Of a stretch of 64,000 nucleotides of DNA, positions 1 through 64,000 are shown piece after piece. Origin of the DNA: Candidatus Latescibacterota bacterium (lineage in GTDB: Bacteria; Latescibacterota; UBA2968; UBA8231). The stretch is from assembly GCA_965204725.1 (NCBI GenBank), contig OZ242005.1, positions 5,152,001-5,216,000 on the forward strand. The letters are read 5' to 3'. Position numbers and translations under genes: made by a program. The notes below the pieces were generated by a model. The model saw nothing but the letters and a program-made list of their open reading frames with translations. It was not told the origin of the DNA and searched no databases. How positions within the stretch are numbered: the first letter of the stretch is position 1; the number at the start of each line of letters is the position of its first letter.

Positions 1-693
1 TAAGTGCTCCAGCACTCGCGGCCCGGCGACCGTGCCTTCTTTTGTCACGTGGCCGACCAAAAACGTGGGAATGCCGCTCTCTTTGGCCAAATAGACCAGC
101 CGCGCCGCGCATTCGCGCACTTGGGTCACGCTGCCGGGTGCGCTCTCCAACTCAGGCATGTAAATGGTCTGGATCGAATCGATGACGATGACCAGCGGGC
201 TGGCCGATTGCAACTGGTCGAGAATGGCCGCGAGGCTCGTCTCGGCCATCACGTGCAGGCTTTCACACAACGCGCCCAAGCGCCCGGCGCGCAGGCGGAT
301 CTGCGCGGCCGACTCCTCGGCGGAGATGTACGCGATGCGAAGATCAGAGGCCGCTAGCTGGCCGGCCATTTGCAACAGGAGTGTCGATTTGCCAATGCCG
401 GGATCGCCGCCGACTAATACGACCGAACCGGGCATGATGCCGCCGCCCAAGACCCGGTCAAACTCAGAGATACCGATTGACAGCCGCTCGTGGTCTTGGT
501 CGTCAACTTGGGTGATGGGCTGTAGTTGGGAGCGCGGCGACACCGCTAGATGCTCGCGCCGGCTGTCGGCTGCTTGGGGCCGCTCTTCGACGCAGGTGTT
601 CCACTCGCCGCAGGCCACGCAGCGCCCAAACCAGCGCACGGCACTGTGCCCGCAGGACTGGCAGACGTAAGTGGAGCGGTTCTTTTTAGCCAT
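1..693 (-). CDS. radA: DNA repair protein RadA/Sms (runs off window edge)
   Basis: Manual translation from ATG at 693: MAKKNRSTYVCQSCGHSAVRWFGRCVACGEWNT (C4 zinc finger) and Walker A VLVGGDPGIGKST; absent from the ORF track because truncated. Confidence 0.95.
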   Translation of the reverse strand, partial: MAKKNRSTYVCQSCGHSAVRWFGRCVACGEWNTCVEERPQAADSRREHLAVSPRSQLQPITQVDDQDHERLSIGISEFDRVLGGGIMPGSVVLVGGDPGIGKSTLLLQMAGQLAASDLRIAYISAEESAAQIRLRAGRLGALCESLHVMAETSLAAILDQLQSASPLVIVIDSIQTIYMPELESAPGSVTQVRECAARLVYLAKESGIPTFLVGHVTKEGTVAGPRVLEHL

Positions 694-696
694 GCC

Positions 697-1569
697 TCAA
701 CTCGCCTGAGCAGTCATCTGCGCGACGACGACTCGGGGGATTTGGTTTAAGTCTGGCCTTATCTGGACCGCGGTCAAGCGTTCTGAGCGCGTGAGTAGAT
801 CCGCTACGGCTGCGCTTTGGCCGTCCCCTACCTCTAGCAGTAGATAGCCTCCGGGGCGCATGAAGTCGGCGGCCTCCTGTGCGATGCGGCGGTGGTACGC
901 CAAGCCATCCTCGCCCCCGTCTAGCGCGAGATGAGGCTCGTAGTCGCGAACTTCCGGCGCCAGTTGCGCCAAGTCGCCGCGGCGCACATACGGCGGGTTC
1001 GCCGCGACGAGGTCAAAAGGCTCGGTGCCGCAAAGGGGGGCGAACAGGTCGCCGCAGTGCCACTCGACGCGCCCGGCTAGCCCGCAGCGCTGGCCGTTGG
1101 CCTTGGCTGCTTCTAAAGCCGTGGCCGATACGTCGGCGGCCACCACTTCGGCCGCGGCCGCCTCTTGGGCCAGCGACAGGGCGACCGCTCCTGAGCCGCA
1201 ACACAGGTCGAGAACCCGGCCGCCCTCGGGCAAAAGCTCCAAGGCCACCTCGACGAGTACTTCGGTCTCGGGGCGCGGGATCAACACCGCAGGCGTCACG
1301 GCCAACTCTAGATGGCGAAAGGCCGCCACGCCCGTGATGTACTGCACAGGTACGCGCTGCAACCGCTGACGCACGTATTCCCGATAGCGATCCACTTCGC
1401 TGGGGTGCAAAGGGCGGTCAAATTGCAGGTAGAGATCGAGGCGTTTGACGCCGAGCACCGCGGCGAGCAGCAGCTCTGCTTGTAGGCGGGCGTTTTCCAA
1501 CCCCTTGGCCGCGAAGAACCGGCTCGTGTTTTCGAGGATGTCGAGCAGCCGCCAAGCGCGCCCGCTCAT
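697..1569 (-). CDS. prmC: Release factor glutamine methyltransferase
   Basis: VLIPRPETE, LDLCCGSG and NPPY motifs; overlaps the prfA stop. Confidence 0.96.
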   Translation of the reverse strand: MSGRAWRLLDILENTSRFFAAKGLENARLQAELLLAAVLGVKRLDLYLQFDRPLHPSEVDRYREYVRQRLQRVPVQYITGVAAFRHLELAVTPAVLIPRPETEVLVEVALELLPEGGRVLDLCCGSGAVALSLAQEAAAAEVVAADVSATALEAAKANGQRCGLAGRVEWHCGDLFAPLCGTEPFDLVAANPPYVRRGDLAQLAPEVRDYEPHLALDGGEDGLAYHRRIAQEAADFMRPGGYLLLEVGDGQSAAVADLLTRSERLTAVQIRPDLNQIPRVVVAQMTAQAS

Positions 1570-2642
1570 AGGGCTGACGCCAGCGCGTCCTGCTGAGATG
1601 CGAGGGCTAATTGATCTATGAATTTTTCAAAATCGCCATCGAGGACTTCCTCTAGACGATAGAGGGACAGGCCAATGCGGTGATCGGTAACTCGGCCCTG
1701 CGGGAAGTTGTAGGTGCGAATTTTCGCGCTGCGGTCACCGGAGCCGATCTGGCCCGCGCGGGCGGCGTCGCGGGTGGCCTTTTGCTCGGCCTGCAATTTG
1801 TCGTAGAGCCGAGCGCGGAGAACCTTCAGCGCCTTGTTCTTGTTCTTTAGCTGCGACTTCTCGTCTTGGCAGGAGACGATAAGGCCCGTTGGGACATGGG
1901 TGATTTTCACGGCCGAATCCGTGGTGTTGACGCTTTGGCCGCCGGGGCCACTGGAGCGGTACACTTCGATTTTCAAATCCTCGGGGGCGATCGCCACCTC
2001 CACGTCCTCGGCTTCGGACAAGACCGCCACCGAAGCCGCCGACGTGTGAATCCGGCCCGAAGCCTCGGTTTTGGGAACCCGCTGGACGCGGTGTACCCCG
2101 CTCTCAAACTTGAGCTGGCCGAAGGCGTCCGCGCCCGAAACCAAGAACACCACCTCCTTAAAGCCGCCGGCCGGATTCTGACTTGAAGAAAGCTCCTCGG
2201 TTTTTAGGCCCTTGCGCTCGGCAAAGCGGTGGTACATGCGGTACAGGTCGCTGGCGAACAGCCCGGCTTCGTCGCCGCCCGTGCCGGCGCGGATCTCGAC
2301 GATGGCGTTGCGGCTGTCGTTGGGATCTTTGGGGATCAGCAGCAGTTTGAGTGTTTCTTCTAGCTGCGCGACTTGTCCTTGGAGTTGGTCGCATTCGGCT
2401 ACGGCCAATTCGACTAGCTCAGCGTCGCTGCCGTCGGCGATGATTTCCTTGGTCTCTGCGAGCTGTTCCAGCGCGGCGCGGTACTGGCCCGCTCTATCTA
2501 CCACTTCCTGCAAGTCGCCCATGTCCCGCGCCAGCTTCTGGTACTGAGCCGGGTTTTGGCTGGTAGCCGGGTCGGCCATAAGGGCGCTTAGTTCCTCGTA
2601 GCGCTGCTCGTATTCGCGCAATTTATCTAGCACGACCACCAC
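1566..2642 (-). CDS. prfA: Peptide chain release factor 1
   Basis: [21 protein letters not shown] (PxT), [24 protein letters not shown]. Confidence 0.97.
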
Positions 2643-2663
2643 CTCTTTGCGCGGACTGAAGCG

Positions 2664-2921
2664 CTAGGCTTGCGTACTGGTGCCGTAGCGGCGGTTGAAC
2701 TGGTCGATGCGCCCACCGCGATCCATGATTTGCTGACGCTTGCCTGTGTAGAAGGGATGCGACGCCGAGCTGATTTCGACCCGAATCACCGGATAGGAAT
2801 TCCCGTCTTCCCACTCCATCGTCTCTTTGGACGTCATCGTCGAACGCGACAGTATCTTGAAGTCACAGCTAGTGTCGAGAAAAATGACCGTTTGGTACGG
2901 GGGATGCATGGCTTTTTGCAC
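2664..2921 (-). CDS. rpmE2: 50S ribosomal protein L31 type B (zinc-independent)
   Basis: [31 protein letters not shown]; no CxxC pairs. Confidence 0.93.
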
Positions 2922-2963
2922 CTTTGCCCTCCTCTCTTTTTTGTTAATAAAAAACCAAGGTGG

Positions 2964-4238
2964 CTAGTCGTTCATGGCCTTGAGGAATTCCTCGTTGGAT
3001 TCCGTGCCCTGCATGCGCTCTTGGAGGAACTCCATGCCCTCAATGACTCCCATCTGGTTGAGTATGCGGCGCAGCACCCACGAGCGGTTCAATTCAAACT
3101 CCGTGAGCAGTAGCTCTTCTTTGCGGGTGCTCGTCGCCGTCACGTCAACGGCCGGATAGACGCGGCGGTTGCTCAGCCGGCGGTCTAGCTGCACCTGCAT
3201 ATTGCCCGTGCCTTTGAATTCTTCAAAGATCACTTCGTCCATGCGACTCCCGGTCTCGACCAAGGCCGTGGCGATAATCGTCAGGCTGCCGCCTTCTTCG
3301 AGGTTGCGGGCTGCGGCGAAAAAACGGCGCGGCCACTGCAAAGCCGTCGAGTCAACGCCGCCGGAGAGAATCCGGCCCGAGTGCGGCGTCACCGTATTGT
3401 AGGCCCGCGCCAAGCGCGTGATGCTGTCGAGCAGGACGACCACATCCCGCTTGTGCTCGACTAGACGCCGAGCCTTCTCGATCACCATGTCCGCCACTTG
3501 CACGTGCCGCGTAGCCGACTCGTCAAAGGTCGAACTGACGACTTCGCCCTTTACCGAACGCAGCATATCCGTGACTTCCTCGGGGCGTTCGTCAATGAGC
3601 AAGACGATGAGAATCGCTTCGGGATGGTTGGTGGTAATGGCGTTGGCGACCTTTTGCAGAAGCATGGTTTTGCCGGTGAAAGGCGGTGCTACGATTAGGC
3701 CGCGCTGCCCCTTGCCGATGGGCGAGAGCAAGTCGAGAATCCGCGTCGTCATGTCCTTGGGATTGTGTTCCAGCTTGAAGCGATCCGTGGGATGCAAGGC
3801 CGTCAGGTTCTCAAAGATCGTCTTGTTCTTGGTGACTTCTGGATCGTCGAAGTTGATGGCCTCAACTCGCAGCAGTGCAAAGTACTTCTCGTCGTTTTTC
3901 GGCGGGCGGATCTGACCGGAGATCGTGTCGCCCGTGCGCAGGCTAAAGCGCTTGATCTGCGAGTGGGAAACGTAGATGTCGTCGGGGCCGGGCAAGTAGT
4001 TATAGCTCGGCGAGCGGAGAAAGCCGAATCCTTCTTCCAACACCTCCAAAGTGCCTTGGGCAAAAATCAGCCCACTGCGCTCGGTCTGGTGCTTGAGGAT
4101 GGAGAAGATCAACTCCTGTTTGCGCAAAGAGGTGCTATCTACAACTTCCAATTTCTTGGCCAGCTCTTGGAGGGCCAAGATGTTCATGCGCTGGAGTTCG
4201 ACAATATTCATTTTCTGCGTTCTATTGACAGGCGGCAT
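2964..4238 (-). CDS. rho: Transcription termination factor Rho
   Basis: [57 protein letters not shown]; ATG 4238 chosen for its upstream SD. Confidence 0.97.
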
Positions 4239-4573
4239 CTCTTCCTTGCGACCTTTCTTGCGGTTAAAGTTGTAGGTTCTCAAAGCGGATATCTGGTTTG
4301 AGGCGGCACTAGCAGTACCATGGGCTATTGCGAGGATTGGATGTTAAAAGCGGTAGTACCGCTAAGACACTAAAACCTAGAATAGAGTATGCCGTATCTC
4401 GGCAAAATTCTTTAATCGCTCAGGAGGTCTATCGCGAAGAATATATCTAAAGCTAAAGGGAGAGTGGAATTTCAAGCGGAATAAACCGCTGAGGTATTTG
4501 CTTGGAAAAGGAGAGGTGTGAAAGAGTTTAGAGAATACAGAGAACATCCTCGTTTGTCAAGACGTGATGTTAT

Positions 4574-4610
4574 AAAAATAGGACGCTCGCTCTTTGAGTG
4601 GGCGTCCTAT
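4574..4610 (-). terminator. Intrinsic terminator for the minus-strand gene pair
   Basis: Hairpin ATAGGACGCTCGCTC-TTT-GAGTGGGCGTCCTAT with an A-run on the left (T-tract on minus strand). Confidence 0.7.
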
Positions 4611-4639
4611 CCTTTGCAACTTATGCGATTTCTCGGCCC

Positions 4640-5323
4640 TTATTCGCCGCCGACGATAGCCGTCCGGGCTACATCTTCATTGGAAGCAAAAGGCGCGACA
4701 ACGCCGGTTTCGTTGTCTCCGTCAAAGGCTCTTACATCATAGACATAGGCGGACCCGCTGACGACGTCGTTGTCGACGAATTCGGTGACGCCCGGCCCTA
4801 GCGTGGTGATCAACGTTTCGCTGCCCTGTTCCTGAGTTACGGCCTTGCCGAAATCATCGGCGAACCGAAGAAAATCATCCATATCGATTTGGCCATTGGG
4901 CACTATGTCGAAGAACAACTCAAAGTCCGCATCGGCATTAGAAGTGCCGATGCGATCGGCTAAGAGGAAGAAGTCGTCAAAGTCAACTTTGGTCCCTTCG
5001 CGCGTAAACCAGCCGAGTACTACCTCGCCGCTATCGTCCATGGGCAGAAAGAGATCCGTGCGATACACGCGATAGCCGTGTACGTCGCCCGTGGGCACCA
5101 CTTGGCTACCAAAGGTCGTAAACGAACGAGCGTCATCTGTTGATAGCGTCCAAGACAGCGACACGGATGGATCATCGCCGGATGTAGCGAGCACTTGTAG
5201 ATTGGTCACAGGTGCGGGAGGAATGTTATCGACGGAAGCTACAGGCCCGGAGGTGGTCAACTGAGCGGCCGCGGGAACAGCGCAAAAAGCGGCTAGCGCG
5301 ACGATGCGGATATACTCTTTCAT
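4640..5323 (-). CDS. Secreted Fn3-like protein with inserted dockerin/EF-hand-like repeats
   Basis: Signal peptide MKEYIRIVALAAFCAVPAAAQ; PAPVTNL..LSWTLS..GYRVYR; VDFDDFFLLAD and IDMDDFLRFADDFG. Confidence 0.7.
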   Translation of the reverse strand: MKEYIRIVALAAFCAVPAAAQLTTSGPVASVDNIPPAPVTNLQVLATSGDDPSVSLSWTLSTDDARSFTTFGSQVVPTGDVHGYRVYRTDLFLPMDDSGEVVLGWFTREGTKVDFDDFFLLADRIGTSNADADFELFFDIVPNGQIDMDDFLRFADDFGKAVTQEQGSETLITTLGPGVTEFVDNDVVSGSAYVYDVRAFDGDNETGVVAPFASNEDVARTAIVGGE

Positions 5324-5374
5324 CGAACTATACTCCTTTTGAAAGGATGGAATACATAGCATTGCGGCCAGCAC

Positions 5375-6040
5375 CTAGTACAAGCTGGTGCCGAGGTTAT
5401 CGGCCCAAAGGAAGAAGTCCTCGAGAGCAACCACGCCGTTGCCGTCGATGTCTGTGGCTGGGTCGAATTCGGCTTGGCCGAAGTTGGCTTGAAAAATCCC
5501 GTAGTCATTGAGGTCCACATCGCCATCGTAGTCAAAGTCGCCGAGGAGCAACATGTTCTTGACTTCGGCGGACGCGATGGGAGCACTCTCGTTGCCGCTG
5601 GCATCAACGACCGAGACCATGTAGAAATACCGCTTGCTTCCCCCAGCCACGCTGATCGACTCATCAACTAAGGACGTTACGCCAGCACCAACAGTACCGA
5701 CTATTGCCAAGTTGCCTTCGGCGTCATCGGCGAGACGACGCCATATATTGTAACCAGCGACATCGTTGACGTTGACAAAGGTCCCGCCCGACGTAAAGTC
5801 GCTACTTGTCGGGGTCTGGCGCAGGACATCGTCGCCGGACAAGGTCCAAGAGACGGTGATACTCCTTCCGCCTTCGTTGAACTCAGCCTGTACTCCGCCG
5901 ACAGGACTAGGGGCGAGATCGTCTGTATCGGCCGTAGCCCCAGAGACCGCCAACTGCGCGGCAGCCGGGCTCGCGCACAGAAAGACGCTGAGCCCCAACA
6001 AGGCCAAATTCGCGATAGCTCTCTTTATGCCTTTCGACAT
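5375..6040 (-). CDS. Secreted Fn3-like protein with C-terminal dockerin-like domain
   Basis: Signal peptide; VSWTLS..GYNIWR..YFYMVSVVD; GDFDYDGDVDLNDY and DIDGNGVVALEDFFLWAD. Confidence 0.7.
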   Translation of the reverse strand: MSKGIKRAIANLALLGLSVFLCASPAAAQLAVSGATADTDDLAPSPVGGVQAEFNEGGRSITVSWTLSGDDVLRQTPTSSDFTSGGTFVNVNDVAGYNIWRRLADDAEGNLAIVGTVGAGVTSLVDESISVAGGSKRYFYMVSVVDASGNESAPIASAEVKNMLLLGDFDYDGDVDLNDYGIFQANFGQAEFDPATDIDGNGVVALEDFFLWADNLGTSLY

Positions 6041-6272
6041 ATCTGATATCCTCCTCAATGCTCAATGGGTCAAAATTCGGATTTGGCCCCAGCAAAGCAA
6101 GGCCATGAATAAGCGTTTAATATCAATCAATACCAAAATACCAATAGTTTGCTGTAAACTCAAGGAATTAACGCAAATTAGCGTCGCTAATTGACTTTCT
6201 TGACCCGGTTAATGGACCGCCATATTTTGCTCAATGGCCCCGTTAATATAGAGAAAAAGCCCCCTGCTAGCA

Positions 6273-8072
6273 ATGCCACGCAACTACGAAGATGAAGCCG
6301 TGCGCGAGCGCATCCGCGACGCCACCGACATCGTCGATTTGGTCTCCGAACATGTCCAGCTCGTCAAGAAGGGCCGCAACTTTTCCGGCCTCTGCCCCTT
6401 TCACGATGAAAAGACCCCCTCTTTCAGCGTCAACCCCGACCGCCAGTTCTACCACTGCTTCGGCTGTGGCACCGGCGGCGATGTCTTCAAGTTCATCCAA
6501 GAGATCGATCGCGTCACTTTTGTCGAAGCCCTCAAATTCCTCGCCGAGCGGGCCGGCATCGCCCTACCCGAGCGTTCGGGGCCATCGCGTGAGGAGGTTG
6601 CGGCCGAAGACGAACTCTACCGCGCCAATGACCTAGCGCAAAAGTACTTTCACCATCTATTGCTCAACGACGAGGTTGGCGCTGGTGCCCGCACGTATCT
6701 ACAGGCGCGCGGCCTTGCTGGCGAAACCATCGCGCGCTTCGGCTTGGGCTACGCGCCGCCGGGGTGGGACGCCTTGCTCAAGGTAGCCGGTCGCCGAGGC
6801 TTGAGTCCCCAGATCTTGGAGCGAGCCGGGTTGGCTGTGCCGCGCCCCAAAGGCGGCGGCCACTACGACCGCTTTCGGGACCGGGTCACTTTTCCCATTG
6901 CCAATCTCTCCAATCGGACCGTAGCCTTCGGCGCACGCGCGCTCCAGCCCGACCAAGAGCCTAAGTACCTGAACTCGTCCGAAACGCCCATCTACCACAA
7001 GGGCCGGGTGCTCTATGGGCTGTCCATCGCCCGCGACGCCATCCGCCGCCAAGATGCCGTACTAGTCGTCGAAGGCTACACGGACCTAATCAGCCTAGCG
7101 CAGGCCGGCATCCAGCACGTGGTCGCAACGGCCGGCACGGCCCTGACGGAGGACCACTGCCGCTTGTTGGCTCGCTTTGCTCACCAATTAGTACTGCTGT
7201 TCGATGGCGACGCGGCCGGCTCCACGGCCGCCATGCGCGCCCTCGAAGTCCTCCTCGGCACGAGCCTAGACGTCCGCGTCGTCTCCCTGCCTTCCGAGCA
7301 CGACCCCGATTCCTTCATCCAAGAGCACGGTCCCGAAGCACTGCTCAACCAAGCCGAAAACGCCCAGTCGGTCCTCGATTTTTACCTCGGGCGCCTCGCC
7401 CAGCAGCACGACCTCTCCAGCATGGAGGGCAAGAGCCGCGCTGTCGAAACGTTCAAACCGCTCGTAGCCAAGCTGAACAAACCCCAAGATGCTGTCCGCC
7501 GCGACTTGCTGCTGCGGGAAGTCTCCCAGCGTCTAGTGGTTGACGAACAGGCCCTGCGCGACGGGGTGCGAGCCTCCATGCGCCGTCCCCAACGGCCGCG
7601 CCAAGCCGCTGCCGATCCGCCGCCAACGGCCGCGCCCGACCCGCCGCGCCACGAGCTCGAATTCATCGGCTTGTTGATCAACTTTCCGCAGTTTATACCC
7701 GAAACGGTCCGGGAATTTGCCGCTGACTCGCTAAGCGACGCACGCACGCAGGCGCTGTGTCGCGCACTCTTCGACCGTCATTCCCACGGCCAAGTCATCG
7801 ACCTTAGCGCGATCATCAGTGCGCTAGCGGACGACGCACTAGCACGGCTAGCCGCCCAATGCGCAGCCCAAGGTTTCGACGAGGAACAAGTCGATCGGCA
7901 ATGGCGCGACTACTTGCGGTACTTTCAGAAAAATGCGCTGCAAAAGCGCATCGCCAATGCGCGTCAAGCCCTCGCAAGGGCATCCGACGACGACGAGATT
8001 GCGCGCATCAGTGCCGAGCTCGTCGCGCTCAACCAAGAGCGCCAAGCCATCGCGGCCCAACAAAGCTCTTGA
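6273..8072 (+). CDS. dnaG: DNA primase
   Basis: CPFHDEKTPSF...CFGC zinc finger, KYLNSSET, VVEGYTD, LLFDGDAAG (TOPRIM). Confidence 0.97.
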   Translation: MPRNYEDEAVRERIRDATDIVDLVSEHVQLVKKGRNFSGLCPFHDEKTPSFSVNPDRQFYHCFGCGTGGDVFKFIQEIDRVTFVEALKFLAERAGIALPERSGPSREEVAAEDELYRANDLAQKYFHHLLLNDEVGAGARTYLQARGLAGETIARFGLGYAPPGWDALLKVAGRRGLSPQILERAGLAVPRPKGGGHYDRFRDRVTFPIANLSNRTVAFGARALQPDQEPKYLNSSETPIYHKGRVLYGLSIARDAIRRQDAVLVVEGYTDLISLAQAGIQHVVATAGTALTEDHCRLLARFAHQLVLLFDGDAAGSTAAMRALEVLLGTSLDVRVVSLPSEHDPDSFIQEHGPEALLNQAENAQSVLDFYLGRLAQQHDLSSMEGKSRAVETFKPLVAKLNKPQDAVRRDLLLREVSQRLVVDEQALRDGVRASMRRPQRPRQAAADPPPTAAPDPPRHELEFIGLLINFPQFIPETVREFAADSLSDARTQALCRALFDRHSHGQVIDLSAIISALADDALARLAAQCAAQGFDEEQVDRQWRDYLRYFQKNALQKRIANARQALARASDDDEIARISAELVALNQERQAIAAQQSS

Positions 8073-8112
8073 CCTACGAGGGAAAAATCCTAGATTTTTA
8101 GCAGCGTTACAG

Positions 8113-8189
<77 letters not shown>

Positions 8190-8261
8190 TTACTTTCTAC
8201 TTTATGCGCGGTTACGAGGATTGGGCCACCAATTTTTGTAGCCGTTTTTTATTTTTTACTC

Positions 8262-10463
8262 ATGCAGAAGCAGAGCTTTATAGCCGTCCTTATATCGGCC
8301 ACAGCCGCTTGGGGGCAGGTAGAAACCGATGTCGATCGCGGCGATTCGCGTTTTATGACGACGGTGCTGGCGCGCCTCGCCCAGCGGGCCGATCCCATTG
8401 CCAACATCTATTTGAACCAAGCTCGCGTCGAGGGCCTTAGTTCGCTGCTGGACCAACCCATGAGCGCGGTTAAGCGGCTGAACATGCGCCTGCGGATTGC
8501 CCAAGAGCGGGTGCGGGCCGGGGATTTGCGGGCGGGCATCGCAGAGCTACAAAGCGTCCTAGCGGCCGTAGAGGCCGAGCAGGTGCCGGCGACCGAGGGC
8601 TTCGTCTATATGCTGCACGACCAGCTCGCCATTGCCTATTTGCGCCTCGGAGAGCAGGAAAACTGCCTGCACAACCACACCACGAATTCCTGCTTGCTGC
8701 CGATCCGCGGCGACGGCGTCCATCGCTTGCAGGAAGGCTCTCGCCGCGCCATTGAGCACTACACCACCAACCTGAACAAGCGCCCCAGCGATCTGGGAAC
8801 GCGCTGGCTGCTGAACTTGGCGTACATGACCTTGGGCGAATACCCGGCAGCGGTGCCCGCATCCCAGCGCATTCCCCCGCACGTATTCGATGGCGATCCG
8901 GGCGGGATCCAACGCTTCCGCGACGTGGCGCCGGCGGCTGGCGTCGCGGCCGTGGGCTTGGCCGGCGGCAGCGCGGTCGAGGACTTCGACGGCGACGGTC
9001 TCCTCGACATCGCGGTCTCTTCGTGGGGGCTGCGCGATCCCCTGCGCTATTTCCACAACGAGGGCGACGGCACCTTTACCGAGGCCACGACAGCGGCCGG
9101 GCTGGCCGGGCAAATCGGGGGGATCAACCTAGAGCAAGCCGACTACGACAACGACAGCGATGTCGATCTGCTCGTTTTGCGCGGTGCTTGGATGGGGGAA
9201 GAAGGCCGCATGCCCAACTCCCTATTGCGCAACAACGGCGACGGCACTTTTGCCGACGTGACGCGGCGCGCTGGCTTGTTTTCCTTGCACCCGACCCACG
9301 CAGCGGCCTTTGCCGACTACGACAACGACGGTTGGCTCGATCTGTTCGTCGGCAATGAGTCCGGCCGGCGGCCCCACCCATGCCAGTTGTTTCGCAACCA
9401 AGGGGACGGCCGTTTTGTCGATGTGGCCCCCGCAGTCGGCGTCGATCATGTGGGCTTTGTAAAGGGCGTTGCGTGGGGCGATATAGACAACGACGGTTTA
9501 ATTGACCTATACGTATCTCAGTTTTACCGCGAAAACATCCTCTATCGCAACCTCGGCCACACACCAGCGGGCTGGCGCTTTGCGGCGGCGGTTGTCGCGC
9601 CGGGGCCGACCGAGAGTTTTCCCACTTGGTTTTGGGACTACGACAACGACGGCTGGCTCGATTTGTTTGCTGGCGGCTACAACATGGACGACCTCGGCGA
9701 CATGGCCCGTGCGTACCTCGGCGAAGAATTTGCCGCCGACCGGGCATACGTGTACCGCAACCTCGGCGACGGCACCTTCATTGAGGTCGCCGATTCGCTG
9801 GGGTGCTTTGGGCAAGTCATCCTCGCCATGGGCGCCAACTACGGCGACTTGGACAACGACGGGTTCCCCGACTGCTACGTGGGCACTGGAATTCCCGATC
9901 TGCGCTCGCTCACGCCCAACCGCATGTTGCGCAACGACCAGGGCGTGCGGTTTCTCGACGTCACCACGGCCGGCGGCTTTGGCAACGTACAGAAAGGGCA
10001 CGGCGTGTCCTTTGCCGACCTCGACAACGATGGGGACCAAGACGTCTTCGAGGTCATGGGCGGGGCCTTTGAAGGCGACCTCTACCAAAACGTGCTCTAC
10101 GAAAATCCCGGGCACGGCAATCGCTGGCTGCGGCTGTATCCCCAAGGCGTCCAGTCAAACCGAGGGGCTGTTGGCGGTCGCGTCCGCGTCCGTGTGCGGC
10201 AACCAGACGGCCGCACCCGCGATATTCACCACCTCATCGGCTCGGGCGGCAGCTTTGGGGCCAATCCGCTCGCGCCGCAACTCGGGCTGGGGGACGCTGT
10301 GGCCGTGGAGTTCGTGGAAATCACTTGGCCGGCGACCCAGCAGGCGCAGCGCTGGTCCGCGCTGAAGCTCGACCGAGCGTACCGCCTGCGCGAGGGGGAC
10401 CCGTCGGCTATTGAAGTAACCCTGCCGAAATTCCACTTTGCCGCCGGGCACCGCGAACATTGA
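8262..10463 (+). CDS. Secreted FG-GAP repeat / ASPIC-UnbV (CRTAC1-like) protein
   Basis: Signal peptide; repeated DYDNDGWLDL-type motifs; C-terminal SNRGAVGGRV..GLG..EITWP. Confidence 0.88.
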   Translation: MQKQSFIAVLISATAAWGQVETDVDRGDSRFMTTVLARLAQRADPIANIYLNQARVEGLSSLLDQPMSAVKRLNMRLRIAQERVRAGDLRAGIAELQSVLAAVEAEQVPATEGFVYMLHDQLAIAYLRLGEQENCLHNHTTNSCLLPIRGDGVHRLQEGSRRAIEHYTTNLNKRPSDLGTRWLLNLAYMTLGEYPAAVPASQRIPPHVFDGDPGGIQRFRDVAPAAGVAAVGLAGGSAVEDFDGDGLLDIAVSSWGLRDPLRYFHNEGDGTFTEATTAAGLAGQIGGINLEQADYDNDSDVDLLVLRGAWMGEEGRMPNSLLRNNGDGTFADVTRRAGLFSLHPTHAAAFADYDNDGWLDLFVGNESGRRPHPCQLFRNQGDGRFVDVAPAVGVDHVGFVKGVAWGDIDNDGLIDLYVSQFYRENILYRNLGHTPAGWRFAAAVVAPGPTESFPTWFWDYDNDGWLDLFAGGYNMDDLGDMARAYLGEEFAADRAYVYRNLGDGTFIEVADSLGCFGQVILAMGANYGDLDNDGFPDCYVGTGIPDLRSLTPNRMLRNDQGVRFLDVTTAGGFGNVQKGHGVSFADLDNDGDQDVFEVMGGAFEGDLYQNVLYENPGHGNRWLRLYPQGVQSNRGAVGGRVRVRVRQPDGRTRDIHHLIGSGGSFGANPLAPQLGLGDAVAVEFVEITWPATQQAQRWSALKLDRAYRLREGDPSAIEVTLPKFHFAAGHREH

Positions 10464-10500
10464 CGCCGCATCCGTTGGGGGCTAATTTAGCAATGCTCTG

Positions 10501-10577
10501 GGGCGATTAGCTCAGTTGGTTAGAGCGCCGGTCTCACATACCGGAGGTCCGCAGTTCAAATCTGCGATTGCCCACCA
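10501..10577 (+). tRNA. tRNA-Val(CAC)
   Basis: GGGCGATTAGCTCAGTTGGTTAGAGCG-CCGGT-CTCACAT-ACCGG...GTTCAAATC...TTGCCCACCA. Confidence 0.93.
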
Positions 10578-10582
10578 TCGCA

Positions 10583-10626
10583 AAGGCCGTGCCAAGCGCG
10601 TTTCCGCTTGCACGGCCTTTCTCTTT
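10583..10626 (+). terminator. Intrinsic terminator after tRNA-Val
   Basis: AAAGGCCGTGCCAAGCG...CGCTTGCACGGCCTTT hairpin followed by CTCTTT. Confidence 0.7.
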
Positions 10627-10686
10627 GTGCCAATAAAGGGCATCTACCCGCAAGTAGATGCCCTTTGTTTGGTTCGGCAATCCGCG

Positions 10687-11370
10687 CTATGGTAGATGCT
10701 CTTTTACCAAAGCCCAAGACAGCGGTAGAATAGCCGTCTTCAGGACGCGCTCGGGTGCTGTTTCCCCGGCCGACAGCAAGTGCGTGGGAATGGAGCCTGG
10801 GGTGCCCAACTCGCGGGCCCCCGCATCCCAGCCGCTTTGTTGGGTGGCCGTCGCCCAGCTTTCGGGCTGGTCGCCGGGCTGGTCAAAGGCGATGCGGACC
10901 ATGGCACTTTTGCTGGCCGAGTCGCCGGCGAAAGGAGCCCCGCGGCCATCGTCGGCCACGTCCATGAGCAGGCCCCCGGCTTGCGGGTCGCCGTCGTACA
11001 GATGCAAGAGCAGCTTGGTGTTGGGCAGCGAAACGGCTGCGTCAACGCGCTGCGGTTCGACAGCGAGGAGGGATTTTTTGTGATCGGCCGCATAGTTGGC
11101 GATGAGAAAGGTCTGTCTAGGGGGAATGGCCGCGGCTTCGAGGACGAACATCACCTTGTCCTCGTTGCCGCTACGGTAGGTCAGGGTCCAGCCGGCTATG
11201 TCAACCGTTGAGTCGCTGGGATTGTAGAGCTCGATCCACTCGTCCGCCGTAGATGCCGTACTACCCGGCCACATCAGTTCGGAGATGACGACCGGGCCGG
11301 GTTGGGCCGAAACAGCAGCGGCGAGGGCGAAAAAGACTAAGGAAATAAAAGGGCGCATGGCAGCCTCCAA
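10687..11370 (-). CDS. Secreted lamin-tail-domain protein
   Basis: VVISELMW..DEWIELYNP..VDIAGWTL..GTPG; C-terminal SWALVK tail. Confidence 0.85.
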   Translation of the reverse strand: MEAAMRPFISLVFFALAAAVSAQPGPVVISELMWPGSTASTADEWIELYNPSDSTVDIAGWTLTYRSGNEDKVMFVLEAAAIPPRQTFLIANYAADHKKSLLAVEPQRVDAAVSLPNTKLLLHLYDGDPQAGGLLMDVADDGRGAPFAGDSASKSAMVRIAFDQPGDQPESWATATQQSGWDAGARELGTPGSIPTHLLSAGETAPERVLKTAILPLSWALVKEHLP

Positions 11371-11538
11371 GGTTGGGGTGAGATGGCAATTACCATGCGT
11401 TTAATGCAATATGTGTACCGCAGGGTTTTACTTTTTATAACTTATTGTAAAATATGATAAATATGGAAATTGCCCTGCGCGCCGCACCCGCGCTTAGCGC
11501 GTCTGTTGGGCAACAGTTCTGACCCCTAGGCGATACAG

Positions 11539-12957
11539 TCAGCGGGCGCGGGCTGTCAGTGCTGTGCATAGCTTCTGTTGCGCGCCACCGAAACCGCCGT
11601 TGCTCATAAAAACCACCAAATCGCCCGCACGGGCTTCTGCAACCAAAAAAGCGACCATCGCTGCGGCGTCGGGCAGGTAGTGCGCCGGTGTGCCGGTGGC
11701 GCGGAGACGCTCCACCAAGCACTCGGGCGAGAACGGCTCGTCGCCCCGGGCGCGTTCGGGACGGGGGACCGCAGTGGCGACGAACGCGTCGGCCAAGGCG
11801 AACGCCTTGACGTACCGGTCTGCAAAGATGGCGCGTGCGTTGGTCGCGCTGGCTGGCTCGAAAACCGCGAGGAGCCGACGCCCAGGATGGGCTTGCCGCA
11901 GCCCCGCGAGGGTGTGGGCGACCGCCGTGGGATGGTGGGCGAAGTCGTCGATGAGGAGCACATCGTCAATGAGGCCCAGCGGCTCCTGCCGCCGCTTGAC
12001 GCCGGCAAAGCGGGTCAGGGCCGCCCGCAGCGCACCCGCCGTCAGGCCCGCGTGGAAACCAGCGGCCAAGCTGGCGAGCGCGTTGCAGACGTTGTACTCG
12101 CCGCTCAGGGGCAGGTCGAAAACCCCCATCTCGCGGCCCGCCCGGCACAAGGTGAAGCGCGTGCCCTCGGCCCTCGCTTGGAGGTTGGCGGCGCGCCAAA
12201 AAGCACCTTCTTCAAGGCCAAAGGTCTCCACCGGCGCCGGCGCGTCCGGGAGGAGTTCGGCGATATTGGGGTCGGCGTCATGGGCCAGAATCAGACCGTT
12301 TTGCGGCACCATGTTGACGAGTTGGCGGAAGGCAGTGGCGATTTCGGCGAGGTCTTGGTAGATGTCGGCGTGGTCGAATTCAATGTTGTTGACGATGAGC
12401 ACCTCGGGTAGGTAGTAGAAGAATTTCGCCCACTTGGCAAAGAAGGCACTGTCGTATTCGTCGCCTTCGACGATGAAGTGTGCGCCGCGACCGAGCCGGT
12501 AGGAGCGGTCGAAGTTTTGCGGCACCCCGGCCACGAGAAAGGACGGGTCCAAGCCACCGGCCGTGAAAAGGTGGGCGATGAGCGCGGTCGTGGTGGTCTT
12601 GCCATGGGTTCCGGTTACCACCACCGAGTGCTTGCCGCGAATGAAAAAATCGCGCAGCACTTCCGGCAGCGATAAGTACGGAATTCGACGCGAGAGGACG
12701 GCCTCGGCCTCTGGGTTGCCCCGCGAGACTGCATTGCCAATGACGACCAAATCCGGCGTCGGCACGAGGTGATCGGCCGAAAACCCGGCCCGCACGTCAA
12801 TCCCCAAGTCCGCGAGCAGGGTGCTCATCGGCGGATAGACGCGGCTGTCCGACCCGGTGACGCGATACCCCCGCTCGCGCAACAGGCCGGCCAAAGACCC
12901 CATGGCCGTGCCGCACGCGGCAATCAAGTGAATGTGGGAACCCAAGGGAAGCTGCAT
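11539..12957 (-). CDS. mpl: Murein peptide ligase (MurC-like)
   Basis: HIHLIAACGTAMGSLA, YPPMST, GTHGKTTT, EGDEYDSAFF, NIEFDHADI, DDFAHHPTA, MSNGGFG; start approximate. Confidence 0.92.
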   Translation of the reverse strand: MQLPLGSHIHLIAACGTAMGSLAGLLRERGYRVTGSDSRVYPPMSTLLADLGIDVRAGFSADHLVPTPDLVVIGNAVSRGNPEAEAVLSRRIPYLSLPEVLRDFFIRGKHSVVVTGTHGKTTTTALIAHLFTAGGLDPSFLVAGVPQNFDRSYRLGRGAHFIVEGDEYDSAFFAKWAKFFYYLPEVLIVNNIEFDHADIYQDLAEIATAFRQLVNMVPQNGLILAHDADPNIAELLPDAPAPVETFGLEEGAFWRAANLQARAEGTRFTLCRAGREMGVFDLPLSGEYNVCNALASLAAGFHAGLTAGALRAALTRFAGVKRRQEPLGLIDDVLLIDDFAHHPTAVAHTLAGLRQAHPGRRLLAVFEPASATNARAIFADRYVKAFALADAFVATAVPRPERARGDEPFSPECLVERLRATGTPAHYLPDAAAMVAFLVAEARAGDLVVFMSNGGFGGAQQKLCTALTARAR

Positions 12958-13068
12958 GTTCGTATATACCGCTGGGGGAATGCGGGTGTCAAGGGAATCG
13001 GGCCGGTTTGTGCGCGGCAATCGGCGATTGTTTTATTGTGGGAACACTCGCTGGCAAGAGAGGAGATC

Positions 13069-14046
13069 ATGGGCCAAGAACGAAAAAAAGAAGCGGCCGA
13101 GGAGATTTTTCTGTCCCTCGTCATTCCCGTTTTTAACGAAGAGGAAAGCCTGCCCCATCTGTGGCGTCAGATCGAGGAGGCGCTGGCGACCGCGGAATGG
13201 GCTTGGGAGGCCATTTTTGTAGATGACGGGAGCACGGACGCCTCGTTTGCGGTCTTGGCCGAGTTGGCCGAGCAGCATCCGCAGGTGTGCGCCTTGCGCT
13301 TCCGCCGCAACTACCGCAAGGCCGCGGCCCTCGCCGCCGGCTTCAAGCAGGCGCACGGCCAAGTCATCGTCACCCTAGACGCCGACCTGCAAGACGATCC
13401 CCGCGAAATCCCGCGGCTGCTGGCCGCGCTCAATCGCGATTGCGACTTGGTCTCCGGCTGGAAGGCTAAGCGCCGCGACCCGTTGAGTAAGACCCTCCCC
13501 TCCCGCTTGTTCAACCGAATTACCTCGCTGGTCTCCGGCGTACGCCTGCGCGATTTCAACTGCGGCCTCAAGGCGTATCGGCGCGAGGTGGCCGAAGACG
13601 CGCTGCCGTATCTCTACGGAGAATTGTATCGGTTTTTGCCCGCCGTGGCCCACTGGCTGGGCTATCGAGTCGGCGAGATCCCCGTGCAGCACCACCCCCG
13701 CCGCTTCGGTCATTCCAAATTCGGCACCAAGCGGCTGCTAAACGGGTTTTTGGACCTGCTGACCGTGACCTTCGTCCTGCGCTTTATGACCGCGCCCATG
13801 CACGTCTTTGGCAGCTTGGGGCTGGGCGCCACGCTTTGCGGGTCGGTCGTCTGCGCCTATGTGGCCTTGTTGCGCTACGAGCACGGCAACATCCAAAACC
13901 GCCATCCCCTGCTCATGCTGGGCATCCTGCTGATCATCGTCGGCATTCAGTGCTTTTCCATCGGCTTTTTAGGCGACATGATCGCCAGCATGCACCAGCG
14001 CGGCGGGCGCACCCCGCGCATTGCCGAGCGCTTAAACGGGGGCTAG
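13069..14046 (+). CDS. GT2 polyprenyl-phosphate glycosyltransferase (ArnC/DPM-like)
   Basis: VIPVFNEE, VDDGSTD, LDADLQDDP, DFNCGLKAY, two C-terminal TM helices; AGGAG SD before ATG 13069. Confidence 0.9.
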   Translation: MGQERKKEAAEEIFLSLVIPVFNEEESLPHLWRQIEEALATAEWAWEAIFVDDGSTDASFAVLAELAEQHPQVCALRFRRNYRKAAALAAGFKQAHGQVIVTLDADLQDDPREIPRLLAALNRDCDLVSGWKAKRRDPLSKTLPSRLFNRITSLVSGVRLRDFNCGLKAYRREVAEDALPYLYGELYRFLPAVAHWLGYRVGEIPVQHHPRRFGHSKFGTKRLLNGFLDLLTVTFVLRFMTAPMHVFGSLGLGATLCGSVVCAYVALLRYEHGNIQNRHPLLMLGILLIIVGIQCFSIGFLGDMIASMHQRGGRTPRIAERLNGG

Positions 14047-15096
14047 CGCGGCTAGGGCCTCCAGCAGCGCGGCAATCTCGGCGTCTGTGCCCACCGAGAT
14101 GCGCAGGCAGTCGGCCAAGCGCGGCGGCGCGGCAAAATAGCGCACCAAAATCCGGCGCTCCTTGAGTTGCGCGTAGATCTGGGCCGCCGTGCAGTTGGCC
14201 CAGCGCGCCCCGAGCCGGGCGAGCACGAAATTGGCCTGTGAATCCCACACGTAAAACCCCAACGCCCGCAGCCGCGCACTCAGGTGGGCGCGCGTCGCGC
14301 AGACGCGGGCGGCGTTGGCGCGCATCGCGTCGATGTCGTCTAGGGCCGCCTCGGCCGCTATCAAGCTCAGCCGATTGAGGTTGTAGTGGTCCTTGACCTT
14401 CCACATGCCCGCAATCAGCGCGGCCGGGGCCAAGGCAAAGCCAATGCGCATACCGGCGAGGGAAAAGGACTTGGACAGGGTGCGCACGACGATGGCATTG
14501 GGGTATTCCGCGACGAGCTGAACGCAGCCGCCCTGCGAGAAGTCGATATATGCTTCATCCACGACCAAGACGCCGTCGACCCGCGCACACAATGCGGCGA
14601 CCTCGTCGTAGGGCACGAGGGTCCCGGAGGGCGCATTGGGATTGGCTAGGAAGGTGATGCGCGCCCCGGGCACGGCCAGCCCCTCGGGCAGGGAAAAATT
14701 TTCCCCGAACTCGACCGGGGTTGCCTTGGCTCCTTGGATGTCGATTAGCGGTTGGTAGTAGCCGTAGGTGGGGTGGGGATAGGCGATTTTGTCGCCCTCG
14801 CTGGCAAAGCTGCGGATGATGACGTTGAGCAACTCGTCCGAGCCGTTGCCAACCATGATCTGCTCGGGGGCCATGGCGAATACGTCGCCCAACTTGCGGC
14901 GCAGAGCCAAAGCGTCTGGATCGGGGTAGAGGCGCAGATCAGCCGCGCAGGCCGCGCGCAGCCGCGCTAGCACTAGCGGGGAGGGCGGGTACGGGTTTTC
15001 GTTGGTGTTGAGCTTGATATAGCCCTGTTCGCGGGGCTGTTCCCCGGGGACGTACCCGCGCAGCCGGGCGATGTTGGGGCGGAACAGGTCCGACAC
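14032..15096 (-). CDS. hisC: Histidinol-phosphate aminotransferase
   Basis: KLNTNENPYPP, GNGSDE, NPNAPSG, VDEAYIDF, RTLSKSFSLAGMRIG. Confidence 0.92.
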   Translation of the reverse strand: MSDLFRPNIARLRGYVPGEQPREQGYIKLNTNENPYPPSPLVLARLRAACAADLRLYPDPDALALRRKLGDVFAMAPEQIMVGNGSDELLNVIIRSFASEGDKIAYPHPTYGYYQPLIDIQGAKATPVEFGENFSLPEGLAVPGARITFLANPNAPSGTLVPYDEVAALCARVDGVLVVDEAYIDFSQGGCVQLVAEYPNAIVVRTLSKSFSLAGMRIGFALAPAALIAGMWKVKDHYNLNRLSLIAAEAALDDIDAMRANAARVCATRAHLSARLRALGFYVWDSQANFVLARLGARWANCTAAQIYAQLKERRILVRYFAAPPRLADCLRISVGTDAEIAALLEALAALAPV

Positions 15097-15098
15097 GG

Positions 15099-17288
15099 CT
15101 AATTGCTCGTCGGCTCATCCACGCGCAGCACTTCCAAAACGCCCTCGATGTGCTCGATTTGGTCTATGGCTTGGCGCAGTTGTTTGTTGTCGGCGACATC
15201 GATCCAAAAGTCCTGTTCGGCGATGTGGCCATCGGTGCGAGTGGTGGAGTCGCGGATGTTGGAGCCGGCGTCGCTGATCGCCCGGGCGATGTCCGCGAGC
15301 AAGTACGTGCGGTCCCAACTGCGGGTGCGGAGTTGAACGGTAAAGGCCGGTTCGTCCTCCAACTCCCACTCCACCGCGAGGAGGCGGTCTGGCTCGGCGG
15401 AAATCCGGCCGATGTTGGGGCAGTCCGTGCAGTGAACCGTGACGCCGCGCCCGCGCGTGACCAAGCCGACAATCTCGTCGCCCGGGATGGGACCGCAGCA
15501 CTTGCCGAAGCGGATCATCAGGTTTTGCATGCCTTGGATGCGAATATCGCGGCGGTCTTGGGGCTTAAGGGCGCGCCGCTTGGGCTGGGTCGGAGCTATT
15601 TTGCCGACGACCTTGCCGATTGACAGATCCCCGTTGCCCAAGGCCGCATAGAGGTGCTCGGCGTCGCTAAACCCGAACTCCTCGGCCACGGCTTCGAGGT
15701 CGGGGGGCGCGTCGGCCCGATAGGGTTGCAACCGCCGGTCGAGCGCCTCCTTGCCGAGGCGCACGTTGTGGTCGTATTGCTCCTCCCGCAGCCAGCGGCG
15801 AATGGCTTGGCGGGCCTTGGCGGTCTTGACTTGGTCCAGCCACGCTAACTTGGGCTTTTGCTGCGGCGCCGTGACGATCTCCAAGGTTTCGCCGCTGCTC
15901 AACGTCGCGTTTAGCGGCACGACCTGATTGTTTACTTTGGCTGTCGCGCAATGCAGCCCGATGTCGGTGTGAATGGCAAAGGCGAAGTCAATCGGCGTGG
16001 CGCCCTTGGGCAATGGGTATAGGTCCCCTTTGGGGGTAAGGACAAAAATTTCGTCCGGCGCCGCGAGCTCGGTCTTTAGACTTTCCATGAACTCGACCGG
16101 GTCGGGGGCCTCCTGTTGCCACTCGGAAAGTTGGCTCAGCCAACTCAGGTGTTGGTTCAAATCGCCGGGCGTCTTGTCGTTGGATTTGTACCGCCAGTGG
16201 GCGGCGATGCCGATCTCGGCCGTGTGGTGCATCTGCGCGGTGCGAATTTGCACTTCGACGTATTGCCCGTTGGGGCCAATCACCGAAGTGTGCAGCGACT
16301 GGTACATGTTGCTCTTAGGAGTCGATATATAGTCTTTGATGCGCCCGGGGATGGGGGTGTAAATGTGGTGGACCCAGCCGAGGATTTGATAGCATTCGCG
16401 CACAGTGCCGGTAATGATGCGCACGGCCAGCAGGTCGTAGATTTCCTCAAAGGGCTTGCCGCGTGCCTTCATCTTGTTGTAGATGCTGTAGAAGTTCTTG
16501 GCGCGGCTGGCAAACTCGGCCTTAATGCCATGGGCGTGTAGGCATTCCTCGATCGGGACCTTGAATTCCTTTATATAGTCTTCGCGCTCTTGGCGCGTCA
16601 TGGCCACGTTGTTGCGCAACTCTTGGTACATTTCGGGTTCGAGGAACTTGAGGCTTTGGTCTTCTAGTTGCCAGCGGATCCGCGCCAGCCCAAAGCGGTG
16701 GGCCAGCGGCGCGTACACTTCGAGCGTTTCGCACGCGGTCCGCTCACGGGATTTGGGGCTTAGGTATTCGAGCGTCCGCATGTTGTGTAGGCGATCGGCC
16801 AGCTTGATGAGTATGACGCGGATGTCCTCGACCGTAGAGAGCAACATCTTGCGGTAGGTCTCGGCTTGGCGCGCCTCGCGGCTTTCGTAGGTTATCTGAT
16901 CGATTTTGGTGACGCCGGCGATCAGCTCGGCGATCTTGTCGCCAAACTGATCGGCGACCTCCGCATGGGTGGCCGGTGTATCTTCGATGACGTCGTGCAA
17001 AAGCCCGGCTGCAACCGTGGTGTGGTCCAAGCCCAACTGGGCGAGCAGCCGCGCCACTTCGACGCAGTGGGACAAAAACGGCTCGCCGGACTTGCGGATC
17101 TGGCCTTCGTGGTGCTCTTTGGCGAAGTGGTAAGCGCGGTTGATCAGCGCGAAATCGGCTTGGTCGTTGCAGGAGGAGACCTCGATGAGCAGCATCGACA
17201 GCCGCAGCTCATCGCCCCCCTGCTCGACGAGTTCGTCCAAGTAGGTATTCGGAAGGGCCGACAGCGGCATGGGAGTGGTTTCGACCAT
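15099..17288 (-). CDS. relA: Bifunctional (p)ppGpp synthetase/hydrolase (long RSH)
   Basis: RKSGEPF, LLHDVIED (intact HD), KLADRLHNMRT, RIKDYI, YQSLHT, TGS and ACT domains. Confidence 0.95.
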   Translation of the reverse strand: MVETTPMPLSALPNTYLDELVEQGGDELRLSMLLIEVSSCNDQADFALINRAYHFAKEHHEGQIRKSGEPFLSHCVEVARLLAQLGLDHTTVAAGLLHDVIEDTPATHAEVADQFGDKIAELIAGVTKIDQITYESREARQAETYRKMLLSTVEDIRVILIKLADRLHNMRTLEYLSPKSRERTACETLEVYAPLAHRFGLARIRWQLEDQSLKFLEPEMYQELRNNVAMTRQEREDYIKEFKVPIEECLHAHGIKAEFASRAKNFYSIYNKMKARGKPFEEIYDLLAVRIITGTVRECYQILGWVHHIYTPIPGRIKDYISTPKSNMYQSLHTSVIGPNGQYVEVQIRTAQMHHTAEIGIAAHWRYKSNDKTPGDLNQHLSWLSQLSEWQQEAPDPVEFMESLKTELAAPDEIFVLTPKGDLYPLPKGATPIDFAFAIHTDIGLHCATAKVNNQVVPLNATLSSGETLEIVTAPQQKPKLAWLDQVKTAKARQAIRRWLREEQYDHNVRLGKEALDRRLQPYRADAPPDLEAVAEEFGFSDAEHLYAALGNGDLSIGKVVGKIAPTQPKRRALKPQDRRDIRIQGMQNLMIRFGKCCGPIPGDEIVGLVTRGRGVTVHCTDCPNIGRISAEPDRLLAVEWELEDEPAFTVQLRTRSWDRTYLLADIARAISDAGSNIRDSTTRTDGHIAEQDFWIDVADNKQLRQAIDQIEHIEGVLEVLRVDEPTSN

Positions 17289-17424
17289 GGGAGCTTTCGT
17301 TTTCTAGGGGCTCGTCAATATCGTCAATATAGAAAAAAAACAAGTACATACAAGCAGAATTCACCCCCCTCGTTTGCCCGCGCGGCCGAAGTTAAATTAA
17401 AATGGGAAGAGCAAAGGACGCAGC

Positions 17425-17814
17425 ATGGGGCGGCTACATACTGAAAACGCACCGGCGGTGACGCGCGCGGATAAAATCCTCGCGCTCGTCGTGGGCTTGA
17501 GCGCAGTTGGGCTGGTACTCTACGGCCGCTACACGGCCGAGGCCGGCGGCGTGCTCATCGTCGAGCTGGCGGGGGCCGCGCCGGCCGCGCACGACCTGTC
17601 CAACTACGGAGTCTTGCCGATTGTCGGGCCTTTGGGAGCGAGCGAAATCGAAATCGGCCCCCAAGGCGTGCGCGTGATTTCCGCGCCCTGCGTCCACAAG
17701 GTCTGCATGCGGCGCGGCTGGATGCAGCGAGCGGGAGACGTGACCGCGTGTGTGCCCAACGGCCTAGTGCTGAGAATCGCTGGCCCCGCGCCCCTAGACG
17801 CGATGGTGCGCTGA
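17425..17814 (+). CDS. NusG domain II-containing membrane protein
   Basis: N-terminal TM; APCVHKVCMRRGW..ACVPNGL. Confidence 0.82.
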   Translation: MGRLHTENAPAVTRADKILALVVGLSAVGLVLYGRYTAEAGGVLIVELAGAAPAAHDLSNYGVLPIVGPLGASEIEIGPQGVRVISAPCVHKVCMRRGWMQRAGDVTACVPNGLVLRIAGPAPLDAMVR

Positions 17815-18335
17815 TGTTTACGCGCCCTAGAGACGTGGCCCGTTTGGGGCTTATGGCCAGTGCGGCCATCGTGCTCTTCGCCTTTGAATCGCTGGTCCCC
17901 AAGCCTTTGCCGTGGATGAAGTTGGGGCTCGGCAATCTGCCGGTCTTGGTCGCGCTGGTGAGCTTTGGCGGGGGGCCGGCCCTCGCCGTTAGTGCCACCA
18001 AGCTCCTAGTCGGCGGTTTGCTCAGCGGGGGCTTTGCCGGTCCGGCCTTTGTCATCGGCGGCGGGGCTGGCTTGGCGAGTTGGCTGGTCATGGTTGCGGT
18101 GCGCCGCATGGGAGCGCGGCTTTTCAGCGTCGTGGGCCTGAGTATCTGGGGCGCGTTGGCGCATCAACTCAGTCAACTCGTTCTGGCCGCTGGCTATATC
18201 GGCCACAGCGGTCTGTTCGCGCTTTTGCCGCTGGCCTTGTTCAGTGCGTTGGTAAGCGGGGGGGCGATTGGCCTGTTGGCTTGGTGGACCTTGGAACAGC
18301 TAGCGAAAATAGGCTGGTTGGACCAAGCCGAGTAA
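17814..18335 (+). CDS. Gx transporter family (heptaprenyl diphosphate synthase component I-like) protein
   Basis: FESLVPKPLPWMKLGLGN motif, SIWGALAHQLSQ; TGATG coupling to the NusG-II gene. Confidence 0.8.
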   Translation: MFTRPRDVARLGLMASAAIVLFAFESLVPKPLPWMKLGLGNLPVLVALVSFGGGPALAVSATKLLVGGLLSGGFAGPAFVIGGGAGLASWLVMVAVRRMGARLFSVVGLSIWGALAHQLSQLVLAAGYIGHSGLFALLPLALFSALVSGGAIGLLAWWTLEQLAKIGWLDQAE

Positions 18336-18383
18336 CCGTATATCTATTCTATAATGTATAGACTTTTTCGTTAGCTCCTCGCC

Positions 18384-20354
18384 ATGGATTTGCCAAAAGA
18401 GCCTACCTTTCCCGCCCCCGGACGAGCCGAACCAGTCTTTACCACCAAAGCACTGGTGGGGGGCACCCTAGGGTCGCTGTGCATCGCCGTGGGTGCCCCT
18501 TACGGCAACATGGTCATCCGCGGCTCGTACATGTCCATTGATTTCAGCGCGGCGGGTGCCTTGTTCCTCTTCTTCGTGCTGACGGGCTTGTTCAACGCCT
18601 TGCTGGCTCGCTTCGCCGCTCCGGTGGCCTTTGGGCGCGGCGAGCTCATCGTCGCGTACATCATGATGCTCACGGCCTCGGCCATCCCCACGATGGGCCT
18701 TAGCGAGTACTGGCTGACGATCATCACCGGCGCCCAGTACTACGCCACCCCGGAAAACGAGTGGGCCTTGCTCATCCTACCGCACCTTCCCGACTGGATC
18801 GCGCCGCAGGATCCCGAGTCGATCAAGTGGTTTTACGAAGGGGCGCCGCGCACCGCGGGCGTACCTTGGGCGGTCTGGAGCGTCCCGCTGTGCTATTGGG
18901 CCGTGCTGATCGTGGCGCTGTACTTGGTCATGATCTCGTCTATGGTCATTTTGCGCCGCCAATGGGTGGAGCGGGAGCGGCTGGTCTATCCGCTGGTGCA
19001 AGTGCCCTTGGCCATGGTGCAGAGCGGCAGCCGAGGGCAGGCCCTAGGGCCTTTCTTCAAAAACCCGATCATGTGGATCGGATTTGCCCTGCCCGTGTTC
19101 GTCAGCAGCCTCAACGCCCTACACGCGTACTTCAACTTCGTCCCCGCCATCCAGCTCGTCGCCTCGGTGCCAATCCTACGCAACACCGTCAGCCTGATCT
19201 TCCGCTTGAGCTTTCCCATGGTGGGGTTCGCCTATCTCATCAACCTCGACATCGCCTTCAGCCTGTGGTTTTTCAACACCATCGCCAAGCTGATTCGAGG
19301 AGGGCTGGGGGTTTTAGGGGTCGGCAGCACCGAAAAGCTGGGCATTTACGGCGCGCCCAGCGAGCCTATTCTCGCCCACCACGGGCAGGGGGCGATGATC
19401 GTCTTGGTGCTGTTCGGCCTGTGGGTTGGCCGCGAGCACCTGCGCGACGTGCTGCGCAAGGCCCTCAAGGGCGACGACCGTATTGACGACCGCGGCGAGA
19501 TGCTCTCCTATCGGGCAGCGGTCTTAACTTGGCTCGGGGGGGTCGCGGTGATGACAATCTGGCTGTGGCAGTCCGGCTTGCCGCTGTGGGCGTCCTTTTT
19601 GACCCTGATGCTGGCCATTCTTATTTTCGTCGGCTTGACCCGCGTGGTGGTAGAGGGGGGCGTGGCCGCGGCGGTCGGGCCGATGATTTCGTCGTCGGCC
19701 TTGGTCTCGGCCGTAGGCTCTTCGGCGCTTGGCCCGGCGGGTATGGTGGGCCTTGCGTACACTTATGTATGGGCGGCGGATATCCGCACGTTTGTCATGG
19801 CTTCCTGCGCCCACGGACTCAAGCTGGGCGAGGAGTTGGGGCCGCGGCTGCGCCCGCTTTTTTGGTACATGTTGCTGGCGATTTTTGTCAGCATCGTCGG
19901 CTCGGTCGCAGCCATTTTATACCTCGCCTACGAATACGGCGGCATCAACCTCAACGGGTGGTTTTTTGGTGGTGGAACTCGCGCCCCTTTTGATTATATT
20001 ACCACCAAGTTGAGCGCGCCCACCGAGCCGAATATAGACGGCTGGATTCACACGGTGGTCGGCGGGGGCATCATGGCCCTGCTCATGTGGGCGCGGCACC
20101 AGCTTTTGTGGTGGCCGCTGCATCCCATTGGCTATCCCATTGGGGCCGTGTGGCTGATGGATCAGTTGTGGTTTAGCATTGCCCTTGCTTGGCTCTTAAA
20201 GTTAGCGGCCATGAAATACGGCGGTCCCAGCCTTTTTCGCCGGGCGCGCCCCTTCTTTTTAGGACTAATCGTAGGTCAGTTTTTTATCGCCGGGCTCTGG
20301 TTGATTATCGACTTTTTTACAGGCATGACCGACAATGTGGTCTTCTGGATCTGA
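18384..20354 (+). CDS. DUF6785/DUF6784-like polytopic membrane protein (OPT-related)
   Basis: Many TM segments; ILRRQWVERERLVYPL, WWPLHPIGY, KYGG..RRARPFFLGLIVG. Confidence 0.75.
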   Translation: MDLPKEPTFPAPGRAEPVFTTKALVGGTLGSLCIAVGAPYGNMVIRGSYMSIDFSAAGALFLFFVLTGLFNALLARFAAPVAFGRGELIVAYIMMLTASAIPTMGLSEYWLTIITGAQYYATPENEWALLILPHLPDWIAPQDPESIKWFYEGAPRTAGVPWAVWSVPLCYWAVLIVALYLVMISSMVILRRQWVERERLVYPLVQVPLAMVQSGSRGQALGPFFKNPIMWIGFALPVFVSSLNALHAYFNFVPAIQLVASVPILRNTVSLIFRLSFPMVGFAYLINLDIAFSLWFFNTIAKLIRGGLGVLGVGSTEKLGIYGAPSEPILAHHGQGAMIVLVLFGLWVGREHLRDVLRKALKGDDRIDDRGEMLSYRAAVLTWLGGVAVMTIWLWQSGLPLWASFLTLMLAILIFVGLTRVVVEGGVAAAVGPMISSSALVSAVGSSALGPAGMVGLAYTYVWAADIRTFVMASCAHGLKLGEELGPRLRPLFWYMLLAIFVSIVGSVAAILYLAYEYGGINLNGWFFGGGTRAPFDYITTKLSAPTEPNIDGWIHTVVGGGIMALLMWARHQLLWWPLHPIGYPIGAVWLMDQLWFSIALAWLLKLAAMKYGGPSLFRRARPFFLGLIVGQFFIAGLWLIIDFFTGMTDNVVFWI

Positions 20355-20371
20355 GAAAGGCACGTACAGCT

Positions 20372-23300
20372 ATGCCTAAGTTCGCGGTGAGGTGGATGGC
20401 CCTCGGCTGGGTTTTGGCCAGCGCGGCCCCGGCTTGGACCGAGGTCGATTTCGCCGAATTGGCGCATACGACTCCGGTCGAGCGCGTACAGCAGACGATG
20501 GACACTTTTGCTGGCTTGGGGTCTAGAGTGGCTGGCTATCGAGGCGCCGATCAAGCAGCCCAGATCGTGCAGGAGCGCTTCCGCGCAATCGGCCTCGACG
20601 ACATTGCAGTCCACGAATACGATGTGTCGATTCCCGTCGATAAGGGCGGGTTTCTGCAAGTCGTTGGCAGCGACGAACAAGTGCCCATTCACGGCCTCTG
20701 GCCCAACCTCGTCAAGACCTCGACGTTGCCCGAGGGTGGGGTGACCCAGCGCTTGATCGACGCCGGCGCCGGCGAGTACGCAGACATGGACGGCCAACAA
20801 GTCGAAGGGGCCGTGGCCCTGATGGACTTCAACTCGGATGACGCTTGGCTCAATGCCGCGTACCTCGGGGCGCAGGCCATCCTCTTTATCGAGCCGGATT
20901 CCACCGTGTACTTGGAGGGCGAAAAGAAGTTCCTGACCATGCCGCTCGACCTGCCGAGGTTTTGGGTCAATCGCCAAGCTGGTCAGCGCTTGCGCCGCCA
21001 GTTGGCCACCGAGGGCGAGCAAACTCTGCACCTAGAGTACCGCATGGATTGGGAGCGGCGTCCCGCTTGGAACATTCTCGGCTCGATCCCCGGGTACGAT
21101 CCCCTAATGAAAGAGGACGTCATCGTGCTGGAGGCGTACTACGACGCCATGTCGGTCGTGCCGGCCCTCGCCCCGGGTGCCGAGCAGGCCTCCAGCATTA
21201 CGGCGCTGTTGGAACTAGCGCGCTATTTCCGCGCCAACCCGCCGGCGCGCACAATCGTCTTTCTCGCCACCTCGGCCCACCACTTGGGCTTGCGCGGGGT
21301 CGATGATTTCATTCAGCGCTATTTGCGTAAAGAAGATCCCTTTATCGAACACATGCTGGTCAGGCGGGTCGTCGATGCGGCCCTCGCCCAGGACCTGATC
21401 GCCCAAGACGGCATTCACTACGCCATCGGCGAGGACCAATTCACCGGCAAGGAAGCCCTCGTGCGGGGCGTTGCCGAAGGGCGCACCGACTTGGCCGTGC
21501 GCGTTGCCGACGCCGCTCTCGCCGAAGGGCTGCTGGCCCAAGCGGAAGCCACTCCGAGCAGTTCAAGCTGGTGGAAAAAAACAATAGCATGGCTCAGGGG
21601 GCTGCTGAGCCGCGAAGAAGGCGTCCTGCACCTTGCCGACAAGCAATTCAAAGACCGCCGCGAACTGATCGCTCAGCTCGACGCGGACGATGACTTGCGC
21701 TTGGCCCTGTACAAGCGCTGGGCCGATCCCAAAATCGATTCGCTCGCGGTCAAGCTCTTTATCAGCCTCGACCTTTCGTCCCAGACCGACGAGCTCGGGG
21801 TGTGGAACAGCAATACCAGCTTTTACTACAAGCGCTACTTCGCGCCCTTCGGCAAGAACTTTATGGGATATGCGCGCACGATCAGCCGCGAGTTGGGCTA
21901 CCAGCAGCGCGACGTGCTGGTCAATGGCATCAGCCCCGAAGGCGGCATGAGTTGGCAGACCTTTGTACCCGGCGAAATATCGGTCAACAGCGAATTGGTG
22001 TTGGCCACCGGTACGCCGGCGTTGGCCTTTGTCACGGTCAACGACGCCCGCTTCCTCGTCGATACGCCCTTAGACCGCGCCGAGCGCGTCAACCACGCCA
22101 ATCTCGCCAAACAGATCCGAGTCCTCGCCGGCATGTTCGAGATGGCCTTTGAAGACCCCGAGCTTTTCCCAGACTTCAAGATGCGCCTGCGCGACAATCT
22201 GCGCTCGCTCCGCGGCCGCACCATGGTCTTTCCGCGCCGCAGCATCATCCCCGACCTGCCGCGCGCCGACGCCGTGGCCGTGGTGCGCAACGGCAAGAAA
22301 AAGTCGTATAAGGGTGTGCGCGGCGAGTACTATGAAGTCGTCGACGACAAGGGGGCCTTTTTCGTAAATCGGGTGCGGGTCAACAACGTCCAGATCGAGG
22401 GCTACTACATGGACCCGATCACCGGCCGCATCACCTACGCTCCAGACCGCGGCGTGCAAGGCGACGAGAGCTACCCCATGAAGGTCGCCATGGACTGGCG
22501 CGACAAGCAGTGGATGGTCATCCTCTTCCCCTGTGTGCCCTACAACTTCTTCGACATCGTCGATCCGCGCTATCTCACCAAGCTGTCCAACGTGGAGGTC
22601 TTCGACGAGACGAACAGCGCCCCAGTAGAATACGGTTATACCATTGGCGAAGGCCCCTCGGCCCAAAACGAGCCGGTCGGCGTGCTCTTTGCGCGGCCCG
22701 GCTCGCGCATCAAGATGGGATTCGGGGCCGGCCTGCTGGGGTTCCGCTCGCTCCTGCTCAACGCCACCAGCGTAACCGACAAGGAAAAGGCCGAGGGCGA
22801 GGGCTTTGAGATCCGCCCCGGGACTTCCTTTGCCCGCACGACCTTCCAAGCCGCCCAAGACATGTGGAACCTCGACGAGTCGCGGATGCGCGAGCTGCGG
22901 AGCTTTGCCATTGAAAACCAGCGCCTCAACGACCTTCACTATCGGGCCGAGACCGAGTTGGACCAAGCGGCCGCGGCCGGCACCGAGCAGCGCTGGGGCG
23001 ATTTTGTGCGCCACACCCGTGCGGCCTTCGGCTTAGAGTCGCGCGCCTACCCCGACGTCAAATCCACCCAAAACGACGTCATTCAGGGCATCATCTTCTT
23101 CATGGCCCTCGTCATTCCCTGCGCCTTTTTTACCGAGCGGCTCCTGTTTACGGCCGCCACCATTCGCAACCAGATCATCGGGTTTGTCGGGGTTTTTATC
23201 GCGATTTGGAGCGTGTTGTGGATGGTGCATCCGGCCTTTCAGTTGTCCAACCCCTTCGTCATTCTGCTCGCTTTCGTCATCATCGCGCTGGCCGTCCTCG

Positions 23301-25195
23301 TGATGTCGATCATCTCCGGCCGCTTCAACGAGCAGATGAAGAAGCTGCGCACCGAGGTGGCCGTGATCCACGACACGGATGTCAGCCGCTCTTCGGCCTC
23401 GCTCACGGCTTTTCAGCTTGGGATTTCCAATATGAAGCGGCGCAAGACGCGCACGGTCCTCACCTTTACCACGCTCTTGCTGCTGACCTTTACGGTCCTC
23501 TCCTTCACCTCCATCCGCACCGGCCTGCGGTTCAATCAAATCAGCCGCGACAACGAGGGCCTCTACGAGGGCATCCTAATCCGCAGCAAGGCGTGGAATC
23601 CCATGGAGGATTCCGTCCTCGAATACGCGCGCAGCAATTTCGGCGATCGGGCTGCGGTCGCGCCGCGCAGTTGGTACAGCAATAAGGCCAAAGCGCACAT
23701 CAAGATAAAACACGGAGAAAACGCCCATAACGCCCTCGGCGTCTTGGGCCTGACCCCGGAGGAAACCGAGGTCACCGGGCTGGACCAAGCCCTCGTCGCC
23801 GGGCGGTGGTTTGCGCCGGGCGAGGACAAGGTCTGCATCCTGCCCATCGACATGGTCAAGGAGGCCCATCTCGACGTCGATCTGGCCGATGTCGGCCAAG
23901 CGCAGGTCCGCATCTTCGGCGACTTGTTCACGGTGGTTGGCGTCCTCGACTCCAAGCGGATGAAGGACCTCAAAGACCTCGACGACGAAATCCTGACGCC
24001 GGCTGACTTTGCCGTCACCGGCGGCCAAGCCGTGCAGGAAATCGCCGAGGAGGAAAAGCGCGAGAAGCAGGGCTTGGAGGACGCCAAAGTCGTCATCAAG
24101 CCCTTTGTCCATCTGGAGCCAGCCAACATCCTCATCGTGCCCTACCACACGCTGCGCAACGTCGGCAGCGGCAACCCCTTACAGTCTGTGGCCGTGCGCT
24201 TTCCCGCCGGCAGCGACGTGCGCGGTGAGGTCGAGGAATTTCTCTCGCGCCTCGCGGTGACCCTGTTTGCTGGCATCAAGGAGCCGGGCGACGAATACAT
24301 CAAGGTGGCGATTTACTCTTCGCTGGGGCTGACCTCCTTTTCCGGGATGAGCAACTTGTTCATCCCCATGCTGATCGCTTCGCTCATCGTGCTCAATACC
24401 ATGATGGGCAGCGTGTACGAGCGCTTCCGCGAGATTGGCATCTACTCTTCAGTCGGCCTCGCGCCCGGCCATATCTCTTGGCTGTTTATCGCCGAGAGTT
24501 GCGTCTATTCGGTATTGGGCGTCGTCGCTGGTTATCTCAGCGGCCAAGTAATCGCCAAGGTGCTCATTGAGTCCGACCTGCTCGGAGGCTTCACGCTCAA
24601 CTACTCTTCTGTGGCTGCGGTGCTGTCCTGTATGCTGGTGATGGCCGTGGTCATGCTCTCGACGATTTATCCCGCCCGCAAGGCTTCGCAAATGGCCGTG
24701 CCGGACGTGACCCGCAAGTGGAAGCTGCCGCCGCCCGATGGCGACCAGTGGGATTTCGAGTTCCCCTTTACGGTGAGCGGCCACGAAGTCTTGGGCTTGA
24801 GCGTATTCCTCATCGGCTACTTCGATTCCTACAGCGAAGAGTCCATCGGCACCTTCTACACCGACGGTGCTCAGCTGCGCCGCGAAGAGACGCCCAACGG
24901 CGAAGGGTATCTCATCGACATGAATATCTGGCTGGCTCCGTTCGACTTGGGCGTCAGCCAACACGTCACCGTGCGGGCCATGCCCGAGGACGAGCACAAC
25001 ATCTACTCCGTCGGCCTGCAAATCAAGCGACTCAGCGGCGAGGATGCCTCGTGGCGTCGGGTCAACCAACGCTTTATGAACGTCATCCGCAAACAGTTCC
25101 TTATCTGGCGCACGGTGGATGCCGAGGCCAAGGAGAGCTACCGCCAACAGGGCGCGGAAATTCTGCAAGGGCTGCGTAGCGAAGTGTCGGCGTAG
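20372..25195 (+). CDS. Large secreted/membrane protein: PA domain + M28-like domain + FtsX-like permease
   Basis: Signal peptide; LEAYYDAMSVVPALAPGAEQAS..RTIVFLATSAHH; SNMKRRKTRT; NTMMGSVYERFREIGIYSSVGL (FtsX/MacB). Confidence 0.8.
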   Translation: MPKFAVRWMALGWVLASAAPAWTEVDFAELAHTTPVERVQQTMDTFAGLGSRVAGYRGADQAAQIVQERFRAIGLDDIAVHEYDVSIPVDKGGFLQVVGSDEQVPIHGLWPNLVKTSTLPEGGVTQRLIDAGAGEYADMDGQQVEGAVALMDFNSDDAWLNAAYLGAQAILFIEPDSTVYLEGEKKFLTMPLDLPRFWVNRQAGQRLRRQLATEGEQTLHLEYRMDWERRPAWNILGSIPGYDPLMKEDVIVLEAYYDAMSVVPALAPGAEQASSITALLELARYFRANPPARTIVFLATSAHHLGLRGVDDFIQRYLRKEDPFIEHMLVRRVVDAALAQDLIAQDGIHYAIGEDQFTGKEALVRGVAEGRTDLAVRVADAALAEGLLAQAEATPSSSSWWKKTIAWLRGLLSREEGVLHLADKQFKDRRELIAQLDADDDLRLALYKRWADPKIDSLAVKLFISLDLSSQTDELGVWNSNTSFYYKRYFAPFGKNFMGYARTISRELGYQQRDVLVNGISPEGGMSWQTFVPGEISVNSELVLATGTPALAFVTVNDARFLVDTPLDRAERVNHANLAKQIRVLAGMFEMAFEDPELFPDFKMRLRDNLRSLRGRTMVFPRRSIIPDLPRADAVAVVRNGKKKSYKGVRGEYYEVVDDKGAFFVNRVRVNNVQIEGYYMDPITGRITYAPDRGVQGDESYPMKVAMDWRDKQWMVILFPCVPYNFFDIVDPRYLTKLSNVEVFDETNSAPVEYGYTIGEGPSAQNEPVGVLFARPGSRIKMGFGAGLLGFRSLLLNATSVTDKEKAEGEGFEIRPGTSFARTTFQAAQDMWNLDESRMRELRSFAIENQRLNDLHYRAETELDQAAAAGTEQRWGDFVRHTRAAFGLESRAYPDVKSTQNDVIQGIIFFMALVIPCAFFTERLLFTAATIRNQIIGFVGVFIAIWSVLWMVHPAFQLSNPFVILLAFVIIALAVLVMSIISGRFNEQMKKLRTEVAVIHDTDVSRSSASLTAFQLGISNMKRRKTRTVLTFTTLLLLTFTVLSFTSIRTGLRFNQISRDNEGLYEGILIRSKAWNPMEDSVLEYARSNFGDRAAVAPRSWYSNKAKAHIKIKHGENAHNALGVLGLTPEETEVTGLDQALVAGRWFAPGEDKVCILPIDMVKEAHLDVDLADVGQAQVRIFGDLFTVVGVLDSKRMKDLKDLDDEILTPADFAVTGGQAVQEIAEEEKREKQGLEDAKVVIKPFVHLEPANILIVPYHTLRNVGSGNPLQSVAVRFPAGSDVRGEVEEFLSRLAVTLFAGIKEPGDEYIKVAIYSSLGLTSFSGMSNLFIPMLIASLIVLNTMMGSVYERFREIGIYSSVGLAPGHISWLFIAESCVYSVLGVVAGYLSGQVIAKVLIESDLLGGFTLNYSSVAAVLSCMLVMAVVMLSTIYPARKASQMAVPDVTRKWKLPPPDGDQWDFEFPFTVSGHEVLGLSVFLIGYFDSYSEESIGTFYTDGAQLRREETPNGEGYLIDMNIWLAPFDLGVSQHVTVRAMPEDEHNIYSVGLQIKRLSGEDASWRRVNQRFMNVIRKQFLIWRTVDAEAKESYRQQGAEILQGLRSEVSA

Positions 25196-25210
25196 GTGCG
25201 GTCTAAGAGG

Positions 25211-25265
25211 CGTCATTCCCGCGAACGGACGTCACCCCGTGCCCCGACACGGGGCGGGAATCCAG
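25211..25265. repeat. REP-like palindrome with a nested second palindrome
   Basis: CGTCATTCCCGC...GCGGGAATCCAG enclosing GTCACCCCGTG-CCCCGA-CACGGGG. Confidence 0.65.
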
Positions 25266-25565
25266 CCGGTATCGTTTAGACTCAAAGGACGCCCACCAGA
25301 GTTTGCAGACCGCTTCTAAGTAGAAGTTTCCCGTCTCGACCGGCGGCTCGGCGGTAGCGGGTTTGCCTATTCTTTCCAGATCAACGACCAGATGACAGCC
25401 GTCGTGTGGTTCGTTCTGCTCCTTCTTTTTTACTCAAACATAACAAGCGTACCGAGGGGGATGTGGGCGCGTCGTCGGAGGCGTATCGGCCGGTTCGGGG
25501 GATGAGGATTGGCAACTGCGGGCAACGGCTCGCTACCTGCTCTTAGGGAGCGTGGAGGACACAAA

Positions 25566-26408
25566 ATGTGGACGTATCGAGTGGGCATCATTGCGTTGTT
25601 CGTCCTATTGCGGATGGGCGATGCGGATGCGGATGCGGAGCCAGCAGAAATCACGATTCACATCCGTGGACAGTACAAGGCGGAGATTTCGGCTCTGTTG
25701 TTGGCGGCTGATGGGGGGACGACGAGGACTGGGATCGCCGAGTTGGATTCCCTTGCTGCCACATACCGCCTGATGGGGATAGATCATAAGTCTGGCTTTT
25801 ATGGGTATCGGTTTCGGCTGACGTTTCCACCGGGTGCGGATGGGGCCGCCATGGCCGGAGCCTATAGGAACCTATCCTATATACAATCGGTTGAATCGGT
25901 TAGCTCCTTGACGGTGAACGAGAGACACCGCCCTTTCCTTTTGTTTGACATAGAAGACAGGGGACTCCGGTTGCTCGCAAAGGTGGGTGCTGGGACTGTT
26001 TCGGGGCTCGCTCTTACAGCCTTGTCCATACCTTTTCAGGACGGGATAGTTGAGCCATCTGGCGACCCTGACACTGACGCTTGGAGAGGATTAGAATTTC
26101 TTTTAATTGGCACAGCCATCGGCTGTAGTGTCGGATTCCCGTTGGGTGTGAGCTTAGTCGATCCTTATGATTCTTTACCCAAGACTCTACTCGCCGGTGT
26201 TATACCGGGAGCGGTCGGCTTTTCCACCTTGTTACTAAATCAAGAGGCCGCGGGCATAGCGTTCTTGTCTATGTACGTCGTCCCTGTTATTAGTTCACCT
26301 ATTATGTCTGAACTATCGCGCCAGCCTCCTCAAGCCCGCCGCGTCTCCTTCGCTTTATCCCCCACCCTCAACGGCGGCCTCTCCGCCGTAGCCCAACTTC
26401 GCTTTTGA
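25566..26408 (+). CDS. Array paralogue 1 (signal, propeptide-like domain, type A C-module)
   Basis: EITIHIRG..TGIAELDSLAATY..YRFRLTFPPGAD..YIQSV; ends GGLSAVAQLRF. Confidence 0.75.
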   Translation: MWTYRVGIIALFVLLRMGDADADAEPAEITIHIRGQYKAEISALLLAADGGTTRTGIAELDSLAATYRLMGIDHKSGFYGYRFRLTFPPGADGAAMAGAYRNLSYIQSVESVSSLTVNERHRPFLLFDIEDRGLRLLAKVGAGTVSGLALTALSIPFQDGIVEPSGDPDTDAWRGLEFLLIGTAIGCSVGFPLGVSLVDPYDSLPKTLLAGVIPGAVGFSTLLLNQEAAGIAFLSMYVVPVISSPIMSELSRQPPQARRVSFALSPTLNGGLSAVAQLRF

Positions 26409-26435
26409 CCTTGCAACAAGAGAAAGGCTCGCCTC

Positions 26436-27296
26436 ATGTCCCCTATGATCGCTGTACTTACCCTGTTCGCCGCTTTCATGGCAGCGGAGGCCGATGCGAG
26501 AACAGAGCCAGCAGAAATCACGATTCACATTCGCGGCGAGCACAAAGCGGTGATTTCGGCTCTGTTGGCGGCAGTTGACGAGGGGACGACGAGGACCGGG
26601 ATCGCCGAATTGGATTCCCTTGCTGCCACCTACGGCCTGATGGGGATAGAGCGCAAAGGTAGGTCTAGTTTTTATGGGTATCGTTTTCGGCTGACGTTTT
26701 CGCCGGGTGCGGATGGGGCCGCCATTGCCGGAGCATATTGGACCTTAGCCTATATACAATCGGTCGAGCCGGATCCACCACCCGGAGCGAGAGCCCAGAA
26801 GCTGGTCCAGCCGACTCCTACTCTCGGTAATTCCCTAAATAATAGGGCTATTACGCGGATTCCCAAAAAGATAGGCGTAGGTGCGCTGACGACAGTCGGG
26901 GTAGGAATCGCATTATTGCCAGGGGCAGGGACAGCGGGAGATGATGGTATTGGTGCAGGACTTGCCGGGATTACATCACTATTTCTTGGATACCCTCTTG
27001 GCGTGTACTTGGCCGATAGGAAAGAGAGTTCATTCTGGCTGACATTCCTCGGTAGCGGTTTAGGATGGTGGGGGGGTGTTAAAATGTTAGATTCGCCAAA
27101 TTCTAGCACGTTATCAGAGTGGGCTGCTTTGATAACTATACTTGGGGCACCAGTGCTTGCATCGGAGCTATCGCGGAAGGACGCCGTAACAGGAGGCCCC
27201 AAGCGACCCAAGCAATCTCAAGACCTACGGTTTTCTCTCGGTTTGGTGCCGGAGTTCCAAGGAGGCTTGTCGGCTGTCGCCACGCTGCGCTTTTAA
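26436..27296 (+). CDS. Array paralogue 2 (type B C-module)
   Basis: Same N-domain; C-module GYPLGVY..SSFWLT..LGWWGG; ends GGLSAVATLRF. Confidence 0.78.
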   Translation: MSPMIAVLTLFAAFMAAEADARTEPAEITIHIRGEHKAVISALLAAVDEGTTRTGIAELDSLAATYGLMGIERKGRSSFYGYRFRLTFSPGADGAAIAGAYWTLAYIQSVEPDPPPGARAQKLVQPTPTLGNSLNNRAITRIPKKIGVGALTTVGVGIALLPGAGTAGDDGIGAGLAGITSLFLGYPLGVYLADRKESSFWLTFLGSGLGWWGGVKMLDSPNSSTLSEWAALITILGAPVLASELSRKDAVTGGPKRPKQSQDLRFSLGLVPEFQGGLSAVATLRF

Positions 27297-28294
27297 TCCC
27301 TCAATGACGGGAGGATACGCTTTATGCCGCTTATGATCGTTGCTACCCTGTTCGCCATACTCATGGTAGAGGAGGCCGAGGCAGAGACGAAGCCAGCAGA
27401 AATCACGATCCACATCCGTGGAGAGCACAAGGCGGTGATTTCGGCTCTGTTGGCGGCGGTTGACGAGGGGACGACGAGGACCGGGATCGCCGAGTTGGAT
27501 TCCTTGGCGGCCATCTATGGCCTGAGGGATATATCACAAGTCCCTTTTTTTAGGTATCGGTTTCGGCTGACGTTTCCGCCGGATGCGGATGGGGCCGCCA
27601 TGGCCGGAGCATATTGGAACTTAGCCTATATACAATCGGTCGAGCCGGATCCACCACCCGAGGCATGGGAGACATCCTCTCAAAGACCGGCAGGTCAAGA
27701 GACTACAAGTACGACGGCAGTGAAAAAACAAGGCTCTAGCTTTTTGAGAGGCTCTTTAAGAGTGGTAAAAAAGGTGGCCTCCGGTACGATAGTTGGGATC
27801 GTATTCTCTGGGATCGTACTCGGAGGGTCGAGATCTGCAGGGGGAGATTCTGGTATTGGTGCCGCGGCGGCCGGGTATGCCGCCTTCGGTCTCGGATACC
27901 CTATTGGCGTGTACGCAGTCGATGCGAGAGAGAGTTCGTTCTGGCTTACACTCATAGGTGGCGGTTTAGGATGGTGGGGGGCTGCTACATTATCAGAGCG
28001 GGCCGCTTGGGTGACTTTTTTTGGGGCACCAGTGCTTGCATCGGAGCTATCGCGGAAGGACGCCGTAACAGGAGGCCCCAAGCAACCCAAGCAATCTCAA
28101 GACCTACGGTTTTCTCTCGGTTTGGTGCCGGAGTTCCAAGGAGGCTTGTCGGCTGTCGCCACGCTGCGCTTTTAATCCCTCAATGACGGGAGGATACGCT
28201 TTATGCCGCTTATGATCGTTGCTACCCTGTTCGCCATACTCATGGTAAAGGAGGCCGATGCAGAGACGAAGCCAGCAGAAATCACGATCCACAT
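27142..28294 (+). repeat. Near-identical ~274-bp direct repeat (27142-27415 and 28021-28294)
   Basis: Covers gene 3' end, 27-nt spacer and next gene's 5' end; about 3 mismatches by eye; offset 879 bp. Confidence 0.85.
27324..28175 (+). CDS. Array paralogue 3 (type B C-module)
   Basis: Same architecture; tail nearly identical to paralogue 2. Confidence 0.78.
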   Translation: MPLMIVATLFAILMVEEAEAETKPAEITIHIRGEHKAVISALLAAVDEGTTRTGIAELDSLAAIYGLRDISQVPFFRYRFRLTFPPDADGAAMAGAYWNLAYIQSVEPDPPPEAWETSSQRPAGQETTSTTAVKKQGSSFLRGSLRVVKKVASGTIVGIVFSGIVLGGSRSAGGDSGIGAAAAGYAAFGLGYPIGVYAVDARESSFWLTLIGGGLGWWGAATLSERAAWVTFFGAPVLASELSRKDAVTGGPKQPKQSQDLRFSLGLVPEFQGGLSAVATLRF

Positions 28295-29033
28295 TCGCGG
28301 CGAACACAAAGCGGTGATTTCGGCTCTGTTGGCGGCTGTTGACGAGGAGACGACGAGGACCGGGATCGCCGAATTGGATTCTGTTGCTGCCACCTACGGC
28401 CTGATGGGGATAGATCGCAAGGGTCGATCCTCTGGCTTTTATGGGTATCGGTTTCAACTGACGTTTCCGCCGGATTCGGATAGGGCCGCCATTGCCGGAG
28501 CCTATTGGACCTTACCCTATATACAATCGACTGACCCGGAGCCACCCCCCGAGGCGCGAGCCCGGAAGATGCACCGTCCTTTTAACATAGAAAACAGGGG
28601 ACTACGGTTGCTCGCAAAGGTGGCCGCTGGAACTGGTTTGGGGATCGTTGTTACAGCCATGACCTTGGATATTCAGGCCGCGATACATGAGCCATCTGGC
28701 AACATTGACTTATTAAACTCTCTTGTAACGGGCACAGCCATCGGCTGGAGTGTCGGCTTCCCGTTGGGTGTGAGCTTAGTCGATCCTTATGATGCTTTAC
28801 CCAAGACTCTACTCGCCGGTGTTATACCGGGAGCGGTCGGCTTTTCCTACTTGTTACTAAATCAAGACAACGCGGGCATAGAAGCGTTCTTTTTTCTGTA
28901 CGTCGCCCCTTCTATTGGTTCATTGATCGTGTCAGAGAAGTCGCGCCAGCCTCCTCAAGCCCGTCGCGTCTCCTTCGCTTTATCCCCCACCCTCAACGGC
29001 GGCTTCTCCGCTGTAGCCCAACTTCGCTTTTGA
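28203..29033 (+). CDS. Array paralogue 4 (type A C-module)
   Basis: NIENRGLRLLAKVAAGT..FPLGVSLVDPYD; ends AVAQLRF. Confidence 0.78.
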   Translation: MPLMIVATLFAILMVKEADAETKPAEITIHIRGEHKAVISALLAAVDEETTRTGIAELDSVAATYGLMGIDRKGRSSGFYGYRFQLTFPPDSDRAAIAGAYWTLPYIQSTDPEPPPEARARKMHRPFNIENRGLRLLAKVAAGTGLGIVVTAMTLDIQAAIHEPSGNIDLLNSLVTGTAIGWSVGFPLGVSLVDPYDALPKTLLAGVIPGAVGFSYLLLNQDNAGIEAFFFLYVAPSIGSLIVSEKSRQPPQARRVSFALSPTLNGGFSAVAQLRF

Positions 29034-29075
29034 CCCTGCACTGAGAGAAAGGCTTGAAACAGAAAGGACTGTGAC

Positions 29076-29750
29076 ATGGGCTTTATTTTGCTGGTCTTAT
29101 GGCTACTGCTCGCCCTTTGGGAGCCGGTGGCGGCTCGGACGATTCGGGTATCAGAAAAGGAATCAGAACACGGGGAACTGGCCTTATATATGGCCCTGTT
29201 AGAGGCGGCTCCTCACGATACGCTGCTCGTCGCCGCCGGGTATTACGAAGGGGTTGGTATTGACAAACCCCTGACGCTCATTGGGGCCGGAGCCGATAGC
29301 ACAATAGTGGCAGGTCCCTATACGGCAATCGGGATAGGAGCCGAAGGGGTAACTATTGAAGGATTTTATGTACAGGGCTTTGGGAAATGCCGTCTGACGA
29401 GTGCTATTTATTGTAATAACTGTTCCGCAACGCTCAAGCACAACATTCTCGAAGGATGTTACTCGGTGATTACTACCGATGGTAATGCTCGACTAACCGT
29501 CAACTACAACCACCTAATAGCAGGAACCTTCGCCTTTGACATTTTCCCCTCGGACGATCCGAGTGCTATTGACGCTCGCTTCAACTGGTGGGAGACGACG
29601 GTTGAACAGGAGATACAGGCCAAGATATCCGCGACGATGGACGAGGTGGTGTATCGGCCTTGGCTGCAAGGTCCCGAGGAAATCTTCCGTGATCTTCCTA
29701 CCTTTATATCCCCGATCAGTTGGGGTCGGTTGAAACAGAAAGGACGATGA
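29076..29750 (+). CDS. Secreted pectin-lyase-like beta-helix protein
   Basis: Signal peptide; DTLLVAAGYYE..IDKPLTLIGAG; DARFNWW; C-terminal SWGRLK. Confidence 0.7.
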   Translation: MGFILLVLWLLLALWEPVAARTIRVSEKESEHGELALYMALLEAAPHDTLLVAAGYYEGVGIDKPLTLIGAGADSTIVAGPYTAIGIGAEGVTIEGFYVQGFGKCRLTSAIYCNNCSATLKHNILEGCYSVITTDGNARLTVNYNHLIAGTFAFDIFPSDDPSAIDARFNWWETTVEQEIQAKISATMDEVVYRPWLQGPEEIFRDLPTFISPISWGRLKQKGR

Positions 29751-29751
29751 C

Positions 29752-31101
29752 ATGCGCTTTATCTTGCTACTCTTTCTGTTGGGAGTTGGCTCTGCGGCTG
29801 GCGACGCCAGCGAGCCGGTTCCCTCGCCGCCCTACTGGACGGGTCGGATCGAACAGGACACGACGTGGCGCGACACGGTATATGTCGGCGGCGACGTGAC
29901 GATTGCAGCAGCGGCGACCCTGACGCTGGCTCCCAATACGCAGGTTCTCTTTCTGCCCTACCACGATGCGACCCGAAGCGGCTTGGACTCGACCCGTGCG
30001 GAACTGACCGTCGAAGGGCGGCTGGCGGCGCAAGCAGGCGGCATCGTCTTTCGTTCAGCGGATGCGGGTTCGTTGGGAGCCGATTGGCATGGCCTTGTCG
30101 TCGAGCGAGGTGGGCGAGCGGACGTATCCAACGCTGCGATACGCGATGGCTTGCGCTGTCTGTATGCCAAGCGGGGTGGGCGCGTCAGGATGGACGCTAT
30201 CGCCTTTGCCAACTGCGGCAAGCCGACCGCACCAGCGGATGCGGCCAAGCTGGCGACGCCGGCGGGAACATGGCGAAAAGAAGAGCTTGGGCTGTTCCAT
30301 CCACGCGAAACAAAAATCACACCCCCGATGAACCAACCATTCGAGAGACAAGAGATCACGATTCATATCAGTGGAGAGCACAAGGCGGTGATTTCGGCTT
30401 TGTCGGCGGCTGTTGACGAGGAGACGACGGTTACGGGGATCGCCGAGTTGGATTCTCTTGCTGCCATCTATGGCCTGATGGGGATATATCGTACGGGTCG
30501 ATCCTCTAACGTTGATGATGGGTCTCGGTTTCGGCTGACGTTTCCGCCGGGTGCGGAGGTGGCCGCCATTGCCGAAGCCTATTTGAACCTATCTTATATA
30601 CAATCGGTAGGGAACGAGAGGCACCGCCCTTTTGACATAGAAAACAGGGGACTACGATTACTCACAAAGGTGGCCGCTGGGACTGCTTCGGGGGCCGCTC
30701 TTACAGCCATGACCACGAGTGCTCTGGGCGCAATAGATGAACCATCTGACGACCATAACAATAATCCTTATGGAGGATTAGACTTTTTCATATTTGGCGC
30801 AGCCATCGGCAGTACGGTCGGATTCCCAATTGGTGTGAGCTTAGTTGATCCTTACGATTCTTTCGTCGCGACACTCATGGGCGGTGTTATGACTGGAGGG
30901 GGTGGTTTAGCCTTGGTAGGAGCTGGGAGGGGCTCATGGCTCTCGGTTATAGGGGGAGCGGTGGCCTTATGCGGCCCTTTTATTGGTTCACTCAGTGCGT
31001 CAGAGAAGTCGCGCCAGCCTCCTCAAGACCGCCGGATCTCCTTCGCTTTATCCCCGACCCTCAACGGCGGCCTCTCCGCCGTTACCACGTTGCGCTTTTG
31101 A
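29752..31101 (+). CDS. Array paralogue 5 with an extra N-terminal beta-helix-like segment
   Basis: GRIEQDTTW..GDVTI..LTLAPNTQV..LTVEGRL..DWHGL, then the shared domain and type A module. Confidence 0.75.
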   Translation: MRFILLLFLLGVGSAAGDASEPVPSPPYWTGRIEQDTTWRDTVYVGGDVTIAAAATLTLAPNTQVLFLPYHDATRSGLDSTRAELTVEGRLAAQAGGIVFRSADAGSLGADWHGLVVERGGRADVSNAAIRDGLRCLYAKRGGRVRMDAIAFANCGKPTAPADAAKLATPAGTWRKEELGLFHPRETKITPPMNQPFERQEITIHISGEHKAVISALSAAVDEETTVTGIAELDSLAAIYGLMGIYRTGRSSNVDDGSRFRLTFPPGAEVAAIAEAYLNLSYIQSVGNERHRPFDIENRGLRLLTKVAAGTASGAALTAMTTSALGAIDEPSDDHNNNPYGGLDFFIFGAAIGSTVGFPIGVSLVDPYDSFVATLMGGVMTGGGGLALVGAGRGSWLSVIGGAVALCGPFIGSLSASEKSRQPPQDRRISFALSPTLNGGLSAVTTLRF

Positions 31102-31177
31102 CCCTGCAACAAGAAGAAAGGCCCCGCCCCATGTTCCTTCGGCTCTGTCGGCGGCGGTTGACGCGGAGACGATAGGT

Positions 31178-31203
31178 GGCCCTTTGCCGGAGGGCTTTTT
31201 TTA
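31178..31203 (+). terminator. Intrinsic terminator
   Basis: GCCCT-TTGCCGG-AGGGC followed by a T-run. Confidence 0.65.
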
Positions 31204-31266
31204 GCATATTAAGGAGCATGGTGCGGCTCCTGCTTATACCACTGTCCAGCTTGGGAGGCGTCAAAA

Positions 31267-31809
31267 ATGGACTGGAATAATCCTCTTATCTACATAGTTC
31301 CCGGACTAGCTGTCCTTGGATGGATCATCCGTTTGGAAAGATGGATGGGTAAGAAAGACGAGTCTATACGCCTCATAGAAGAGAATATCGTGAAATTAGA
31401 AGCAGCTATCCGTGAAATAAGGACGGATATTAAGGAATTGTTCAGAAATGGCCCTGGGGCGGTTACTGCACAAAATAGCCCGCTCCGCTTAACTGAGCGG
31501 GGAGAGGCTATCTCTGAGGTGTTGGGAGCAAAGGCGTGGGCAACGCGGACGGCGCAGGACGTATCACCTAAGCTGAAGGGGAGCCACCCCTATGATATTC
31601 AAATGTTCTGTATGGACTACGTGGACCAAACTTCCAATTTTACCCGCGAGTTTATTGACCAGATTAAGACGTACTCGTATGAGAAAGCTGTGCCGATGAG
31701 CCAAATTAAGGACGTGATGGCGGTAGAATTGCGCGATGCGATCCTGACAGCTATTGCCCGATTAAAGCCGGATGAAGCGTCAGCGTCCCGCCGATATGAA
31801 CCAACTTAG
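31267..31809 (+). CDS. Hypothetical membrane-anchored coiled-coil protein (AT-richer)
   Basis: N-terminal TM, coiled coil, SPLRLTERGE motif; GGAGG SD. Confidence 0.65.
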   Translation: MDWNNPLIYIVPGLAVLGWIIRLERWMGKKDESIRLIEENIVKLEAAIREIRTDIKELFRNGPGAVTAQNSPLRLTERGEAISEVLGAKAWATRTAQDVSPKLKGSHPYDIQMFCMDYVDQTSNFTREFIDQIKTYSYEKAVPMSQIKDVMAVELRDAILTAIARLKPDEASASRRYEPT

Positions 31810-31824
31810 GTAAAATCCCCTACC

Positions 31825-32880
31825 ATGATACCCCATAGGCTGCCTATCATCGTCTGGTTCGTCTTGGTCTTGCTGGCGGGTCGTGCGGTAGATGGGAAGG
31901 CAGAGACGCTGCCGAGAAATACGGCTCAAGCCATCGACCATACCTACGACACGCGCCTGTACTGGATGGGTCAGATCGAGCAGGACACGACGTGGCGCGA
32001 CACCGCGCCAGCGGATGCGGCCAAGCCGGCGACGCCGGCGGGAACGGAGCGAAAAGAAGACCTTGAACTGTCCCAGCAACGCGAAACAAAAATCACACCC
32101 CCGATGAACCAACCATTTGAGATACAAGAGATCACGATTTATGGCGGGCACAAGGAGGTGGTTTTGGTGCTGTTAGAGGCGGTTGACGAAGGGACGCCGG
32201 TTACCGGAATCGCCGGGTTGGATTCTCTGGCTGCCACCTATGGCTTGATTGGGATATATCGTACGGGTCGAAGGTCCTCTGGTCTTTATGGATACCGTTT
32301 TGGGCTGACGTTTCCGCCGGGTGCGGATGTGGCCGCCATTGCCAAAGCATATAGGAACCTATCCTACATACAATCTATCAAATCGGGGGACTCCTTAACG
32401 ATGAAAGGGATGCGTCCTTCTTTCAATATAGAAAACGGGGGACTACGGTTACTCGCAAAGGTGGCCGCTGGGACTGGTTCGGGGATGGCTGTTACAGCCC
32501 TAGCCGTGGGTGTTCTGGACCAGATATATGATCCTCTAAGTGACCCTGACGCTAACGCTGATAGAGGATTGGGCTTTCTTTTGGCTGGTGCAGCCATCGG
32601 CTGTAGTGTCGGATTCCCGTTCGGTGTGAGCTCAATCGATCCTTATGATTCTTTACCCAAGACGCTACTCGCCGGTGTTATACCGGGAGCGGTCGGCTTT
32701 TCCGCTTTGCTACAAGCAGACGTGGGCATAGGGTTCTTGTTTGCGTACGTCGTCCCTGTTATTAGTTCACCTATTATGTCTGAACTATCGCGCCAGCTTC
32801 CTCAAGACCGCCGGATCTCCTTCGCTTTATCCCCGACCCTCAACGGCGGCCTCTCCGCCGTTACCATGTTGCGCTTTTGA
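31825..32880 (+). CDS. Array paralogue 6 (internal deletion relative to paralogue 5)
   Basis: EQDTTWRDT joined directly to APADAAK; type A module ending AVTMLRF. Confidence 0.75.
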   Translation: MIPHRLPIIVWFVLVLLAGRAVDGKAETLPRNTAQAIDHTYDTRLYWMGQIEQDTTWRDTAPADAAKPATPAGTERKEDLELSQQRETKITPPMNQPFEIQEITIYGGHKEVVLVLLEAVDEGTPVTGIAGLDSLAATYGLIGIYRTGRRSSGLYGYRFGLTFPPGADVAAIAKAYRNLSYIQSIKSGDSLTMKGMRPSFNIENGGLRLLAKVAAGTGSGMAVTALAVGVLDQIYDPLSDPDANADRGLGFLLAGAAIGCSVGFPFGVSSIDPYDSLPKTLLAGVIPGAVGFSALLQADVGIGFLFAYVVPVISSPIMSELSRQLPQDRRISFALSPTLNGGLSAVTMLRF

Positions 32881-32998
32881 CCTTGCAACAAGAGAAAGCT
32901 CCCCTATGTCCATCCTTAATGTCTCTATTTACATGGAAAAACTGGACAACTAACGCGATGGGGATGCAAATGACGCCTTTCGTCAGGAGGATTGTCTA

Positions 32999-33919
32999 AT
33001 GCGATCGTTCGTTTTTTATGTTATTGGCTTATTGGGAAGTGTCGTTATCGCTCCGGCCGTCTGTCTAGCCGAAGATTCCAACCGGTTTTCTTTCCCGCTT
33101 CCCTTGTCTCTGGCAGTTGGCGACCATTGGACCTATTCCATTGTGAAAACCCATTTGAGGTATGAAGATGATTTGAAGTTTGTAGGTAGGATCCTTGATA
33201 CGCTATCCACTGAAACTCTGACCATTCGTGTGGTAGAGTCCCTTCAGATAGAGGATCGGACCTATTTTGCGTTGAGTGACGGAGGCTTATACCGCGTAGA
33301 TGAGGAAAAGAGAACTTGGCGGTATGATACTGAGGCTGAGAGCGAGAAGGTCGTCTGGGATATATGGGGACCACTGGAATACAAAACCATCGAGTTTCCC
33401 CTTCCCGGATTGAGTCAGCTAGAACCCGCTATAGAAAGACCAGTGATCGATGAATATGCATGCGAGTACGCATGTTTTTCAAGACATGGCCCATTTGTAT
33501 GGCGCCCAGATCCTGAGTATGAGGAGGGCTATGCTTGGATTTCTACTATTGAGGTAGGTACCGTTCGACACGATTCCTATCTCGGGTACTTTATTTATGT
33601 GCCCTTTGTATGGAGTTATGACGACCTCATCAAGCTCCCAGACTGGGGTATAACCGAACTTTATGTGTTTCAGGACACACCGTATGGGACTGAGTACGTA
33701 CCGAAGGAGACTCTTGTTGTAGCACCCAACGTTGGTGTCGTTTATCATGCGTCTTTCAGCTATACCTATAATTTGACCCTTTCCCCTTCAGAGACAAAAA
33801 AAACGGAATGGGTCTTACAGGACATGCAGAAAGGCCATCCAGAAAGTACTGTTGTAGAGGATATATCCTTTGGTGCGCTAAAGCAGCGGATGACACGATC
33901 CACCTCAAAGGCTCCGTGA
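32999..33919 (+). CDS. Secreted hypothetical protein
   Basis: Signal peptide; PLSLAVGDHWTY; C-terminal ISFGALK; AT-richer than the backbone. Confidence 0.65.
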   Translation: MRSFVFYVIGLLGSVVIAPAVCLAEDSNRFSFPLPLSLAVGDHWTYSIVKTHLRYEDDLKFVGRILDTLSTETLTIRVVESLQIEDRTYFALSDGGLYRVDEEKRTWRYDTEAESEKVVWDIWGPLEYKTIEFPLPGLSQLEPAIERPVIDEYACEYACFSRHGPFVWRPDPEYEEGYAWISTIEVGTVRHDSYLGYFIYVPFVWSYDDLIKLPDWGITELYVFQDTPYGTEYVPKETLVVAPNVGVVYHASFSYTYNLTLSPSETKKTEWVLQDMQKGHPESTVVEDISFGALKQRMTRSTSKAP

Positions 33920-34354
33920 GTTCCTCCATAAGCAATCGCCGTAGGACTGCCTGCTTTAGCTGGCCGGTGGATAGGCGCGTCCCCGTGTTCAACCACGGGG
34001 AGGCTTTGAGCGAAAGGCGGACATTTCGTATGCTTTCCCTTGCCGTGTCGCTCTTTGACAAGAGAAGAGGTAGGCGGTTCCAACCCCGAATCGCCGCAGG
34101 CGGGTTCAACGCTGATGGCGACCGGACCCGCCGATTACGGGCCTGCGGTGGCGGTGGTTCACCCGCCGCTTCCCGGCCTCGCCACGCAAGCCATGATCCC
34201 AGCACCCCCTGAGCATCTGCAATCTGTCCGGGCAGCGGTGCTCGCGAAGGCAGAATCCCTGCGGGCCGGATCGCGTCCCGTGGTGTGGGTGGTATGCCGC
34301 TGGCGTCTGAGTTATATTTATACCGCCCAAGCAAAAAGCGGAGGTCCATAGCGA

Positions 34355-36769
34355 ATGCTCGGAAGAAAAAATAGAAACCCGAACCAAGAGATCGAAGAGT
34401 ATCGGGATTTAATGCAGGTCCCGGACCGCTTTGAGAACGGCTTTACGATCAAGGCCGTCCTCGGCGTCCTCTTCGTCTCCTTTATCATGGTGCCGGGCAA
34501 TATGTACCTGAGCCTGATGATCGGCGGCTCTTTGGGGGCGGCAGCCGAGTGGGTGACCATCATCCTCTTCGCCGAAATCACCAAGCGCTCCTTTTCCTCC
34601 CTGCGCCGCCAAGAAGTCTATGTGCTGTTCTACGTGGCCGCCTCCCTGATCGCCGCCGAGACCGGCGCCTTTGAGGGCTTGCTCTACAACCAGTACTTGG
34701 TGCAATCGCCAGCCGCCAAGCAGTTCGGCATCACCAAGCTGATTCCCACGTGGGTGGCACCGCAGCCCGACTCCCTCGCCATCATCGAGCGCACCTTCCT
34801 GCACTCGGATTGGGCGATGCCCATCGTCCTCCTCGTCTTGGGGATGATCATCTCGCGCGTCAACTGGTTCACCATGTCATACGCGCTCTTCCGGCTTAGC
34901 TCCGACTACGAGCGCCTGCCCTTCCCCTTCGCGCCCGTCAACGCGCAAGGCGCTACGGCACTGGCCGAGACCACCCAAGGAGTTGAGACGTGGCGCTGGC
35001 GAGTGTTCTCGGCCGGGGCGATGATTGGCTTGGTCTTTGGCACGATCTACGTGGCCCTGCCGGCCATTACCGGCGCACTGCTGACCGAGCCGATCCAACT
35101 CATCCCCATCCCCTTTGTTGATTTCACCCAAGTCACCGGCAACTTCATCCCCGCTACGCCGCTCGGATTTACCGCCCACTTGGGGCCGATCTTCACCGGG
35201 CTGGTGGTGCCGTTCTGGGGCGTGGTCGGCACCTTTATCGGCGTGGTCGTCGCCTCGATTGCCAATCCGCTGCTCTATACTTGGACGCCGCCGTGGCGCG
35301 AGGAGCCGTACCTGAACTTGTGGCAGCAAGGCATGGGCACGGTCGAGACCTTCTTCGTCAACAACGTCGATTTCTGGATGAGCTTTGGCATTGGCACCAC
35401 CGTCGCCATCGCCATCATCGGCATCTATCAGGTCATTCAGAGCATCCGCGGGGCGAGGGCCAACGCCAGTGACGACAGCCCCCGCAGCTTTGCCACCCCC
35501 GCCGGCCGCGGCGATTTCCCAATATGGCTGGCACTGGCGCTATACGCCTTGGCCACGGCCGGCCTAATCGGCATCGCCGCTTGGCTGCTGCCGGGCATTG
35601 CCCAATTTATATGGTTCTTCCTCTTTTTTGGCTTCGTCTTCACGCCCTTTCAGTCCTTTGTCAACGCCCGCCTAGTCGGGATGGTCGGGCAGACGGTGGA
35701 TATTCCCTTTGTGCGCGAGGCGACGATCATCCTCTCAGGGTATCGCGGCGTTGACATCTGGTTCATTCCGTTTCCCTTGGGCAACTACGGCGCCCAGACC
35801 ATGAAGTTCCGCGAAATTGAGCTGACCGGCACTCAGTTCACCAGCATCATCCGCGCCGAGGTGTTCATGGTGCCCATCGTGCTCTTCACCAGCTTTCTCT
35901 ACGGCTCCTATATATGGAAACTGGCGCCAATTCCGTCGGCCTCCTACCCCTATGCCCAGCTAATCTGGCGGCTGCGCGCCTACCAGCAATGCCTCTTTAT
36001 CACCGGCACCATGCGCAGCGAACTGGCCATAGACAAGGACCGGGCGGGATGGACGCCGGCCAACCTAATCGAGAACGAGTGGTGGTACTGGCGAGTGCGG
36101 CTGGTGGATCAGGAGTGGCTGGACTCCAACGGCAAGCGCGGCCAAGTCGGCCCGTGGATGCCGACCCAAGTGTTCTACTCGTACTTCGATCCGGGAGCAC
36201 CCGACATTGTTTCCGAGCGCTACCTGCGCGACGCGCAGCAAGCCGAAGAGGAAATTGTCGCGGGCCTGCCGGCCATTGCCCCGCTGGGGCCGGCCATGGA
36301 CACCATCATCCGCGACCCCCGCCCGACCCTCGAAGTGCAGGTCGAGCGAGCCGTGCCGGCGGGATGGTCTTTTTACTTTGAGGTCGATACCGATCCGCTC
36401 TTTACCAGCTCTTGGATCCAGCGATCCACCGACGTGCCTTGGCTCTTTAGGGCGCTGAAAACCGAGGTCATCGCCTTTGGGGCCGGCTTCGGGCTGGTGA
36501 GCTTTGTTCTGCTGTCCATTCTCGGGCTGCCGATCTTGCTGATCTTTGGCTTCGTGCGCTCGCTGACGTCGCTGCCGCATTTCGTGGTGACCGAGATCAT
36601 CGGCGCATTCTTGGCCCGCTACTACTTCTGGAACAAGTACGGGCGGCAAGAGTGGCGGCAGTTTGCCCCCATTCTGGCGGTGGGCTTTTCCTGCGGCATG
36701 GCGTTGATGGGCATGGCGTCGGTGGGGATCGCCCTGATCCAGAAATCGGTCTCCGTGCTGATTTTCTAG
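34355..36769 (+). CDS. OPT-like peptide transporter with a soluble insertion
   Basis: Many TM segments; AAEWVTIILF, ERLPFPFAPV; soluble insert around 36010-36440. Confidence 0.72.
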   Translation: MLGRKNRNPNQEIEEYRDLMQVPDRFENGFTIKAVLGVLFVSFIMVPGNMYLSLMIGGSLGAAAEWVTIILFAEITKRSFSSLRRQEVYVLFYVAASLIAAETGAFEGLLYNQYLVQSPAAKQFGITKLIPTWVAPQPDSLAIIERTFLHSDWAMPIVLLVLGMIISRVNWFTMSYALFRLSSDYERLPFPFAPVNAQGATALAETTQGVETWRWRVFSAGAMIGLVFGTIYVALPAITGALLTEPIQLIPIPFVDFTQVTGNFIPATPLGFTAHLGPIFTGLVVPFWGVVGTFIGVVVASIANPLLYTWTPPWREEPYLNLWQQGMGTVETFFVNNVDFWMSFGIGTTVAIAIIGIYQVIQSIRGARANASDDSPRSFATPAGRGDFPIWLALALYALATAGLIGIAAWLLPGIAQFIWFFLFFGFVFTPFQSFVNARLVGMVGQTVDIPFVREATIILSGYRGVDIWFIPFPLGNYGAQTMKFREIELTGTQFTSIIRAEVFMVPIVLFTSFLYGSYIWKLAPIPSASYPYAQLIWRLRAYQQCLFITGTMRSELAIDKDRAGWTPANLIENEWWYWRVRLVDQEWLDSNGKRGQVGPWMPTQVFYSYFDPGAPDIVSERYLRDAQQAEEEIVAGLPAIAPLGPAMDTIIRDPRPTLEVQVERAVPAGWSFYFEVDTDPLFTSSWIQRSTDVPWLFRALKTEVIAFGAGFGLVSFVLLSILGLPILLIFGFVRSLTSLPHFVVTEIIGAFLARYYFWNKYGRQEWRQFAPILAVGFSCGMALMGMASVGIALIQKSVSVLIF

Positions 36770-36770
36770 C

Positions 36771-37763
36771 ATGAGCGATTGGGTGGATTTCGCGTGGCAG
36801 GGGCTGCGGTTGTCCGTGCCCGACGACTGGAACCTCGGCCGGGTTGACGGGGATTTTGAAAAGGGCTATGCCCGCCTCGACGACGCCGAGATCGTGCGCG
36901 CCGAGATTGAATGGCGGCGTCTCAGAGGCCGCGGCGAGGCCCTGCGCCTGACCGAGCTGGTCGATCGCTACTTGGCCAACCTGCAAAAGAAGGCCCAAAA
37001 GGCCGATGCTCCCTTTGAGGTTGAGCGCCGCGCCCGATTCCTCAAAAACAAGAAGTTCCTCCAAGGCCGCGAATACGAGGTCTTTATATGGGAGGCCGAT
37101 TTCCGGGCGTACAACCTCGCGCTCGCCTTGGGGTCTGGGCGGGTTGTGCTCCTGCGGGTGTTGGCCCGGCTCGATGAGTTTTTGCCCGAGCAAGCCGAGG
37201 CCGTGTTCAGCTCACTCGCCGACCAAGAAGCCGAGGCCGCTCACCTGTGGAGCGTGTACGGCTTGCGGTTTTTCGCGCCCAGCGACCTCAAGCTCCAAAG
37301 CCATTCCCTCAAGTCGGGGCACCTCCAGCTAGAGTTTACCCGCGGCAAACAGACGCTGCGGGTCCATCGGCTGAGCATGGCCCGAATCATGCTCAAAGGC
37401 GCGGCCATCCAAGACTGGTACCCGGTCTTTTTTAAGAAGCCGTTGCGCGACTTGGTGGTGGATGTTGTGCCAGAAGCCGTGCGAGAATGCGAGGGCATTC
37501 GCATTGAGGGGCGGCCGCGCAGCCGCTGGCGTCAGTTGCTGCGCCCCCTGCCCTTTATGAACCCGAGGCCGCGCCTGTATATGCGAGGGCGCGTCTGGCG
37601 CGATACCGGCCTCGACAAAATCGCAATCGTTGAGCACCTCTATCGCAAGAAAGACTCAGAAGACGATCTCGTCGCCAAGGTAGTAGATGGGCATTTTATC
37701 GAAAAACAAGGGACCCAAGCTGAGCCGGGCCGCCATGCTGGCGTCGCGGCCAACGCGCAATGA
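36771..37763 (+). CDS. Hypothetical soluble protein
   Basis: Starts 1 nt after the transporter stop; FAWQGLRLSVPDDW and WSVYGLRFFAP repeat-like motifs. Confidence 0.7.
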   Translation: MSDWVDFAWQGLRLSVPDDWNLGRVDGDFEKGYARLDDAEIVRAEIEWRRLRGRGEALRLTELVDRYLANLQKKAQKADAPFEVERRARFLKNKKFLQGREYEVFIWEADFRAYNLALALGSGRVVLLRVLARLDEFLPEQAEAVFSSLADQEAEAAHLWSVYGLRFFAPSDLKLQSHSLKSGHLQLEFTRGKQTLRVHRLSMARIMLKGAAIQDWYPVFFKKPLRDLVVDVVPEAVRECEGIRIEGRPRSRWRQLLRPLPFMNPRPRLYMRGRVWRDTGLDKIAIVEHLYRKKDSEDDLVAKVVDGHFIEKQGTQAEPGRHAGVAANAQ

Positions 37764-38118
37764 ATCCCTGCGCTGGGAGCACAACGACACCGGCGAAATC
37801 CAAGTCTTTATAACACGCCAAGATACTTGGAAGGTCAGGCTGCTGTCCAAGTTTTTCTACATCCCCAAACAGCGCAAAATCACCCTCGACGAAGTAGGCA
37901 GCGAGGTCTGGCGGATGTGCAACGGCCGCAATTCGGTTGGCAGGATGATCGACCTGCTCAGCGACCAGTACCAACTCAACCGCAAGGAGGCCGAAGTCTC
38001 CCTGCTCCAATACTTGAAGACCCTTGGGCAGAAGCGCTTTATCGGCTTTGTGCTAGAGGGCGACGAAAGGCCGCCCGACCGCGGCGCGGCCAGCGGAAAA
38101 AAATGGCAAAAGAAATAA
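37687..38118 (+). CDS. PqqD-family (RRE-like) protein
   Basis: ITLDEVGSEVWRMCNGRNSVGRMIDLL..EAEVSLLQYLKTLGQKRFI. Confidence 0.78.
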   Translation: MGILSKNKGPKLSRAAMLASRPTRNESLRWEHNDTGEIQVFITRQDTWKVRLLSKFFYIPKQRKITLDEVGSEVWRMCNGRNSVGRMIDLLSDQYQLNRKEAEVSLLQYLKTLGQKRFIGFVLEGDERPPDRGAASGKKWQKK

Positions 38119-38723
38119 GCAGGGGCGGGCGATTGGCTCGTCCCTGTTTTCGTCTGCACCCGCACCGGGCCGCCCGCTTCCTCTCGCACGTGCTCAATCC
38201 CGCGCTGTTGGCGCTGTTGGTATTCGGCGTTCAAGCGCACGGGCAGGACGCTTGGCTCGCCGGCGCGGTGGCGATCGGGGCCTTCTCCTTAATACCCGGG
38301 TTGCTACTGTGGCGCTTGGTGCGGTCGGGCTATCTCGACCAAGCCTATACCGACGACCGCCCCAAACGCGCTACCCTGCTCTTGTTGGGCGCGCTGTGCT
38401 ATGCTTTGGGGACGGCCGCCCTCTACGGCATTGACGCTCCGCCGCTGATGCGGGTCACGGCCGCGGCTGGTGTGGTCAGTACGCTCTTGGTCTGGTGGAT
38501 CAATCGCTCCTACAAGATCAGCATTCACGCGGCTGGTATTGGGGGGGCAACCTGCGTATTGTTGCTCAGCACTGGCGGCGCGGCGTGGCCCTGCTTGTTG
38601 AGTTGGCCGGCCGTCGCTTGGGCGCGGCTTTACTTGCGGGCGCATACGCCCATGCAGCTCGGGGCGGGCGGTGCGCTGGGCGCGGGGAGCATGGCCCTGT
38701 TGTACAGTGCTTTCATACCGTGA
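38103..38723 (+). CDS. PAP2-like membrane protein
   Basis: About 6 TM segments; KISIHAAG and VAWARLYLRAHTPMQL motifs; start uncertain. Confidence 0.6.
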   Translation: MAKEISRGGRLARPCFRLHPHRAARFLSHVLNPALLALLVFGVQAHGQDAWLAGAVAIGAFSLIPGLLLWRLVRSGYLDQAYTDDRPKRATLLLLGALCYALGTAALYGIDAPPLMRVTAAAGVVSTLLVWWINRSYKISIHAAGIGGATCVLLLSTGGAAWPCLLSWPAVAWARLYLRAHTPMQLGAGGALGAGSMALLYSAFIP

Positions 38724-38732
38724 GCGCGGCCG

Positions 38733-40925
38733 ATGAACCAATTGTATAAAGGCTTTATAGATCGCCTGACCTACCACAACCCGGAAAACGGCTATACCAT
38801 TGCGCGCTTAGTCGTAGAGGGCCAGCGCGAGCGAATCGCCATCGTGGGGGCACTGGCCTCCATCCAAGAGGGCGAGAGCGTCGAAGTCGAGGGCGCGTGG
38901 ACCAATCACCCCAAATACGGCAAGCAATTCAAGGTAGCGCATTATAAGGCCGTTTATCCCTCGACCCTTGAAGGGATGCAAAAGTACCTCGGGTCCGGCT
39001 TGATCAAAGGCGTCGGGCCGAAGTCGGCCAAGCGCATCGTCGAGCACTTTGGCGCGGAAACGCTCGACATCATCGACGCGGATCCCAGCCGGCTAGCGGA
39101 AGTGCCCAAACTGGGCAAGAAGCGGGTTGAGCTGATTGCCGCGGCGTGGGACGAGCAGCGGCAAATCAAGGACGTAATGGTCTTTTTGCAGTCGCACGGG
39201 ATTACCACCGGCTACGCGGTGAAAATTTTTAAGACCTACGGTCAAGAGGCCATCCAAAAGGTCCGCAGCGATCCCTATCGCTTGGAGCGCGATGTGGATG
39301 GGATCGGCTTCCGCATCGCCGATCGCATTGCCCAGCGCCTAGGACTCAGCCGCGACGCCCCCGAGCGTGTGCAGGCCGGCATCCGCTACCTGCTCTCGCA
39401 AGCCGCCGACGAAGGCCACGTGTACTTGCCGGCCGTCAAAATGATGGAGCGAGCCGTCGAAATTTTGACCATCAACGCCGAGTTGTTGCCGCCGGCATTG
39501 GAGGCCCTGCGCGCCGACGATGGCGTGGTCACCGAAGACCTGCGCTATTATCTGCCGCCGCTCCACCGGGCCGAAGTGGGTGCCGCATCGTCGCTAAAGC
39601 GCCTTTTGCACACACCGGCCCAAGAGTTGGTCGTGCCCGCAGAAGACGAGGACGGGCTAGAGTTGGCTCCGGCGCAAAAACAGGCTGTGGCCTGGGTTGC
39701 CACGAGCAAAGTGCTGGTGCTGACCGGCGGGCCGGGCACGGGCAAGACCACGGTCACGCGGCGCATCTTGCGCCTTTTGGAGGAAGGGGGCCTCGCGGTG
39801 GCACTGTGCTCGCCCACGGGCCGTGCGGCCAAGCGGCTGAGCGAAGCAAGCGGGCGCGCGGCCAAGACCATTCACCGGCTGCTGGAATTTCAGCCGGGCG
39901 AGCGGCAGTTCAAAAGGGGCTACGACAACCGCCTCAAGCTCGACGCCCTGATCGTCGATGAGGCTTCCATGATCGACGTGGTGCTGATGAACGCGCTCCT
40001 GCGCGCCTTGCCCGACCACGCTCGGGTGGTGCTCGTCGGTGACATCGACCAGTTGCCCTCGGTGGGGCCGGGCAACGTGCTCCGCGACATTATCGACTCC
40101 GCCAAAGTGCCGGTGGTGCGCCTGACGCAGATTTTTCGCCAAGCCCAAAAAAGCCACATCATCCGCAACGCGCACCGCGTCAACAACGGCGAAATGCCCA
40201 TCGTCGATAACCATGCGGGCGCGGATTTCTACTTTATCCAAGAAGGCGACCCGGAGCGGGTGGTCGAGCGGGTGGAGGAGCTGTGCGCCACGCGGCTGCC
40301 CCGCTATCGGGGGTGGGATCGACGCGCCGACATCCAAGTGCTCGCGCCCATGTATCGCGGCGAGACCGGCGCGCTCAACCTCAACCAGCGCCTGCAACAG
40401 CGCCTCAACCCACACGGCCCAGTGCATCGCCATCGCGGGGCCGAGTTCCGGGTGGGGGACAAGGTCATGCAGGTCAAAAACGACTACGACAAGGGCGTTT
40501 TTAACGGCGACATTGGCACGGTCGAGCGGCTCGACGCGGAAAATCAGGTGCTCTACGTGCGCTTTGACTCCACCTTGGAATACGATTCCGTTGATCTCGA
40601 CCAGCTGACCCTCGCCTACGCCATCAGCATCCACCGCTCGCAGGGGTCGGAATTTCCCGTGGTGGTCCTGCCGCTGACCACTCAGCACTACGTGATGCTC
40701 CAGCGCAACCTGCTCTACACGGCCATTACCCGTGCCAAGCAGCTAATCGTCATCGTCGGCACCTCCAAGGCCCTCAAGCTGGCCATTGCCAACGATCAGG
40801 TAGCCCAGCGCTTCACCACGCTCAAAGAGCGGCTGTGCGATGAGGTCGGCTCGGTACTAAAAGCCGGGCAAGCGGCCAACGGAGCATTGGAAGCACCCGA
40901 GCCGAGAAAGGCCGAAAACTTATGA
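38733..40925 (+). CDS. recD2: RecD2-like SF1B helicase
   Basis: HPKYGKQF, HhH IKGVGP, TGGPGTGKTT, VDEASM, GDIDQLPSVGPG, AYAISIHRSQGSEF, LLYTAITRA. Confidence 0.93.
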   Translation: MNQLYKGFIDRLTYHNPENGYTIARLVVEGQRERIAIVGALASIQEGESVEVEGAWTNHPKYGKQFKVAHYKAVYPSTLEGMQKYLGSGLIKGVGPKSAKRIVEHFGAETLDIIDADPSRLAEVPKLGKKRVELIAAAWDEQRQIKDVMVFLQSHGITTGYAVKIFKTYGQEAIQKVRSDPYRLERDVDGIGFRIADRIAQRLGLSRDAPERVQAGIRYLLSQAADEGHVYLPAVKMMERAVEILTINAELLPPALEALRADDGVVTEDLRYYLPPLHRAEVGAASSLKRLLHTPAQELVVPAEDEDGLELAPAQKQAVAWVATSKVLVLTGGPGTGKTTVTRRILRLLEEGGLAVALCSPTGRAAKRLSEASGRAAKTIHRLLEFQPGERQFKRGYDNRLKLDALIVDEASMIDVVLMNALLRALPDHARVVLVGDIDQLPSVGPGNVLRDIIDSAKVPVVRLTQIFRQAQKSHIIRNAHRVNNGEMPIVDNHAGADFYFIQEGDPERVVERVEELCATRLPRYRGWDRRADIQVLAPMYRGETGALNLNQRLQQRLNPHGPVHRHRGAEFRVGDKVMQVKNDYDKGVFNGDIGTVERLDAENQVLYVRFDSTLEYDSVDLDQLTLAYAISIHRSQGSEFPVVVLPLTTQHYVMLQRNLLYTAITRAKQLIVIVGTSKALKLAIANDQVAQRFTTLKERLCDEVGSVLKAGQAANGALEAPEPRKAENL

Positions 40926-41692
40926 ATGAATACCACGCTGCCAACAAGAAACGCTGGAATCGGGCCGCGCCTCAGTACGCGGAAAAGCAAGACAAAAAGG
41001 GAACGTGGCGGATTGCCCACCAGCAGCCAGAAGTCGTCTTCCTCGAGCGAGAATTGGAGCTGATGGGCCAAGTTCGCAATCGAGACGTCTGCGTGCTCGG
41101 CAGCGGCGACAACGTCGCGGTATTCGCCTTGGCGGGCATGGGCGCCCGCGTAACCTCGGTTGATATTGCCAGCGAACAGCTAAAGGTGGCGCAGCAGCGG
41201 TCCGCCGAACTCGGCTTGAGCGTCCAGTACGTCGAAGCGGACGTAACCAACCTCTGCGGCTTGGCGAGTGCGGCCTTTGATCTCGTTTACACGGGCGGGC
41301 ACGTCGGAGTCTGGGTCGCTGATCTGCGAGCGTACTACCGCGAGGCCATTCGCATTCTGCGGCCAAGCGGCCTGCTCTTAATCAACGAGTATCACCCCTT
41401 CAGAAGGATATGGAAGGACCAAAAGACGGCATTAGCGGTTGGGTACAGCTACTTTGACAATGGACCCCACCGGTACCACGCTTCCGCCGAGCTGCTGTCC
41501 GATAGGTCCGCTGGCGACACCGTGCAGTACGAGTTTCACTGGACAGTGACCCAGTATCTCAAGGCCGTTATCGAGCAAGGCGTGGAGTTGGTTGAGTTTG
41601 AGGAGCTGGGGGACGCGGCCGAAGGCTGGGAGTATGCGCCGCTGGCGGGGCTGCCGCAAATGCTGCTGATCGCTGGCCGAAAGCGGCCCTAG
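40922..41692 (+). CDS. Class I SAM-dependent methyltransferase
   Basis: VCVLGSGD, VTSVDIA, FDLVYT, LRPSG. Confidence 0.85.
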   Translation: MNEYHAANKKRWNRAAPQYAEKQDKKGTWRIAHQQPEVVFLERELELMGQVRNRDVCVLGSGDNVAVFALAGMGARVTSVDIASEQLKVAQQRSAELGLSVQYVEADVTNLCGLASAAFDLVYTGGHVGVWVADLRAYYREAIRILRPSGLLLINEYHPFRRIWKDQKTALAVGYSYFDNGPHRYHASAELLSDRSAGDTVQYEFHWTVTQYLKAVIEQGVELVEFEELGDAAEGWEYAPLAGLPQMLLIAGRKRP

Positions 41693-42417
41693 CCGTCTTC
41701 CTCAACGAGGAGGGTATGCACCTCGGCCTCGGCCCCGCGCTGCTGGTCTTGCGGCTGGATGCGATAGCCGATCACGACCGCCAAAGTAGCCTGCAAAAAC
41801 ACCGCGTTCAGGGCATCGGCCGCCTGTCGTACCCGCTCCAAGTCGCGTTGGCTGATGGCGTTAGACACCTCGATGGCGACCCACACGGGGGCGCGATCGG
41901 CCTTGCGCTGCGCCCGGACGATGAGGTCGGTCGCGTTAATGCGGGTTTCCTGCCCGTCGTCAATGCCTCCCGCATCAAAGGCATCTTCCACAGGCTGGAA
42001 TAGTTCGGGACGGGTGTCTTGGACCGGACTTTGCATAACCTGCGCCCGCCGCAGACCCAGCCGCTGGCTGAGCAGCGGTCGAATCCGCCGATGGAGCTTT
42101 ATTTCCAACATGTCGCCCTTGAGCGTGGCTACGTCGATTTTGAGTTCGGCGACATCGGCTTCTACCCGCGTCATGCGAGTTTTGAGTTCAGCGACATCGG
42201 CTTTGAGTTCGGCGACGTCGGCTTCTACCCGCTCCAAGCGGATTTTGAGTTCGGCGATGTCGGCCTCTATCCGCTCCAAGCGGATGGGCATGCCGAGGAA
42301 TTCGTTGGTCAGCAAGGCCCGCAATAACAGAGTCTGGGCATTGGGGTCGGCTTGCAACTCGGCGACAATGCGAGTTACCAAGGACTCGGAGTCAAGGGAA
42401 ACGGGTGTCGTAGTCAT
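41689..42417 (-). CDS. Heptad-repeat coiled-coil protein with PD-(D/E)xK-like C-terminus
   Basis: Repeated ADVAELK; TDLIV..AIEVS..DLERV. Confidence 0.7.
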   Translation of the reverse strand: MTTTPVSLDSESLVTRIVAELQADPNAQTLLLRALLTNEFLGMPIRLERIEADIAELKIRLERVEADVAELKADVAELKTRMTRVEADVAELKIDVATLKGDMLEIKLHRRIRPLLSQRLGLRRAQVMQSPVQDTRPELFQPVEDAFDAGGIDDGQETRINATDLIVRAQRKADRAPVWVAIEVSNAISQRDLERVRQAADALNAVFLQATLAVVIGYRIQPQDQQRGAEAEVHTLLVEEDG

Positions 42418-42681
42418 GGCCTATCCTACATGGTTGGCGGTGCCTTCGCCTTCGGGGCGGCGCACCTAGAAGATAATATAGACGAAGCGAAACAAAGCAA
42501 AGCGCGAGGCTTCACCCAGATATAAAGCAATATACGTGCCAGCATCGACTATCGGGTAACGGGGGCTTGCGGGCGGCGTACACTGTGTCGGGAAAGATAC
42601 ACTGTTGGGTTGTTTATGGGTCTTGGTCGCTGGGGGGCAATAGCGGCTGCGCGGGCAACCGACCCGGCCGATCTAGGGCAC

Positions 42682-45600
42682 TCAGGCGACCGCAACCTTG
42701 TCGTTTGTCGTCGTTACTGCGCCGTCCTGCACCAGCTTTTTCAGGGCGGAGCTTACCTTTTGATTCGCCTTAGCCGTGACGCGGCGAAAGCCCATCAGCG
42801 ATAGGGCCTCGGCAATGGCCTCGGCTTCCGATAGGCTAAAGGCTGCGCGGATTGCCGTGAGCAAGGCTACGCGAACTTCCTCGTCGGGCACCAGCTCAAT
42901 GTTCTTCACGGTGGGCGGCATGTCCGAGCGGTCACGCACCCGGACGGGCTTGTCGCTGTCGGCAAACAGGAAGTCGCCTTCAAGGTGGAGGAGGCCGTTT
43001 CTGTGCCCGCATTCGGCGGCCCGTTTTATGTGCCCGAGCATTCTCGAACCCACGCGGGCAAAGCCGGCTGATTCAGCGAGTCGCCGAGCCGCCTCGGTCA
43101 GGTGAACGGGGCCTTCAATGTCGATCACCTTGCGCATGGCTTGCGCGACGTCGCCTAGGGGCAACTCGTGGATCTCGGCGGATTCGTCAAGGCCCAAATC
43201 GCCCGTGGCCAGCACATAAGGGGGGGCCTGCAAGTTGTTTTCCGTCGGCTCATCGCGGATGATGACGGGCGGTGTGGGCTTGGACGGTGGGCTTTCTTCG
43301 GCCGCGTGCAATGCTTGGGCAATGGAATCCTTGAGGCGGGTGCTTTCTCTATGGGGATCCCGGAACCAGTCGGTACTCCAGATGCGATGGAAGCGCCAGC
43401 CCAAGCCCTCCAGCACGCTTTGGCGCAAGCGGTCGCGGTCGCGGGCTGTTGCTGAACTGTGATAACTCGCGCCGTCGCACTCTACGGCCAAAATGTAGCG
43501 GCCGGGCTTTTGGGGGTCGCGCACGGCAATGTCAATGTAAAAGCCCGCCGAACCCACTTGCGGCTCGATGTCGTAGCCCAGCCGGCGAATGGCGTCGCTG
43601 ACGGCCTCCTCAAACGGCGAATCCGGCTCCTTCCCGGTCTCGTCGCGGTGGTGCTCTAGTTCGCCGGTCTGCGCGTAGTGCAAGAAGCTCTTTAAGGCGC
43701 GCACCCCAAACGGCGAATGGCCCTCGGTTTTCATGTCGTCCGCCGTAAAGTTGCTAAAGACTTCCATCGCCAAGCGGGCGCGGGTGATCAACACGTTCAA
43801 GCGGCGCTCACCGCCCTCGCGGTTCACCGGACCAAAACTCGCGCTCATGTTGCCAGCGGCCGTGCGGCCATAGCCAATGCTAATGAAAATCACGTCGCGC
43901 TCATCCCCCTGCACGTTCTCCAAGTTTTTTACAAAAAAGCCCTCTAGCGCACCCGTGGTGAAAAATTCCTCGCAACTCGGATCGAGACGCCGCAACCGCT
44001 CGATTTCCAGCAAAATACAGTCGCGCTGAGCGGTCGAAAACGCGACCACTCCCAAGGTTAGGTCCGGGTGCGCTTGGGCGTGGTGCATGACCGCCTCGGC
44101 TACGGCGCGTGCCTCCAGCGGGTTGGTGCGCGAACTGCCGCGCTCGTACACCGACTCGGGCAGGTGGTTAAACGCCAACCCCTTGGCGTAGGGATTCACC
44201 CCGGGACTGGGGAAGATCATCAAGCGGCCCCCGTAAAACTCCCGGTTGGAAACGGCAATCAGGGAATCGTGTCGGCTCCGATAGTGCCAGCGCAACATGG
44301 ACTCCGGGGCTCCTTGCGACAAGAACATGCTCAGAATGCTCTCAATGTCGGCGGTCTGGCTTTCTTCGTCCTCTAGCTCCAAGGCTTTGGTAAAGAAGTC
44401 GGTCGGTGGCATCTGGCGCGTATCCCCGACCACCACCACCTGTTTGCCGCGCAGAATCGGGCCGATTGCATCGACCACTTTCACCTGACTGGCTTCGTCA
44501 AACACCACCAAGTCAAAGTCCAACGCGCCCTGCTCCAAGTAGGTCGCCACCGACATCGGGCTCATCATAAACACGGGCTTTATTTGCTGAATCGCCCGGC
44601 CGGCTTGGGCGATTAGCTGGCGAATCGGTATGTGGCGGCGCTTCTTGTTTATCTCGCGGCGAATAATCGCCATCTGGCCGGCCGCGTTGGCGGCCGGCAA
44701 GCGGCGGTAGTGCCTCAAGACCAAGGCTTCTTGGGCGTGGTGGAGCAGTTCCTCGTCCAAGCGTCTAAATTCGGCGATGGCGCTTTCGTGGCTGGTCCGG
44801 TTAAACCGCTTGATCGCCTCGCTCGTGCTATACGCCTCGTGTACCAAGCCCTCGTAGTAGGCTTTCTCGAGGGCGGTCAGCAGCAGGGCTGGGGGGCCTG
44901 CCCAGTCGTAAGCCAAGCGGTCGATTTGTTCCAACTCGCTGGCGCACAGTTTTTTTCTGAGGTGGTTGTAGTGCGCCATCGGTTCTAAGGCACCAATTTG
45001 GTCGCGCCAGCGATTGAGCTCGTCTGCGAGTTCGTCCAACGGCCGGTCTTCAACCGATCGCGCCTTGGTCCCCAACCGCTGGCTCACCTCGTGGATTCGC
45101 TCTTTTAGCTCGCCCGCGGTGCGCTCGATCTCCGCCAACTGGTCAGCGCACCCTTCGAGTTTCCCGCCATCCTGCAAGAATTTTAGCACGCCTTCCGGCA
45201 CCGCGCCCTCGCCCACTTCTCGGTGCAACTCGACGATCCAAGCACTGAGCACCTTCAATGCAGGCCAATCGCTGCGCGGCCCCTTCCATTGGGTCCCCAA
45301 CAGGCTTTCGCCCAAGTGCTCATGCTCGGTGTATGCCGCACGCAGGGCTTGGCATTTGAGGATGTCGTCGATGAGAGCTACGCAGGCGTTGGCCTCGGCG
45401 GGCAGCTCGCCTTTTACCAGACCTTGCAGCGTGCGGCGGGCGCGGCCGAAGCTGGGAAAAATAAAGCACCACCAGTGTCGGCCCGTAGTGGCCCACGCTT
45501 GGCGCACACTCAGTAGGTCGGCCTGCCAAGCCTGCTCGATCACTTGCTCGCGCCGCTTGTCTTGCAAGGCCGCCATTTCTGCGCCGGCTTGGAGCAGGGC

Positions 45601-47331
45601 CTCGATTTGCTCGCTGCGGTATTGCCAGTCCGCAGCGGTTAGCGGTACGCCCGCTAGGGGCGGCGCATTCAGCACGCGCTCGCCAGCGCGGCCTATCGCC
45701 CGCATGGCGGCGAGGGTTGCCGGGCGGTCTAGGCCCATCTTTTCGGCTAGGGAGTCCCCCAATTTCCGGCCGTTATCGAGTGCTGCGAGTGCTTGGGTCA
45801 AGCAAGTGACGATTTCGTTTTGCTCAATCGGTGAAACGTGCTCTAGCGTCGATTCGGCAAAGGGACTCTGGGCCGGAGTGCCCATTGCCTCTAAATGCGC
45901 AACCAGTTCGCGCACGTGCGCACAGGCGTTTGTAAAGGCCGCTTCGTCCCAATGGCGAAACCCGGCAAAGTCCAGTGCCGGCAACTCGCGCTCACCGGCT
46001 TCTTCGCGCAGCTTGAGGAGGTGCCCTTGGGCATTTATGTAGCTCGTTCCCGAAGTCAGGATGGGGCGGTTCACCGCACGACAATACGCATCGAGTTGTT
46101 GGCGTAGCTCGGCGTGGCGGTGCTTTTTGGCCTCGTGATTTTCTACGGCTGGCGGGCCGAGTTCCAACGTGCGCCTCAGCTCTTGCAGGACGGCACTCTT
46201 ATTGCTCTTGTGGCTGTGCAGCTCCAGCACGGCATCGCCCAAGTGGCATTCGTCGAGGCGGCGTTTTACCACCTCTAAGGCCGCCATCTTTTCGGCGACA
46301 AAGAGCACGGTCTTTTCGTCGGCCAGAACCTCGGCGATGATATTGGTAATGGTCTGCGATTTGCCCGTGCCCGGCGGCCCTTGAATTACCAAGTTGGAGT
46401 CTTGCTTTACCGCCATGACCGCTTGCGTTTGGCTGGAGTCCGCGTCCAACACAAAGTGGAGATCCGCGAGCTCGACCGTGACCGCCTCTTCATGCGGCGT
46501 TGCGGGCAACCCATCGCCGCCGCCGCCAAACCCGTTGGCGAGCAGTTTTTGCAACACCTCGTGGTCGTGGGGCTTGTGCCCTTCGGGCCAATTGTCTGGG
46601 TCTAAGTCCTGATACATCTGGAACTTGCCGAAAGAAAAAAAGCCGAGCGCGATTTCGTCGGCCTGCACCTGCCAGCGCGGCTGATGCTCCACGCCAGCGG
46701 CCACTTCCTTTAAGTACCCATCGAAGTCTAGCTCTTCCCCGAACTCCGGCAGCGTTATCTCGAACTCGCTTTTTAGTTTGTTGGCAAGCGTCAAGTTCGG
46801 GCCGAGGTCGGCCTGCGTGTACGCCACCTTGTAGCGCGCCCTCGCGCTGACGCGCTCCAGAGAAACCGGCACCAATACAAGCGGTGCTTTGCGGGGTGTG
46901 GAAGAGCTTTCGGCTTCGTACCAAGTCAAGAAGCCCAAGGCCAAATACAACAGATCGACGCCCTGCTCTTGGTAGTAGTTTTCGGCCTCCGCGCTGATCT
47001 TTAGCAGGCTTTTATCGAGCGCGTCTGCGGAGAGTTTGGTTTGCAGGCGGTTGTCGGTATGGCGGCGATCTGCGTCCTCATCCTCCAAAATTTGGGGCAG
47101 TGCTTGCGGGTCGCTTTCGTCCTCCATTGACGCGGGCGCGGGGATAAACGCCATTTGCTTTTGTTCGACTACCAATAGCCGAAACACCTCCCGCGCCTTC
47201 TCGTCGATTACGGCAAGCGTTTTCGCGCCGGGACGAAAGTTGAGCAGCGTATTGCCGCGCAGGCCCATGTCCAATAATTCCGACCGGCTGACATCGAGTT
47301 TTTCGGCTAACGCGGCCACCCCAATCCTCAT
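42682..47331 (-). CDS. DUF4011 + SF1 (Upf1-like) helicase + restriction-like nuclease + DUF3320 (Hhe-like)
   Basis: LLDMGLRGNTLLNF, DADSSQ, QGPPGTGKSQTITN, FDEASQ, ENVQGDERD, RRLNVLITRA, SPFE..IDIAV..ECDGASYH..RIWSTDW; start overlaps the ThuA stop (ATGA). Confidence 0.88.
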   Translation of the reverse strand: MRIGVAALAEKLDVSRSELLDMGLRGNTLLNFRPGAKTLAVIDEKAREVFRLLVVEQKQMAFIPAPASMEDESDPQALPQILEDEDADRRHTDNRLQTKLSADALDKSLLKISAEAENYYQEQGVDLLYLALGFLTWYEAESSSTPRKAPLVLVPVSLERVSARARYKVAYTQADLGPNLTLANKLKSEFEITLPEFGEELDFDGYLKEVAAGVEHQPRWQVQADEIALGFFSFGKFQMYQDLDPDNWPEGHKPHDHEVLQKLLANGFGGGGDGLPATPHEEAVTVELADLHFVLDADSSQTQAVMAVKQDSNLVIQGPPGTGKSQTITNIIAEVLADEKTVLFVAEKMAALEVVKRRLDECHLGDAVLELHSHKSNKSAVLQELRRTLELGPPAVENHEAKKHRHAELRQQLDAYCRAVNRPILTSGTSYINAQGHLLKLREEAGERELPALDFAGFRHWDEAAFTNACAHVRELVAHLEAMGTPAQSPFAESTLEHVSPIEQNEIVTCLTQALAALDNGRKLGDSLAEKMGLDRPATLAAMRAIGRAGERVLNAPPLAGVPLTAADWQYRSEQIEALLQAGAEMAALQDKRREQVIEQAWQADLLSVRQAWATTGRHWWCFIFPSFGRARRTLQGLVKGELPAEANACVALIDDILKCQALRAAYTEHEHLGESLLGTQWKGPRSDWPALKVLSAWIVELHREVGEGAVPEGVLKFLQDGGKLEGCADQLAEIERTAGELKERIHEVSQRLGTKARSVEDRPLDELADELNRWRDQIGALEPMAHYNHLRKKLCASELEQIDRLAYDWAGPPALLLTALEKAYYEGLVHEAYSTSEAIKRFNRTSHESAIAEFRRLDEELLHHAQEALVLRHYRRLPAANAAGQMAIIRREINKKRRHIPIRQLIAQAGRAIQQIKPVFMMSPMSVATYLEQGALDFDLVVFDEASQVKVVDAIGPILRGKQVVVVGDTRQMPPTDFFTKALELEDEESQTADIESILSMFLSQGAPESMLRWHYRSRHDSLIAVSNREFYGGRLMIFPSPGVNPYAKGLAFNHLPESVYERGSSRTNPLEARAVAEAVMHHAQAHPDLTLGVVAFSTAQRDCILLEIERLRRLDPSCEEFFTTGALEGFFVKNLENVQGDERDVIFISIGYGRTAAGNMSASFGPVNREGGERRLNVLITRARLAMEVFSNFTADDMKTEGHSPFGVRALKSFLHYAQTGELEHHRDETGKEPDSPFEEAVSDAIRRLGYDIEPQVGSAGFYIDIAVRDPQKPGRYILAVECDGASYHSSATARDRDRLRQSVLEGLGWRFHRIWSTDWFRDPHRESTRLKDSIAQALHAAEESPPSKPTPPVIIRDEPTENNLQAPPYVLATGDLGLDESAEIHELPLGDVAQAMRKVIDIEGPVHLTEAARRLAESAGFARVGSRMLGHIKRAAECGHRNGLLHLEGDFLFADSDKPVRVRDRSDMPPTVKNIELVPDEEVRVALLTAIRAAFSLSEAEAIAEALSLMGFRRVTAKANQKVSSALKKLVQDGAVTTTNDKVAVA

Positions 47332-48056
47332 TCGCTGTCGCGCAACAGCCAGCGCACGGCGTTTTGCTGCAACTTTTCGTAGGCCGGGTTCCACAGCGCG
47401 GCGATGGTGTGGCCCGGCGATAAATAGCACACGCGGCCCGCGCCGTATTCGTACGCCCAAGCCGCCTCGCACGTGGTGCCCAAGTCCTGCCAAGTATGCC
47501 CGTCGTCGTTGACGCTGACGGCCAAGACATGGGCTGGGTCCTTGTCGTAGCGCATGAAGTGCTGCTCGTCCTCGACGACAAAGTCCGCCACGCCGCGCGT
47601 TATGGGGTGGTCTGGGCGCGTGATGTGAACGCGGTAGGGACGCACCGGCGGGTGCCCTTGGGTCGTTGCGCCCAACACGTGGCGGAAGTCGCGGCTGCCC
47701 GGGGCGATGTACGTGGAATTGTGGTAGAAAAGAGCCGCTCCACCCGCCTCGACAAAGCTCCGCACGGCGCGGCCTTGGGCCTCGGTAATCCACTGCACGG
47801 GACGGGATTCTGCGGCCTCGACCGGCGGCTCGCTGACGAGCGCGGCCTCTAGGCCGTAGCCATCAGGCCAGATCATGCCGTCGCGAAAGACGATTAGCAG
47901 CCGATAGCCCGACAGATGGGGCGCGTTGAGCAGGGAGCGCTCGTCGGTAAAATCAATGGACAATCCAATGCCTTGGACCAAGGTGCGGCCCAAAGCCGTG
48001 CGGATGTAATCAGACGTGTGATAGCGGTCGCCCACTAGGGCAAAGGCCGTAGCCAT
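47328..48056 (-). CDS. ThuA-like (class I glutamine amidotransferase-like) protein
   Basis: FVEAGGAALFYH, HPITRGV..DEQH, YGAGRVCYLSPGH. Confidence 0.8.
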   Translation of the reverse strand: MATAFALVGDRYHTSDYIRTALGRTLVQGIGLSIDFTDERSLLNAPHLSGYRLLIVFRDGMIWPDGYGLEAALVSEPPVEAAESRPVQWITEAQGRAVRSFVEAGGAALFYHNSTYIAPGSRDFRHVLGATTQGHPPVRPYRVHITRPDHPITRGVADFVVEDEQHFMRYDKDPAHVLAVSVNDDGHTWQDLGTTCEAAWAYEYGAGRVCYLSPGHTIAALWNPAYEKLQQNAVRWLLRDSE

Positions 48057-48081
48057 GAAGCGCCTCCTCATGCAATGGGGG

Positions 48082-49569
48082 TTAGAACCGCTCCAACTGG
48101 GGAAACTTTTCCTCGCCTCGATGGACGTGCATGGCCCCGCCCTCAGCGCACCGCCGCAAGGTGGGAAACACCTTGCCCGGATTCAATACCTGCTGCGGGT
48201 CAAACTCGGCCTTGATCCGCTCTTGGGCGTCCAAATCCGCGTCCTTGAACATGCACGGCATTAAGTCGCGCTTCTCAATGCCAATCCCGTGCTCCCCGCT
48301 CAACACGCCGCCCACCTCGACGCAGAGCTTCAAGATCTCGGCCCCCAACGACTCGGCCTTCTCCAGATCGCCCTCGACGTTGCTGTCGTACAGCACGAGC
48401 GGATGCAGGTTGCCATCGCCGGCGTGGAAAACGTTGGCCACCCGCAGGCCATAAACGGCCGATAGCTCGCCGATTCGCTGGAGCACCTGCGGCAGCGCAC
48501 CCCGGGGGATGGTTCCGTCCATGCAGTAGTAGTCGGGACTAATCCTGCCCATGGCCGGAAAGGCTGCTTTGCGGCCGGCCCACAGCTTTTGCCGCTCGGC
48601 CTCGGTGGTGGCGCGGGAAAGCGCGGTCGCGCCGGTCTGCTGCAAGAGCGATTCCAGCACCTCGCTGTGGCACTCGACCTCGCTTTGCGGCCCATCCAAT
48701 TCGACCAGCAACAGGGCTGCAACGCCGAGCGGATAGCCGGCGCCGACAAACCCCTCAACCGCTTCAACAGAGAGCTGATCCATGATTTCCATGCCGGCCG
48801 GGACCATGCCGGCCGCGATGATCTCGGCCACGGCTTGCCCGGCCGCGGCGACCGAATCGTACACGGCCATCACGGCCTGCGCCATTTCTGGCTTGGGCAA
48901 GATCCGCAGGGTGGCCTCCGTGGTAATAGCCAACAGCCCTTCCGAACCGGTCAGCAGTCCGAGCAAGTCGTACCCCGCTTGGTCCATGCCCTTGCCGCCG
49001 ACCCGCACGATCTCGCCATCGGCCAACACCACCTCTAGGCCGAGGAGGTTGTTGGTCGTCGTGCCGTACTTGAGGCAGTGTACTCCGCCTGAGTTCTCGG
49101 CGATGTTGCCGCCGATTGAGCAGGCGATTTGGCTCGACGGGTCGGGCGCGTAGTAGAAGCCGCTTTGCTCTACCGCTTGGGTCACGCTTAGGTTGGTCGC
49201 GCCCGGCTGCACGGTTACTGTGCGGTTTGCCAAGTCAATGTCGAGCACCGCTCGCATCCGCGCCGTGCTCAACACCACCCCGTCTTCCCTCGGCAGAGCA
49301 CCCCCCGAAAGCCCGGTGCCAGCGCCCCAAGGGACAATGGGAATGTCGAGTTGGGAACACGCCCGGAGGACAGCTGCGACCTGCGCGGTGCTATCCGGTA
49401 AGGCGACCAGCATGGGCCGCTGGCGATACGCCGACAGGCCGTCGCACTCGTATGCTATTACGTCCTCGCGGCGGTGAATGAGTTGATCGGGGCGCAAGTG
49501 CGTGCGCAGGGAGCCGACGAGGGCTTCGCGCCGCTCGAAGCGGGTGGGGTCGGATGTGGGAAGGTTCAT
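48082..49569 (-). CDS. glcD: FAD-linked oxidase, glycolate oxidase subunit GlcD-like
   Basis: GAGTGLSGG, APDPSSQIACSIGGN, GSEGLL, FHAGDGNLHP, GEHGIG, LNPGK. Confidence 0.88.
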   Translation of the reverse strand: MNLPTSDPTRFERREALVGSLRTHLRPDQLIHRREDVIAYECDGLSAYRQRPMLVALPDSTAQVAAVLRACSQLDIPIVPWGAGTGLSGGALPREDGVVLSTARMRAVLDIDLANRTVTVQPGATNLSVTQAVEQSGFYYAPDPSSQIACSIGGNIAENSGGVHCLKYGTTTNNLLGLEVVLADGEIVRVGGKGMDQAGYDLLGLLTGSEGLLAITTEATLRILPKPEMAQAVMAVYDSVAAAGQAVAEIIAAGMVPAGMEIMDQLSVEAVEGFVGAGYPLGVAALLLVELDGPQSEVECHSEVLESLLQQTGATALSRATTEAERQKLWAGRKAAFPAMGRISPDYYCMDGTIPRGALPQVLQRIGELSAVYGLRVANVFHAGDGNLHPLVLYDSNVEGDLEKAESLGAEILKLCVEVGGVLSGEHGIGIEKRDLMPCMFKDADLDAQERIKAEFDPQQVLNPGKVFPTLRRCAEGGAMHVHRGEEKFPQLERF

Positions 49570-50573
49570 TCGTAGCCGAGGTCCTTGGCGTAGGCAAAAA
49601 GTGCGGGGGTGCCGCCGGTGTGAAGGAAGATAAGGCTCTGCTCGGGACGCCACCAACCGGCGCGCACGTGTGCCAAAAGCCCGGCCATGGCCTTGCTGGT
49701 GTAGGACGGATCGAGCAACAGCCCTTCCTGCTGCGCGACTAAGTGCAGGGCTTGGCGGCTCTCGGCGGTTACGACGCCGTAGGCCGGGCCGACAAACGCG
49801 GCGTAACTTTCAAAATCCTCCGCCTTGAGCGAAAGGTCTAGCCCCAAGACTTGGGCGCACTCCCGCCCCAGCGCGAGATGCTCCCGTGCCGCCTGCTGAT
49901 CGTCGCGCGGCGAGGGACTGATGCCCACCACCCGCAGGTCGATGCCCAGCGCCTTGAACGCGACCACCAGCCCCACGTGAGTATGCGCCCCGGAGCACAG
50001 GTAGATCGCGGCCGGCTCAACGCCCTGTTCTTCGCATTGATCCAAGAGCTCCAACGCCCCATCGACGTACGCGACACTGCGGAAGATGCGCGCGTCCGAG
50101 CTGGTGTGGAAGGGGCGATGGCCGGCCGCAGTCAGCGCGGCCAGTTTCGCGGCTACGGCCCGCGCCTGCTCCTCGGGCGCGGGCAGTTCCACGTCTGCGC
50201 CAAAGAGGTGGGTCAACAGCAGGTTCCCCTGCGGCTGGGCGTGGGCGTCGTCGCGGCCGACGATCACCGCAGACAGCCCCAGTTTTGCGGCCACAGCGGC
50301 CGTCTGCCGCGATTGATTCGACTGGGCCGCGGCCGAGTGTACCAACACGTCGCAACCCCGCTCTACGGCTTGGGCGATCTGGTATTCAAACTCGCGGATC
50401 TTGTTGCCGCCAAAGGCCAAGCCGGTCAAATCGTCGCGCTTGACCCAAAGCTGCGGGCCGGCTAGGTGGGCGCTGAGACGCTTTAACTCCTCCAAGGGCG
50501 TGGGCAAGGCCGCTAGCGACAACCGCGGCAAGGCCGCCAACCGTTCTCTTAGTTCCTCGCGGCTAATAGCCAT
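49566..50573 (-). CDS. D-cysteine desulfhydrase / ACC deaminase family PLP enzyme
   Basis: LWVKRDDLTGLAFGGNK, QSN, LDPSYTSKA, FLHTGG. Confidence 0.88.
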   Translation of the reverse strand: MAISREELRERLAALPRLSLAALPTPLEELKRLSAHLAGPQLWVKRDDLTGLAFGGNKIREFEYQIAQAVERGCDVLVHSAAAQSNQSRQTAAVAAKLGLSAVIVGRDDAHAQPQGNLLLTHLFGADVELPAPEEQARAVAAKLAALTAAGHRPFHTSSDARIFRSVAYVDGALELLDQCEEQGVEPAAIYLCSGAHTHVGLVVAFKALGIDLRVVGISPSPRDDQQAAREHLALGRECAQVLGLDLSLKAEDFESYAAFVGPAYGVVTAESRQALHLVAQQEGLLLDPSYTSKAMAGLLAHVRAGWWRPEQSLIFLHTGGTPALFAYAKDLGYE

Positions 50574-50770
50574 AGTTTTCCTCTCTTTTTTGCTTTCAAT
50601 ACAACCATTAAACAATCACCGGGCAAACGCATTGTGGTCCATTCGCTTGGGCCGCACTGAGTTTGCCCTTTTGCCAAAAACGCTTAACTTTTAGATAGAC
50701 TTCCCGCCTACCTCGGAGCCTCACTCCTCCCCAATACAAATCGCAGCTTAAACAATAGGATAGGGCCGTT

Positions 50771-53062
50771 TTGGACCTAGTCGAACCTATACCCGAACGC
50801 CTATTGCCGCATATCCGCGACGAATTGCAACCCGGCGAGCTGCTCATCGTCCTCCTCTCCGCCGACATTCGCTCGGACGGCCAGTACGGCGACTCTTGGT
50901 TTGCGCTCACCGACGAGCGGATACTCGTCTTTCATCCCAATGGGGCCGATAAGCCCGAGACCGTGCGGCTCGGGTTGGACGAAGTGCAGGGCATCCAGAC
51001 CCGCAATTTTGTGGGCAGCGGCGCGCTCGTCGTCGAGCTGGCGGACGAAACCGTCGAGCTGCTGCGCTTTTCGCAGAGTGCGTACTACAAATTTTCCGGC
51101 GTGCCCCAAGCCATTGAGGGGGCTGGCCTAGTCGAGGAAGAAGACGCCGAAGGGGACGGGCCGCTACACGTCGATCCGGTCAAAGTAGTAGAACACTGCC
51201 CCACCTGTGGACGCGCCCACCGCTCCGGCTCCAAAGTCTGCCCCAACTGCCTGCGCCAGACCGAGACCTTCTGGCGGTTGTTTTCCTATATCAAGCCCTA
51301 TAAAACCCAAGCCCTGCTCGGGTTCACATTGACGATTCTGCTGACGGCCATTGGCCTGCTGCCGCCCCAACTCAACCGCATCCTCATCGACGATGTCATC
51401 GTCCCGGAGCTCGTCAAATACGAGGCCGCAGGCATCGCCGCGGGCGAGGCGACCACGCCCCCAGCCGCGAGCGTCCAATACCTGCTGTGGGTCGTGCTCG
51501 GGCTGCTCGGTATCTACATTGGCCGCGGCATTATCAGCGGCGTGCGGATGTACGCCCTAGGATGGCTCGGCCAGCGCGTGGTGTACGATTTGCAGATGCA
51601 AATTTTCCAACACTTGCAGTTGCTGTCGCTGACGTTTTACAACAAGCTCAGCACCGGTCGGATCATGACCCGCGTCACCAGCGACACCGAGCGCATGCGG
51701 AGCTTTATCACCTCGGGGTTCCAAGACATCGTCATCGACGGGCTGACGATCATCGGCATCTGCACGATGCTGTTTGTAATGAATTGGGAATTGGCGCTTT
51801 TGTCGCTGCTCCCAATCCCCTTCATGATCATCGGCACCATCATCTACCGCACCCGCATCCACTGGATTTTTCACCGGATCTGGCGGCGCATTTCCACGCT
51901 CAACGCCATGCTCGCCGACTCCATCCCCGGCGTCAAGGTCGTCAAGGCATTTGCCCAAGAAAACCGCGAGCTCGACCGCTTCAACGAGCGCAATACCGAC
52001 CTGCGCGAGTCGCAGATGACCGCCTTCAGGATGCGCTCCTATTACATTCCGACGATCGCCTTTGTCACCTCGGTCGGCTCCATCATCCTGTGGTGGTTTG
52101 GCGGCAACCGAGTGCTCGGCAACGCGCTGACCTTGGGCGACTTGCAGGCTTTTATCTCGTACATGGTCATGTTCTACGCCCCCGTGCGCTCGCTGTGCAA
52201 CCTCACCGAGCAGCTAGAGGCCGCGGCGACTACGGCCGAGCGCGTCTTTGAGATTATCGACACCGAGCCCGAAGTCCAAGACGACCCGGACGCCGTGGAC
52301 CCCGGCCCGCTTACCGGCGAGGTCGAGTTCCGCAACGTCAGCTTCACGTACGACGGCTCGGCTCGGATCCTCGATCGCATCCACTTTAGGGCCAAGCCCG
52401 GCGAGATGATCGGCATCGTCGGCCCCAGCGGCGCCGGCAAGTCAACCTTGGTCAACCTCATTTCGCGGTTCTACGACGCTACGGACGGCCAACTCCGCAT
52501 TGACGGCTACCCCATTACCCGGCTCAAACAGCAGGCGTTGCGCAGCCAAATCGGCGTGGTCTTGCAAGAGCCTCTGCTCTTCCAAGGCTCCATCGCCAGC
52601 AATATCGCCTACGGTCATCCCGAGGCAACGCGCCAAGAGGTCATTGAGGCGGCCCGCGCGGCCAACGCCCACAAGTTCATCATGAATTTTCCCGACGGCT
52701 ACGACACCCAAGTTGGCGAGCGCGGCGGCCGGCTCTCCGGCGGCGAGCGCCAGCGCATTTCCATTGCCCGCGCCCTAATCGGCAACCCGCGCATCCTGAT
52801 TCTCGACGAGGCCACCGCCTCGGTCGATACCCAGACCGAATACGAGATCCAAGAAGCGCTCGAGCGGCTGGTGGCCGGCCGCACCACCTTTGCCATCGCC
52901 CATCGGCTCTCGACGCTCAAAAACGCCGATCGACTGCTGGTGTTGGAAAGAGGGCGCATCGCCGAGGTGGGCACCCACGAAGAGTTGCTCAACATGGAGG
53001 ACGGCGTCTATCGCCGGCTGGTCAATATGCAAACCGAAATGGCGAAGGTACGGGCGCTATGA
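50771..53062 (+). CDS. ABC exporter (TMD+NBD) with N-terminal extension and C4 zinc ribbon
   Basis: CPTC..CPNC; GPSGAGKST, LSGGERQR, ILDEAT, IAHRLST; TTG start. Confidence 0.92.
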   Translation: MDLVEPIPERLLPHIRDELQPGELLIVLLSADIRSDGQYGDSWFALTDERILVFHPNGADKPETVRLGLDEVQGIQTRNFVGSGALVVELADETVELLRFSQSAYYKFSGVPQAIEGAGLVEEEDAEGDGPLHVDPVKVVEHCPTCGRAHRSGSKVCPNCLRQTETFWRLFSYIKPYKTQALLGFTLTILLTAIGLLPPQLNRILIDDVIVPELVKYEAAGIAAGEATTPPAASVQYLLWVVLGLLGIYIGRGIISGVRMYALGWLGQRVVYDLQMQIFQHLQLLSLTFYNKLSTGRIMTRVTSDTERMRSFITSGFQDIVIDGLTIIGICTMLFVMNWELALLSLLPIPFMIIGTIIYRTRIHWIFHRIWRRISTLNAMLADSIPGVKVVKAFAQENRELDRFNERNTDLRESQMTAFRMRSYYIPTIAFVTSVGSIILWWFGGNRVLGNALTLGDLQAFISYMVMFYAPVRSLCNLTEQLEAAATTAERVFEIIDTEPEVQDDPDAVDPGPLTGEVEFRNVSFTYDGSARILDRIHFRAKPGEMIGIVGPSGAGKSTLVNLISRFYDATDGQLRIDGYPITRLKQQALRSQIGVVLQEPLLFQGSIASNIAYGHPEATRQEVIEAARAANAHKFIMNFPDGYDTQVGERGGRLSGGERQRISIARALIGNPRILILDEATASVDTQTEYEIQEALERLVAGRTTFAIAHRLSTLKNADRLLVLERGRIAEVGTHEELLNMEDGVYRRLVNMQTEMAKVRAL

Positions 53063-53562
53063 GCGAGACACGCGGTTATTCGTACGGGGACTTTCTGCTC
53101 GACCCGCAAAAGACGCGCTTCAGCCGGTCCAAGCGCGGCAGCTTGATTCTCCATCTCGACGACGAGGAATACACCGACCTCAAGGTCCGCCGCGCCTTCC
53201 CATTAGAAGAGTCCGACCGCTATATCGGCGTCTTTGCCGCCGAAGACCGCGAACTCGGCCTCATTGAAGACCCGCAGCAGCTCGACGACCAAAGCCGCCA
53301 AGTGCTGCTAGACGAACTCGACAAGGTGTACTTTCAGCCGCAGGTCCTTGCTTTTAATCGCCTCGACGAAGAGTTCGGCGTGTTGCGCGGCCAGATCGAA
53401 ACCACCAGCGGCCCCCGCCAACTCGAAATCCGCAGCTACCGCACCAACGTCCGCATGCTCTCCGGCAACCGAGCCGTCATCGAGGACGTCGATGGCAACC
53501 GCTACTTGATTGCCAACTGGCGAGCGCTGCCGCAAAAGACGCGCGAGATTCTGGGGCTTTAA
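53059..53562 (+). CDS. DUF1854 domain protein
   Basis: VRRAFPL, ELDKVYFQP, IEDVDGNRYLI; ATGA coupling to the ABC gene. Confidence 0.8.
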   Translation: MSETRGYSYGDFLLDPQKTRFSRSKRGSLILHLDDEEYTDLKVRRAFPLEESDRYIGVFAAEDRELGLIEDPQQLDDQSRQVLLDELDKVYFQPQVLAFNRLDEEFGVLRGQIETTSGPRQLEIRSYRTNVRMLSGNRAVIEDVDGNRYLIANWRALPQKTREILGL

Positions 53563-53599
53563 CGAGCTTCGATACTTTCCAATCAGAAGGCAGCGAAAG

Positions 53600-53699
53600 A
53601 ATCAGCACTAGAATATGGGTCCAGCTCAATTGTCGTATCAGCGATACGACAATCTCAGGATCGGGAAAAACCTCAGCGAACTGAATCATACGGCGTAGG
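53600..53699 (-). pseudogene. DUF1016/YhcG 3' fragment
   Basis: LRRMIQFAEVFPDPEIVVSLIRQLSWTH, the in-frame continuation of the fragment at 59946-60212. Confidence 0.85.
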
Positions 53700-53965
53700 C
53701 TAAGTACGCGACAGTAAGATGGGGTTCATATTGTTGGGCGTAATCCGGTCGATACGGTGGCGCGTAAGGCAGGTTGCCCTTTGCGTGAGGGCTTTTTTGG
53801 GCATATTTTGGTATTTATGAATAAGCAAGGACGAACAGGAAGATGGTAAATCACTCAACATCTGAGATGACGCTGCCGCCGGTCCAGCCGGCCGCGATGA
53901 CCAGATCCTGCTTCCAATTTCAAGACTTAACAATTCGTCGTAACTCCTTGAAAGACAATCAGTTA

Positions 53966-53991
53966 CCCCCCCCCCCCCCCCCCCCCCCCCC
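53966..53991 (+). repeat. C26 homopolymer tract upstream of the surface-protein gene
   Basis: 26 consecutive C residues, ~195 nt before ATG 54186. Confidence 0.85.
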
Positions 53992-54185
53992 GCATTTTCA
54001 GCTATTAACCACAGTTAGCCACAGTCTCTTTACGTTCCATCGAGGGCCGGATGATCGCTGCGCTGAGGCGCGGTGCTCTATTCGCGCCGGGTTGGTAGTG
54101 GTCTGTACGGCTCTATTTTTGCGGCACCGGCTTAATCAAGGTTGCCAAATCCCAATTTCAAAACGCTTCTAAGAAAGGTTGAATA

Positions 54186-57100
54186 ATGACGCCTATAAAG
54201 TCTCTTATGAGGCCCTACTCCTCCGGCTTTTGGTTACTGGCTGTTAGCTTGGCACTGGTTTGGGCTGGCTCGGCGGCAGCGGACATTACCCTGTCCGTCG
54301 ATAAACCTACCATTCGAGAAGAAGACGGACGAACCGAAATTACCGTAACCGCCGAAAGCGACGCGAAAGTAACCGCAAATACCGTCGTGTCCCTGAAACT
54401 GGGGGCCAAGTTTTTCAGCGGTAACGCATCGCGTCTCCTCCCCAACGGAGTAGGGAATGTCAGCCCCGGCCATACTGTAGATGAACATGGTCGTTTTGTG
54501 GCTTATGGGCAGCCTTGGTGGGCCTTTAGTAGTCCGGCCCGTAATACAGGTGCTCTCCAGGTGTCTCCGACTAAGCCGGGGGGGGATTGGAAAGACTGGC
54601 TCAATAGTCGCGCCCATGTCAATGGCCGCTTCGCCATCACGCTGCCGACGTTAGTGATTCCTAAGGACCAGAAAAAGGCGACCGGCACCATTATCCTCAC
54701 GCCGAGGGATAACGACGAGCGCGGTTTTTATAATACCTATGATGACTTCACCATTCCTTTTGAGCTTGACTATCCCAACGTCAGCTATTCCGACATTCAG
54801 GCCGCTGGATCCCCTAACCTCTTGGCAGAATTTCAAGCCCGCAACGCCCCACCCCACCGCTATCCCGATCTGATTATCAAAATTGACGGCCTTGCCGGTA
54901 GCGAGACGGTTGAGCAGACGGAGATTCGCGTAACGGACGACGAAAAGCTAGCCAATCAGGTAAACCTTTCGTTTTCGCCCGCGAGTCTCAGCAAGGACGC
55001 AGGGCCGACTCCTGTTACCGTGACCGCGACCTTAAACGGCGGTACGCTGCGGTCGGACCAAACCTTTACTTTGTCCTTTAAGACAGGCTCGGAGGTCGAT
55101 CTTGGCTGCGTCGATAGAGGAAACTGCGCTCGCGCTGCTTTCCCGTTGGGTTTTACCGCGGACAGTATCCTGACGCGCGACACGGATTACTCGACGACGT
55201 CCGCATCGCTAACCATACGCCGGAATAAGCCGTCGGGGAAGGCGACGATTACCATCGATCCCAAAGGCAAGGTTGGCTACATCGCGCTCGCGGCGGGGAC
55301 GGAGCGGCTGGTCGTCAACGGCATTGACTTGAACCTCGATGGGGACATGAGCGACTCGCTGGCTCTTAGTAAAATGGATCGTTATCAGGATAGTTCGACT
55401 CTACGGCCCGACCGCGCCGTTTTCTTTTCAGAAGAAGGTCTAGGCTGTACCCCCACGACCTCCGGCCCCCTCTCTCAACACGATCTCAACTTTGATGGCC
55501 GCTGCGACGGCCTTATTCGGGAAGCGAGAATCGGCGTCGACCTGAACGGTAATGGGGTGGTTGATCCTGCTGCGAACGCTGGTGCTGCCATAAACTTTGG
55601 TAGTTTGATGGATGCTGTTCAACAAAATTTCGGGATTGCTCGTGAGTTTATCCTATTTGGCCAAGTAGTCGCAGGATCAGCCACCCGCCAAGACAACCGC
55701 GACAGCGGAGCCCTGCTGATGGCTGCGGTATATCCTCCAGGCAATCAGCCATCTAGGGTGCCTTGGATCGCTGACCGGGGTCCTCAGTTTAGCACCACTG
55801 TTCCGTGGGGCTCCCCGGCTGCTGACCATCCCGATGAGTGGCCTACGTCGAATCCGAGGTTTGTGTTAGTTGAAAGCTTACTGCCGCAGTATATTGAGTT
55901 GCCCCCCCATTTCTTTAAGATAACGGACACCCCCGTTGTCACCTTCAAAGACGCGACCGACGGCCTGACCGCCACGCCTTCAACGATCCGCGAGGGAGCC
56001 GGTCGGCAAGAAATCGCCCTGAAAGTCACCTTGAAGGCCGCCACATCAGCGGATACGCGGGTGACGTTCACCATCACTCCGCAAGAGGGTCGCCGCGACA
56101 TAGACTACACGGCCGTCTTGAGCGATCTCGTCATTCCCAAAGGCCAGACCTCCGCTTCAACCACGCTGGTTCTCACCCCGGTCGATAACGAGGTGGTGAA
56201 CGACGCACGGACATTCAACGTAGTCGCCACAATCGGCAGCGCGGACGACGCCCCCGAGGTCACCGAGACTATTACCATTGTAGATGACGAGACGCAGAGC
56301 ACACAGATCATGCTGACGGCCAGTCCCGCCGAAGTCAAGGCTGGCACCGGCGCCAACAACGTCACGATCACCGGCACGTTAGACGGCCAATCCTTCGACG
56401 AGGACGTGGACATAGTCTTAGTCGTCACCACCGACACGGACGCCGACGGCGACATGGACGACGCCGACAAAGCCGCCACCCGCGACACCGAATACACGGC
56501 CATCTTGCGCGGCCTGACGATAAAGGCCGGTGAAGTCACAGGCTCGCAGACGATCTCCATCACTCCCCTCGCCGGCGGCGACAAAAAGATCGGCCTAACC
56601 GCCCTAAAAAGCCCGGTCAAGAATGACGACGACGAGGACGTGACAGTCACCACGACCGTCATCACCCTGAAAGACGGCGACCCAGAGACGGGGCCGGGCG
56701 TCCTTGCTTTCGAGGACGACGTAGATGTGGTCTCCACCGTGTTTGAATACGTCGTCGGCACGGCCATTGAGCCTTATGTCCTACCCGCCGCCACCGGCGG
56801 CATTGGCGACAAGACCTACAGCGTGTCCGCCACCCTGCCCGCCGGTCTAGTATTCGACGCAGAAACCCGCACCCTATCGGGCACGCCGCTGACAGCGGGC
56901 GACGCCACCGTCGTGTACACAGTCATCGACAGCGCACCGGACCCAGTCAACACCGCCGTCCTCAGCCTGACCTTTGAGATCGGTACGGCTCCGCCCGCCA
57001 CCGTCCGCGTCGCCAGCGTAACCGCGACCCATTCCTCCATACGCGAAAACGGCGAGACGACCTCCATTCTCCTGACGGCAACGTTGGCCGCTCCCGCCGC

Positions 57101-58589
57101 CAAAGCCGAGACCATCCTCTTCACGATTGCCGCTCCCAGTTCGGGGACGCCAGCCGTGCGCGACGCCGATTACACCGCTGTCCTAGGCGGCTCCGGCGTC
57201 ATCGCGGTGGGCGAGACGCAAGGCCGGACGATGCTGACCTTGACCCCCCTCGACAACGCGGAGGTTGATGGCAATAAGTACTTGGGGGTGGAGGCGTCGG
57301 CCTCGGGCGGCTCGGCACGGACGGACATCAAGATCGCCGATGACGAAACGCCGAGTACGTCTTTGGCACTGTCGGTATCGCCCCACACCCTCAGCGAGGA
57401 CGCGGGCGTAACCCAGCTCACCGTCACGGCCATGCTGGACGGCAAAGCCCTCGACGCGGCTGCAACCGTAACCATCTCCATTGATCCGGCCTCAGCCGCC
57501 ACCCGCGATTTAGATTACTCCGCCCTATTCAACCCCTCACTGGTCATCCCGGCCGGTTCCACCTCCGGTTCCCTCACGTTCCTGATCGACCCGACCGCCG
57601 ACAACGAGGACGAAGGCAACGAGACGATCACGCTCATCGGGGCCTCTGAGGGCCTGACGAGCACCTCCGCCGATATAACGCTAGCCGACGCTGGCACAGA
57701 GACCCCGCTTCCCCCAGAAGCCACCCCTCTCGCCTTCACCGACGGCACGTCCATTGACGACCAAGAGTACACCGCCGGTACGGAGATCAGCGCTATGGAA
57801 CTCCCAGCCGCCGTTGGCGGTGTCGGCGACATCGCCTACAGCGTCACCGACCTGCCCGCGGGCCTGTCCTTCGACGCGGCCACCCGGACCATTTCGGGCA
57901 CACCCGACGCCGCTACCGACGAACCTGTCGAAGTAACCTATACCGCCGCCGACGGCACCGGTGCCTCCGCCACGCTAACCTTCTCCATCACAGTCAACGC
58001 CGAGATAACCTTCGACCTAGTATTCTTCGGCGCCGGCAAGCTCGTCCCAACCGCTTCCGACGACGGTGCTTCCATCCCCGAGTTCGCTGTCGGCCACCCG
58101 GTAGCCGCTTTCACGCTGCCTTCGGCTACCGGCGGCACCGAGCCGCTGACCTACACCCTTTCCCCAGAGCTCCCGTCGGGCCTGTCCTTCGACGCTGCCA
58201 CCCGCACCATTTCCGGCACGCCGCAAGCCGAAGGCTCCCCCCTCTACATCTACACAGTGACGGACGCTCTCGGTGCCAGCGTAACAATGCAGCTCCAAAC
58301 GCGCCCCGCCGCCTTCGTGCTCGCAACCAACTACCCGAACCCGTTTAACCCGGCGACGACGATCCAGTACGCCCTGCCCCAACCGGCCGACGTCCAGTTG
58401 ACTGTCTATAATGTCGTCGGTCAGGTGGTGCGGACGCTGGTCGCCGAGCACCAAGCTGCCGGCCGCTACCTAGTCGCTTGGGACGCGACGAATGACAACG
58501 GCCAAAGCCTGTCGGCGGGGATTTACTTCTATCGCTTGCAGGCGGGCGGCGAGTTCCACGCCGTCAGAAAGATGCTGCTGCTCAAGTAG
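54186..58589 (+). CDS. Large surface protein: Calx-beta-like repeats, putative Ig (He_PIG) repeats, FlgD/T9SS-type C-terminal domain
   Basis: Signal peptide; repeated (L)SVSP..E..TVTATL..ATRD.DY; three LPxGLxFDAxTRTxSGTP repeats; NYPNPFNPATTIQY..GIYFYRL..RKMLLLK. Confidence 0.88.
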   Translation: MTPIKSLMRPYSSGFWLLAVSLALVWAGSAAADITLSVDKPTIREEDGRTEITVTAESDAKVTANTVVSLKLGAKFFSGNASRLLPNGVGNVSPGHTVDEHGRFVAYGQPWWAFSSPARNTGALQVSPTKPGGDWKDWLNSRAHVNGRFAITLPTLVIPKDQKKATGTIILTPRDNDERGFYNTYDDFTIPFELDYPNVSYSDIQAAGSPNLLAEFQARNAPPHRYPDLIIKIDGLAGSETVEQTEIRVTDDEKLANQVNLSFSPASLSKDAGPTPVTVTATLNGGTLRSDQTFTLSFKTGSEVDLGCVDRGNCARAAFPLGFTADSILTRDTDYSTTSASLTIRRNKPSGKATITIDPKGKVGYIALAAGTERLVVNGIDLNLDGDMSDSLALSKMDRYQDSSTLRPDRAVFFSEEGLGCTPTTSGPLSQHDLNFDGRCDGLIREARIGVDLNGNGVVDPAANAGAAINFGSLMDAVQQNFGIAREFILFGQVVAGSATRQDNRDSGALLMAAVYPPGNQPSRVPWIADRGPQFSTTVPWGSPAADHPDEWPTSNPRFVLVESLLPQYIELPPHFFKITDTPVVTFKDATDGLTATPSTIREGAGRQEIALKVTLKAATSADTRVTFTITPQEGRRDIDYTAVLSDLVIPKGQTSASTTLVLTPVDNEVVNDARTFNVVATIGSADDAPEVTETITIVDDETQSTQIMLTASPAEVKAGTGANNVTITGTLDGQSFDEDVDIVLVVTTDTDADGDMDDADKAATRDTEYTAILRGLTIKAGEVTGSQTISITPLAGGDKKIGLTALKSPVKNDDDEDVTVTTTVITLKDGDPETGPGVLAFEDDVDVVSTVFEYVVGTAIEPYVLPAATGGIGDKTYSVSATLPAGLVFDAETRTLSGTPLTAGDATVVYTVIDSAPDPVNTAVLSLTFEIGTAPPATVRVASVTATHSSIRENGETTSILLTATLAAPAAKAETILFTIAAPSSGTPAVRDADYTAVLGGSGVIAVGETQGRTMLTLTPLDNAEVDGNKYLGVEASASGGSARTDIKIADDETPSTSLALSVSPHTLSEDAGVTQLTVTAMLDGKALDAAATVTISIDPASAATRDLDYSALFNPSLVIPAGSTSGSLTFLIDPTADNEDEGNETITLIGASEGLTSTSADITLADAGTETPLPPEATPLAFTDGTSIDDQEYTAGTEISAMELPAAVGGVGDIAYSVTDLPAGLSFDAATRTISGTPDAATDEPVEVTYTAADGTGASATLTFSITVNAEITFDLVFFGAGKLVPTASDDGASIPEFAVGHPVAAFTLPSATGGTEPLTYTLSPELPSGLSFDAATRTISGTPQAEGSPLYIYTVTDALGASVTMQLQTRPAAFVLATNYPNPFNPATTIQYALPQPADVQLTVYNVVGQVVRTLVAEHQAAGRYLVAWDATNDNGQSLSAGIYFYRLQAGGEFHAVRKMLLLK

Positions 58590-58604
58590 CCGGTCGCCGT
58601 CAGC

Positions 58605-58654
58605 AGGAGCCGGTTCCGCCGGCTCCCGTCCTTCCCGCGCACGCGGGAAGGACG
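58605..58654. repeat. Two hairpins after the surface-protein gene (terminator/REP-like)
   Basis: GGAGCCGG-TTCCG-CCGGCTCC and CGTCCTTCCCGCG-CA-CGCGGGAAGGACG. Confidence 0.65.
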
Positions 58655-58812
58655 AATCGAGTTCATACAATGGGGCCTCTCTCAGCCAGAGGCCCCATTT
58701 TTCTTTCTTTTCCAATAGACGTGACGCACCGCCTAGTTTTCCCTTATCTTGCAAGTATGGCCGAACCGCTCTCCGGCCTTCCCCCCGAACCCTCCCACCA
58801 AAGGAGCGAACC

Positions 58813-59067
58813 ATGACAGAACAACCCCTCCCCCTAACCCAAGAGCAAGACCACGACCGCCGCCTCAGCCAGCTAGAAGGCACTGCCGAACAATTCGTCG
58901 CGCAAAGCCGCCAGACCAACACCCGCTTAGACCACATCGATCAAACCATTGCCGCGCAAGGCCGCGAACTGCGGCGAGAGATCGCCGTGCTAACCCGCTG
59001 GTTGGTTGGAATGCAAGTAGCCAGCTTGGTGGTGCTGGGGACGCTGATCTTGTTGCGCTTGCCCTAA
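58813..59067 (+). CDS. Small coiled-coil protein with C-terminal TM anchor
   Basis: AAGGAG SD; RLSQLEG..RLDHID..RWLVGMQVASLVVLGTLILL. Confidence 0.65.
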   Translation: MTEQPLPLTQEQDHDRRLSQLEGTAEQFVAQSRQTNTRLDHIDQTIAAQGRELRREIAVLTRWLVGMQVASLVVLGTLILLRLP

Positions 59068-59147
59068 TCACCCGCCCCGGCCACCCCCCAATTTCGTAAC
59101 ATGGGGCTTCTCTCCAACAGAGGCCCCATGTTATCTTTTTACTTAGT

Positions 59148-59456
59148 ATGTACGATGTCCTGCTAACGCCCGAATTTATCGAATGGATGGACGCCTTGGA
59201 TCCTGTAACGGCTGACCGGGTTTCCAGTGTCCTCGACCGCATGGCAGAAGGCAATTGGGGAGACTACAAAACCTTATCAGGTGTGCGCGGCATTTTCGAG
59301 CGTCGCCTGATGGGAAAAGGACCGGGCATTCGGTTGTACTTCTGTCGGCAGGGCAGAAACGCAGTGATGATATTGACCGCTGGCGACAAAGCCACCCAAC
59401 AACGCGGAGATATTGCCAGAGCCCGGCGTCTCAGGGAACGATACGTACAAAATTAG
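59148..59456 (+). CDS. Type II toxin, RelE/ParE (addiction-module killer) family
   Basis: F.EWMDAL..RMAEGNWGDYK..GIFERR..GPGIRLYF..LTAGDKATQ..DIARA. Confidence 0.85.
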   Translation: MYDVLLTPEFIEWMDALDPVTADRVSSVLDRMAEGNWGDYKTLSGVRGIFERRLMGKGPGIRLYFCRQGRNAVMILTAGDKATQQRGDIARARRLRERYVQN

Positions 59457-59465
59457 GAGGGTATT

Positions 59466-59669
59466 ATGGCACTCACCAAACACGATGACTACGCCTGCCT
59501 GCGAGCGAAGCGAGACCCGGAATTCGCCCGACGGATACGTCAAAGAGCGATTGAACTGCTGGACGGCGATGAAGAGGATCGCCGGATTGCCCGCCGGATA
59601 CTCCAGAATCAGCTCGGGATCGCCGTTGGCGAAATCGACGAACTAGAACGGGAGAAGGCAACAGTCTGA
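59466..59669 (+). CDS. Putative antitoxin (short, no obvious HTH)
   Basis: AGGAGG SD; directly after the toxin; MALT..RAKRDPEFARR..AIELL resembles addiction-module antidote N-termini. Confidence 0.6.
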   Translation: MALTKHDDYACLRAKRDPEFARRIRQRAIELLDGDEEDRRIARRILQNQLGIAVGEIDELEREKATV

Positions 59670-59945
59670 TAGAGGAAAGTCATTTTCAGTTATCTTGCTA
59701 TTTAAAGACTGTAGCGGTGTTCAACCTACGCAACGGGGGTTCCACCCCCATTCATGCGGTACTACTTACTGTTTACTGTTTAAAATCACGTCCGACCCTG
59801 AGAAGCCTTTTTAAAACCCCCGTTGGACGCTTGGTGGGGCTGTCGAGTGGCCTTGGCGTCCAGTGTTTTTCATAGGGCGAGACGCCCTCGGGCCTAATCC
59901 CCTCAATCCCGGACGCATCGGGCGTACTCAATAGGTATCGCGTAC

Positions 59946-60212
59946 TTAGCGGCGTAGGTTTTTCTCCGAAAACCCGGTTCCAAACTTGCTCGCCAATTGT
60001 CGCGACAGCGTAGCGACAATTTCCTTTCCGTAATCGGCTCGTTGTCCTTGAAGAATCTCGTTCTGAATCCGCTTGCCGATTCTCCAGTAGAGACTCGTCA
60101 TACCTGCATTGATGGCCTGAGCAACTCCCGCACGGGTCTGCTCAATCATACTCTGCACATCGGCAAGCAAGCCATCCGGCGTGTCGATAATATCGAGATG
60201 TTCGTCGCTCAT
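59946..60212 (-). pseudogene. DUF1016/YhcG 5' fragment truncated by the insertion
   Basis: LYWRIGKRI..RADYGKEIVATLSRQL..GFSEKNLRR, then a stop supplied by the TIR. Confidence 0.88.
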
Positions 60213-60261
60213 GTCCGATTGTCCTGAGAATTTACTGGAGACGAGACTGGCTAGCATACAC

Positions 60262-61071
60262 TCAAGCGGCGAAATACGCCCGCATTTTCTCCAGACCAAT
60301 CCGGGCGACGTCGGCCGGGTCCTCAGCCCACAGCCCCGGATTGAACAACTCCAACGACACAAACCCCTCGTAGCCCTGCGCTCGCGCCAGCCGCTCAATC
60401 GCGCGCAACGGCCCGGCCCCGTCGCCGGGCATCACCCGGTCGGCGTCGCTTTGTTCGGCAAAGGGCTTGTCGGCTGGCGCGTCGTTCCAGTGCCAGACCG
60501 CGACCTTGTCGCCCGGCACTTTGGCAATGCTCTCGATGGGGCCGCCGCCGCGCAGGATGTGGAACGGGTCCATAACCAGACTCGCATCGGGATGGTCGGC
60601 GTCCACGGCAATCTGCCAAGCTTGGTCAATGGTATGCACGCTTTGCACAAAGCCGAGGTACTCCATGGCTGGGCGCACGCCGATTTCCCGGCCCATCTCC
60701 AGCAAGGCGCGGTAATCGGCCCCGCCCCGGCTCAGGTCGCAGGGCGTCAGCGGTGGGCTGGCGACTATGAACTCGGCCCCCACCGCTACGGCCTGCGCCA
60801 TTCGCCGCCGAACCTCCTCCATAGCCTGCACCCGCGCCGCGCCCTCAGCCCCCAACCAGCCGTGGAGCGCGATGACGGTCGGCACGGCCAGCCCGTAGTC
60901 GGCTAGTGCCCGTCGCACATCTGCGAGCGAACCGCCCTGCTGCTCGTGCGCGGTCAAGTCGTCGTTCCACAGCTCAATGCCCCGGTAGCCGGTCTGCCCG
61001 GCAATGCGGATTTTCTCCAGCAGCGACGCCGGCCGGATCGTCGAAGTGTTGAGCGCGTATTGCACCGTCAT
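60262..61071 (-). CDS. Sugar phosphate isomerase/epimerase (TIM barrel)
   Basis: GYRGIELW, MEYL, MDPFH, HWNDA, RVMPGDG, VSLELFN. Confidence 0.85.
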   Translation of the reverse strand: MTVQYALNTSTIRPASLLEKIRIAGQTGYRGIELWNDDLTAHEQQGGSLADVRRALADYGLAVPTVIALHGWLGAEGAARVQAMEEVRRRMAQAVAVGAEFIVASPPLTPCDLSRGGADYRALLEMGREIGVRPAMEYLGFVQSVHTIDQAWQIAVDADHPDASLVMDPFHILRGGGPIESIAKVPGDKVAVWHWNDAPADKPFAEQSDADRVMPGDGAGPLRAIERLARAQGYEGFVSLELFNPGLWAEDPADVARIGLEKMRAYFAA

Positions 61072-61093
61072 GTTGTTTCCTTTCTCGTTGTTG

Positions 61094-62116
61094 TTAGGCC
61101 ACACATAAAAAATCCTTTCCCTCGATCAGCCCCAATCCAGCCAACGCTTCCCGAATCAGCACCCGCGCCCCCCGCGACGCCACCGCCGACAAGAGGAACG
61201 GCCGCTCGTGACGCGCCCACCAAGCCGGCAAGTCTTCCGGCCCGATCACCGGCTTGCGCCGCAAGGTGCCGCCGATTTTCTTGGGGGCAATATCGACAAA
61301 TACGTTGGGAGCACGGCCTTCGCGCTCCAAGTGTTTGGCGAGCCGCCGGCCAGTCTTGCCCGCCCCCCATACTACCAGCCCGTCCCGCTCTTGCAGCGGC
61401 CCGGCGCAAAGGTAGTGCGCTTTGGCGCGGAGGAAGTTCTCCACGGAGTAGCGGCTCTGTACGTGCGTGGCTCGCCGCGGATGCTCGCGCCAATAGTGCA
61501 AGACCTCCGGCACCTTGGCAAAGCGCCGGCCCGCCGCCCGATAGCGCAACCACAGATCGTAGTCTTCCGGCCATCCCCGATCTTGATACCCCCCCAAGGC
61601 CACCAATTCCTCGCGGCGCATCATGGCCGACGGATGGGCGATGGGACTTTCGATGAAAAACTCTCGTTCAATGGCCGCGCTATCTACCAAGCCGTTTAGC
61701 CACGCCTCATACACCCGCATCCCCTCCCCGGTCGCGGCCCGCGGAAAGATCTCCACCAGACAGCTCACGACACTCAAATTGCGATCTGCTTCCAACCACG
61801 CGAGTTGTTTTTCCAAGCGCTCGGGGTGCATTCGGTCGTCGGCGTCCATGCGCGCCACGTATTCGCCCCGACACCACGGCAAGCCCCGGTTCGGCGCCGC
61901 GACAATGCCCCCGTGGTCGGCGAGCAACGCCCGAAAGCGGCCATCGCGACGACTCCATTCCAAGAGCATGTCCCCACTCTCGTCCTCCGAGCCGTCGTCT
62001 ATGCCGACGACCTCAAAGTCTTCCCAGCTCTGCGCTTGGATGCTCGCCAGTGTTTCCGGCAGGGTGGCGGCTGCGTTGAACACGGGTAGTAGTACTGATA
62101 CGCGGGGCGTTTTCAT
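61094..62116 (-). CDS. Glycosyltransferase family 2
   Basis: VSVLLPVFN, IDDGSED, ARMDADD, HPS, EDYDLWLR. Confidence 0.9.
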   Translation of the reverse strand: MKTPRVSVLLPVFNAAATLPETLASIQAQSWEDFEVVGIDDGSEDESGDMLLEWSRRDGRFRALLADHGGIVAAPNRGLPWCRGEYVARMDADDRMHPERLEKQLAWLEADRNLSVVSCLVEIFPRAATGEGMRVYEAWLNGLVDSAAIEREFFIESPIAHPSAMMRREELVALGGYQDRGWPEDYDLWLRYRAAGRRFAKVPEVLHYWREHPRRATHVQSRYSVENFLRAKAHYLCAGPLQERDGLVVWGAGKTGRRLAKHLEREGRAPNVFVDIAPKKIGGTLRRKPVIGPEDLPAWWARHERPFLLSAVASRGARVLIREALAGLGLIEGKDFLCVA

Positions 62117-62139
62117 GGTTGCAAGTTTAAGCGCTCGAC

Positions 62140-62245
62140 CTAAGTACGCGACCCTTACGTTGCGTAGCCTTTTCTGGTGTTGCCGCTGCGTCCGGGATCG
62201 AGGGCGTCCCGCCCTCGACGAGGGCAAGATGCCCTCGATCCCGGG
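62140..62245. repeat. Third copy of the element end motif plus REP-like nested hairpins
   Basis: CTAAGTACGCGAC at 62140; CCGGGATCGAGGGCGTCCCGCCCTCGACGAGGGCAAGATGCCCTCGATCCCGG. Confidence 0.75.
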
Positions 62246-62314
62246 GAGGGTGGCCGCGGATGGCTCGTGGTACGGTGCTTGACATTCTTTTGCTCAATGC
62301 CCGATTTTTAATCT

Positions 62315-63076
62315 ATGATACATCTCAAATCGCCCGTGGAAATGGACCGCATCCGCGCCAGTTGCCGCATCGCCGCCGAAGCCATGCTGCGCGTGGAGGA
62401 AGCCCTCGCGCCCGGCGTCACCACCCGCTCCCTAGACCGAATAGCCGACCGCTACATCCGCAGCCAAGGAGCGGTTGCCAGCGCCTTGGGCTACCGCGGC
62501 TTTCCCCGCAGCATCTGCATCTCGGTCAACGACGAAGTCGTCCACGGTATCCCCGGCGACCGCGTCCTGCAAGAAGGGGACATCCTCGCCGTTGACATTG
62601 CCGTTAAAAAGGACGGCTTTCACGGCGACATGAACGTCACCATGAAAACCGGCTGCGTACCCCCCCAAACCCAACGCCTGCTCGACGCCACGCGCCAGAG
62701 CTTGGAGGAGGGATTGGCCGCCTGTACGCCCGGGCGACGCCTCGGCGACATTGGCCACGCCATCCAAAGCTATGTCGAAGCGCACGGCTTTTCCATCGTG
62801 CGCACGTACTGCGGCCATGGCATTGGTCGCAACTTCCACGAGGAGCCCCAGTTGCTCCACTACGGCACGGCCGGCACGGGCCGCCGCCTGCAAAGCGGCA
62901 TGGTCTTTACCATCGAGCCGATGGTCAACGAGGGCGGCTACGACACGCGCGTACTCGACGACGATTGGACGGCCGTCACGGCCGACGGCAAGCTCTCGGC
63001 TCAATACGAGCACACCGTGGCTGTCACCGACAACGGGCCGGATGTGCTGTCGCGCTTTGCCGACTTGCCGTACTGA
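62315..63076 (+). CDS. map: Methionine aminopeptidase type I
   Basis: CISVNDEVVHGIP, GFHGD, GHGIG..HEEP, FTIEPM, SAQYEHT. Confidence 0.96.
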   Translation: MIHLKSPVEMDRIRASCRIAAEAMLRVEEALAPGVTTRSLDRIADRYIRSQGAVASALGYRGFPRSICISVNDEVVHGIPGDRVLQEGDILAVDIAVKKDGFHGDMNVTMKTGCVPPQTQRLLDATRQSLEEGLAACTPGRRLGDIGHAIQSYVEAHGFSIVRTYCGHGIGRNFHEEPQLLHYGTAGTGRRLQSGMVFTIEPMVNEGGYDTRVLDDDWTAVTADGKLSAQYEHTVAVTDNGPDVLSRFADLPY

Positions 63077-63132
63077 GTTGCCGAGCGGCGGCATTTTCTT
63101 ATTTTTTAAGTTCATTTCGCAAGGAGAATAGT

Positions 63133-63426
63133 ATGGCACGGCCCGCAAAAGCCCAATCCAACGTCGATGACGACAACGCTGAATTTTCGTTTGACCCCGG
63201 GACGCAGATCGAGCTAGAAATCGAAGACACCTGCTGCATCACGGACGAGCCGGTCGAATTCAGCTTTTGTCGCTTCCCCGACTACAAAAACGGCACCCTG
63301 ATGGTCATGTCGAAGAGCGCGATGCTCAAGCACCTGCGCGCCGGCGACTCCATCGCCCGGTTCAAAGAGGTGCTGGTCCAGCGCCACGGCGAGCAAGTCT
63401 TAGTGGAGCACTACTCCAACTACTAA
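63133..63426 (+). CDS. Small hypothetical protein
   Basis: AAGGAG SD; acidic N-terminus, CCITD motif; followed by a terminator. Confidence 0.6.
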   Translation: MARPAKAQSNVDDDNAEFSFDPGTQIELEIEDTCCITDEPVEFSFCRFPDYKNGTLMVMSKSAMLKHLRAGDSIARFKEVLVQRHGEQVLVEHYSNY

Positions 63427-63453
63427 GGCGACGCGCAACCTACATGTACATGC

Positions 63454-63493
63454 AAAGAAGGGATGGTCCCACGGCGGACCATCCCTTCTTTTG
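63454..63493. terminator. Bidirectional intrinsic terminator
   Basis: AAAGAAGGGATGGTCC-CACGGC-GGACCATCCCTTCTTT between convergent genes. Confidence 0.8.
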
Positions 63494-63506
63494 CTCGGCC
63501 GCCGCG

Positions 63507-64000
63507 CTACGAGCGAGCCAACAGTGCCTCGATATCCTCGCCAAATACCCCGCGGGGATTGGGCCGGCCGCTCCGGTCGCGCGGTACGCCTAAGTGCATC
63601 TTGTACACGCGGCCTTCGCGATCAAAAATAAAGGTCAGCGGTACGCCCATCCGCCTTAAACTCTCTTTGTAGAAGGCGCGGAGCAGCTCGTGTTGGCCGT
63701 CGTGAACCACCGGGTAGTTGATGGCCAAACGCTCGACGAACTCGCCTATTAGGGGAAGGACGCGCTCGGCCGGGCCTTGGTCTATGGAAATGCCGATGAT
63801 CGCCACCTGCTCGGGGTCGTACTCACTGCTCATCTCGACCAAGGCGGGGATTTCGTAGCGGCACGGGCCGCACCAAGTCGCCCAGAAGTTGACGAGAACG
63901 ACCTTGCCCTCGTAATCGCGCAAATCCACGCTCTGCCCCTGATAGTCGTTCCACTGCGCCGCCTGTGGGGGGAAGAGCTTGTCCCCCTTTGGCTCGGGCT
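63507..64000 (-). CDS. TlpA-family thiol-disulfide reductase (5' end outside window)
   Basis: GKVVLVNFWATWCGPCRYEIP; GVPLTFIFD. Confidence 0.9.
   Translation of the reverse strand, partial: PEPKGDKLFPPQAAQWNDYQGQSVDLRDYEGKVVLVNFWATWCGPCRYEIPALVEMSSEYDPEQVAIIGISIDQGPAERVLPLIGEFVERLAINYPVVHDGQHELLRAFYKESLRRMGVPLTFIFDREGRVYKMHLGVPRDRSGRPNPRGVFGEDIEALLARS

Follow-up and report, generated by a model that had tools for sequence, protein, structure and literature searches.

Type VII ABC systems, among them MacB, LolCDE, FtsEX and YtrF, move or activate things in the periplasm; MacB acts on peptide toxins and LolCDE on lipoproteins, and the periplasmic substrates of MacB and LolC are heading outward. 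OPT proteins import and are proton-coupled on their own, and RRE domains, such as PqqD and the lasso B1 proteins, bind leader peptides. To our knowledge, no type VII ABC system has been described with OPT-fold permeases or an RRE-type adaptor as its partners, and our search of the literature found no paper or experiment on the system presented here or on any of its components. The five genes considered here lie on a 64,000-nucleotide stretch of a Latescibacterota genome (the window, meaning the whole stretch analysed), and we put at about even the chance that they are one copy of a conserved multi-protein inner-membrane machine combining a type VII ABC mechanotransducer with OPT-fold permeases and a PsbP-like/RRE adaptor. 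The composition of such a machine is well supported.

The sequence and Pfam confirm five co-oriented open reading frames on the forward strand. They encode a DUF6785/DUF6784 membrane protein of 656 aa (18384..20354; Pfam E 5e-125 and 9e-31), a giant FtsX-type protein of 1607 aa (20372..25195), a membrane protein of 804 aa with a predicted OPT fold (P804, 34355..36769), a predicted soluble protein of 330 aa (P330, 36771..37763) and a PqqD-type RRE protein of 143 aa (37687..38118). The tight spacing that an earlier, sequence-only reading had pointed to holds, with gaps of 17 nt between DUF6785 and the giant and of 1 nt between P804 and P330, and a 77-nt overlap between P330 and PqqD. That reading had seen no radical SAM enzyme, precursor peptide or adjacent ATPase; likewise, the window carries no radical SAM enzyme, no RiPP enzyme and no MacB-type ATPase, and its sole ABC_tran domain belongs to an ABC_membrane-fused exporter (50771-53062).

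Between the giant and P804 genes lies a 9.16-kb array of paralogous exported-protein genes on the forward strand (25196-34354, 9159 nt), which consists of nine co-oriented ORFs, mostly paralogs without a Pfam match, and has a lower G+C content than its flanks (0.48-0.58 versus 0.60-0.63). It had been proposed that this array splits one ancestral operon, and gene neighbourhoods strongly support that proposal: the counterparts of the genes starting at 20372 and 34355 are adjacent, with the P804-type gene directly 3' of the giant, in 49 of 50 related loci, and both P804-P330 and P330-PqqD are adjacent in 48 of 48. The array itself is carried only by the window and its nearest relative and is absent from 49 of the 50 related loci. 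Comparison of the junctions with an uninterrupted locus (L002) places the insertion point between the giant stop codon and the P804 ribosome-binding site. This site, read directly from the sequence as GGAGG (34340..34344, forward strand), matches the GGGAGG spacer between giant and P804 in L002 and is retained from the uninterrupted operon. In contigs of runs X19 and X20, the uninterrupted joint is present as well, with position 25194 joined to 34348 and AGGGAGG between them. The array is a recent insertion directly 3' of the giant stop codon and is not part of the machine. At the other end of the operon, in 48 loci, PqqD is preceded by P330 and followed by a membrane protein and RecD2. The DUF6785 gene lies directly upstream of the giant in 28 of the 43 loci with enough upstream sequence and is thus an optional first gene. 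No conserved candidate for a cargo gene was found in the operon, either in the related loci or in the regions around P330 matches.

The giant resembles type VII ABC components in having an FtsX module of four helices, the first two of which enclose a MacB-type periplasmic core domain, and differs from them in its PA/M28-like ectodomain, three extra helices and C-terminal tail. Its parts are, in order, a signal peptide, the outward-facing ectodomain of about 900 aa, three transmembrane helices, the MacB-type module (one helix, periplasmic core domain, three helices) and a tail of about 165 aa, with hydrophobic segments at residues 903-981, 1030-1048 and 1323-1432. Pfam recognizes FtsX (PF02687, residues 1330-1441, 57 bits against a cut-off of 25.5), MacB_PCD (residues 1028-1214, 36.2 bits against 27, flanked by the segments at 1030-1048 and from 1323 onward) and Peptidase_M28 (residues 234-319, 35.3 bits against 21.3), the last over profile positions 1-79 of 193 only. 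Sequence matches in the PDB are to YwaD, MacB (5lil, 5xu1), YtrF and LolC, and the ERFREIG-type motif region, conserved and alignable with MacB, is retained in the FtsX module. The only match in favour of the "PA" label given to the ectodomain earlier is an alignment to the PA-containing aminopeptidase YwaD (6hc6, residues 46-321, E 4e-9); there is no Pfam PA match.

The "processing" function that had been suggested for this ectodomain is unlikely, because the M28-like site lacks the canonical metal ligands at the three positions that can be aligned, the second half of the domain being unaligned and the last two ligands lying outside the comparison. The AHYDS, GANDN and AEE motifs of YwaD read AYYDA, GAEQ and AHH in the giant, so that His is replaced by Tyr, the bridging Asp by Gln and Glu-Glu by His-His. 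All eight orthologs carry these ligand and catalytic replacements (His to Tyr, Asp to Gln or Asn, Glu-Glu to His-His or His-Phe), and the degenerate site is likewise conserved in five paralogs and two Lentisphaerae proteins, the first His alone being retained in two of the five paralogs. Judged from these alignments, the ectodomain is probably non-catalytic; a non-canonical active site involving the conserved E and HH may nevertheless be present, since the alignment covers just the first half of the M28 domain.

The picture of a system devoid of an ATPase has to be corrected: a small FtsX protein and an ATPase belong to it, and deep-branching relatives encode them in cis, the present genome in trans. 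The co-oriented order giant, P804, P330, PqqD, small FtsX, ABC occurs in four deep-branching genomes of the same phylum (G003, G005, G011 and G016; four out of 11 regions retrieved around P330 matches), a Lentisphaerae locus (L052) has DUF6785, giant, P804-like, small FtsX, ABC, ABC, and a metagenome locus (L062) has P330, PqqD, FtsX, ABC. In these relatives, the LolD/MacB-like ATPases encoded alongside are a further likeness to type VII systems, and the second, different FtsX protein of these operons recalls the LolC/LolE pair. In the source genome, the small FtsX and the ATPase are single copies 4.6 Mb away (G000:C1:538894-540432, the ATPase at C1:539.7-540.4 kb). The ATPase is 71.5% identical to that of L062 and 63% to that of L052, the membrane parts of the small FtsX are 46-57% identical to the FtsX of the relatives, and the two are orthologs of the pairs found in these relatives. 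The best NCBIfam families of the ATPases are LolD, MacB, DarD, YbbA, DevA and FtsE, all below cut-offs, and all NCBIfam equivalogs of type VII systems score far below their cut-offs. Other departures from described type VII systems are the partner FtsX, which at 247 aa has almost no periplasmic domain here, the constant association with OPT-fold proteins and with the PsbP-like/RRE pair, and an ATPase that would act in trans with six alternative giant partners. No ATPase was found beside the six giant loci of the genome among the 81 of 100 called ORFs that were scanned; use of the distant ATPase is therefore deduced from orthology and from gene order elsewhere. The genome encodes six giant, five P804-type and 33 DUF6785 proteins, against one small FtsX, one P330 and one PqqD, and small genomes with the full operon have one giant gene.

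The designation of the 804-aa protein as OPT-like was borne out by its predicted fold. The AF2 model of P804 (pLDDT 76.4, pTM 0.77) has only two Foldseek matches in the PDB at E<=1e-3, both to barley YS1 (7wst, E 2e-9; 7wsr, E 1.3e-8; TM 0.62-0.65 by target), and on this model P804 is an OPT-fold protein. It is like the OPT/YSL family in overall fold, but differs in having no match at the sequence level: no Pfam family is found even at E<=10, OPT (PF03169) included, there is no NCBIfam match, and the P804 family profile matches no PDB sequence, that of YS1 included. Further differences are a beta-rich insert of about 150 aa (residues ~553-700), which in one paralog contains a PDZ domain, and the fact that these OPT-fold genes accompany the gene of an FtsX-type ABC component and in one case have merged with it, one giant paralog being joined to DUF6785/6784 in a single ORF of 2086 aa. 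Profile alignment makes DUF6785 a distant homolog of the N-terminal half of P804 (hhalign probability 94.6, E 7e-8, 314 columns), and its predicted link to the OPT fold is indirect, by way of this alignment. Genes next to 20 stand-alone DUF6785 loci encode, among others, such catabolic enzymes as aldo-keto reductases, PhyH, DHDPS-like, GFO/IDH/MocA, sulfatase, gamma-glutamyltranspeptidase, M20 peptidase and SBP_bac_5; being a mixed set, they are a weak guide to the substrate.

P330 has no signal peptide, transmembrane segment or Pfam match, and its AF2 model (pLDDT 85.8, pTM 0.81), with Foldseek matches to TplEi/Tli4 (5h7y, E 8e-6) and PsbP, predicts a soluble protein of two tandem PsbP/Mog1-like domains. 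It shares the two-domain beta-sandwich fold of these proteins and differs from them in its low identity (~10%), its cytoplasmic nature without a signal peptide and the absence of a T6SS context. At E<=1e-3 its relatives number at least 1396 representatives; distant ones carry a CxxC...C...CH motif that has been lost from this clade. The PqqD-type protein matches PF05402 (41.5 bits against a cut-off of 23.4) and falls below the NCBIfam cut-offs for lasso_PqqD_Bac (28.9 versus 80), PQQ_PqqD (27.3 versus 46) and geo_PqqD of GeoRSP (27.6 versus 100), and the profile of its family matches TbiB1 (5v1u, E 6e-6) and PqqD (3g2b, 5sxy) in the PDB. With discrete RREs such as PqqD and the lasso B1 protein TbiB1 it has the winged-helix core in common; it differs in its conserved N-terminal extension (~55 aa), in a fixed tandem PsbP-like partner and in having FtsX/ABC neighbours instead of RiPP enzymes. 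No RiPP-modifying enzymes (radical SAM, B2 protease, cyclase, YcaO and similar) occur in the window or in L062, and none was seen in L052.

The suggestion of the sequence-only reading that an RRE works here outside RiPP biosynthesis is supported, its constant partners being P330, to which a PqqD domain is naturally fused in a P330-like protein (P0249), and the FtsX/ABC pair. The P330/PqqD pair adjoins P804 or the small FtsX/ABC genes in three arrangements in at least two phyla. Since the RRE accompanies the motor, which is single-copy, rather than the multi-copy specificity modules, it appears more likely to act on the machine than to bind diverse cargo leader peptides. The adaptor may be non-obligatory, since in three families of the phylum (f2, f3 and f6) the pair lies away from both giant/P804 and the small FtsX, and since the Lentisphaerae operon is without P330 and PqqD, a weak P330-like gene (E 2e-13) lying about 9 kb off.

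The two halves of the operon also occur together across the phylum, P330, P804 and the giant module each being found in more than 100 of 121 genomes (P330 in 102, the small FtsX in 101, and P804, DUF6785 and the giant C-terminal module in 107 each). P330 and the small FtsX are both present in 97 of these genomes and both not found in 15. None of the 13 genomes of family f10 has any of the five components, and the pattern amounts to about one independent event, a loss or absence in f10.

In the proposed machine, the giant FtsX, its small FtsX partner and the LolD-like ATPase would form a core of the MacB/LolCDE/FtsEX kind, with the two FtsX proteins as a putative heterodimer. The giant would be coupled to the OPT-fold membrane proteins P804 and, optionally, DUF6785, and the cytoplasmic P330/PqqD pair would lie on the motor side. 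ATP hydrolysis would set in motion the periplasmic domains of the two FtsX proteins, giant and small, and these could capture a periplasmic substrate, a peptide or other nutrient oligomer, and hand it to the OPT-fold permease for uptake. The P330/PqqD pair would bind either a peptide segment of the machine or a signal peptide, in motor assembly or regulation. The machine is probably one for uptake, as hinted by the multi-copy specificity parts, the catabolic neighbours of DUF6785 and the PDZ domain in the insert of one P804 paralog, and peptide may be its substrate. The single-copy small FtsX and ATPase would probably serve all six giant paralogs. The fuller version, a modular uptake system in which one ATP motor (small FtsX, LolD-like ATPase and PsbP-like/RRE pair) is common to interchangeable giant partners coupled or fused to OPT-fold permeases, is put forward tentatively. 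Why a proton-coupled OPT protein would need an ABC motor is unexplained, and this counts against the machine model.

The same parts could instead make up a machine for export or envelope biogenesis, in which P330/PqqD grips a leader-like segment of a peptide or protein cargo in the cytoplasm, the OPT-fold protein passes the cargo through the inner membrane and the ABC part expels or inserts it from the periplasm. The nearest solved relatives of the RRE protein, TbiB1 and PqqD, are indeed leader-peptide binders, the nearest folds of P330 include protein-binding proteins (T6SS immunity proteins and PsbP), and the FtsX module of the giant matches solved MacB and LolC. Moreover, the envelope-glycan genes RmlD, GT2 and GDP-mannose dehydratase adjoin the small FtsX/ABC genes of the genome, a Kdo transferase adjoins the weak P330-like gene in Lentisphaerae, and SpoIID is near L062. 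We nevertheless consider export unlikely: the operon lacks a conserved cargo-gene candidate, the only characterised OPT-fold structure matched is that of an importer, the catabolic neighbours of the DUF6785 paralogs point to uptake, and a single-copy P330/PqqD beside multi-copy giant, P804 and DUF6785 agrees more with a constant motor and variable uptake modules than with a single cargo adaptor. Taken literally, the sequence-only reading would imply an active M28 aminopeptidase that trims peptides before OPT-type import and needs no ATPase. The Peptidase_M28 match above its cut-off, the alignment to YwaD, the OPT-fold partners and the absence of a MacB-type ATPase from the window agree with this, but the replacement of the canonical His, Asp and Glu-Glu at three aligned positions in eight of eight orthologs, the restriction of the match to less than half of the profile, and the fact that four deep-branching genomes and Lentisphaerae have ATPase and small FtsX within the operon make it improbable.

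It could also be that the giant works here without ATP, driven or scaffolded by its proton-coupled OPT-fold partners, and that the distant FtsX and ATPase serve something else. The six giant loci without an ATPase among the ORFs scanned, the giant-DUF6785 fusion and the extra cytoplasmic tail of the giant, whose fold is unassigned, would fit such an arrangement. It is made very improbable, however, by the sharing of one operon between the orthologous small FtsX and ATPase, giant and P804 at five loci in two phyla, by the phyletic pattern that the small FtsX and ATPase share with the giant, and by the ERFREIG-type motif region retained in the FtsX module. Hardly any credence can be given to the view that the P330/PqqD pair is an unrelated neighbour outside the membrane system, for instance the remnant of a RiPP pathway. 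Membership in the PqqD family and the separation from the membrane genes in f2, f3 and f6 speak for it; its repeated juxtaposition with P804 or the small FtsX/ABC genes, its position 1 nt downstream of P804 here, the lack of a RiPP enzyme in the window, L062 or L052, and the phyletic pattern it shares with the small FtsX speak against it.

With 33 DUF6785 and six giant proteins in a genome of 5.4 Mb, these are among the most expanded membrane families of the Latescibacterota. If the proposed machine is the main route of oligomer uptake in the phylum, it would explain how these uncultured polymer degraders feed. It would also give functions to two Pfam DUFs, to the P330 family and to a large family whose sole annotation is "FtsX-like permease / M28 peptidase". 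The shared-motor version, should it be confirmed, would combine a primary mechanotransducer with a secondary-transporter fold in one hybrid, and for Latescibacterota, perhaps also for Planctomycetota and Lentisphaerae, it would be the counterpart of the TonB-dependent or SusCD-type systems of other bacteria. With the PqqD-type protein, the recruitment of an RRE domain outside RiPP pathways can be tested in a concrete case, and its role, if borne out, would be the first for an RRE outside the biosynthesis of peptide natural products. The public runs that hold the 64-kb stretch are labelled as sponge and marine metagenomes.

The five genes that the sequence-only reading had placed in one system were confirmed at their positions as co-oriented open reading frames, all on the + strand and spaced as it had described. 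A gene for a 656-aa protein with Pfam domains DUF6785 and DUF6784 (18384-20354) is followed after 17 nt by a giant FtsX-type gene (20372-25195; 1607 aa), whose product matches Pfam Peptidase_M28 (residues 234-319), MacB_PCD (1028-1214) and FtsX (1330-1441). Beyond a 9159-nt array (25196-34354) lie an 804-aa gene (34355-36769) and, separated from it by 1 nt, a 330-aa gene (36771-37763), neither of which had a Pfam match even at E<=10, and finally a PqqD-like gene (37687-38118; 143 aa; Pfam PqqD) that overlaps the 330-aa gene by 77 nt. Housekeeping genes occupy the remaining window, where neither a MacB-type ATPase nor a radical SAM or any other RiPP enzyme was found. Upstream of the operon, 17425-18335 holds a NusG_II-domain ORF and a membrane protein of the "heptaprenyl diphosphate synthase component I" type, a gene that occupies the same pre-operon position in nearly all related loci. 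At the downstream end, a 298-aa ORF (37827-38723) overlaps the PqqD-like gene in another frame, and distant loci conserve it only beyond about residue 110; its true start probably lies just past the PqqD stop codon, which would make the product a membrane protein of some 190 aa that weakly matches PAP2 (E 0.0036).

The unity of these genes was assessed across at least 53 loci with relatives of the 804-aa protein, obtained by scanning one genome per species, on which the window's proteins were placed by tblastn. Most of the 53 loci are labeled Latescibacterota and some Gemmatimonadota, Planctomycetota, Dehalococcoidales or uncultured bacterium, while two are from Lentisphaerae, where the 804-aa relative is 41% identical. 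The end of the giant gene lay within 200 nt of the start of the 804-aa gene in 48 of the 50 loci with both ends visible, and both the 804-aa and 330-aa genes and the 330-aa and PqqD genes were adjacent wherever both ends could be seen (48/48 each); DUF6785 stood immediately upstream of the giant in 28 of the 43 loci with sufficient upstream DNA. This was the neighborhood comparison by which the earlier reading had proposed to be judged, and its two exceptions are accounted for. In one of them (L044, 475-5507), two tandem 804-aa-type genes follow the giant, the first beginning 34 nt past its stop codon; the 2663-nt gap at this locus had been considered as a second insertion, a possibility ruled out by its identity as the tandem second 804-aa-type gene. 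The other, L001, is the window's nearest relative (98% identical) and carries a shortened version of the same array.

The array itself consists of nine co-oriented ORFs, mainly paralogs without a Pfam match, with a G+C content below that of the flanks. The insertion starts directly past the giant stop codon and ends just upstream of a GGAGG; at the related locus L002, where the operon is uninterrupted, the spacer is a matching GGGAGG. In two public RNA-library runs (X19 and X20), contigs join position 25194 straight to 34348 with AGGGAGG between them; as these contigs are 90-95% like the window, their source must be relatives. A public DNA run (X4) contained pieces of the array in rearranged order. 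The uninterrupted joint and this rearrangement together indicate that the array is young and variable, and, with the adjacency in related loci and the retained ribosome-binding spacer, they bear out the proposal of a single ancestral operon split by the array.

Seven array ORFs within 25509-33919 are built alike: each has a signal peptide, a conserved domain of about 100 aa in its N-terminal part, a hydrophobic stretch rich in Gly and a C-terminus that closes with LRF. Among them stand a NosD-like beta-helix ORF (29076-29750) and three ORFs that are unrelated. The same genome has additional members of this family at C1:1794553-1797284 and C1:3770353-3773262. The array proteins were considered as cargo of the machine, a role that was rejected because these copies lie away from the giant loci and 49 of 50 related operons are free of the array. 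Just behind the giant stop codon (25235-25254) lies the hairpin CCCCGTGCCCCGACACGGGG, which looks like a REP-like intergenic element; 53 hairpins genome-wide have the stem CCCCGTG...CACGGGG, mostly with the loop of CCCCGTGCCCCGACACGGGG or its reverse complement, and one with the same stem and a different loop lies near the opposite end of the insertion (33981-34000). A scan of 25100-34400 for sigma-70 promoters and terminators gave no excess over shuffled sequence (6 vs. 6.4 and 9 vs. 9.1). Three RNA-library runs contained the giant, 804-aa, 330-aa and PqqD genes in the form found in relatives; the RNA-library contigs left the array uncovered and covered DUF6785 little, although missing cover proves nothing and such contigs cannot rank expression. 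Public runs containing 33000-38200 are labeled mostly as sponge or marine metagenome, several with coded organism names.

A signal peptide opens the giant protein and leads into an ectodomain of roughly 900 aa, whose first third can be aligned with YwaD, an M28 aminopeptidase that contains PA (E 4e-9). At the canonical ligand and catalytic positions, the AHYDS, GANDN and AEE of YwaD are replaced by AYYDA, GAEQ and AHH; these replacements recur in eight orthologs, and variants of them appear in five paralogs and the two Lentisphaerae proteins. Judged from these residues, the giant is not an M28 peptidase with an intact active site, and the peptide "processing" once proposed for the system was not upheld. 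After the ectodomain come three hydrophobic segments (903-981), then a single MacB-type module and finally a tail some 165 aa long; the protein atlas returned nothing usable for residues 330-900, and relatives bear generic source names ("FtsX-like permease family protein", "M28 family peptidase", "hypothetical protein"). Elsewhere in the genome, a single 2086-aa open frame (G000:C1:504830-511090; L055:4830-11090) unites a giant paralog with a complete DUF6785/DUF6784 protein, which argues for physical contact between the two.

The model of the 804-aa protein (pLDDT 76.4, pTM 0.77) matched only barley Yellow Stripe 1, an OPT-family importer, in a structure search at E<=1e-3; at the level of sequence, the protein does not qualify as a Pfam OPT member. 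It contains a beta-rich insert (approximately 553-700), within which a 1094-aa paralog (G000:C1:1641507-1644791; L059:11508-14792) carries a PDZ_6 domain. The protein atlas gave only its own and unnamed Latescibacterota clusters, and neither its profile nor that of DUF6785 matched PDB sequences. BLASTP related DUF6785 to the 804-aa protein at no better than E 0.08, and it took profile-profile comparison to bring out the kinship; hhalign of DUF6785 against the N-terminal half of the 804-aa family (probability 94.6, E 7e-8) identifies the former as a distant homolog of the latter. Stand-alone DUF6785 copies often have catabolic enzymes as neighbors, as was seen at 20 such loci, where 96 of the 146 called ORFs were scanned. 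These neighbors included three aldo-keto reductases, three PhyH dioxygenases, two DHDPS-like proteins, two GFO/IDH/MocA proteins and two SBP_bac_5 proteins, together with a sulfatase, a gamma-glutamyltranspeptidase, an M20 peptidase, a lactonase and a rhamnose mutarotase.

The 330-aa protein lacks a signal peptide and membrane segment, and its model (pLDDT 85.8) shows two PsbP/Mog1-like domains, the nearest solved structures being the T6SS immunity proteins TplEi/Tli4 and PsbP. Its family is large, with 1396 representatives at E<=1e-3, of which 686 pass E<=1e-10, and one relative, P0249, is fused to a PqqD domain. A CxxC...C...CH pattern resembling a metal site is present in most relatives, and all four residues are lost in the window's clade (alignments A1, A3 and A4). 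The PqqD-like protein has a winged-helix core matching TbiB1 and PqqD chains and a conserved N-terminal extension. A complex prediction for the 330-aa protein (1-312) with PqqD, both given as alignments, scored 0.01 against a mark of 0.32 and, run without controls, counts neither way. With no RiPP enzyme in the window, the system is not a RiPP pathway, and the earlier suggestion of an RRE working outside RiPP biosynthesis stands.

The same reading had noted that no adjacent ATPase is visible. For an ATPase of the MacB type this is true of the window, but not of the system. In the Lentisphaerae locus L052, the order is DUF6785/6784, giant, 804-aa-like gene, small FtsX (360 aa) and two ABC ATPases. 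When 121 genomes of the window's phylum were searched with the 330-aa protein and 11 regions around matches retrieved, four deep-branching genomes (G005, G003, G016 and G011) were found to hold the full co-oriented cluster of giant, 804-aa, 330-aa, PqqD, small FtsX and ABC ATPase genes. A third arrangement, on metagenome contig L062, joins a distant 330-aa relative to PqqD, FtsX (473 aa) and ABC ATPase genes; neither a giant nor an OPT-like gene occurs within 10 kb. Taxonomy for such distant relatives comes from a few source names only (Brocadiaceae, Planctomycetota), and a locus search with one relative, P0293, gave at least two loci. In the window's own genome, the small FtsX and ATPase orthologs lie together in trans at C1:538894-540432, 4.6 Mb from the window. 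This ATPase (ABC258) is 71.5% identical to the metagenome ATPase and 63% to the Lentisphaerae ATPase, and the membrane parts of the small FtsX are 46-57% identical to those of operon relatives. The best models for the ATPases were LolD, MacB, DarD, YbbA, DevA and FtsE, all under curated cut-offs. None of the 81 ORFs scanned (of 100 called) beside the genome's six giant loci encodes an ATPase; a second, lone LolD-like ATPase (C1:560326-560988, 272 aa) shares 55% identity with the ATPases of the L062 and L052 operons.

Presence was counted in the same 121 genomes (E<=1e-20 for small FtsX, E<=1e-30 for the giant C-terminal module). The 330-aa protein was found in 102, the small FtsX ortholog in 101, and the 804-aa family, DUF6785 and the giant C-terminal module in 107 each. 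All five were missing together from the 13 genomes of family f10, many of them >90% complete. The 330-aa protein and small FtsX were both present in 97 genomes and neither was found in 15, the nine discordant genomes being all 60-91% complete. As the pattern amounts to about one independent event, co-occurrence, also proposed earlier as a check, is supportive without being statistical proof. DUF6785 was not found in any of 14 well-known control genomes. Copy numbers in the window's genome differ by component: six giant, five 804-aa-type and 33 DUF6785 genes as opposed to one small FtsX ortholog, one 330-aa and one PqqD gene, while small genomes holding the complete operon have one giant gene each. 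These numbers are most simply read as a motor that stays constant, combined with specificity modules that vary and are duplicated. The 33 DUF6785 genes lie within a genome of 5.4 Mb, and first-look counts of 20-68 candidates in each genome point to a comparable expansion in many others of the phylum.

The analysis showed the gene sets in three linked arrangements, two gene fusions, the folds and the degeneracy of the peptidase site, and we consider it very probable that the components make up an FtsX/ABC, OPT-fold and 330-aa/PqqD machine. In the mechanism that we propose, the giant would pair with small FtsX, as LolC does with LolE, atop a LolD-like ATPase dimer, and the two different Lentisphaerae ATPase genes fit such a heterodimeric assembly. 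As ATP drives movements of the periplasmic domains, a substrate would be captured and then delivered to the OPT-fold permease attached there, with the single-copy 330-aa/PqqD pair acting on the motor rather than the cargo. The system would work in the manner of type VII ABC transporters, a superfamily whose sequence features the giant possesses. An export or envelope role for the same components is a serious rival; uptake is favored over it by the multi-copy specificity parts and by the catabolic enzymes beside DUF6785 loci, a set so mixed that it does not narrow the substrate class (peptide or other oligomer). Uptake by this route is offered tentatively, as a somewhat doubtful proposal, and we hold the odds on composition and mechanism taken together to be about even.

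Of the original interpretation, the operon and the non-RiPP RRE were retained and the missing ATPase and processing given up. Full-text searches returned no paper on DUF6785, on DUF6784 or on PqqD together with FtsX, and nothing relevant to Latescibacteria, FtsX and oligopeptide transporters among the matches listed. The machine is a new form of a known type of system, widespread and without a dedicated study in the literature searched. Elsewhere in the window, 42682-47793 on the - strand encodes a 1703-aa protein that combines DUF4011, an AAA_11/AAA_12 helicase, an MTES_1575 nuclease and DUF3320.

Follow-up and report, generated by a model that had tools for sequence, protein, structure and literature searches.

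A tandem array of predicted membrane-anchored proteins with a subtilase prodomain-related domain in an uncultured Latescibacterota bacterium

Six adjacent paralogous genes occupy positions 25566..32880 of the + strand (ORF list) in the window, a 64,000-nucleotide stretch from the genome of an uncultured Latescibacterota bacterium that probably lives in association with sponges. Their products combine a domain resembling the prodomain of S8 subtilases with glycine-rich hydrophobic segments. The locus thereby raises the question of what a domain of this kind might do apart from a protease, and what kind of protein carries it.

Organization and extent of the array

The preliminary description of this DNA had reported six paralogues, a spacing of exactly 27 nt between the first four and a common architecture, all of which we recovered: the ORF list contains the six genes; the gaps 26409-26435, 27297-27323 and 28176-28202 measure 27 nt each; and all six products share a leader, a domain of ~90 aa (N-domain), glycine-rich hydrophobic segments, variable loops and a tail ending in LRF (Table 1). 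The leader is N-terminal, hydrophobic and signal-peptide-like, ending in A-x-A. In an alignment of all six paralogues the identity to copy 1 is 45-69%. The second and third intergenic spacers, both containing GGAGGA, are identical over the aligned stretch, and a 300-nt tract running across gene junctions recurs with 96% identity (27108-27407 versus 27987-28286). Searched with a family profile, the genome (5.43 Mb) yields 11 copies and a public protein collection 166 protein clusters; the family thus exceeds a chance resemblance.

The array is split up by three unrelated ORFs. The first, for a β-helix protein, stops one base ahead of the start of paralogue 5; its product matches TIGR04247 (E 8.9e-12) with 44.3 bits, far below the cut-off of 300, and has an 80%-identical counterpart in the syntenic locus of a close relative (L017). 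For the second, Pfam gives only sub-threshold GapR-like matches, and there is no counterpart in L017 or related loci; the third has neither a Pfam match nor a counterpart in L017. Copies 5 and 6 possess N-terminal extensions: that of copy 5 is a β-helix of ~190 aa, also present in other family members, and copy 6 resembles copy 5 but has lost the β-helix part by an in-frame deletion (repeats D10 and D11). A promoter and terminator scan gave counts equal to the shuffle expectation; the hairpin 3' of paralogue 5 is weak because the total of such sites equals that expectation.

Table 1. Features of the array and of the interleaved ORFs (window coordinates)
Feature	Coordinates	Strand	Remarks
Paralogue 1, 280 aa	25566..26408	+	ATG at 25566; in-frame TTG also at 25509; ORF list, alignment
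Paralogue 1, domains	N-domain 25629-25901; type-A membrane module and tail 25944-26405	+	HMM matches
Paralogue 2, 286 aa	26436..27296	+	Copy used for structure prediction
Paralogue 2, domains	N-domain 26496-26774; type-B membrane module and tail 26832-27293	+	
Paralogue 3, 283 aa	27324..28175	+	N-domain 27381-27650; type-B module 27735-28172
Paralogue 4, 276 aa	28203..29033	+	N-domain 28260-28541; type-A module 28581-29030
Interleaved exported β-helix protein, 224 aa	29076..29750	+	NosD-like repeats; ends ...SWGRLKQKGR
Paralogue 5, 449 aa	29752..31101	+	N-domain 30334-30627; type-A module 30631-31098
Terminator-like hairpin 3' of paralogue 5	31178..31196	+	8-bp stem then T7; weak
Interleaved ORF, 180 aa	31267..31809	+	Function not assigned; N-terminal hydrophobic segment
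Paralogue 6, 351 aa	31825..32880	+	N-extension remnant; N-domain 32101-32394; type-A module 32422-32877
Exported ORF, 306 aa	32999..33919	+	End of low-GC island; ORF list

The N-domain and its relation to subtilase prodomains

The likeness to S8 prodomains proposed earlier stood up to profile-profile comparison and intermediate sequences, by which the N-domain is a remote homologue of the fervidolysin-type N-prodomain. With hhalign, an N-domain profile including distant relatives (A5) matched a profile of 13 Latescibacterota prodomains (A4) at 96.4% and E 1.2e-9, the 81 aligned columns extending from template position 2 to position 87 of 88; a narrower N-domain profile (A3) matched the same template at 81.7% and E 1.1e-5. 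All five members of that template that were checked combine PF22148 with Peptidase_S8. A further profile, built from 25 N-domains and searched against 1.84 billion sequences, retrieved only 74 representatives at E<=1e-3. Pfam was run on 25 of the 74, comprising 19 short proteins and six giant repeat proteins; six of the 19 short relatives match PF22148 at E<=0.01, and three of these are at or above its 21-bit gathering cut-off (P0154, 40.2 bits; P0156, 31.8; P0168, 21.1).

Pfam finds no family at E<=1 in any of the six window proteins, none of which reaches the PF22148 gathering score. The whole genome is without a PF22148 match at E<=0.01 and without a canonical copy, the paralogue family being its sole representative of the fervidolysin-type prodomain superfamily.

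An AF2 model of the N-domain of paralogue 2 (pLDDT 91.9, pTM 0.84) is a β-α-α-β-β-α-β sandwich with the elements E5-13, H17-29, H37-46, E48-57, E61-70, H74-82 and E87-92. It thus contains the four strands and two helices of a PF22148-type α+β sandwich, the fold itself being generic. The preliminary description had proposed both profile and Foldseek comparisons; the former favoured a prodomain, but the latter (best E 4.9e-3) did not single prodomains out, with ACT, S6 and NikR entries scoring as well as Aspergillus alkaline-protease chains. A VIA structure search likewise had its best hit, with Z 8.2, to NikR. Searches by structure cannot separate a prodomain from other ferredoxin-like domains. 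Against PDB sequence profiles the best N-domain match, to a Bacteroidales TssD, is not significant (E 0.097).

As the earlier description had it, no protease domain is present: Pfam detects no Peptidase_S8 in the six proteins (E<=1), the N-domain being followed by a linker and membrane module rather than an S8 catalytic domain. The genome has 13 Peptidase_S8 matches, all of them outside the window, and its three family loci are without a subtilase gene nearby. We also considered, and rejected, a prodomain split off to serve the subtilases of the same genome, as each of the eight S8 ORFs has, by eye, an N-terminal segment of its own. Of six metagenome loci returned, five contain protease-less N-domain relatives. 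The gene directly downstream of the relative has a canonical PF22148 domain in three of them: together with Peptidase_S8 in L099 and L101, and truncated at the end of the contig in L102. In the remaining two the contig stops before this gene. The other C-terminal parts of N-domain relatives are T9SS sorting domains, a dockerin, an SWGxIK tail or a single C-terminal TM, which argues for an extracytoplasmic passenger.

One distinctly unlikely interpretation is that the N-domain is a ferredoxin-like binding module that arose from a prodomain and is now protease-independent, with a glycan, peptidoglycan or another envelope protein as a possible ligand, the family then consisting of envelope scaffolds with exchangeable passengers. 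The generic fold, the absence of a subtilase nearby in this genome and the unrelated passengers found on the C-terminal module (see below) are consistent with it, as is an additional helix of ~15 residues that the hhalign alignment reveals relative to canonical prodomains. However, the distant protease-less relatives are tightly linked in gene order to subtilases, and the C-terminal strand-helix-strand motif of prodomains (YRL..p.aD...A..aY...P.V.yaeP) is still present in the N-domain.

A portable C-terminal module in a hypervariable locus

The part that follows the N-domain (C-module) consists of four glycine-rich, moderately hydrophobic helices and a β-hairpin ending in LRF. In the full-length AF2 model of paralogue 2 the helices span residues 130-252 at pLDDT 80-92; the N-domain and tail have pLDDT <50 in this model, which is based on a shallow alignment, and Foldseek finds no match to it at E<=1e-3. 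The 19-residue Kyte-Doolittle means of the helices are 1.2-1.9, and helices 1 and 3 have a periodicity of 85-100 degrees. On their N-domain side the helices are bordered by positive charges (R141, K145 and a basic stretch following helix 4), which goes against the positive-inside rule if the protein is placed in the inner membrane with its N-domain in the periplasm. The best PDB sequence profile match of the C-module has E 0.26, and the family, lacking any Pfam, NCBIfam or PDB-sequence match, is indeed undescribed, as had been supposed. An ESM Atlas search, with scores up to 0.77, led to Myxococcota hypothetical proteins, one cluster having Gly-zipper_YMGG on 21% of its members; we take this as no more than a lead.

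In our searches the C-module is restricted to Latescibacterota, where it is present in 52 of 168 genomes; within one genus the family is patchy (17/30 genomes). There are two old types of membrane module, one in copies 1, 4, 5 and 6 and the other in copies 2 and 3; between the types the membrane part is 31-41% identical and the N-domains 65-89%. Other passengers of the C-module are a β-helix, an SH3-like repeat and an HExxH domain, and among 120 homologues listed, 20 have the C-module without the N-domain and seven the N-domain without the C-module. By its distribution across these architectures, the C-module is a separate, portable unit. Longer C-module proteins were absent among candidates of 484-2000 aa, which is weak evidence.

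The family had been called diversifying, and this is true of the helix/loop part (dN/dS 0.73-1.83) but not of the N-domain (0.29-0.58) or tail (0.18-0.41), which are conserved. As judged from these ratios, N-domain and tail are under purifying selection, with the helix/loop part at about 1 or above. The variable, indel-rich parts all lie opposite the N-domain, the turn between helices 2 and 3 and the tail (entropy 2.5 versus 0.8-1.2). The locus itself is a low-GC island (GC 0.505 in 32001-34000) between conserved flanks: in L017 the flanking proteins are 91-98% identical and enclose five differently built members, and in metagenome contigs, which vary in copy number and structure, paralogues are joined over distances of 4687 and 6491 nt. 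The modules are shuffled by recombination, and the locus is a hypervariable island. An M28-MacB-FtsX fusion and an 804-aa membrane protein flank the array both here and in L017; since the two other loci of the genome have unrelated neighbours, we claim no functional link for these genes.

Tandem paralogues in a hypervariable, lower-GC island, a patchy presence within one genus and the divergence of the membrane helices themselves are also features that might be expected of immunity-type four-helix membrane proteins, diversifying as immunity islands do against the membrane-targeting toxins of competitors. We consider this very unlikely: beside the three loci Pfam, NCBIfam and inspection of neighbours reveal no toxin, Rhs, CDI, T6SS or bacteriocin gene, and the exported passenger domains are atypical, immunity proteins to our knowledge normally being without them.

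The tail has a 180-degree periodicity and an invariant terminal F. Outer-membrane anchoring by a BamA β-signal, as previously suggested, could account for these two properties, and 10 of the genome's 21 TonB-receptor/Omp85 ORFs likewise end in F; however, the body is predicted to be helical, and none of the 21 has R/K at -2. The body of the C-module is predicted to form the four helices described above rather than a transmembrane β-barrel, and Pfam detects no OMP family in the six proteins or in 49 C-modules. The tail was also considered as a general sorting signal and rejected: its profile finds 10 of the 11 family members, but all other ORFs of the genome score no better than E 0.26. No T9SS C-terminal sorting domain (Por_Secre_tail, CHU_C or FlgD_ig) is found in the six proteins or the 49 C-modules, although distant relatives of the N-domain do carry such domains. 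The amphipathic hairpin, its β periodicity and the invariant Phe could conceivably be explained by an oligomeric pore, in which the C-terminal hairpins of several subunits form a β-barrel with the helices as a periplasmic or membrane collar. This seems very improbable, the tail being short (two strands of 8-9 residues) and the passengers resembling displayed cargo rather than channel parts; a homo-oligomer prediction with four copies of residues 130-286 (ipSAE 0.01 and 0.03) gave no answer either way.

A variable outer-membrane coat is an unlikely but somewhat better alternative. Here a helical, glycine-zipper-like anchor would expose its loops as the working end, with the N-domain as a periplasmic adaptor, the Phe-ending hairpin as a targeting or assembly signal and loops 1-2 and 3-4 varying as phage, host or competitors exert selection on them. 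The confinement of the variable parts to one side, the upper dN/dS values of the helix/loop part, the only moderate hydrophobicity of the helices, the tail with its periodicity and terminal F (the latter shared by nearly half of the above outer-membrane ORFs) and the differences among metagenome contigs all favour it. So do three of the 49 C-modules that match the glycine zipper 2TM family PF05433 at E<=1; the best of them, however (E 2.7e-5, 23.4 bits), is below the cut-off of 24.2, the other 46 lack the match, and the family is absent from the six window proteins and from the genome at E<=0.1. Glycine-zipper outer-membrane proteins are, as far as is known, lipoproteins, unlike the six proteins, which have no lipobox and no Cys in their leaders; we know of no route by which helical non-lipoproteins reach the outer membrane. 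The absence of R/K at -2 in the outer-membrane ORFs also speaks against a coat, as does an N-domain variant whose one C-terminal TM is very hydrophobic, in the manner typical of inner-membrane anchors. A fuller version, which we hold to be rather improbable, would make the C-module a novel device for insertion into the envelope, a helical, glycine-zipper-like outer-membrane anchor delivered or assembled via its β-signal-like hairpin, with a hypervariable tip at the surface and a prodomain-derived protease trap or other passenger beneath, and the arrays a recombination-driven system of surface variation in sponge-associated Latescibacterota.

Possible subtilase binding and comparison with known systems

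Judged from sequence, the six genes belong to a family confined to Latescibacterota, whose modular products are predicted to be exported and anchored in a membrane. The reading that we tentatively prefer, with a probability of roughly 40%, is that they encode envelope-tethered subtilase-binding modules on a diversifying anchor. The N-domain would dock on a subtilase-type catalytic domain and hold or inhibit the protease, as prodomain-derived proteins do; the C-module would tether it to the cell envelope, with protection of the envelope or control of a secreted protease as a possible consequence. The conserved turn, basic segment and tail would share one side of the membrane with the N-domain, and the hypervariable loops may face the opposite one. 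For subtilase binding argue the homology to subtilase prodomains (hhalign, intermediates and AF2) and the PF22148/Peptidase_S8 genes adjoining protease-less relatives; for a portable anchor, its combination with other passengers; and for a diversifying one, the dN/dS pattern together with the turnover in L017 and the metagenomes. Against subtilase binding stand the failure of Pfam to recognize the six proteins, the lack of prodomain specificity in the structure searches, the want of a nearby subtilase and the N-terminal segments of the genome's S8 ORFs, together with the absence of a canonical PF22148 domain from the genome. Moreover, a matching of diverse proteases would lead one to expect a diversified N-domain, yet this is the most conserved part. 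The positive charges bordering the helices likewise count against the preferred reading.

Four kinds of known system invite comparison. The PF22148 prodomain is homologous to the N-domain, with the same order of strands and helices bar the one added helix, and with the C-terminal β-α-β motif kept; the N-domain differs in having no catalytic domain after it, in the extra helix, in its fusion to a membrane module and in being out of reach of Pfam's model. Prodomain-derived protease-less inhibitors are known as soluble proteins, mostly from eukaryotes, and the yeast and fungal I9 inhibitors are stand-alone, propeptide-like examples. Another stand-alone inhibitor of subtilases of this kind is the Plasmodium SUB1 propeptide-like protein (PMC6993865). 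With inhibitors of the MEROPS I9 kind the present family shares a prodomain-derived domain encoded apart from the protease, metagenome relatives adjoining a subtilase; those, however, are soluble with measured inhibition, whereas ours are putatively anchor-tethered and arrayed. The PF05433 (Rick_17kDa_Anti) glycine-zipper 2TM family, which we take to be of the SlyB/Pcp kind, has comparable glycine-rich helix pairs with GxxxG spacing, reflected in the weak matches above; the C-module differs in its sub-cut-off scores, its lack of a lipobox, its four helices versus two and its added conserved β-hairpin tail. Autotransporters and T9SS proteins differ in their β-barrel or T9SS domain, the module here being predicted helical, but likewise join an exchangeable N-terminal passenger to a conserved C-terminal localization module ending in an aromatic residue, and the same passengers are joined to T9SS domains in relatives. 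New in this family is a prodomain-type domain on a predicted bacterial envelope anchor, itself without a relative in Pfam, NCBIfam or PDB, that has been multiplied and shuffled with other passengers. If the N-domain traps subtilases, the family would control proteases in membrane-bound form, in an uncultured phylum with many secreted proteases; should the anchor reside in the outer membrane, it would represent a non-barrel, non-lipoprotein class of outer-membrane proteins and add to the examples of surface variation at the level of a locus.

Array layout and phyletic range

The ORF coordinates bear out the preliminary description of six paralogues, the first four of which are spaced by exactly 27 nt; two of these three spacers are identical to each other and contain GGAGGA. 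The six proteins are alignable along their whole length and share a single plan: a short hydrophobic leader ending in A-x-A, a conserved domain of about 90 residues (the N-domain), a variable linker, four Gly-rich hydrophobic segments and a tail ending in LRF. The segments and tail form a C-terminal unit (the C-module), which is of type A in copies 1, 4, 5 and 6 and of type B in copies 2 and 3. None of the six matches a Pfam family at E<=1, which upholds the earlier statement that they lack a protease domain, and NCBIfam returned none for copies 1, 2, 4, 5 and 6. The GC content is 0.505-0.55 across 26-34 kb of the window versus about 0.59-0.63 in the surroundings.

Features of the array and its flanks (window coordinates)
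Feature	Position	Strand	Basis or remark
M28 peptidase-MacB periplasmic core-FtsX permease fusion, 1668 aa	20189-25195		left flank; 97% identical in L017
REP-like palindromic element, about 55-60 nt	25200-25270		between M28-FtsX gene and paralogue 1
Paralogue 1	25509/25566-26408	+	ORF listing
Paralogue 2	26436-27296	+	ORF listing
Paralogue 3	27324-28175	+	ORF listing
Paralogue 4	28203-29033	+	ORF listing
Exported beta-helix protein, 224 aa, unrelated to family	29076-29750		interleaved; NosD-like repeats (NCBIfam, E 8.9e-12, far below family cut-off)
Paralogue 5	29752-31101	+	ORF listing
Unrelated ORF	31267-31809		interleaved
Paralogue 6	31825-32880	+	ORF listing
Unrelated ORF	32999-33919		interleaved
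Polytopic membrane protein, 804 aa	34355-36769		conserved right flank of island; no Pfam/NCBIfam match; 98% identical in L017

The REP-like element (GTCATTCCCGC...GCGGGAATC) has 68 blastn-short hits in the genome, one copy lying directly upstream of another family member (C1:1796538-1797323), and metagenome contigs show depth spikes of roughly 10- to 30-fold over it.

A search with copy 2 recovered 166 protein clusters (E<=1e-3), none with a Pfam domain, the sole source name being 'hypothetical protein [Candidatus Latescibacteria bacterium]'; when one genome per species was scanned, 14 loci came up, all titled as Latescibacterota or Latescibacteria MAGs. The copy-number survey proposed in the preliminary description found the family (E<=1e-5) in 52 of 168 genomes of the phylum and 17 of 30 of the window's own genus, with 1 to at least 14 matches per genome. 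The window genome (5.43 Mb, 94% complete, 10% contamination) has 11 members at three loci. The second of these, L026 (C1:3762001-3781000; 297-3791 and 5724-6890), has neighbours unlike those in the window: an nSTAND-type NTPase (1164 aa), an alginate-export-like OMP, a Cache-domain protein and a T9SS substrate. Sequencing runs containing part of the stretch are labelled as sponge or marine metagenomes.

An exchangeable passenger related to subtilase prodomains

Separate HMMs for the two modules gave differing distributions: in the window genome the C-module occurs in 11 ORFs and the N-domain in 9; among 120 listed homologues 93 have both, 20 the C-module alone and 7 the N-domain alone; and most matches in more distant Latescibacterota span only the C-module. 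Full-length matches come mainly from the window's family (genera g1 and g10). The C-module also bears a beta-helix domain (YWTGRIEQDTTWRD...; present in copy 5 too), one or two copies of an SH3-like repeat of about 70 residues (GVVLEAGEIDS...RIQ.L.L), acidic repeats and, in one case, a metalloprotease-like HEIGH segment (Peptidase_M10, E 0.0058, below cut-off); such alternative passengers are seen at L075 (107-1342), L083, L088, L085 and other Latescibacterota loci. The N-domain is elsewhere joined to a very hydrophobic single C-terminal TM, T9SS sorting domains, a dockerin or a short SWGxIK tail. The most fitting description of the family is accordingly a conserved C-terminal module that carries an exchangeable exported passenger. 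Our tentative reading (probability about 0.4) is of envelope-tethered carriers: the prodomain-derived N-domain would probably bind subtilases, held at the envelope by the C-module, an anchor that would keep one face conserved while the opposite face diversifies.

The SWGxIK ending looks like an undescribed C-terminal tag. The pattern [STN]W[GSA]x[IVLM]K occurs within the last 30 residues of 54 genome ORFs of at least 100 aa (2 in the control window, -80 to -50), mostly as TSVE..SWGxIK a few residues ahead of the stop (loci L091-L098). Carriers include many paralogues of about 320 aa with a weak CBM9-like hit, one WD40 protein and the interleaved beta-helix protein of the window (SWGRLKQKGR), and distant N-domain relatives have the same kind of ending; no NCBIfam model matches.

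A profile of 25 N-domains, run against 1.84 billion representatives, matched only 74 proteins at E<=1e-3. A Pfam scan covered 25 of these, comprising six giant Ig/cadherin-repeat proteins, taken to be biased hits, and 19 short proteins, 6 of which match the fervidolysin N-terminal prodomain PF22148 at E<=0.01 and 3 reach its 21-bit cut-off (40.2, 31.8 and 21.1 bits). Against 13 PF22148 domains from other Latescibacterota, followed by Peptidase_S8 in all five members checked, hhalign gave 81.7% (E 1.1e-5) with the narrow N-domain profile and 96.4% (E 1.2e-9, 81 columns, whole template spanned) with distant relatives included. AlphaFold2 on that deeper alignment (pLDDT 91.9, pTM 0.84) predicts the order b-a-a-b-b-a-b, the sandwich of fervidolysin-type prodomains with one added helix. 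Structure searches are not discriminating: Foldseek gave no rows at E<=1e-3 and ranked ACT domains, ribosomal S6 and NikR alongside Aspergillus fumigatus alkaline protease chains (91-95 residues, 19-22% identity; by length taken to be the putative propeptide), and the best VIA-align score (Z 8.2) is to NikR. Thus the fold agrees and the homology is supported by the sequence profiles, which make the N-domain a remote subtilase prodomain. The likeness to S8 prodomains first noted from the sequence alone holds at the level of profiles and predicted fold, but Pfam is silent on it and Foldseek and VIA-align do not single out prodomains. A binding module unrelated to proteases is, as a rival reading, improbable.

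Two Latescibacterota families other than the window's commonly have canonical PF22148 prodomains (23 of 29 and 7 of 13 genomes); in the window's family they occur in just 1 genome out of 40, and in the window genome none was found. Peptidase_S8 matches this genome 13 times, in eight ORFs that by eye possess their own N-terminal segments; none of them lies in the window or close to the two other family loci. A metagenome scan gave six loci, five with distant protease-less N-domain relatives. In three of the five (L099, 733-6146; L101; L102) one or two tandem relatives with T9SS sorting domains are directly followed by the gene of a large subtilase with its own canonical PF22148; Peptidase_S8 is seen in L099 and L101, the L102 gene being cut by the contig end. 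The remaining two contigs stop within a second tandem relative. Nothing else hints, on the functional side, that this superfamily branch works with subtilases, and the gene order in question is that of relatives rather than of the window family.

The C-module and turnover of the array

AlphaFold2 on the full protein predicts helices at 130-164, 172-193, 200-219 and 225-252 (pLDDT 80-92) and a low-confidence hairpin (268-273/277-282). Across 49 diverse C-modules the (near-)invariant residues lie at the start of helix 1 (R9, K13, G17), the end of helix 2 (G59, G63, V64, D68; G.P.GVS.VDP.D), past helix 4 (S118, E119, R122) and in the tail (R.S.GL.P...G.LSAVATLRF), all on the side of the N-domain. 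Variability and indels peak in loops 1-2 and 3-4 on the opposite side, where entropy is 2.5 (N-domain 0.8, tail 0.9). Hydropathy is moderate (19-residue means 1.2-1.9). PF05433 (glycine zipper 2TM) matches 3 of 49 C-modules (best E 2.7e-5, slightly below cut-off), and PDB sequences gave no match. Positively charged residues on the side of the N-domain, together with the moderate hydrophobicity, argue against a textbook inner-membrane topology. Every known outer-membrane route is in turn made less likely by helices that carry no lipid anchor.

Periodicity analysis gave a helical pattern for helices 1 and 3 and a clearly beta one for the tail; in helix 2 the hydrophobicity is beta-like, and the GxxxG run alternates as well. 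A hairpin-barrel pore appears very improbable. F is the last residue in 10 of the genome's 21 TonB-receptor or Omp85 ORFs, and in none of the 21 is the last residue preceded by R/K. The tail as a general sorting tag was rejected because, besides 10 of the 11 family members, no genome ORF scored better than E 0.26.

The description of the family as diversifying stands for one region: Nei-Gojobori dN/dS is 0.73-1.83 in the helix/loop region of same-type pairs (highest for copies 1 and 4; dN 0.20, dS 0.11), but 0.29-0.58 in the N-domain and 0.18-0.41 in the tail. The main rival, in which the hypervariable face is the working end at the cell surface, we consider unlikely. N-domains are 65-89% identical, whereas the C-module types are 31-41% identical to each other; N-domain dS is 0.2-0.66 over all pairs while between-type C-module dS is saturated, and the N-domain has therefore been homogenised or recently spread onto old anchors.

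Copies 3 and 4 have leaders 92% identical despite different module types, a 300-nt tract spanning two gene junctions is 96% identical, and copy 6 is a copy-5-like gene minus the beta-helix. The syntenic locus of a related MAG (L017; flanking proteins 91-98% identical) contains just five family members, of which three lack the N-domain, and its unrelated ORF is a different one. In four public runs, contigs span the flanks but connect paralogues over various distances, among them 4687 nt (copies 1 and 5) and 6491 nt (copies 1 and 6). Natural copies of the array therefore differ in structure. Immunity-type proteins seem a highly unlikely reading.

Comparison with known propeptide-like proteins

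Literature searches found no paper on PF22148 or the 'fervidolysin N-terminal prodomain', and for membrane-anchored propeptide-like subtilase inhibitors the matches listed hold eukaryotic or soluble cases only. Protease-less propeptide-like proteins are already known; we rate as new that the window family, unlike these, is membrane-tethered on an undescribed module and occurs in recombining arrays.

Follow-up and report, generated by a model that had tools for sequence, protein, structure and literature searches.

Mobile insertion cassettes (MICs) are units in which two inverted repeats related to those of an insertion sequence (IS) surround coding sequences without a transposase gene, and whose target duplications are of the type made by the parent IS. 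The MIC231 cassettes of IS231, an IS4-family member of the Bacillus cereus group, are the closest described system (Chen et al. 1999; De Palmenaer et al. 2004; as summarised in PMC6199540 and PMC2266710). According to these summaries, MIC231 units carry one or more passenger genes and an IS-derived stretch beside one of the repeats, have been shown to move in trans in dependence on the parent transposase and are quoted at 0.7-3 kb, with IS231 itself having CAT ends and repeats of 10-12 bp. Related systems are non-autonomous composites of two miniature elements, in which the outermost repeats mobilise the cargo although the elements themselves are short and have no transposase, as described for the TIME-COMPs of Tn3-derived TIMEs (PMC4133298) and for the mic elements that carry qnrD or qnrS2 (PMC3913671, PMC5444012). 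IS10/Tn10 and IS50/Tn5, in turn, are characterised by a DDE transposase with a YREK signature, CT ends and 9-bp duplications, as given in PMC2266710. In Tn10 and Tn5, two complete copies of the IS are present and supply the transposase themselves. Finally, transporter IS (tIS) are IS that carry passenger genes in addition to their own transposase.

We analysed a stretch of 64,000 nt (the window, in whose coordinates all positions of the element are given) that contains a 6250-bp unit with four cargo genes, located between two copies of a 9-bp duplication in a DUF1016 (YhcG-like) gene (Table 1). The best-supported reading, to which we assign a probability of roughly 0.85, is that the unit is a non-autonomous, cargo-carrying derivative of the IS4 family, similar to the IS10 subgroup, in other words a hybrid-ended MIC that was mobilised in trans. 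Its inverted repeats are identical to the termini of both an IS and a family of miniature inverted-repeat elements (MITEs), they enclose coding sequences without a transposase gene, and the insertion is accompanied by a perfect 9-bp duplication, of the type made by the parent IS, and by an empty site. With MIC231, the unit shares the two IS-type repeats, the lack of a transposase gene, the passenger genes, the IS-derived stretch beside one repeat and the IS4-family parent, and it probably shares the dependence on a parent transposase acting in trans. It differs from the MIC231 elements, as these are summarised, in having an IS10-like parent (CT ends, 9-bp repeats) rather than IS231, in its size of 6.25 kb, in ends that derive from two different non-autonomous elements, in a cargo comprising a surface protein of the type IX secretion system (T9SS) and a toxin-antitoxin pair, and in a host that has lost the enzyme. 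Unlike the described TIME-COMPs and mic elements, it has incomplete flanking elements, has lost both inner repeats, behaves as a single cassette and depends on another transposase family; unlike Tn10 and Tn5, it holds no enzyme. The same lack of a transposase separates it from tIS, and its length and four genes separate it from MITEs, which are non-coding and span tens to a few hundred bp.

Table 1. Features of the unit and of the gene that it interrupts, in window coordinates
Feature	Position	Strand	Details
DUF1016 gene, continuation	53616-53699	-	homology stops near 53616
Target-site duplication, left copy	53691-53699	.	CGGCGTAGG; present once in homologous DUF1016 genes
Left terminal inverted repeat	53700-53717	+	12 nt perfect with right end; 18 nt IS-type (CTAAGTACGCGACAGTAA)
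IS end with last codons and stop of transposase gene	53700-53741	-	93% identical to positions 1-41 of IS L010
Remnant of transposase-gene 5' region	53741-53830	-	element 42-108 = IS L016 775-841 (81%); 117-131 = L010 1053-1067
Adhesin module (upstream region, adhesin gene, small membrane-protein gene)	53778-59088	+	paralogous to G000:C1:4922913-4917588
Conserved 45-nt motif, then 26-nt poly-C (53966-53991)	53921-53991	+	195 bp upstream of adhesin start codon
Predicted secreted protein, 1467 aa	54186-58589	+	three He_PIG Ig-like domains; C-terminal FlgD_ig / T9SS type A sorting domain
Terminator-like hairpins	58669-58699 and 59096-59134		
84-aa protein	58813-59067	+	C-terminal membrane helix; no family match; paralogs beside other adhesin copies
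Predicted RelE/ParE-family toxin, 102 aa	59148-59456	+	TIGR02683 67.6 bits (cut-off 62.85); Pfam Gp49
Presumed antitoxin, 67 aa	59466-59669	+	no family match; conserved beside toxin
Small-repeat debris	59794-59895	.	59794-59820 resembles terminal repeat of 930-bp IS5-like element; matches to other short repeats at 59808-59895 and 59850-59888
Diverged left half of 136-bp MITE	59874-59949	-	model positions 1-77, nhmmer E 2.4e-5; ends in right inverted repeat (59938-59949)
Target-site duplication, right copy	59950-59958	.	CGGCGTAGG
DUF1016 (YhcG-like) gene, 5' part	59950-60239	-	89-92% identical to congeners' genes

The two ends and the cognate insertion sequence

The unit is bounded by 12-bp perfect inverted ends (CTAAGTACGCGA at 53700-53711, reverse-complemented at 59938-59949), and an inverted-repeat search of the window returned arms of 13 nt with 100% complementarity. 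The terminal 12-mer occurs three times in the window, where 0.22 copies are expected (three or more in 0 of 100 shuffles), the third copy, at 62140, belonging to a separate MITE. The genome as a whole contains 36 copies. It also has 21 inverted pairs of ends whose 9-bp flanks agree in at least 8 positions; 20 of these pairs span 68-137 bp, and the remaining one is this unit. The MITE family with the same ends is 136 bp long and occupies 116 loci; among its 23 full-model copies, perfect 9-bp duplications accompany 10, and in 14 the flanks agree in at least 8 of the 9 positions. Two further end pairs of IS size (1756 and 1797 bp) were rejected as candidate IS, since they enclose ordinary genes, as judged by eye from the translations, and gave no tblastn match to the transposase.

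The search for an autonomous IS with these ends succeeded in the congeners G007, G014, G010 and G019, whose elements have the same termini (CTAAGTACACGACAGTAA) and lengths of 1165-1313 bp (1165, 1167, 1194 and 1313 bp). Perfect 9-bp duplications flank 4 of the 7 distinct full-size copies checked, and intact copies number 15 in G010 and at least 26 in G019. The cognate transposase, 365 aa long and encoded by a single open reading frame without a frameshift in L010, scores 201.1 bits against NF033591 (cut-off 152) and 62.9 bits against PF01609, and contains the Y-(2)-R-(3)-E-(6)-K signature as YGQRWAIETTFACLK. This signature, in a DDE transposase, is part of the definition of the IS4 family in PMC2266710, which tabulates the IS10 subgroup with CT ends, 9-bp direct repeats and lengths of 1200-1350 bp; the cognate IS has such ends and repeats, with some of its sizes just below the tabulated range. 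Judged by these sequence features, it belongs to the IS4 family and to an IS10-like subgroup, in agreement with the IS10/IS50-type ends (CT start, 9-bp duplication) that had been recognised in the unit itself. A tblastn search of the genome that carries the unit found no intact cognate transposase, the sole match being one truncated copy (residues 137/140-365, 73% identity) with an internal TAG. The 25 PF01609 matches in this genome are accounted for by three IS5-like families (930, 933 and 846 bp) and the truncated IS4 copy; the IS5-like elements were rejected as parents, as their ends are unrelated to those of the unit.

The left ~130 bp of the unit are an internally deleted IS copy in which both termini of the transposase gene are kept and ~950 bp of the gene between the two remnant parts are missing. 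An identical deletion junction is present in a second copy (G000:C1:5311062-5311128, 94%). The right 76 bp, by contrast, are the left half of a MITE. The left piece has no second repeat and the right piece covers only positions 1-77 of 136, so the inner ends of both are gone and only the two outer repeats are usable; a composite transposon, with a complete element at each end, is rejected on the same grounds. Enzymes of the IS10/IS50 type contact ~19-23 nt of their ends. The two ends of the unit agree over only 12 nt, an observation that counts against the proposed explanation.

Several points of the preliminary description can be made more precise from these data. Its direct and inverted repeats lie exactly at the coordinates that it gave, and the ends that it called perfect are so over 12 bp and cease to be so beyond. 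Its statement that no transposase lies inside holds for transposase domains, none of which was found at E <= 0.1 in a six-frame Pfam scan of 63 of the 64 open frames of at least 45 aa or in the 64th, the adhesin, which was scanned separately; it does not hold for the gene remnant at the left end. Such a remnant had been named as a possible sign of a decayed ordinary IS, which the unit is not, given its 6 kb of unrelated cargo.

The structure of the left end bears on the strongest alternative, a classical MIC descended from a single IS whose transposase gene was replaced, both ends then stemming from that IS. The presence of both transposase-gene termini at the left end is as expected from internal replacement, and MIC231 elements share an IS-derived region beside one repeat, as summarised in PMC6199540. 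Past 12 nt, however, the right end is unlike either IS end and matches the MITE model (Table 1), and the second IS end expected ~100 bp past the remnant is missing. We consider this origin improbable in comparison with the hybrid-ended cassette.

The interrupted gene and its empty site

The unit is inserted into the DUF1016 gene by means of its IS4-type ends. Positions 1-71 of the DUF1016_N profile (Pfam) close the open reading frame 59946-60398 on the minus strand, and positions 72-104 open the frame 53477-53689 on the same strand. In four of the five congener DUF1016 loci fetched (L022-L025), both halves align to one unbroken sequence with a 9-bp overlap, and the fifth (L021) has an intact gene that is diverged at the insertion point. 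Contigs of the runs X3 and X9, which represent two other samples, connect position 53690 directly to 59950, with 6259 bases (6250 + 9) absent and 9 ambiguous letters. This junction is a precise empty site, and since the X3 contig extends to 60357, into the adjacent gene, the empty site is at the same locus. The insertion site is thus polymorphic among samples, being filled in some and empty in X3 and X9, which lends circumstantial support to mobilisation in trans. The gene had been described as restored by removal of 53700-59949 plus one repeat copy, and the continuity of the profile at 71/72, the continuous genes of the congeners and the X3/X9 contigs, which supply the empty site sought in other reads and genomes, all bear this out. 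What the unit splits is not a complete gene, because DUF1016 homology ends near 53616 and only a 5' fragment exists here.

The surrounding region is variable: the two genes that flank it are 13-26 bp apart in 14 of 24 same-genus genomes and are separated by 12-23 kb in G012, G022 and G023. Arrival of the unit by homologous or illegitimate recombination in a variable island, the 9-bp repeat and inverted ends being incidental, would fit this variability, as well as the position of the left junction between IS remnant and cargo, which adjoins ~50 bp of sequence with similarity between the IS and the adhesin upstream regions. Such an event would not, however, explain why the boundaries match, to the base, the ends of transposons whose family leaves 9-bp duplications genome-wide, or why filled and empty sites differ by precisely the unit and one repeat copy, and the chance of 9-bp identity at fixed positions is ~4e-6. 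Recombination, already disfavoured, is accordingly very unlikely.

Cargo genes

The poly-C tract, 1467-aa surface protein, small transmembrane protein and toxin-antitoxin pair listed initially as cargo were all recovered, with their genes and domains located. The adhesin module aligns with its closest paralog at 90.6% over 5389 columns, and with five further copies at 80-87%; that the closest cargo paralog is only 91% identical, too distant to be named as the donor, counts against the proposed explanation. The adhesin may be phase-variable and stabilised by an addiction module, as proposed initially. Its poly-C tract does differ in length between paralogous loci, with 13 to 26 nt, eight poly-C loci being present besides this one, and the upstream module of motif plus poly-C is also common to ankyrin- and LRR-type protein genes. 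The adhesin-like protein is a predicted T9SS substrate: its C-terminal sorting domain scores 35.3 bits against TIGR04183 (cut-off 23), and the genome, in which the presence of a T9SS was judged by a PorU homolog (623 bits, cut-off 420), has 50 further C-terminal-domain matches. An Rfam search gave one sub-threshold match within the adhesin gene, taken as chance, and a scan for promoters and terminators gave counts no higher than in shuffles, only the hairpins being recorded here. Downstream, the toxin, which scores above its family cut-off, and its conserved small partner form a predicted type II toxin-antitoxin pair of the RelE/HigB type. Toxin and partner occur as a stand-alone two-gene module in G006, and 59124-59670 is 91% identical to L026 2268-2814. 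In X3, the membrane-protein gene and the pair are also seen side by side, at what would be the donor locus or another insertion.

As the 84-aa and 67-aa proteins match no family, one of these unassigned genes could conceivably encode an unrecognised transposase, which would make the unit autonomous. Both proteins are far too small for this, though, and have paralogs or orthologs in non-mobile contexts; the domain scan was negative for 63 of the 64 frames of at least 45 aa and for the adhesin, and the ends belong to a known IS that encodes an enzyme itself, so that autonomy is highly improbable. An assembly artefact joining unrelated repeats, for which one could cite the contigs that stop at the poly-C tract and the repetitive nature of the ends, has a negligible chance of being correct, and the misassembly considered in the preliminary description is unlikely, because independent X1 contigs span 53000-53913 and 59040-60800 without differences, crossing both junctions, and an X4 contig from another study spans 59683-60165 across the right one.

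Proposed origin and significance

The data establish the insertion with its boundaries and empty site, the family to which the ends belong, the cognate IS and the lack of an intact transposase; cut-and-paste movement in trans is what we infer from them, as are the sequence in which the parts were captured and whatever role the cargo has. One end of the hybrid cassette would have been provided by an internally deleted IS copy with its terminal repeat, the last codons and ~90 bp of the transposase-gene 5' region, and the other by the left half of a 136-bp MITE bearing the same terminal repeat. The cargo is a mosaic in which the T9SS-secreted Ig-domain protein, preceded by its poly-C region, is combined with the small membrane protein and the RelE/HigB-type pair. 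The DDE transposase of the cognate IS, acting in trans, would have excised the unit at the outer repeats and pasted it into the DUF1016 gene, with formation of the 9-bp duplication. The core of the original proposal, that the unit is non-autonomous, has ends of the IS4/IS10 type and was mobilised in trans, is supported by the cognate IS in congeners, the truncated copy in this genome and the empty site. With the transposase reduced to a truncated copy in this genome, both the cassette and the MITEs at 116 loci are stranded unless the enzyme returns. Several results count against the explanation. This genome has one copy of the unit and no further one, and none was found at high identity in 40 related genomes. 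Exact-match scans of metagenome contigs gave 0 matches for 30 nt across the left IS/cargo junction and 0 for 24 nt of the right end. G010 and G019, both with many active-looking IS copies, have 38 and 88 end matches, respectively, among which no cargo-bearing derivatives were evident from positions only.

A broader reading, which we regard as unlikely but worth stating, is that IS4/MITE-ended cassettes are a route by which host-interaction genes (T9SS adhesin paralogs, perhaps also ankyrin- and LRR-type genes) are duplicated and spread, both inside one strain and from strain to strain, in this symbiont lineage, each gene with a hypermutable poly-C switch and, in the present case, with a toxin-antitoxin pair that hinders loss. 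If this were true, the seven adhesin paralogs would be former cassettes with decayed ends, and the ~50 bp that the IS 5' region has in common with the sequences upstream of the adhesin genes would have been left over from this past.

Elements of this kind are already known, and the hybrid-ended cassette is a well-documented new example rather than a new class of element. It provides a clean natural case, with population data, that transposase-less IS derivatives can capture and move several kb of cargo. In this case two different miniature elements supplied the ends, and the enzyme was later lost from the host. For annotation, 'orphan' inverted repeats and a target duplication suffice to recognise such units once the parent IS has been found in relatives. 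In this lineage, which is sponge- and marine-associated according to run labels, a secreted Ig-domain protein family with variable poly-C tracts is tied to mobile DNA.

Insertion into a DUF1016 gene and occupancy of the site

The 9-bp direct repeat and 12-bp inverted ends given for the unit in the preliminary description were recovered at exact coordinates (see table). A repeat search of the window returned inverted arms of 13 nt with 100% complementarity, and the terminal 12-mer is present in 3 copies versus 0.22 expected, a number reached by 0 of 100 shuffles. The claim that the unit splits a DUF1016 (YhcG-like) gene was likewise borne out. On the minus strand, positions 1–71 of the Pfam profile DUF1016_N close ORF 59946-60398 and positions 72–104 open ORF 53477-53689; the insertion point thus separates neighboring positions of the profile. 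In four of the five DUF1016 loci fetched from same-genus genomes (L022–L025), both halves align to one unbroken gene, with the alignments overlapping by exactly 9 bp, the target, and the fifth locus (L021) is diverged at the insertion point, yet its gene is intact and encodes about 340 aa. Homology to DUF1016 in the window ends near 53616, leaving just the 5′ part of the gene.

Occupancy of the site was assessed from Logan contigs (not reads) of four sequencing runs (X1, X3, X4, and X9), which were placed on 53000-60800. Contigs of X1, possibly the source of the assembly, cross both junctions with zero differences (53000-53913 and 59040-60800), and the right junction is also crossed in X4, from a different study (59683-60165). 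The empty DUF1016 site, for which the preliminary description had proposed a search, was found in X3 and X9: one contig in each joins 53690 to 59950, skipping 6,259 bases (6,250 + 9); 9 letters are ambiguous. In X3, the contig extends to 60357, into the neighboring gene, and thus represents the same locus without the unit. Both runs also carry a form joining 53562 to 60267, in which the DUF1016 fragment and the unit are both absent. The insertion is genuine, at a polymorphic site. Pieces of the unit are present despite the empty site: a 581-nt contig of X3 has the membrane-protein gene adjoining the toxin–antitoxin pair (59023-59605; 7 differences, 2 gaps), and segment 59698-59928 is found in X3 and X9 attached to other sequence, so that there is either a donor locus or another insertion.

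Among the 24 same-genus genomes compared, the flanking genes lie 13–26 bp apart in 14 and 12–23 kb apart in G012, G022, and G023. In the window, this variable gap (53563-60266) separates a 167-aa gene from a sugar-phosphate-isomerase-like gene; the G012 island (L021, G012:C1:2503700-2517900) contains an intact DUF1016 gene, and the next ORF resembles, as judged by eye, a type I restriction specificity subunit.

Terminal repeats and the parent insertion sequence

The genome (5.43 Mb) has 36 copies of the terminal 12-mer. A search for CTAAGTACGCGACAC and CTTACTACACGACAC, the two end variants, in inverted arrangement and allowing at most 3 mismatches (294 matches) yielded 21 pairs with 9-bp flanks agreeing at ≥8 of 9 positions; 20 of them span 68–137 bp, and the sole long pair is the unit. 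A profile built from 19 MITE copies (mean pairwise identity 85%) gave 197 matches, which merged to 116 loci, and of the 23 matches spanning all 136 model positions, 10 are flanked by a perfect 9-bp duplication and 14 agree at ≥8 of 9 positions. The unit thus shares its ends with a MITE family that is abundant, fairly old, and makes 9-bp duplications. The third end copy in the window adjoins, on the upstream side, glycosyltransferase-like ORF 61094..62227(-), whose long N-terminal extension probably reads into the MITE.

IS5-like elements were rejected as parents, the 25 PF01609 matches of the genome comprising three IS5-like families with unrelated ends and one odd match. These families, of 930, 933, and 846 bp with 5, 7, and about 12 copies (G000:C1:565380-565847 and other sites), are adjoined by ~120-bp repeat families. 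An autonomous IS with the same ends, which the preliminary description had suggested looking for, was found in congeners. A search with the initial 81 nt of the unit gave matches in 10 of the 31 genomes of the genus, and several of these matches sit in elements of 1,165–1,313 bp that carry CTAAGTACACGACAGTAA at either end and a single ORF of 327–389 aa. Four of the seven distinct full-size copies (in G007, G014, G010, and G019) have perfect 9-bp duplications. The 365-aa IS protein P0001 matches NF033591 (“IS4 family transposase”; 201 bits, cut-off 152) and PF01609 (62.9 bits), and carries Y-2-R-3-E-6-K; as tabulated in PMC2266710, the IS10 subgroup is defined by CT ends, 9-bp repeats, and a length of 1,200–1,350 bp. 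Full-length, stop-free transposase copies number 15 (identical) in G010, 26 among the matches listed in G019, 2 in G007, and 1 each in G001 and G009 (the latter near-full), with some match in 21 of the 31 genomes. The genome carrying the unit (G000) has a single transposase match (residues 137/140-365, 73% identity, internal TAG) without the N-terminal part and one IS end, plus a few shorter relics elsewhere.

MITE and parent IS counts are inverse: zero intact transposases accompany the 116 MITE loci of G000, and only about three MITE-type ends the 15 IS copies of G010. A further short repeat, nested inside the IS copy in L011 (G014:C82), at 228-1540, makes this copy 148 bp longer than the others; fragments of the nested repeat are also present in G000, among them one at 59850-59888, within the unit's right end.

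Composition of the unit

About 950 bp of the transposase gene are absent from the left end, and the other IS end, sought in the comparison of this left end with the IS, is absent too. An identical deletion junction is present in a second copy (C1:5311062-5311128, 94%), so the derivative predates the joining of the cargo. The label “transposase-free” holds in that no transposase domain was detected at E ≤ 0.1 (Pfam, 63 of 64 open frames of ≥45 aa, the 64th, the adhesin, being scanned separately), but not for the left end, which retains remnants of the transposase gene. The GC content is 58.8%, versus 60% for the window.

Features of the unit and related sequences (window coordinates, the window being G000:C1:5152001-5216000, unless stated otherwise)
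Feature	Position	Details
Direct repeat CGGCGTAGG	53691-53699 and 59950-59958	Flanks the unit
Inverted repeat CTAAGTACGCGA	53700-53711; reverse complement 59938-59949	Directly inside the CGGCGTAGG copies
IS end with last transposase codons	element 1-42	93% to L010 (congener locus) 1-41
5′ region of transposase gene	element 42-108	81% to L016 (congener locus) 775-841
Further nucleotides matching the IS	element 117-131	15 nt
Adhesin module	53778-59088	90.6% to C1:4922913-4917588; 80–87% to five further copies
Toxin–antitoxin pair	59124-59670	RelE/ParE toxin, TIGR02683 67.6 bits vs 62.85; 67-aa partner
Right end	59670-59949	Debris of other repeats, then diverged MITE
Diverged MITE, positions 1-77	59874-59949	Terminal part of right end; E 2.4e-5
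Third end copy	62140-62272	Ordinary 134-bp MITE; nhmmer model 1-134
Other motif plus poly-C loci	G000:C1 172217, 973531, 1929221, 1930531, 3705993, 3825568, 4824834, 4855116	

In the adhesin module, a region with the 26-nt poly-C tract precedes the gene for a 1467-aa protein, and an 84-aa membrane protein is encoded between terminator-like hairpins. The large protein combines three He_PIG domains with a T9SS type A sorting domain (TIGR04183, 35.3 bits vs 23), and the genome encodes a PorU homolog (623 bits vs 420) and 50 other C-terminal-domain matches. The hairpins flanking the small membrane-protein gene (58662-58701, 12-pair stem; 59093-59132, 16-pair stem) are 80% alike, with a related hairpin in a paralogous module. 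The toxin–antitoxin pair has a stand-alone counterpart in G006 (91% identity), which lies between housekeeping genes.

A conserved motif of ~45 nt directly followed by a poly-C tract of 13–26 nt occurs at nine loci, including 53921-53991 in the window. The lengths of the tracts are not divisible by three, and the loci sit upstream of secreted-protein genes, the first downstream ORFs including four T9SS-tail adhesin paralogs and, by eye, an LRR-like and an ankyrin-repeat protein. In the 91%-identical adhesin copy, two T interrupt the tract. These sequences are candidate hypermutable promoter or leader elements.

Classification and proposed origin

Neither a MITE nor a transporter IS fits the unit, and a composite transposon is ruled out because both flanking elements are incomplete. 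Structurally, the unit is a mobile insertion cassette, an already known kind of element in which two IS-type repeats without a transposase flank at least one gene over 0.7–3 kb and which the parent enzyme moves in trans; MIC231, the type examples, go back to IS231, an IS4-family element, and share an IS-derived region adjoining one repeat (definition and type examples as described in PMC6199540). Unlike these cassettes, the unit measures 6.25 kb, has a parent IS of another subgroup and hybrid ends, and carries different cargo.

The core interpretation of the preliminary description, a cargo transposon with IS4-type ends presumably mobilized in trans, was right, and the finding is real; phase variation and addiction, its functional suggestions for the cargo, are putative. 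In the best-supported account, an IS10-like IS resident in the lineage would have given rise to MITEs and deletion derivatives; one derivative end and one MITE end would then have bracketed a mosaic of resident genes, with the inner ends lost; and a transposase supplied in trans, working on the outer pair of repeats, would have moved the block, from a putative donor locus, into DUF1016 with a 9-bp duplication. Subsequent IS decay in G000 would have left it stranded. A ~50-bp stretch alike in the IS 5′ region and the adhesin upstream regions adjoins the left junction and, speculatively, could have guided capture by recombination.

The motif with its variable poly-C tract is the most interesting lead met in passing. 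The unit itself, well documented and polymorphic in nature, is of moderate interest and informative for the mobilome of the lineage.
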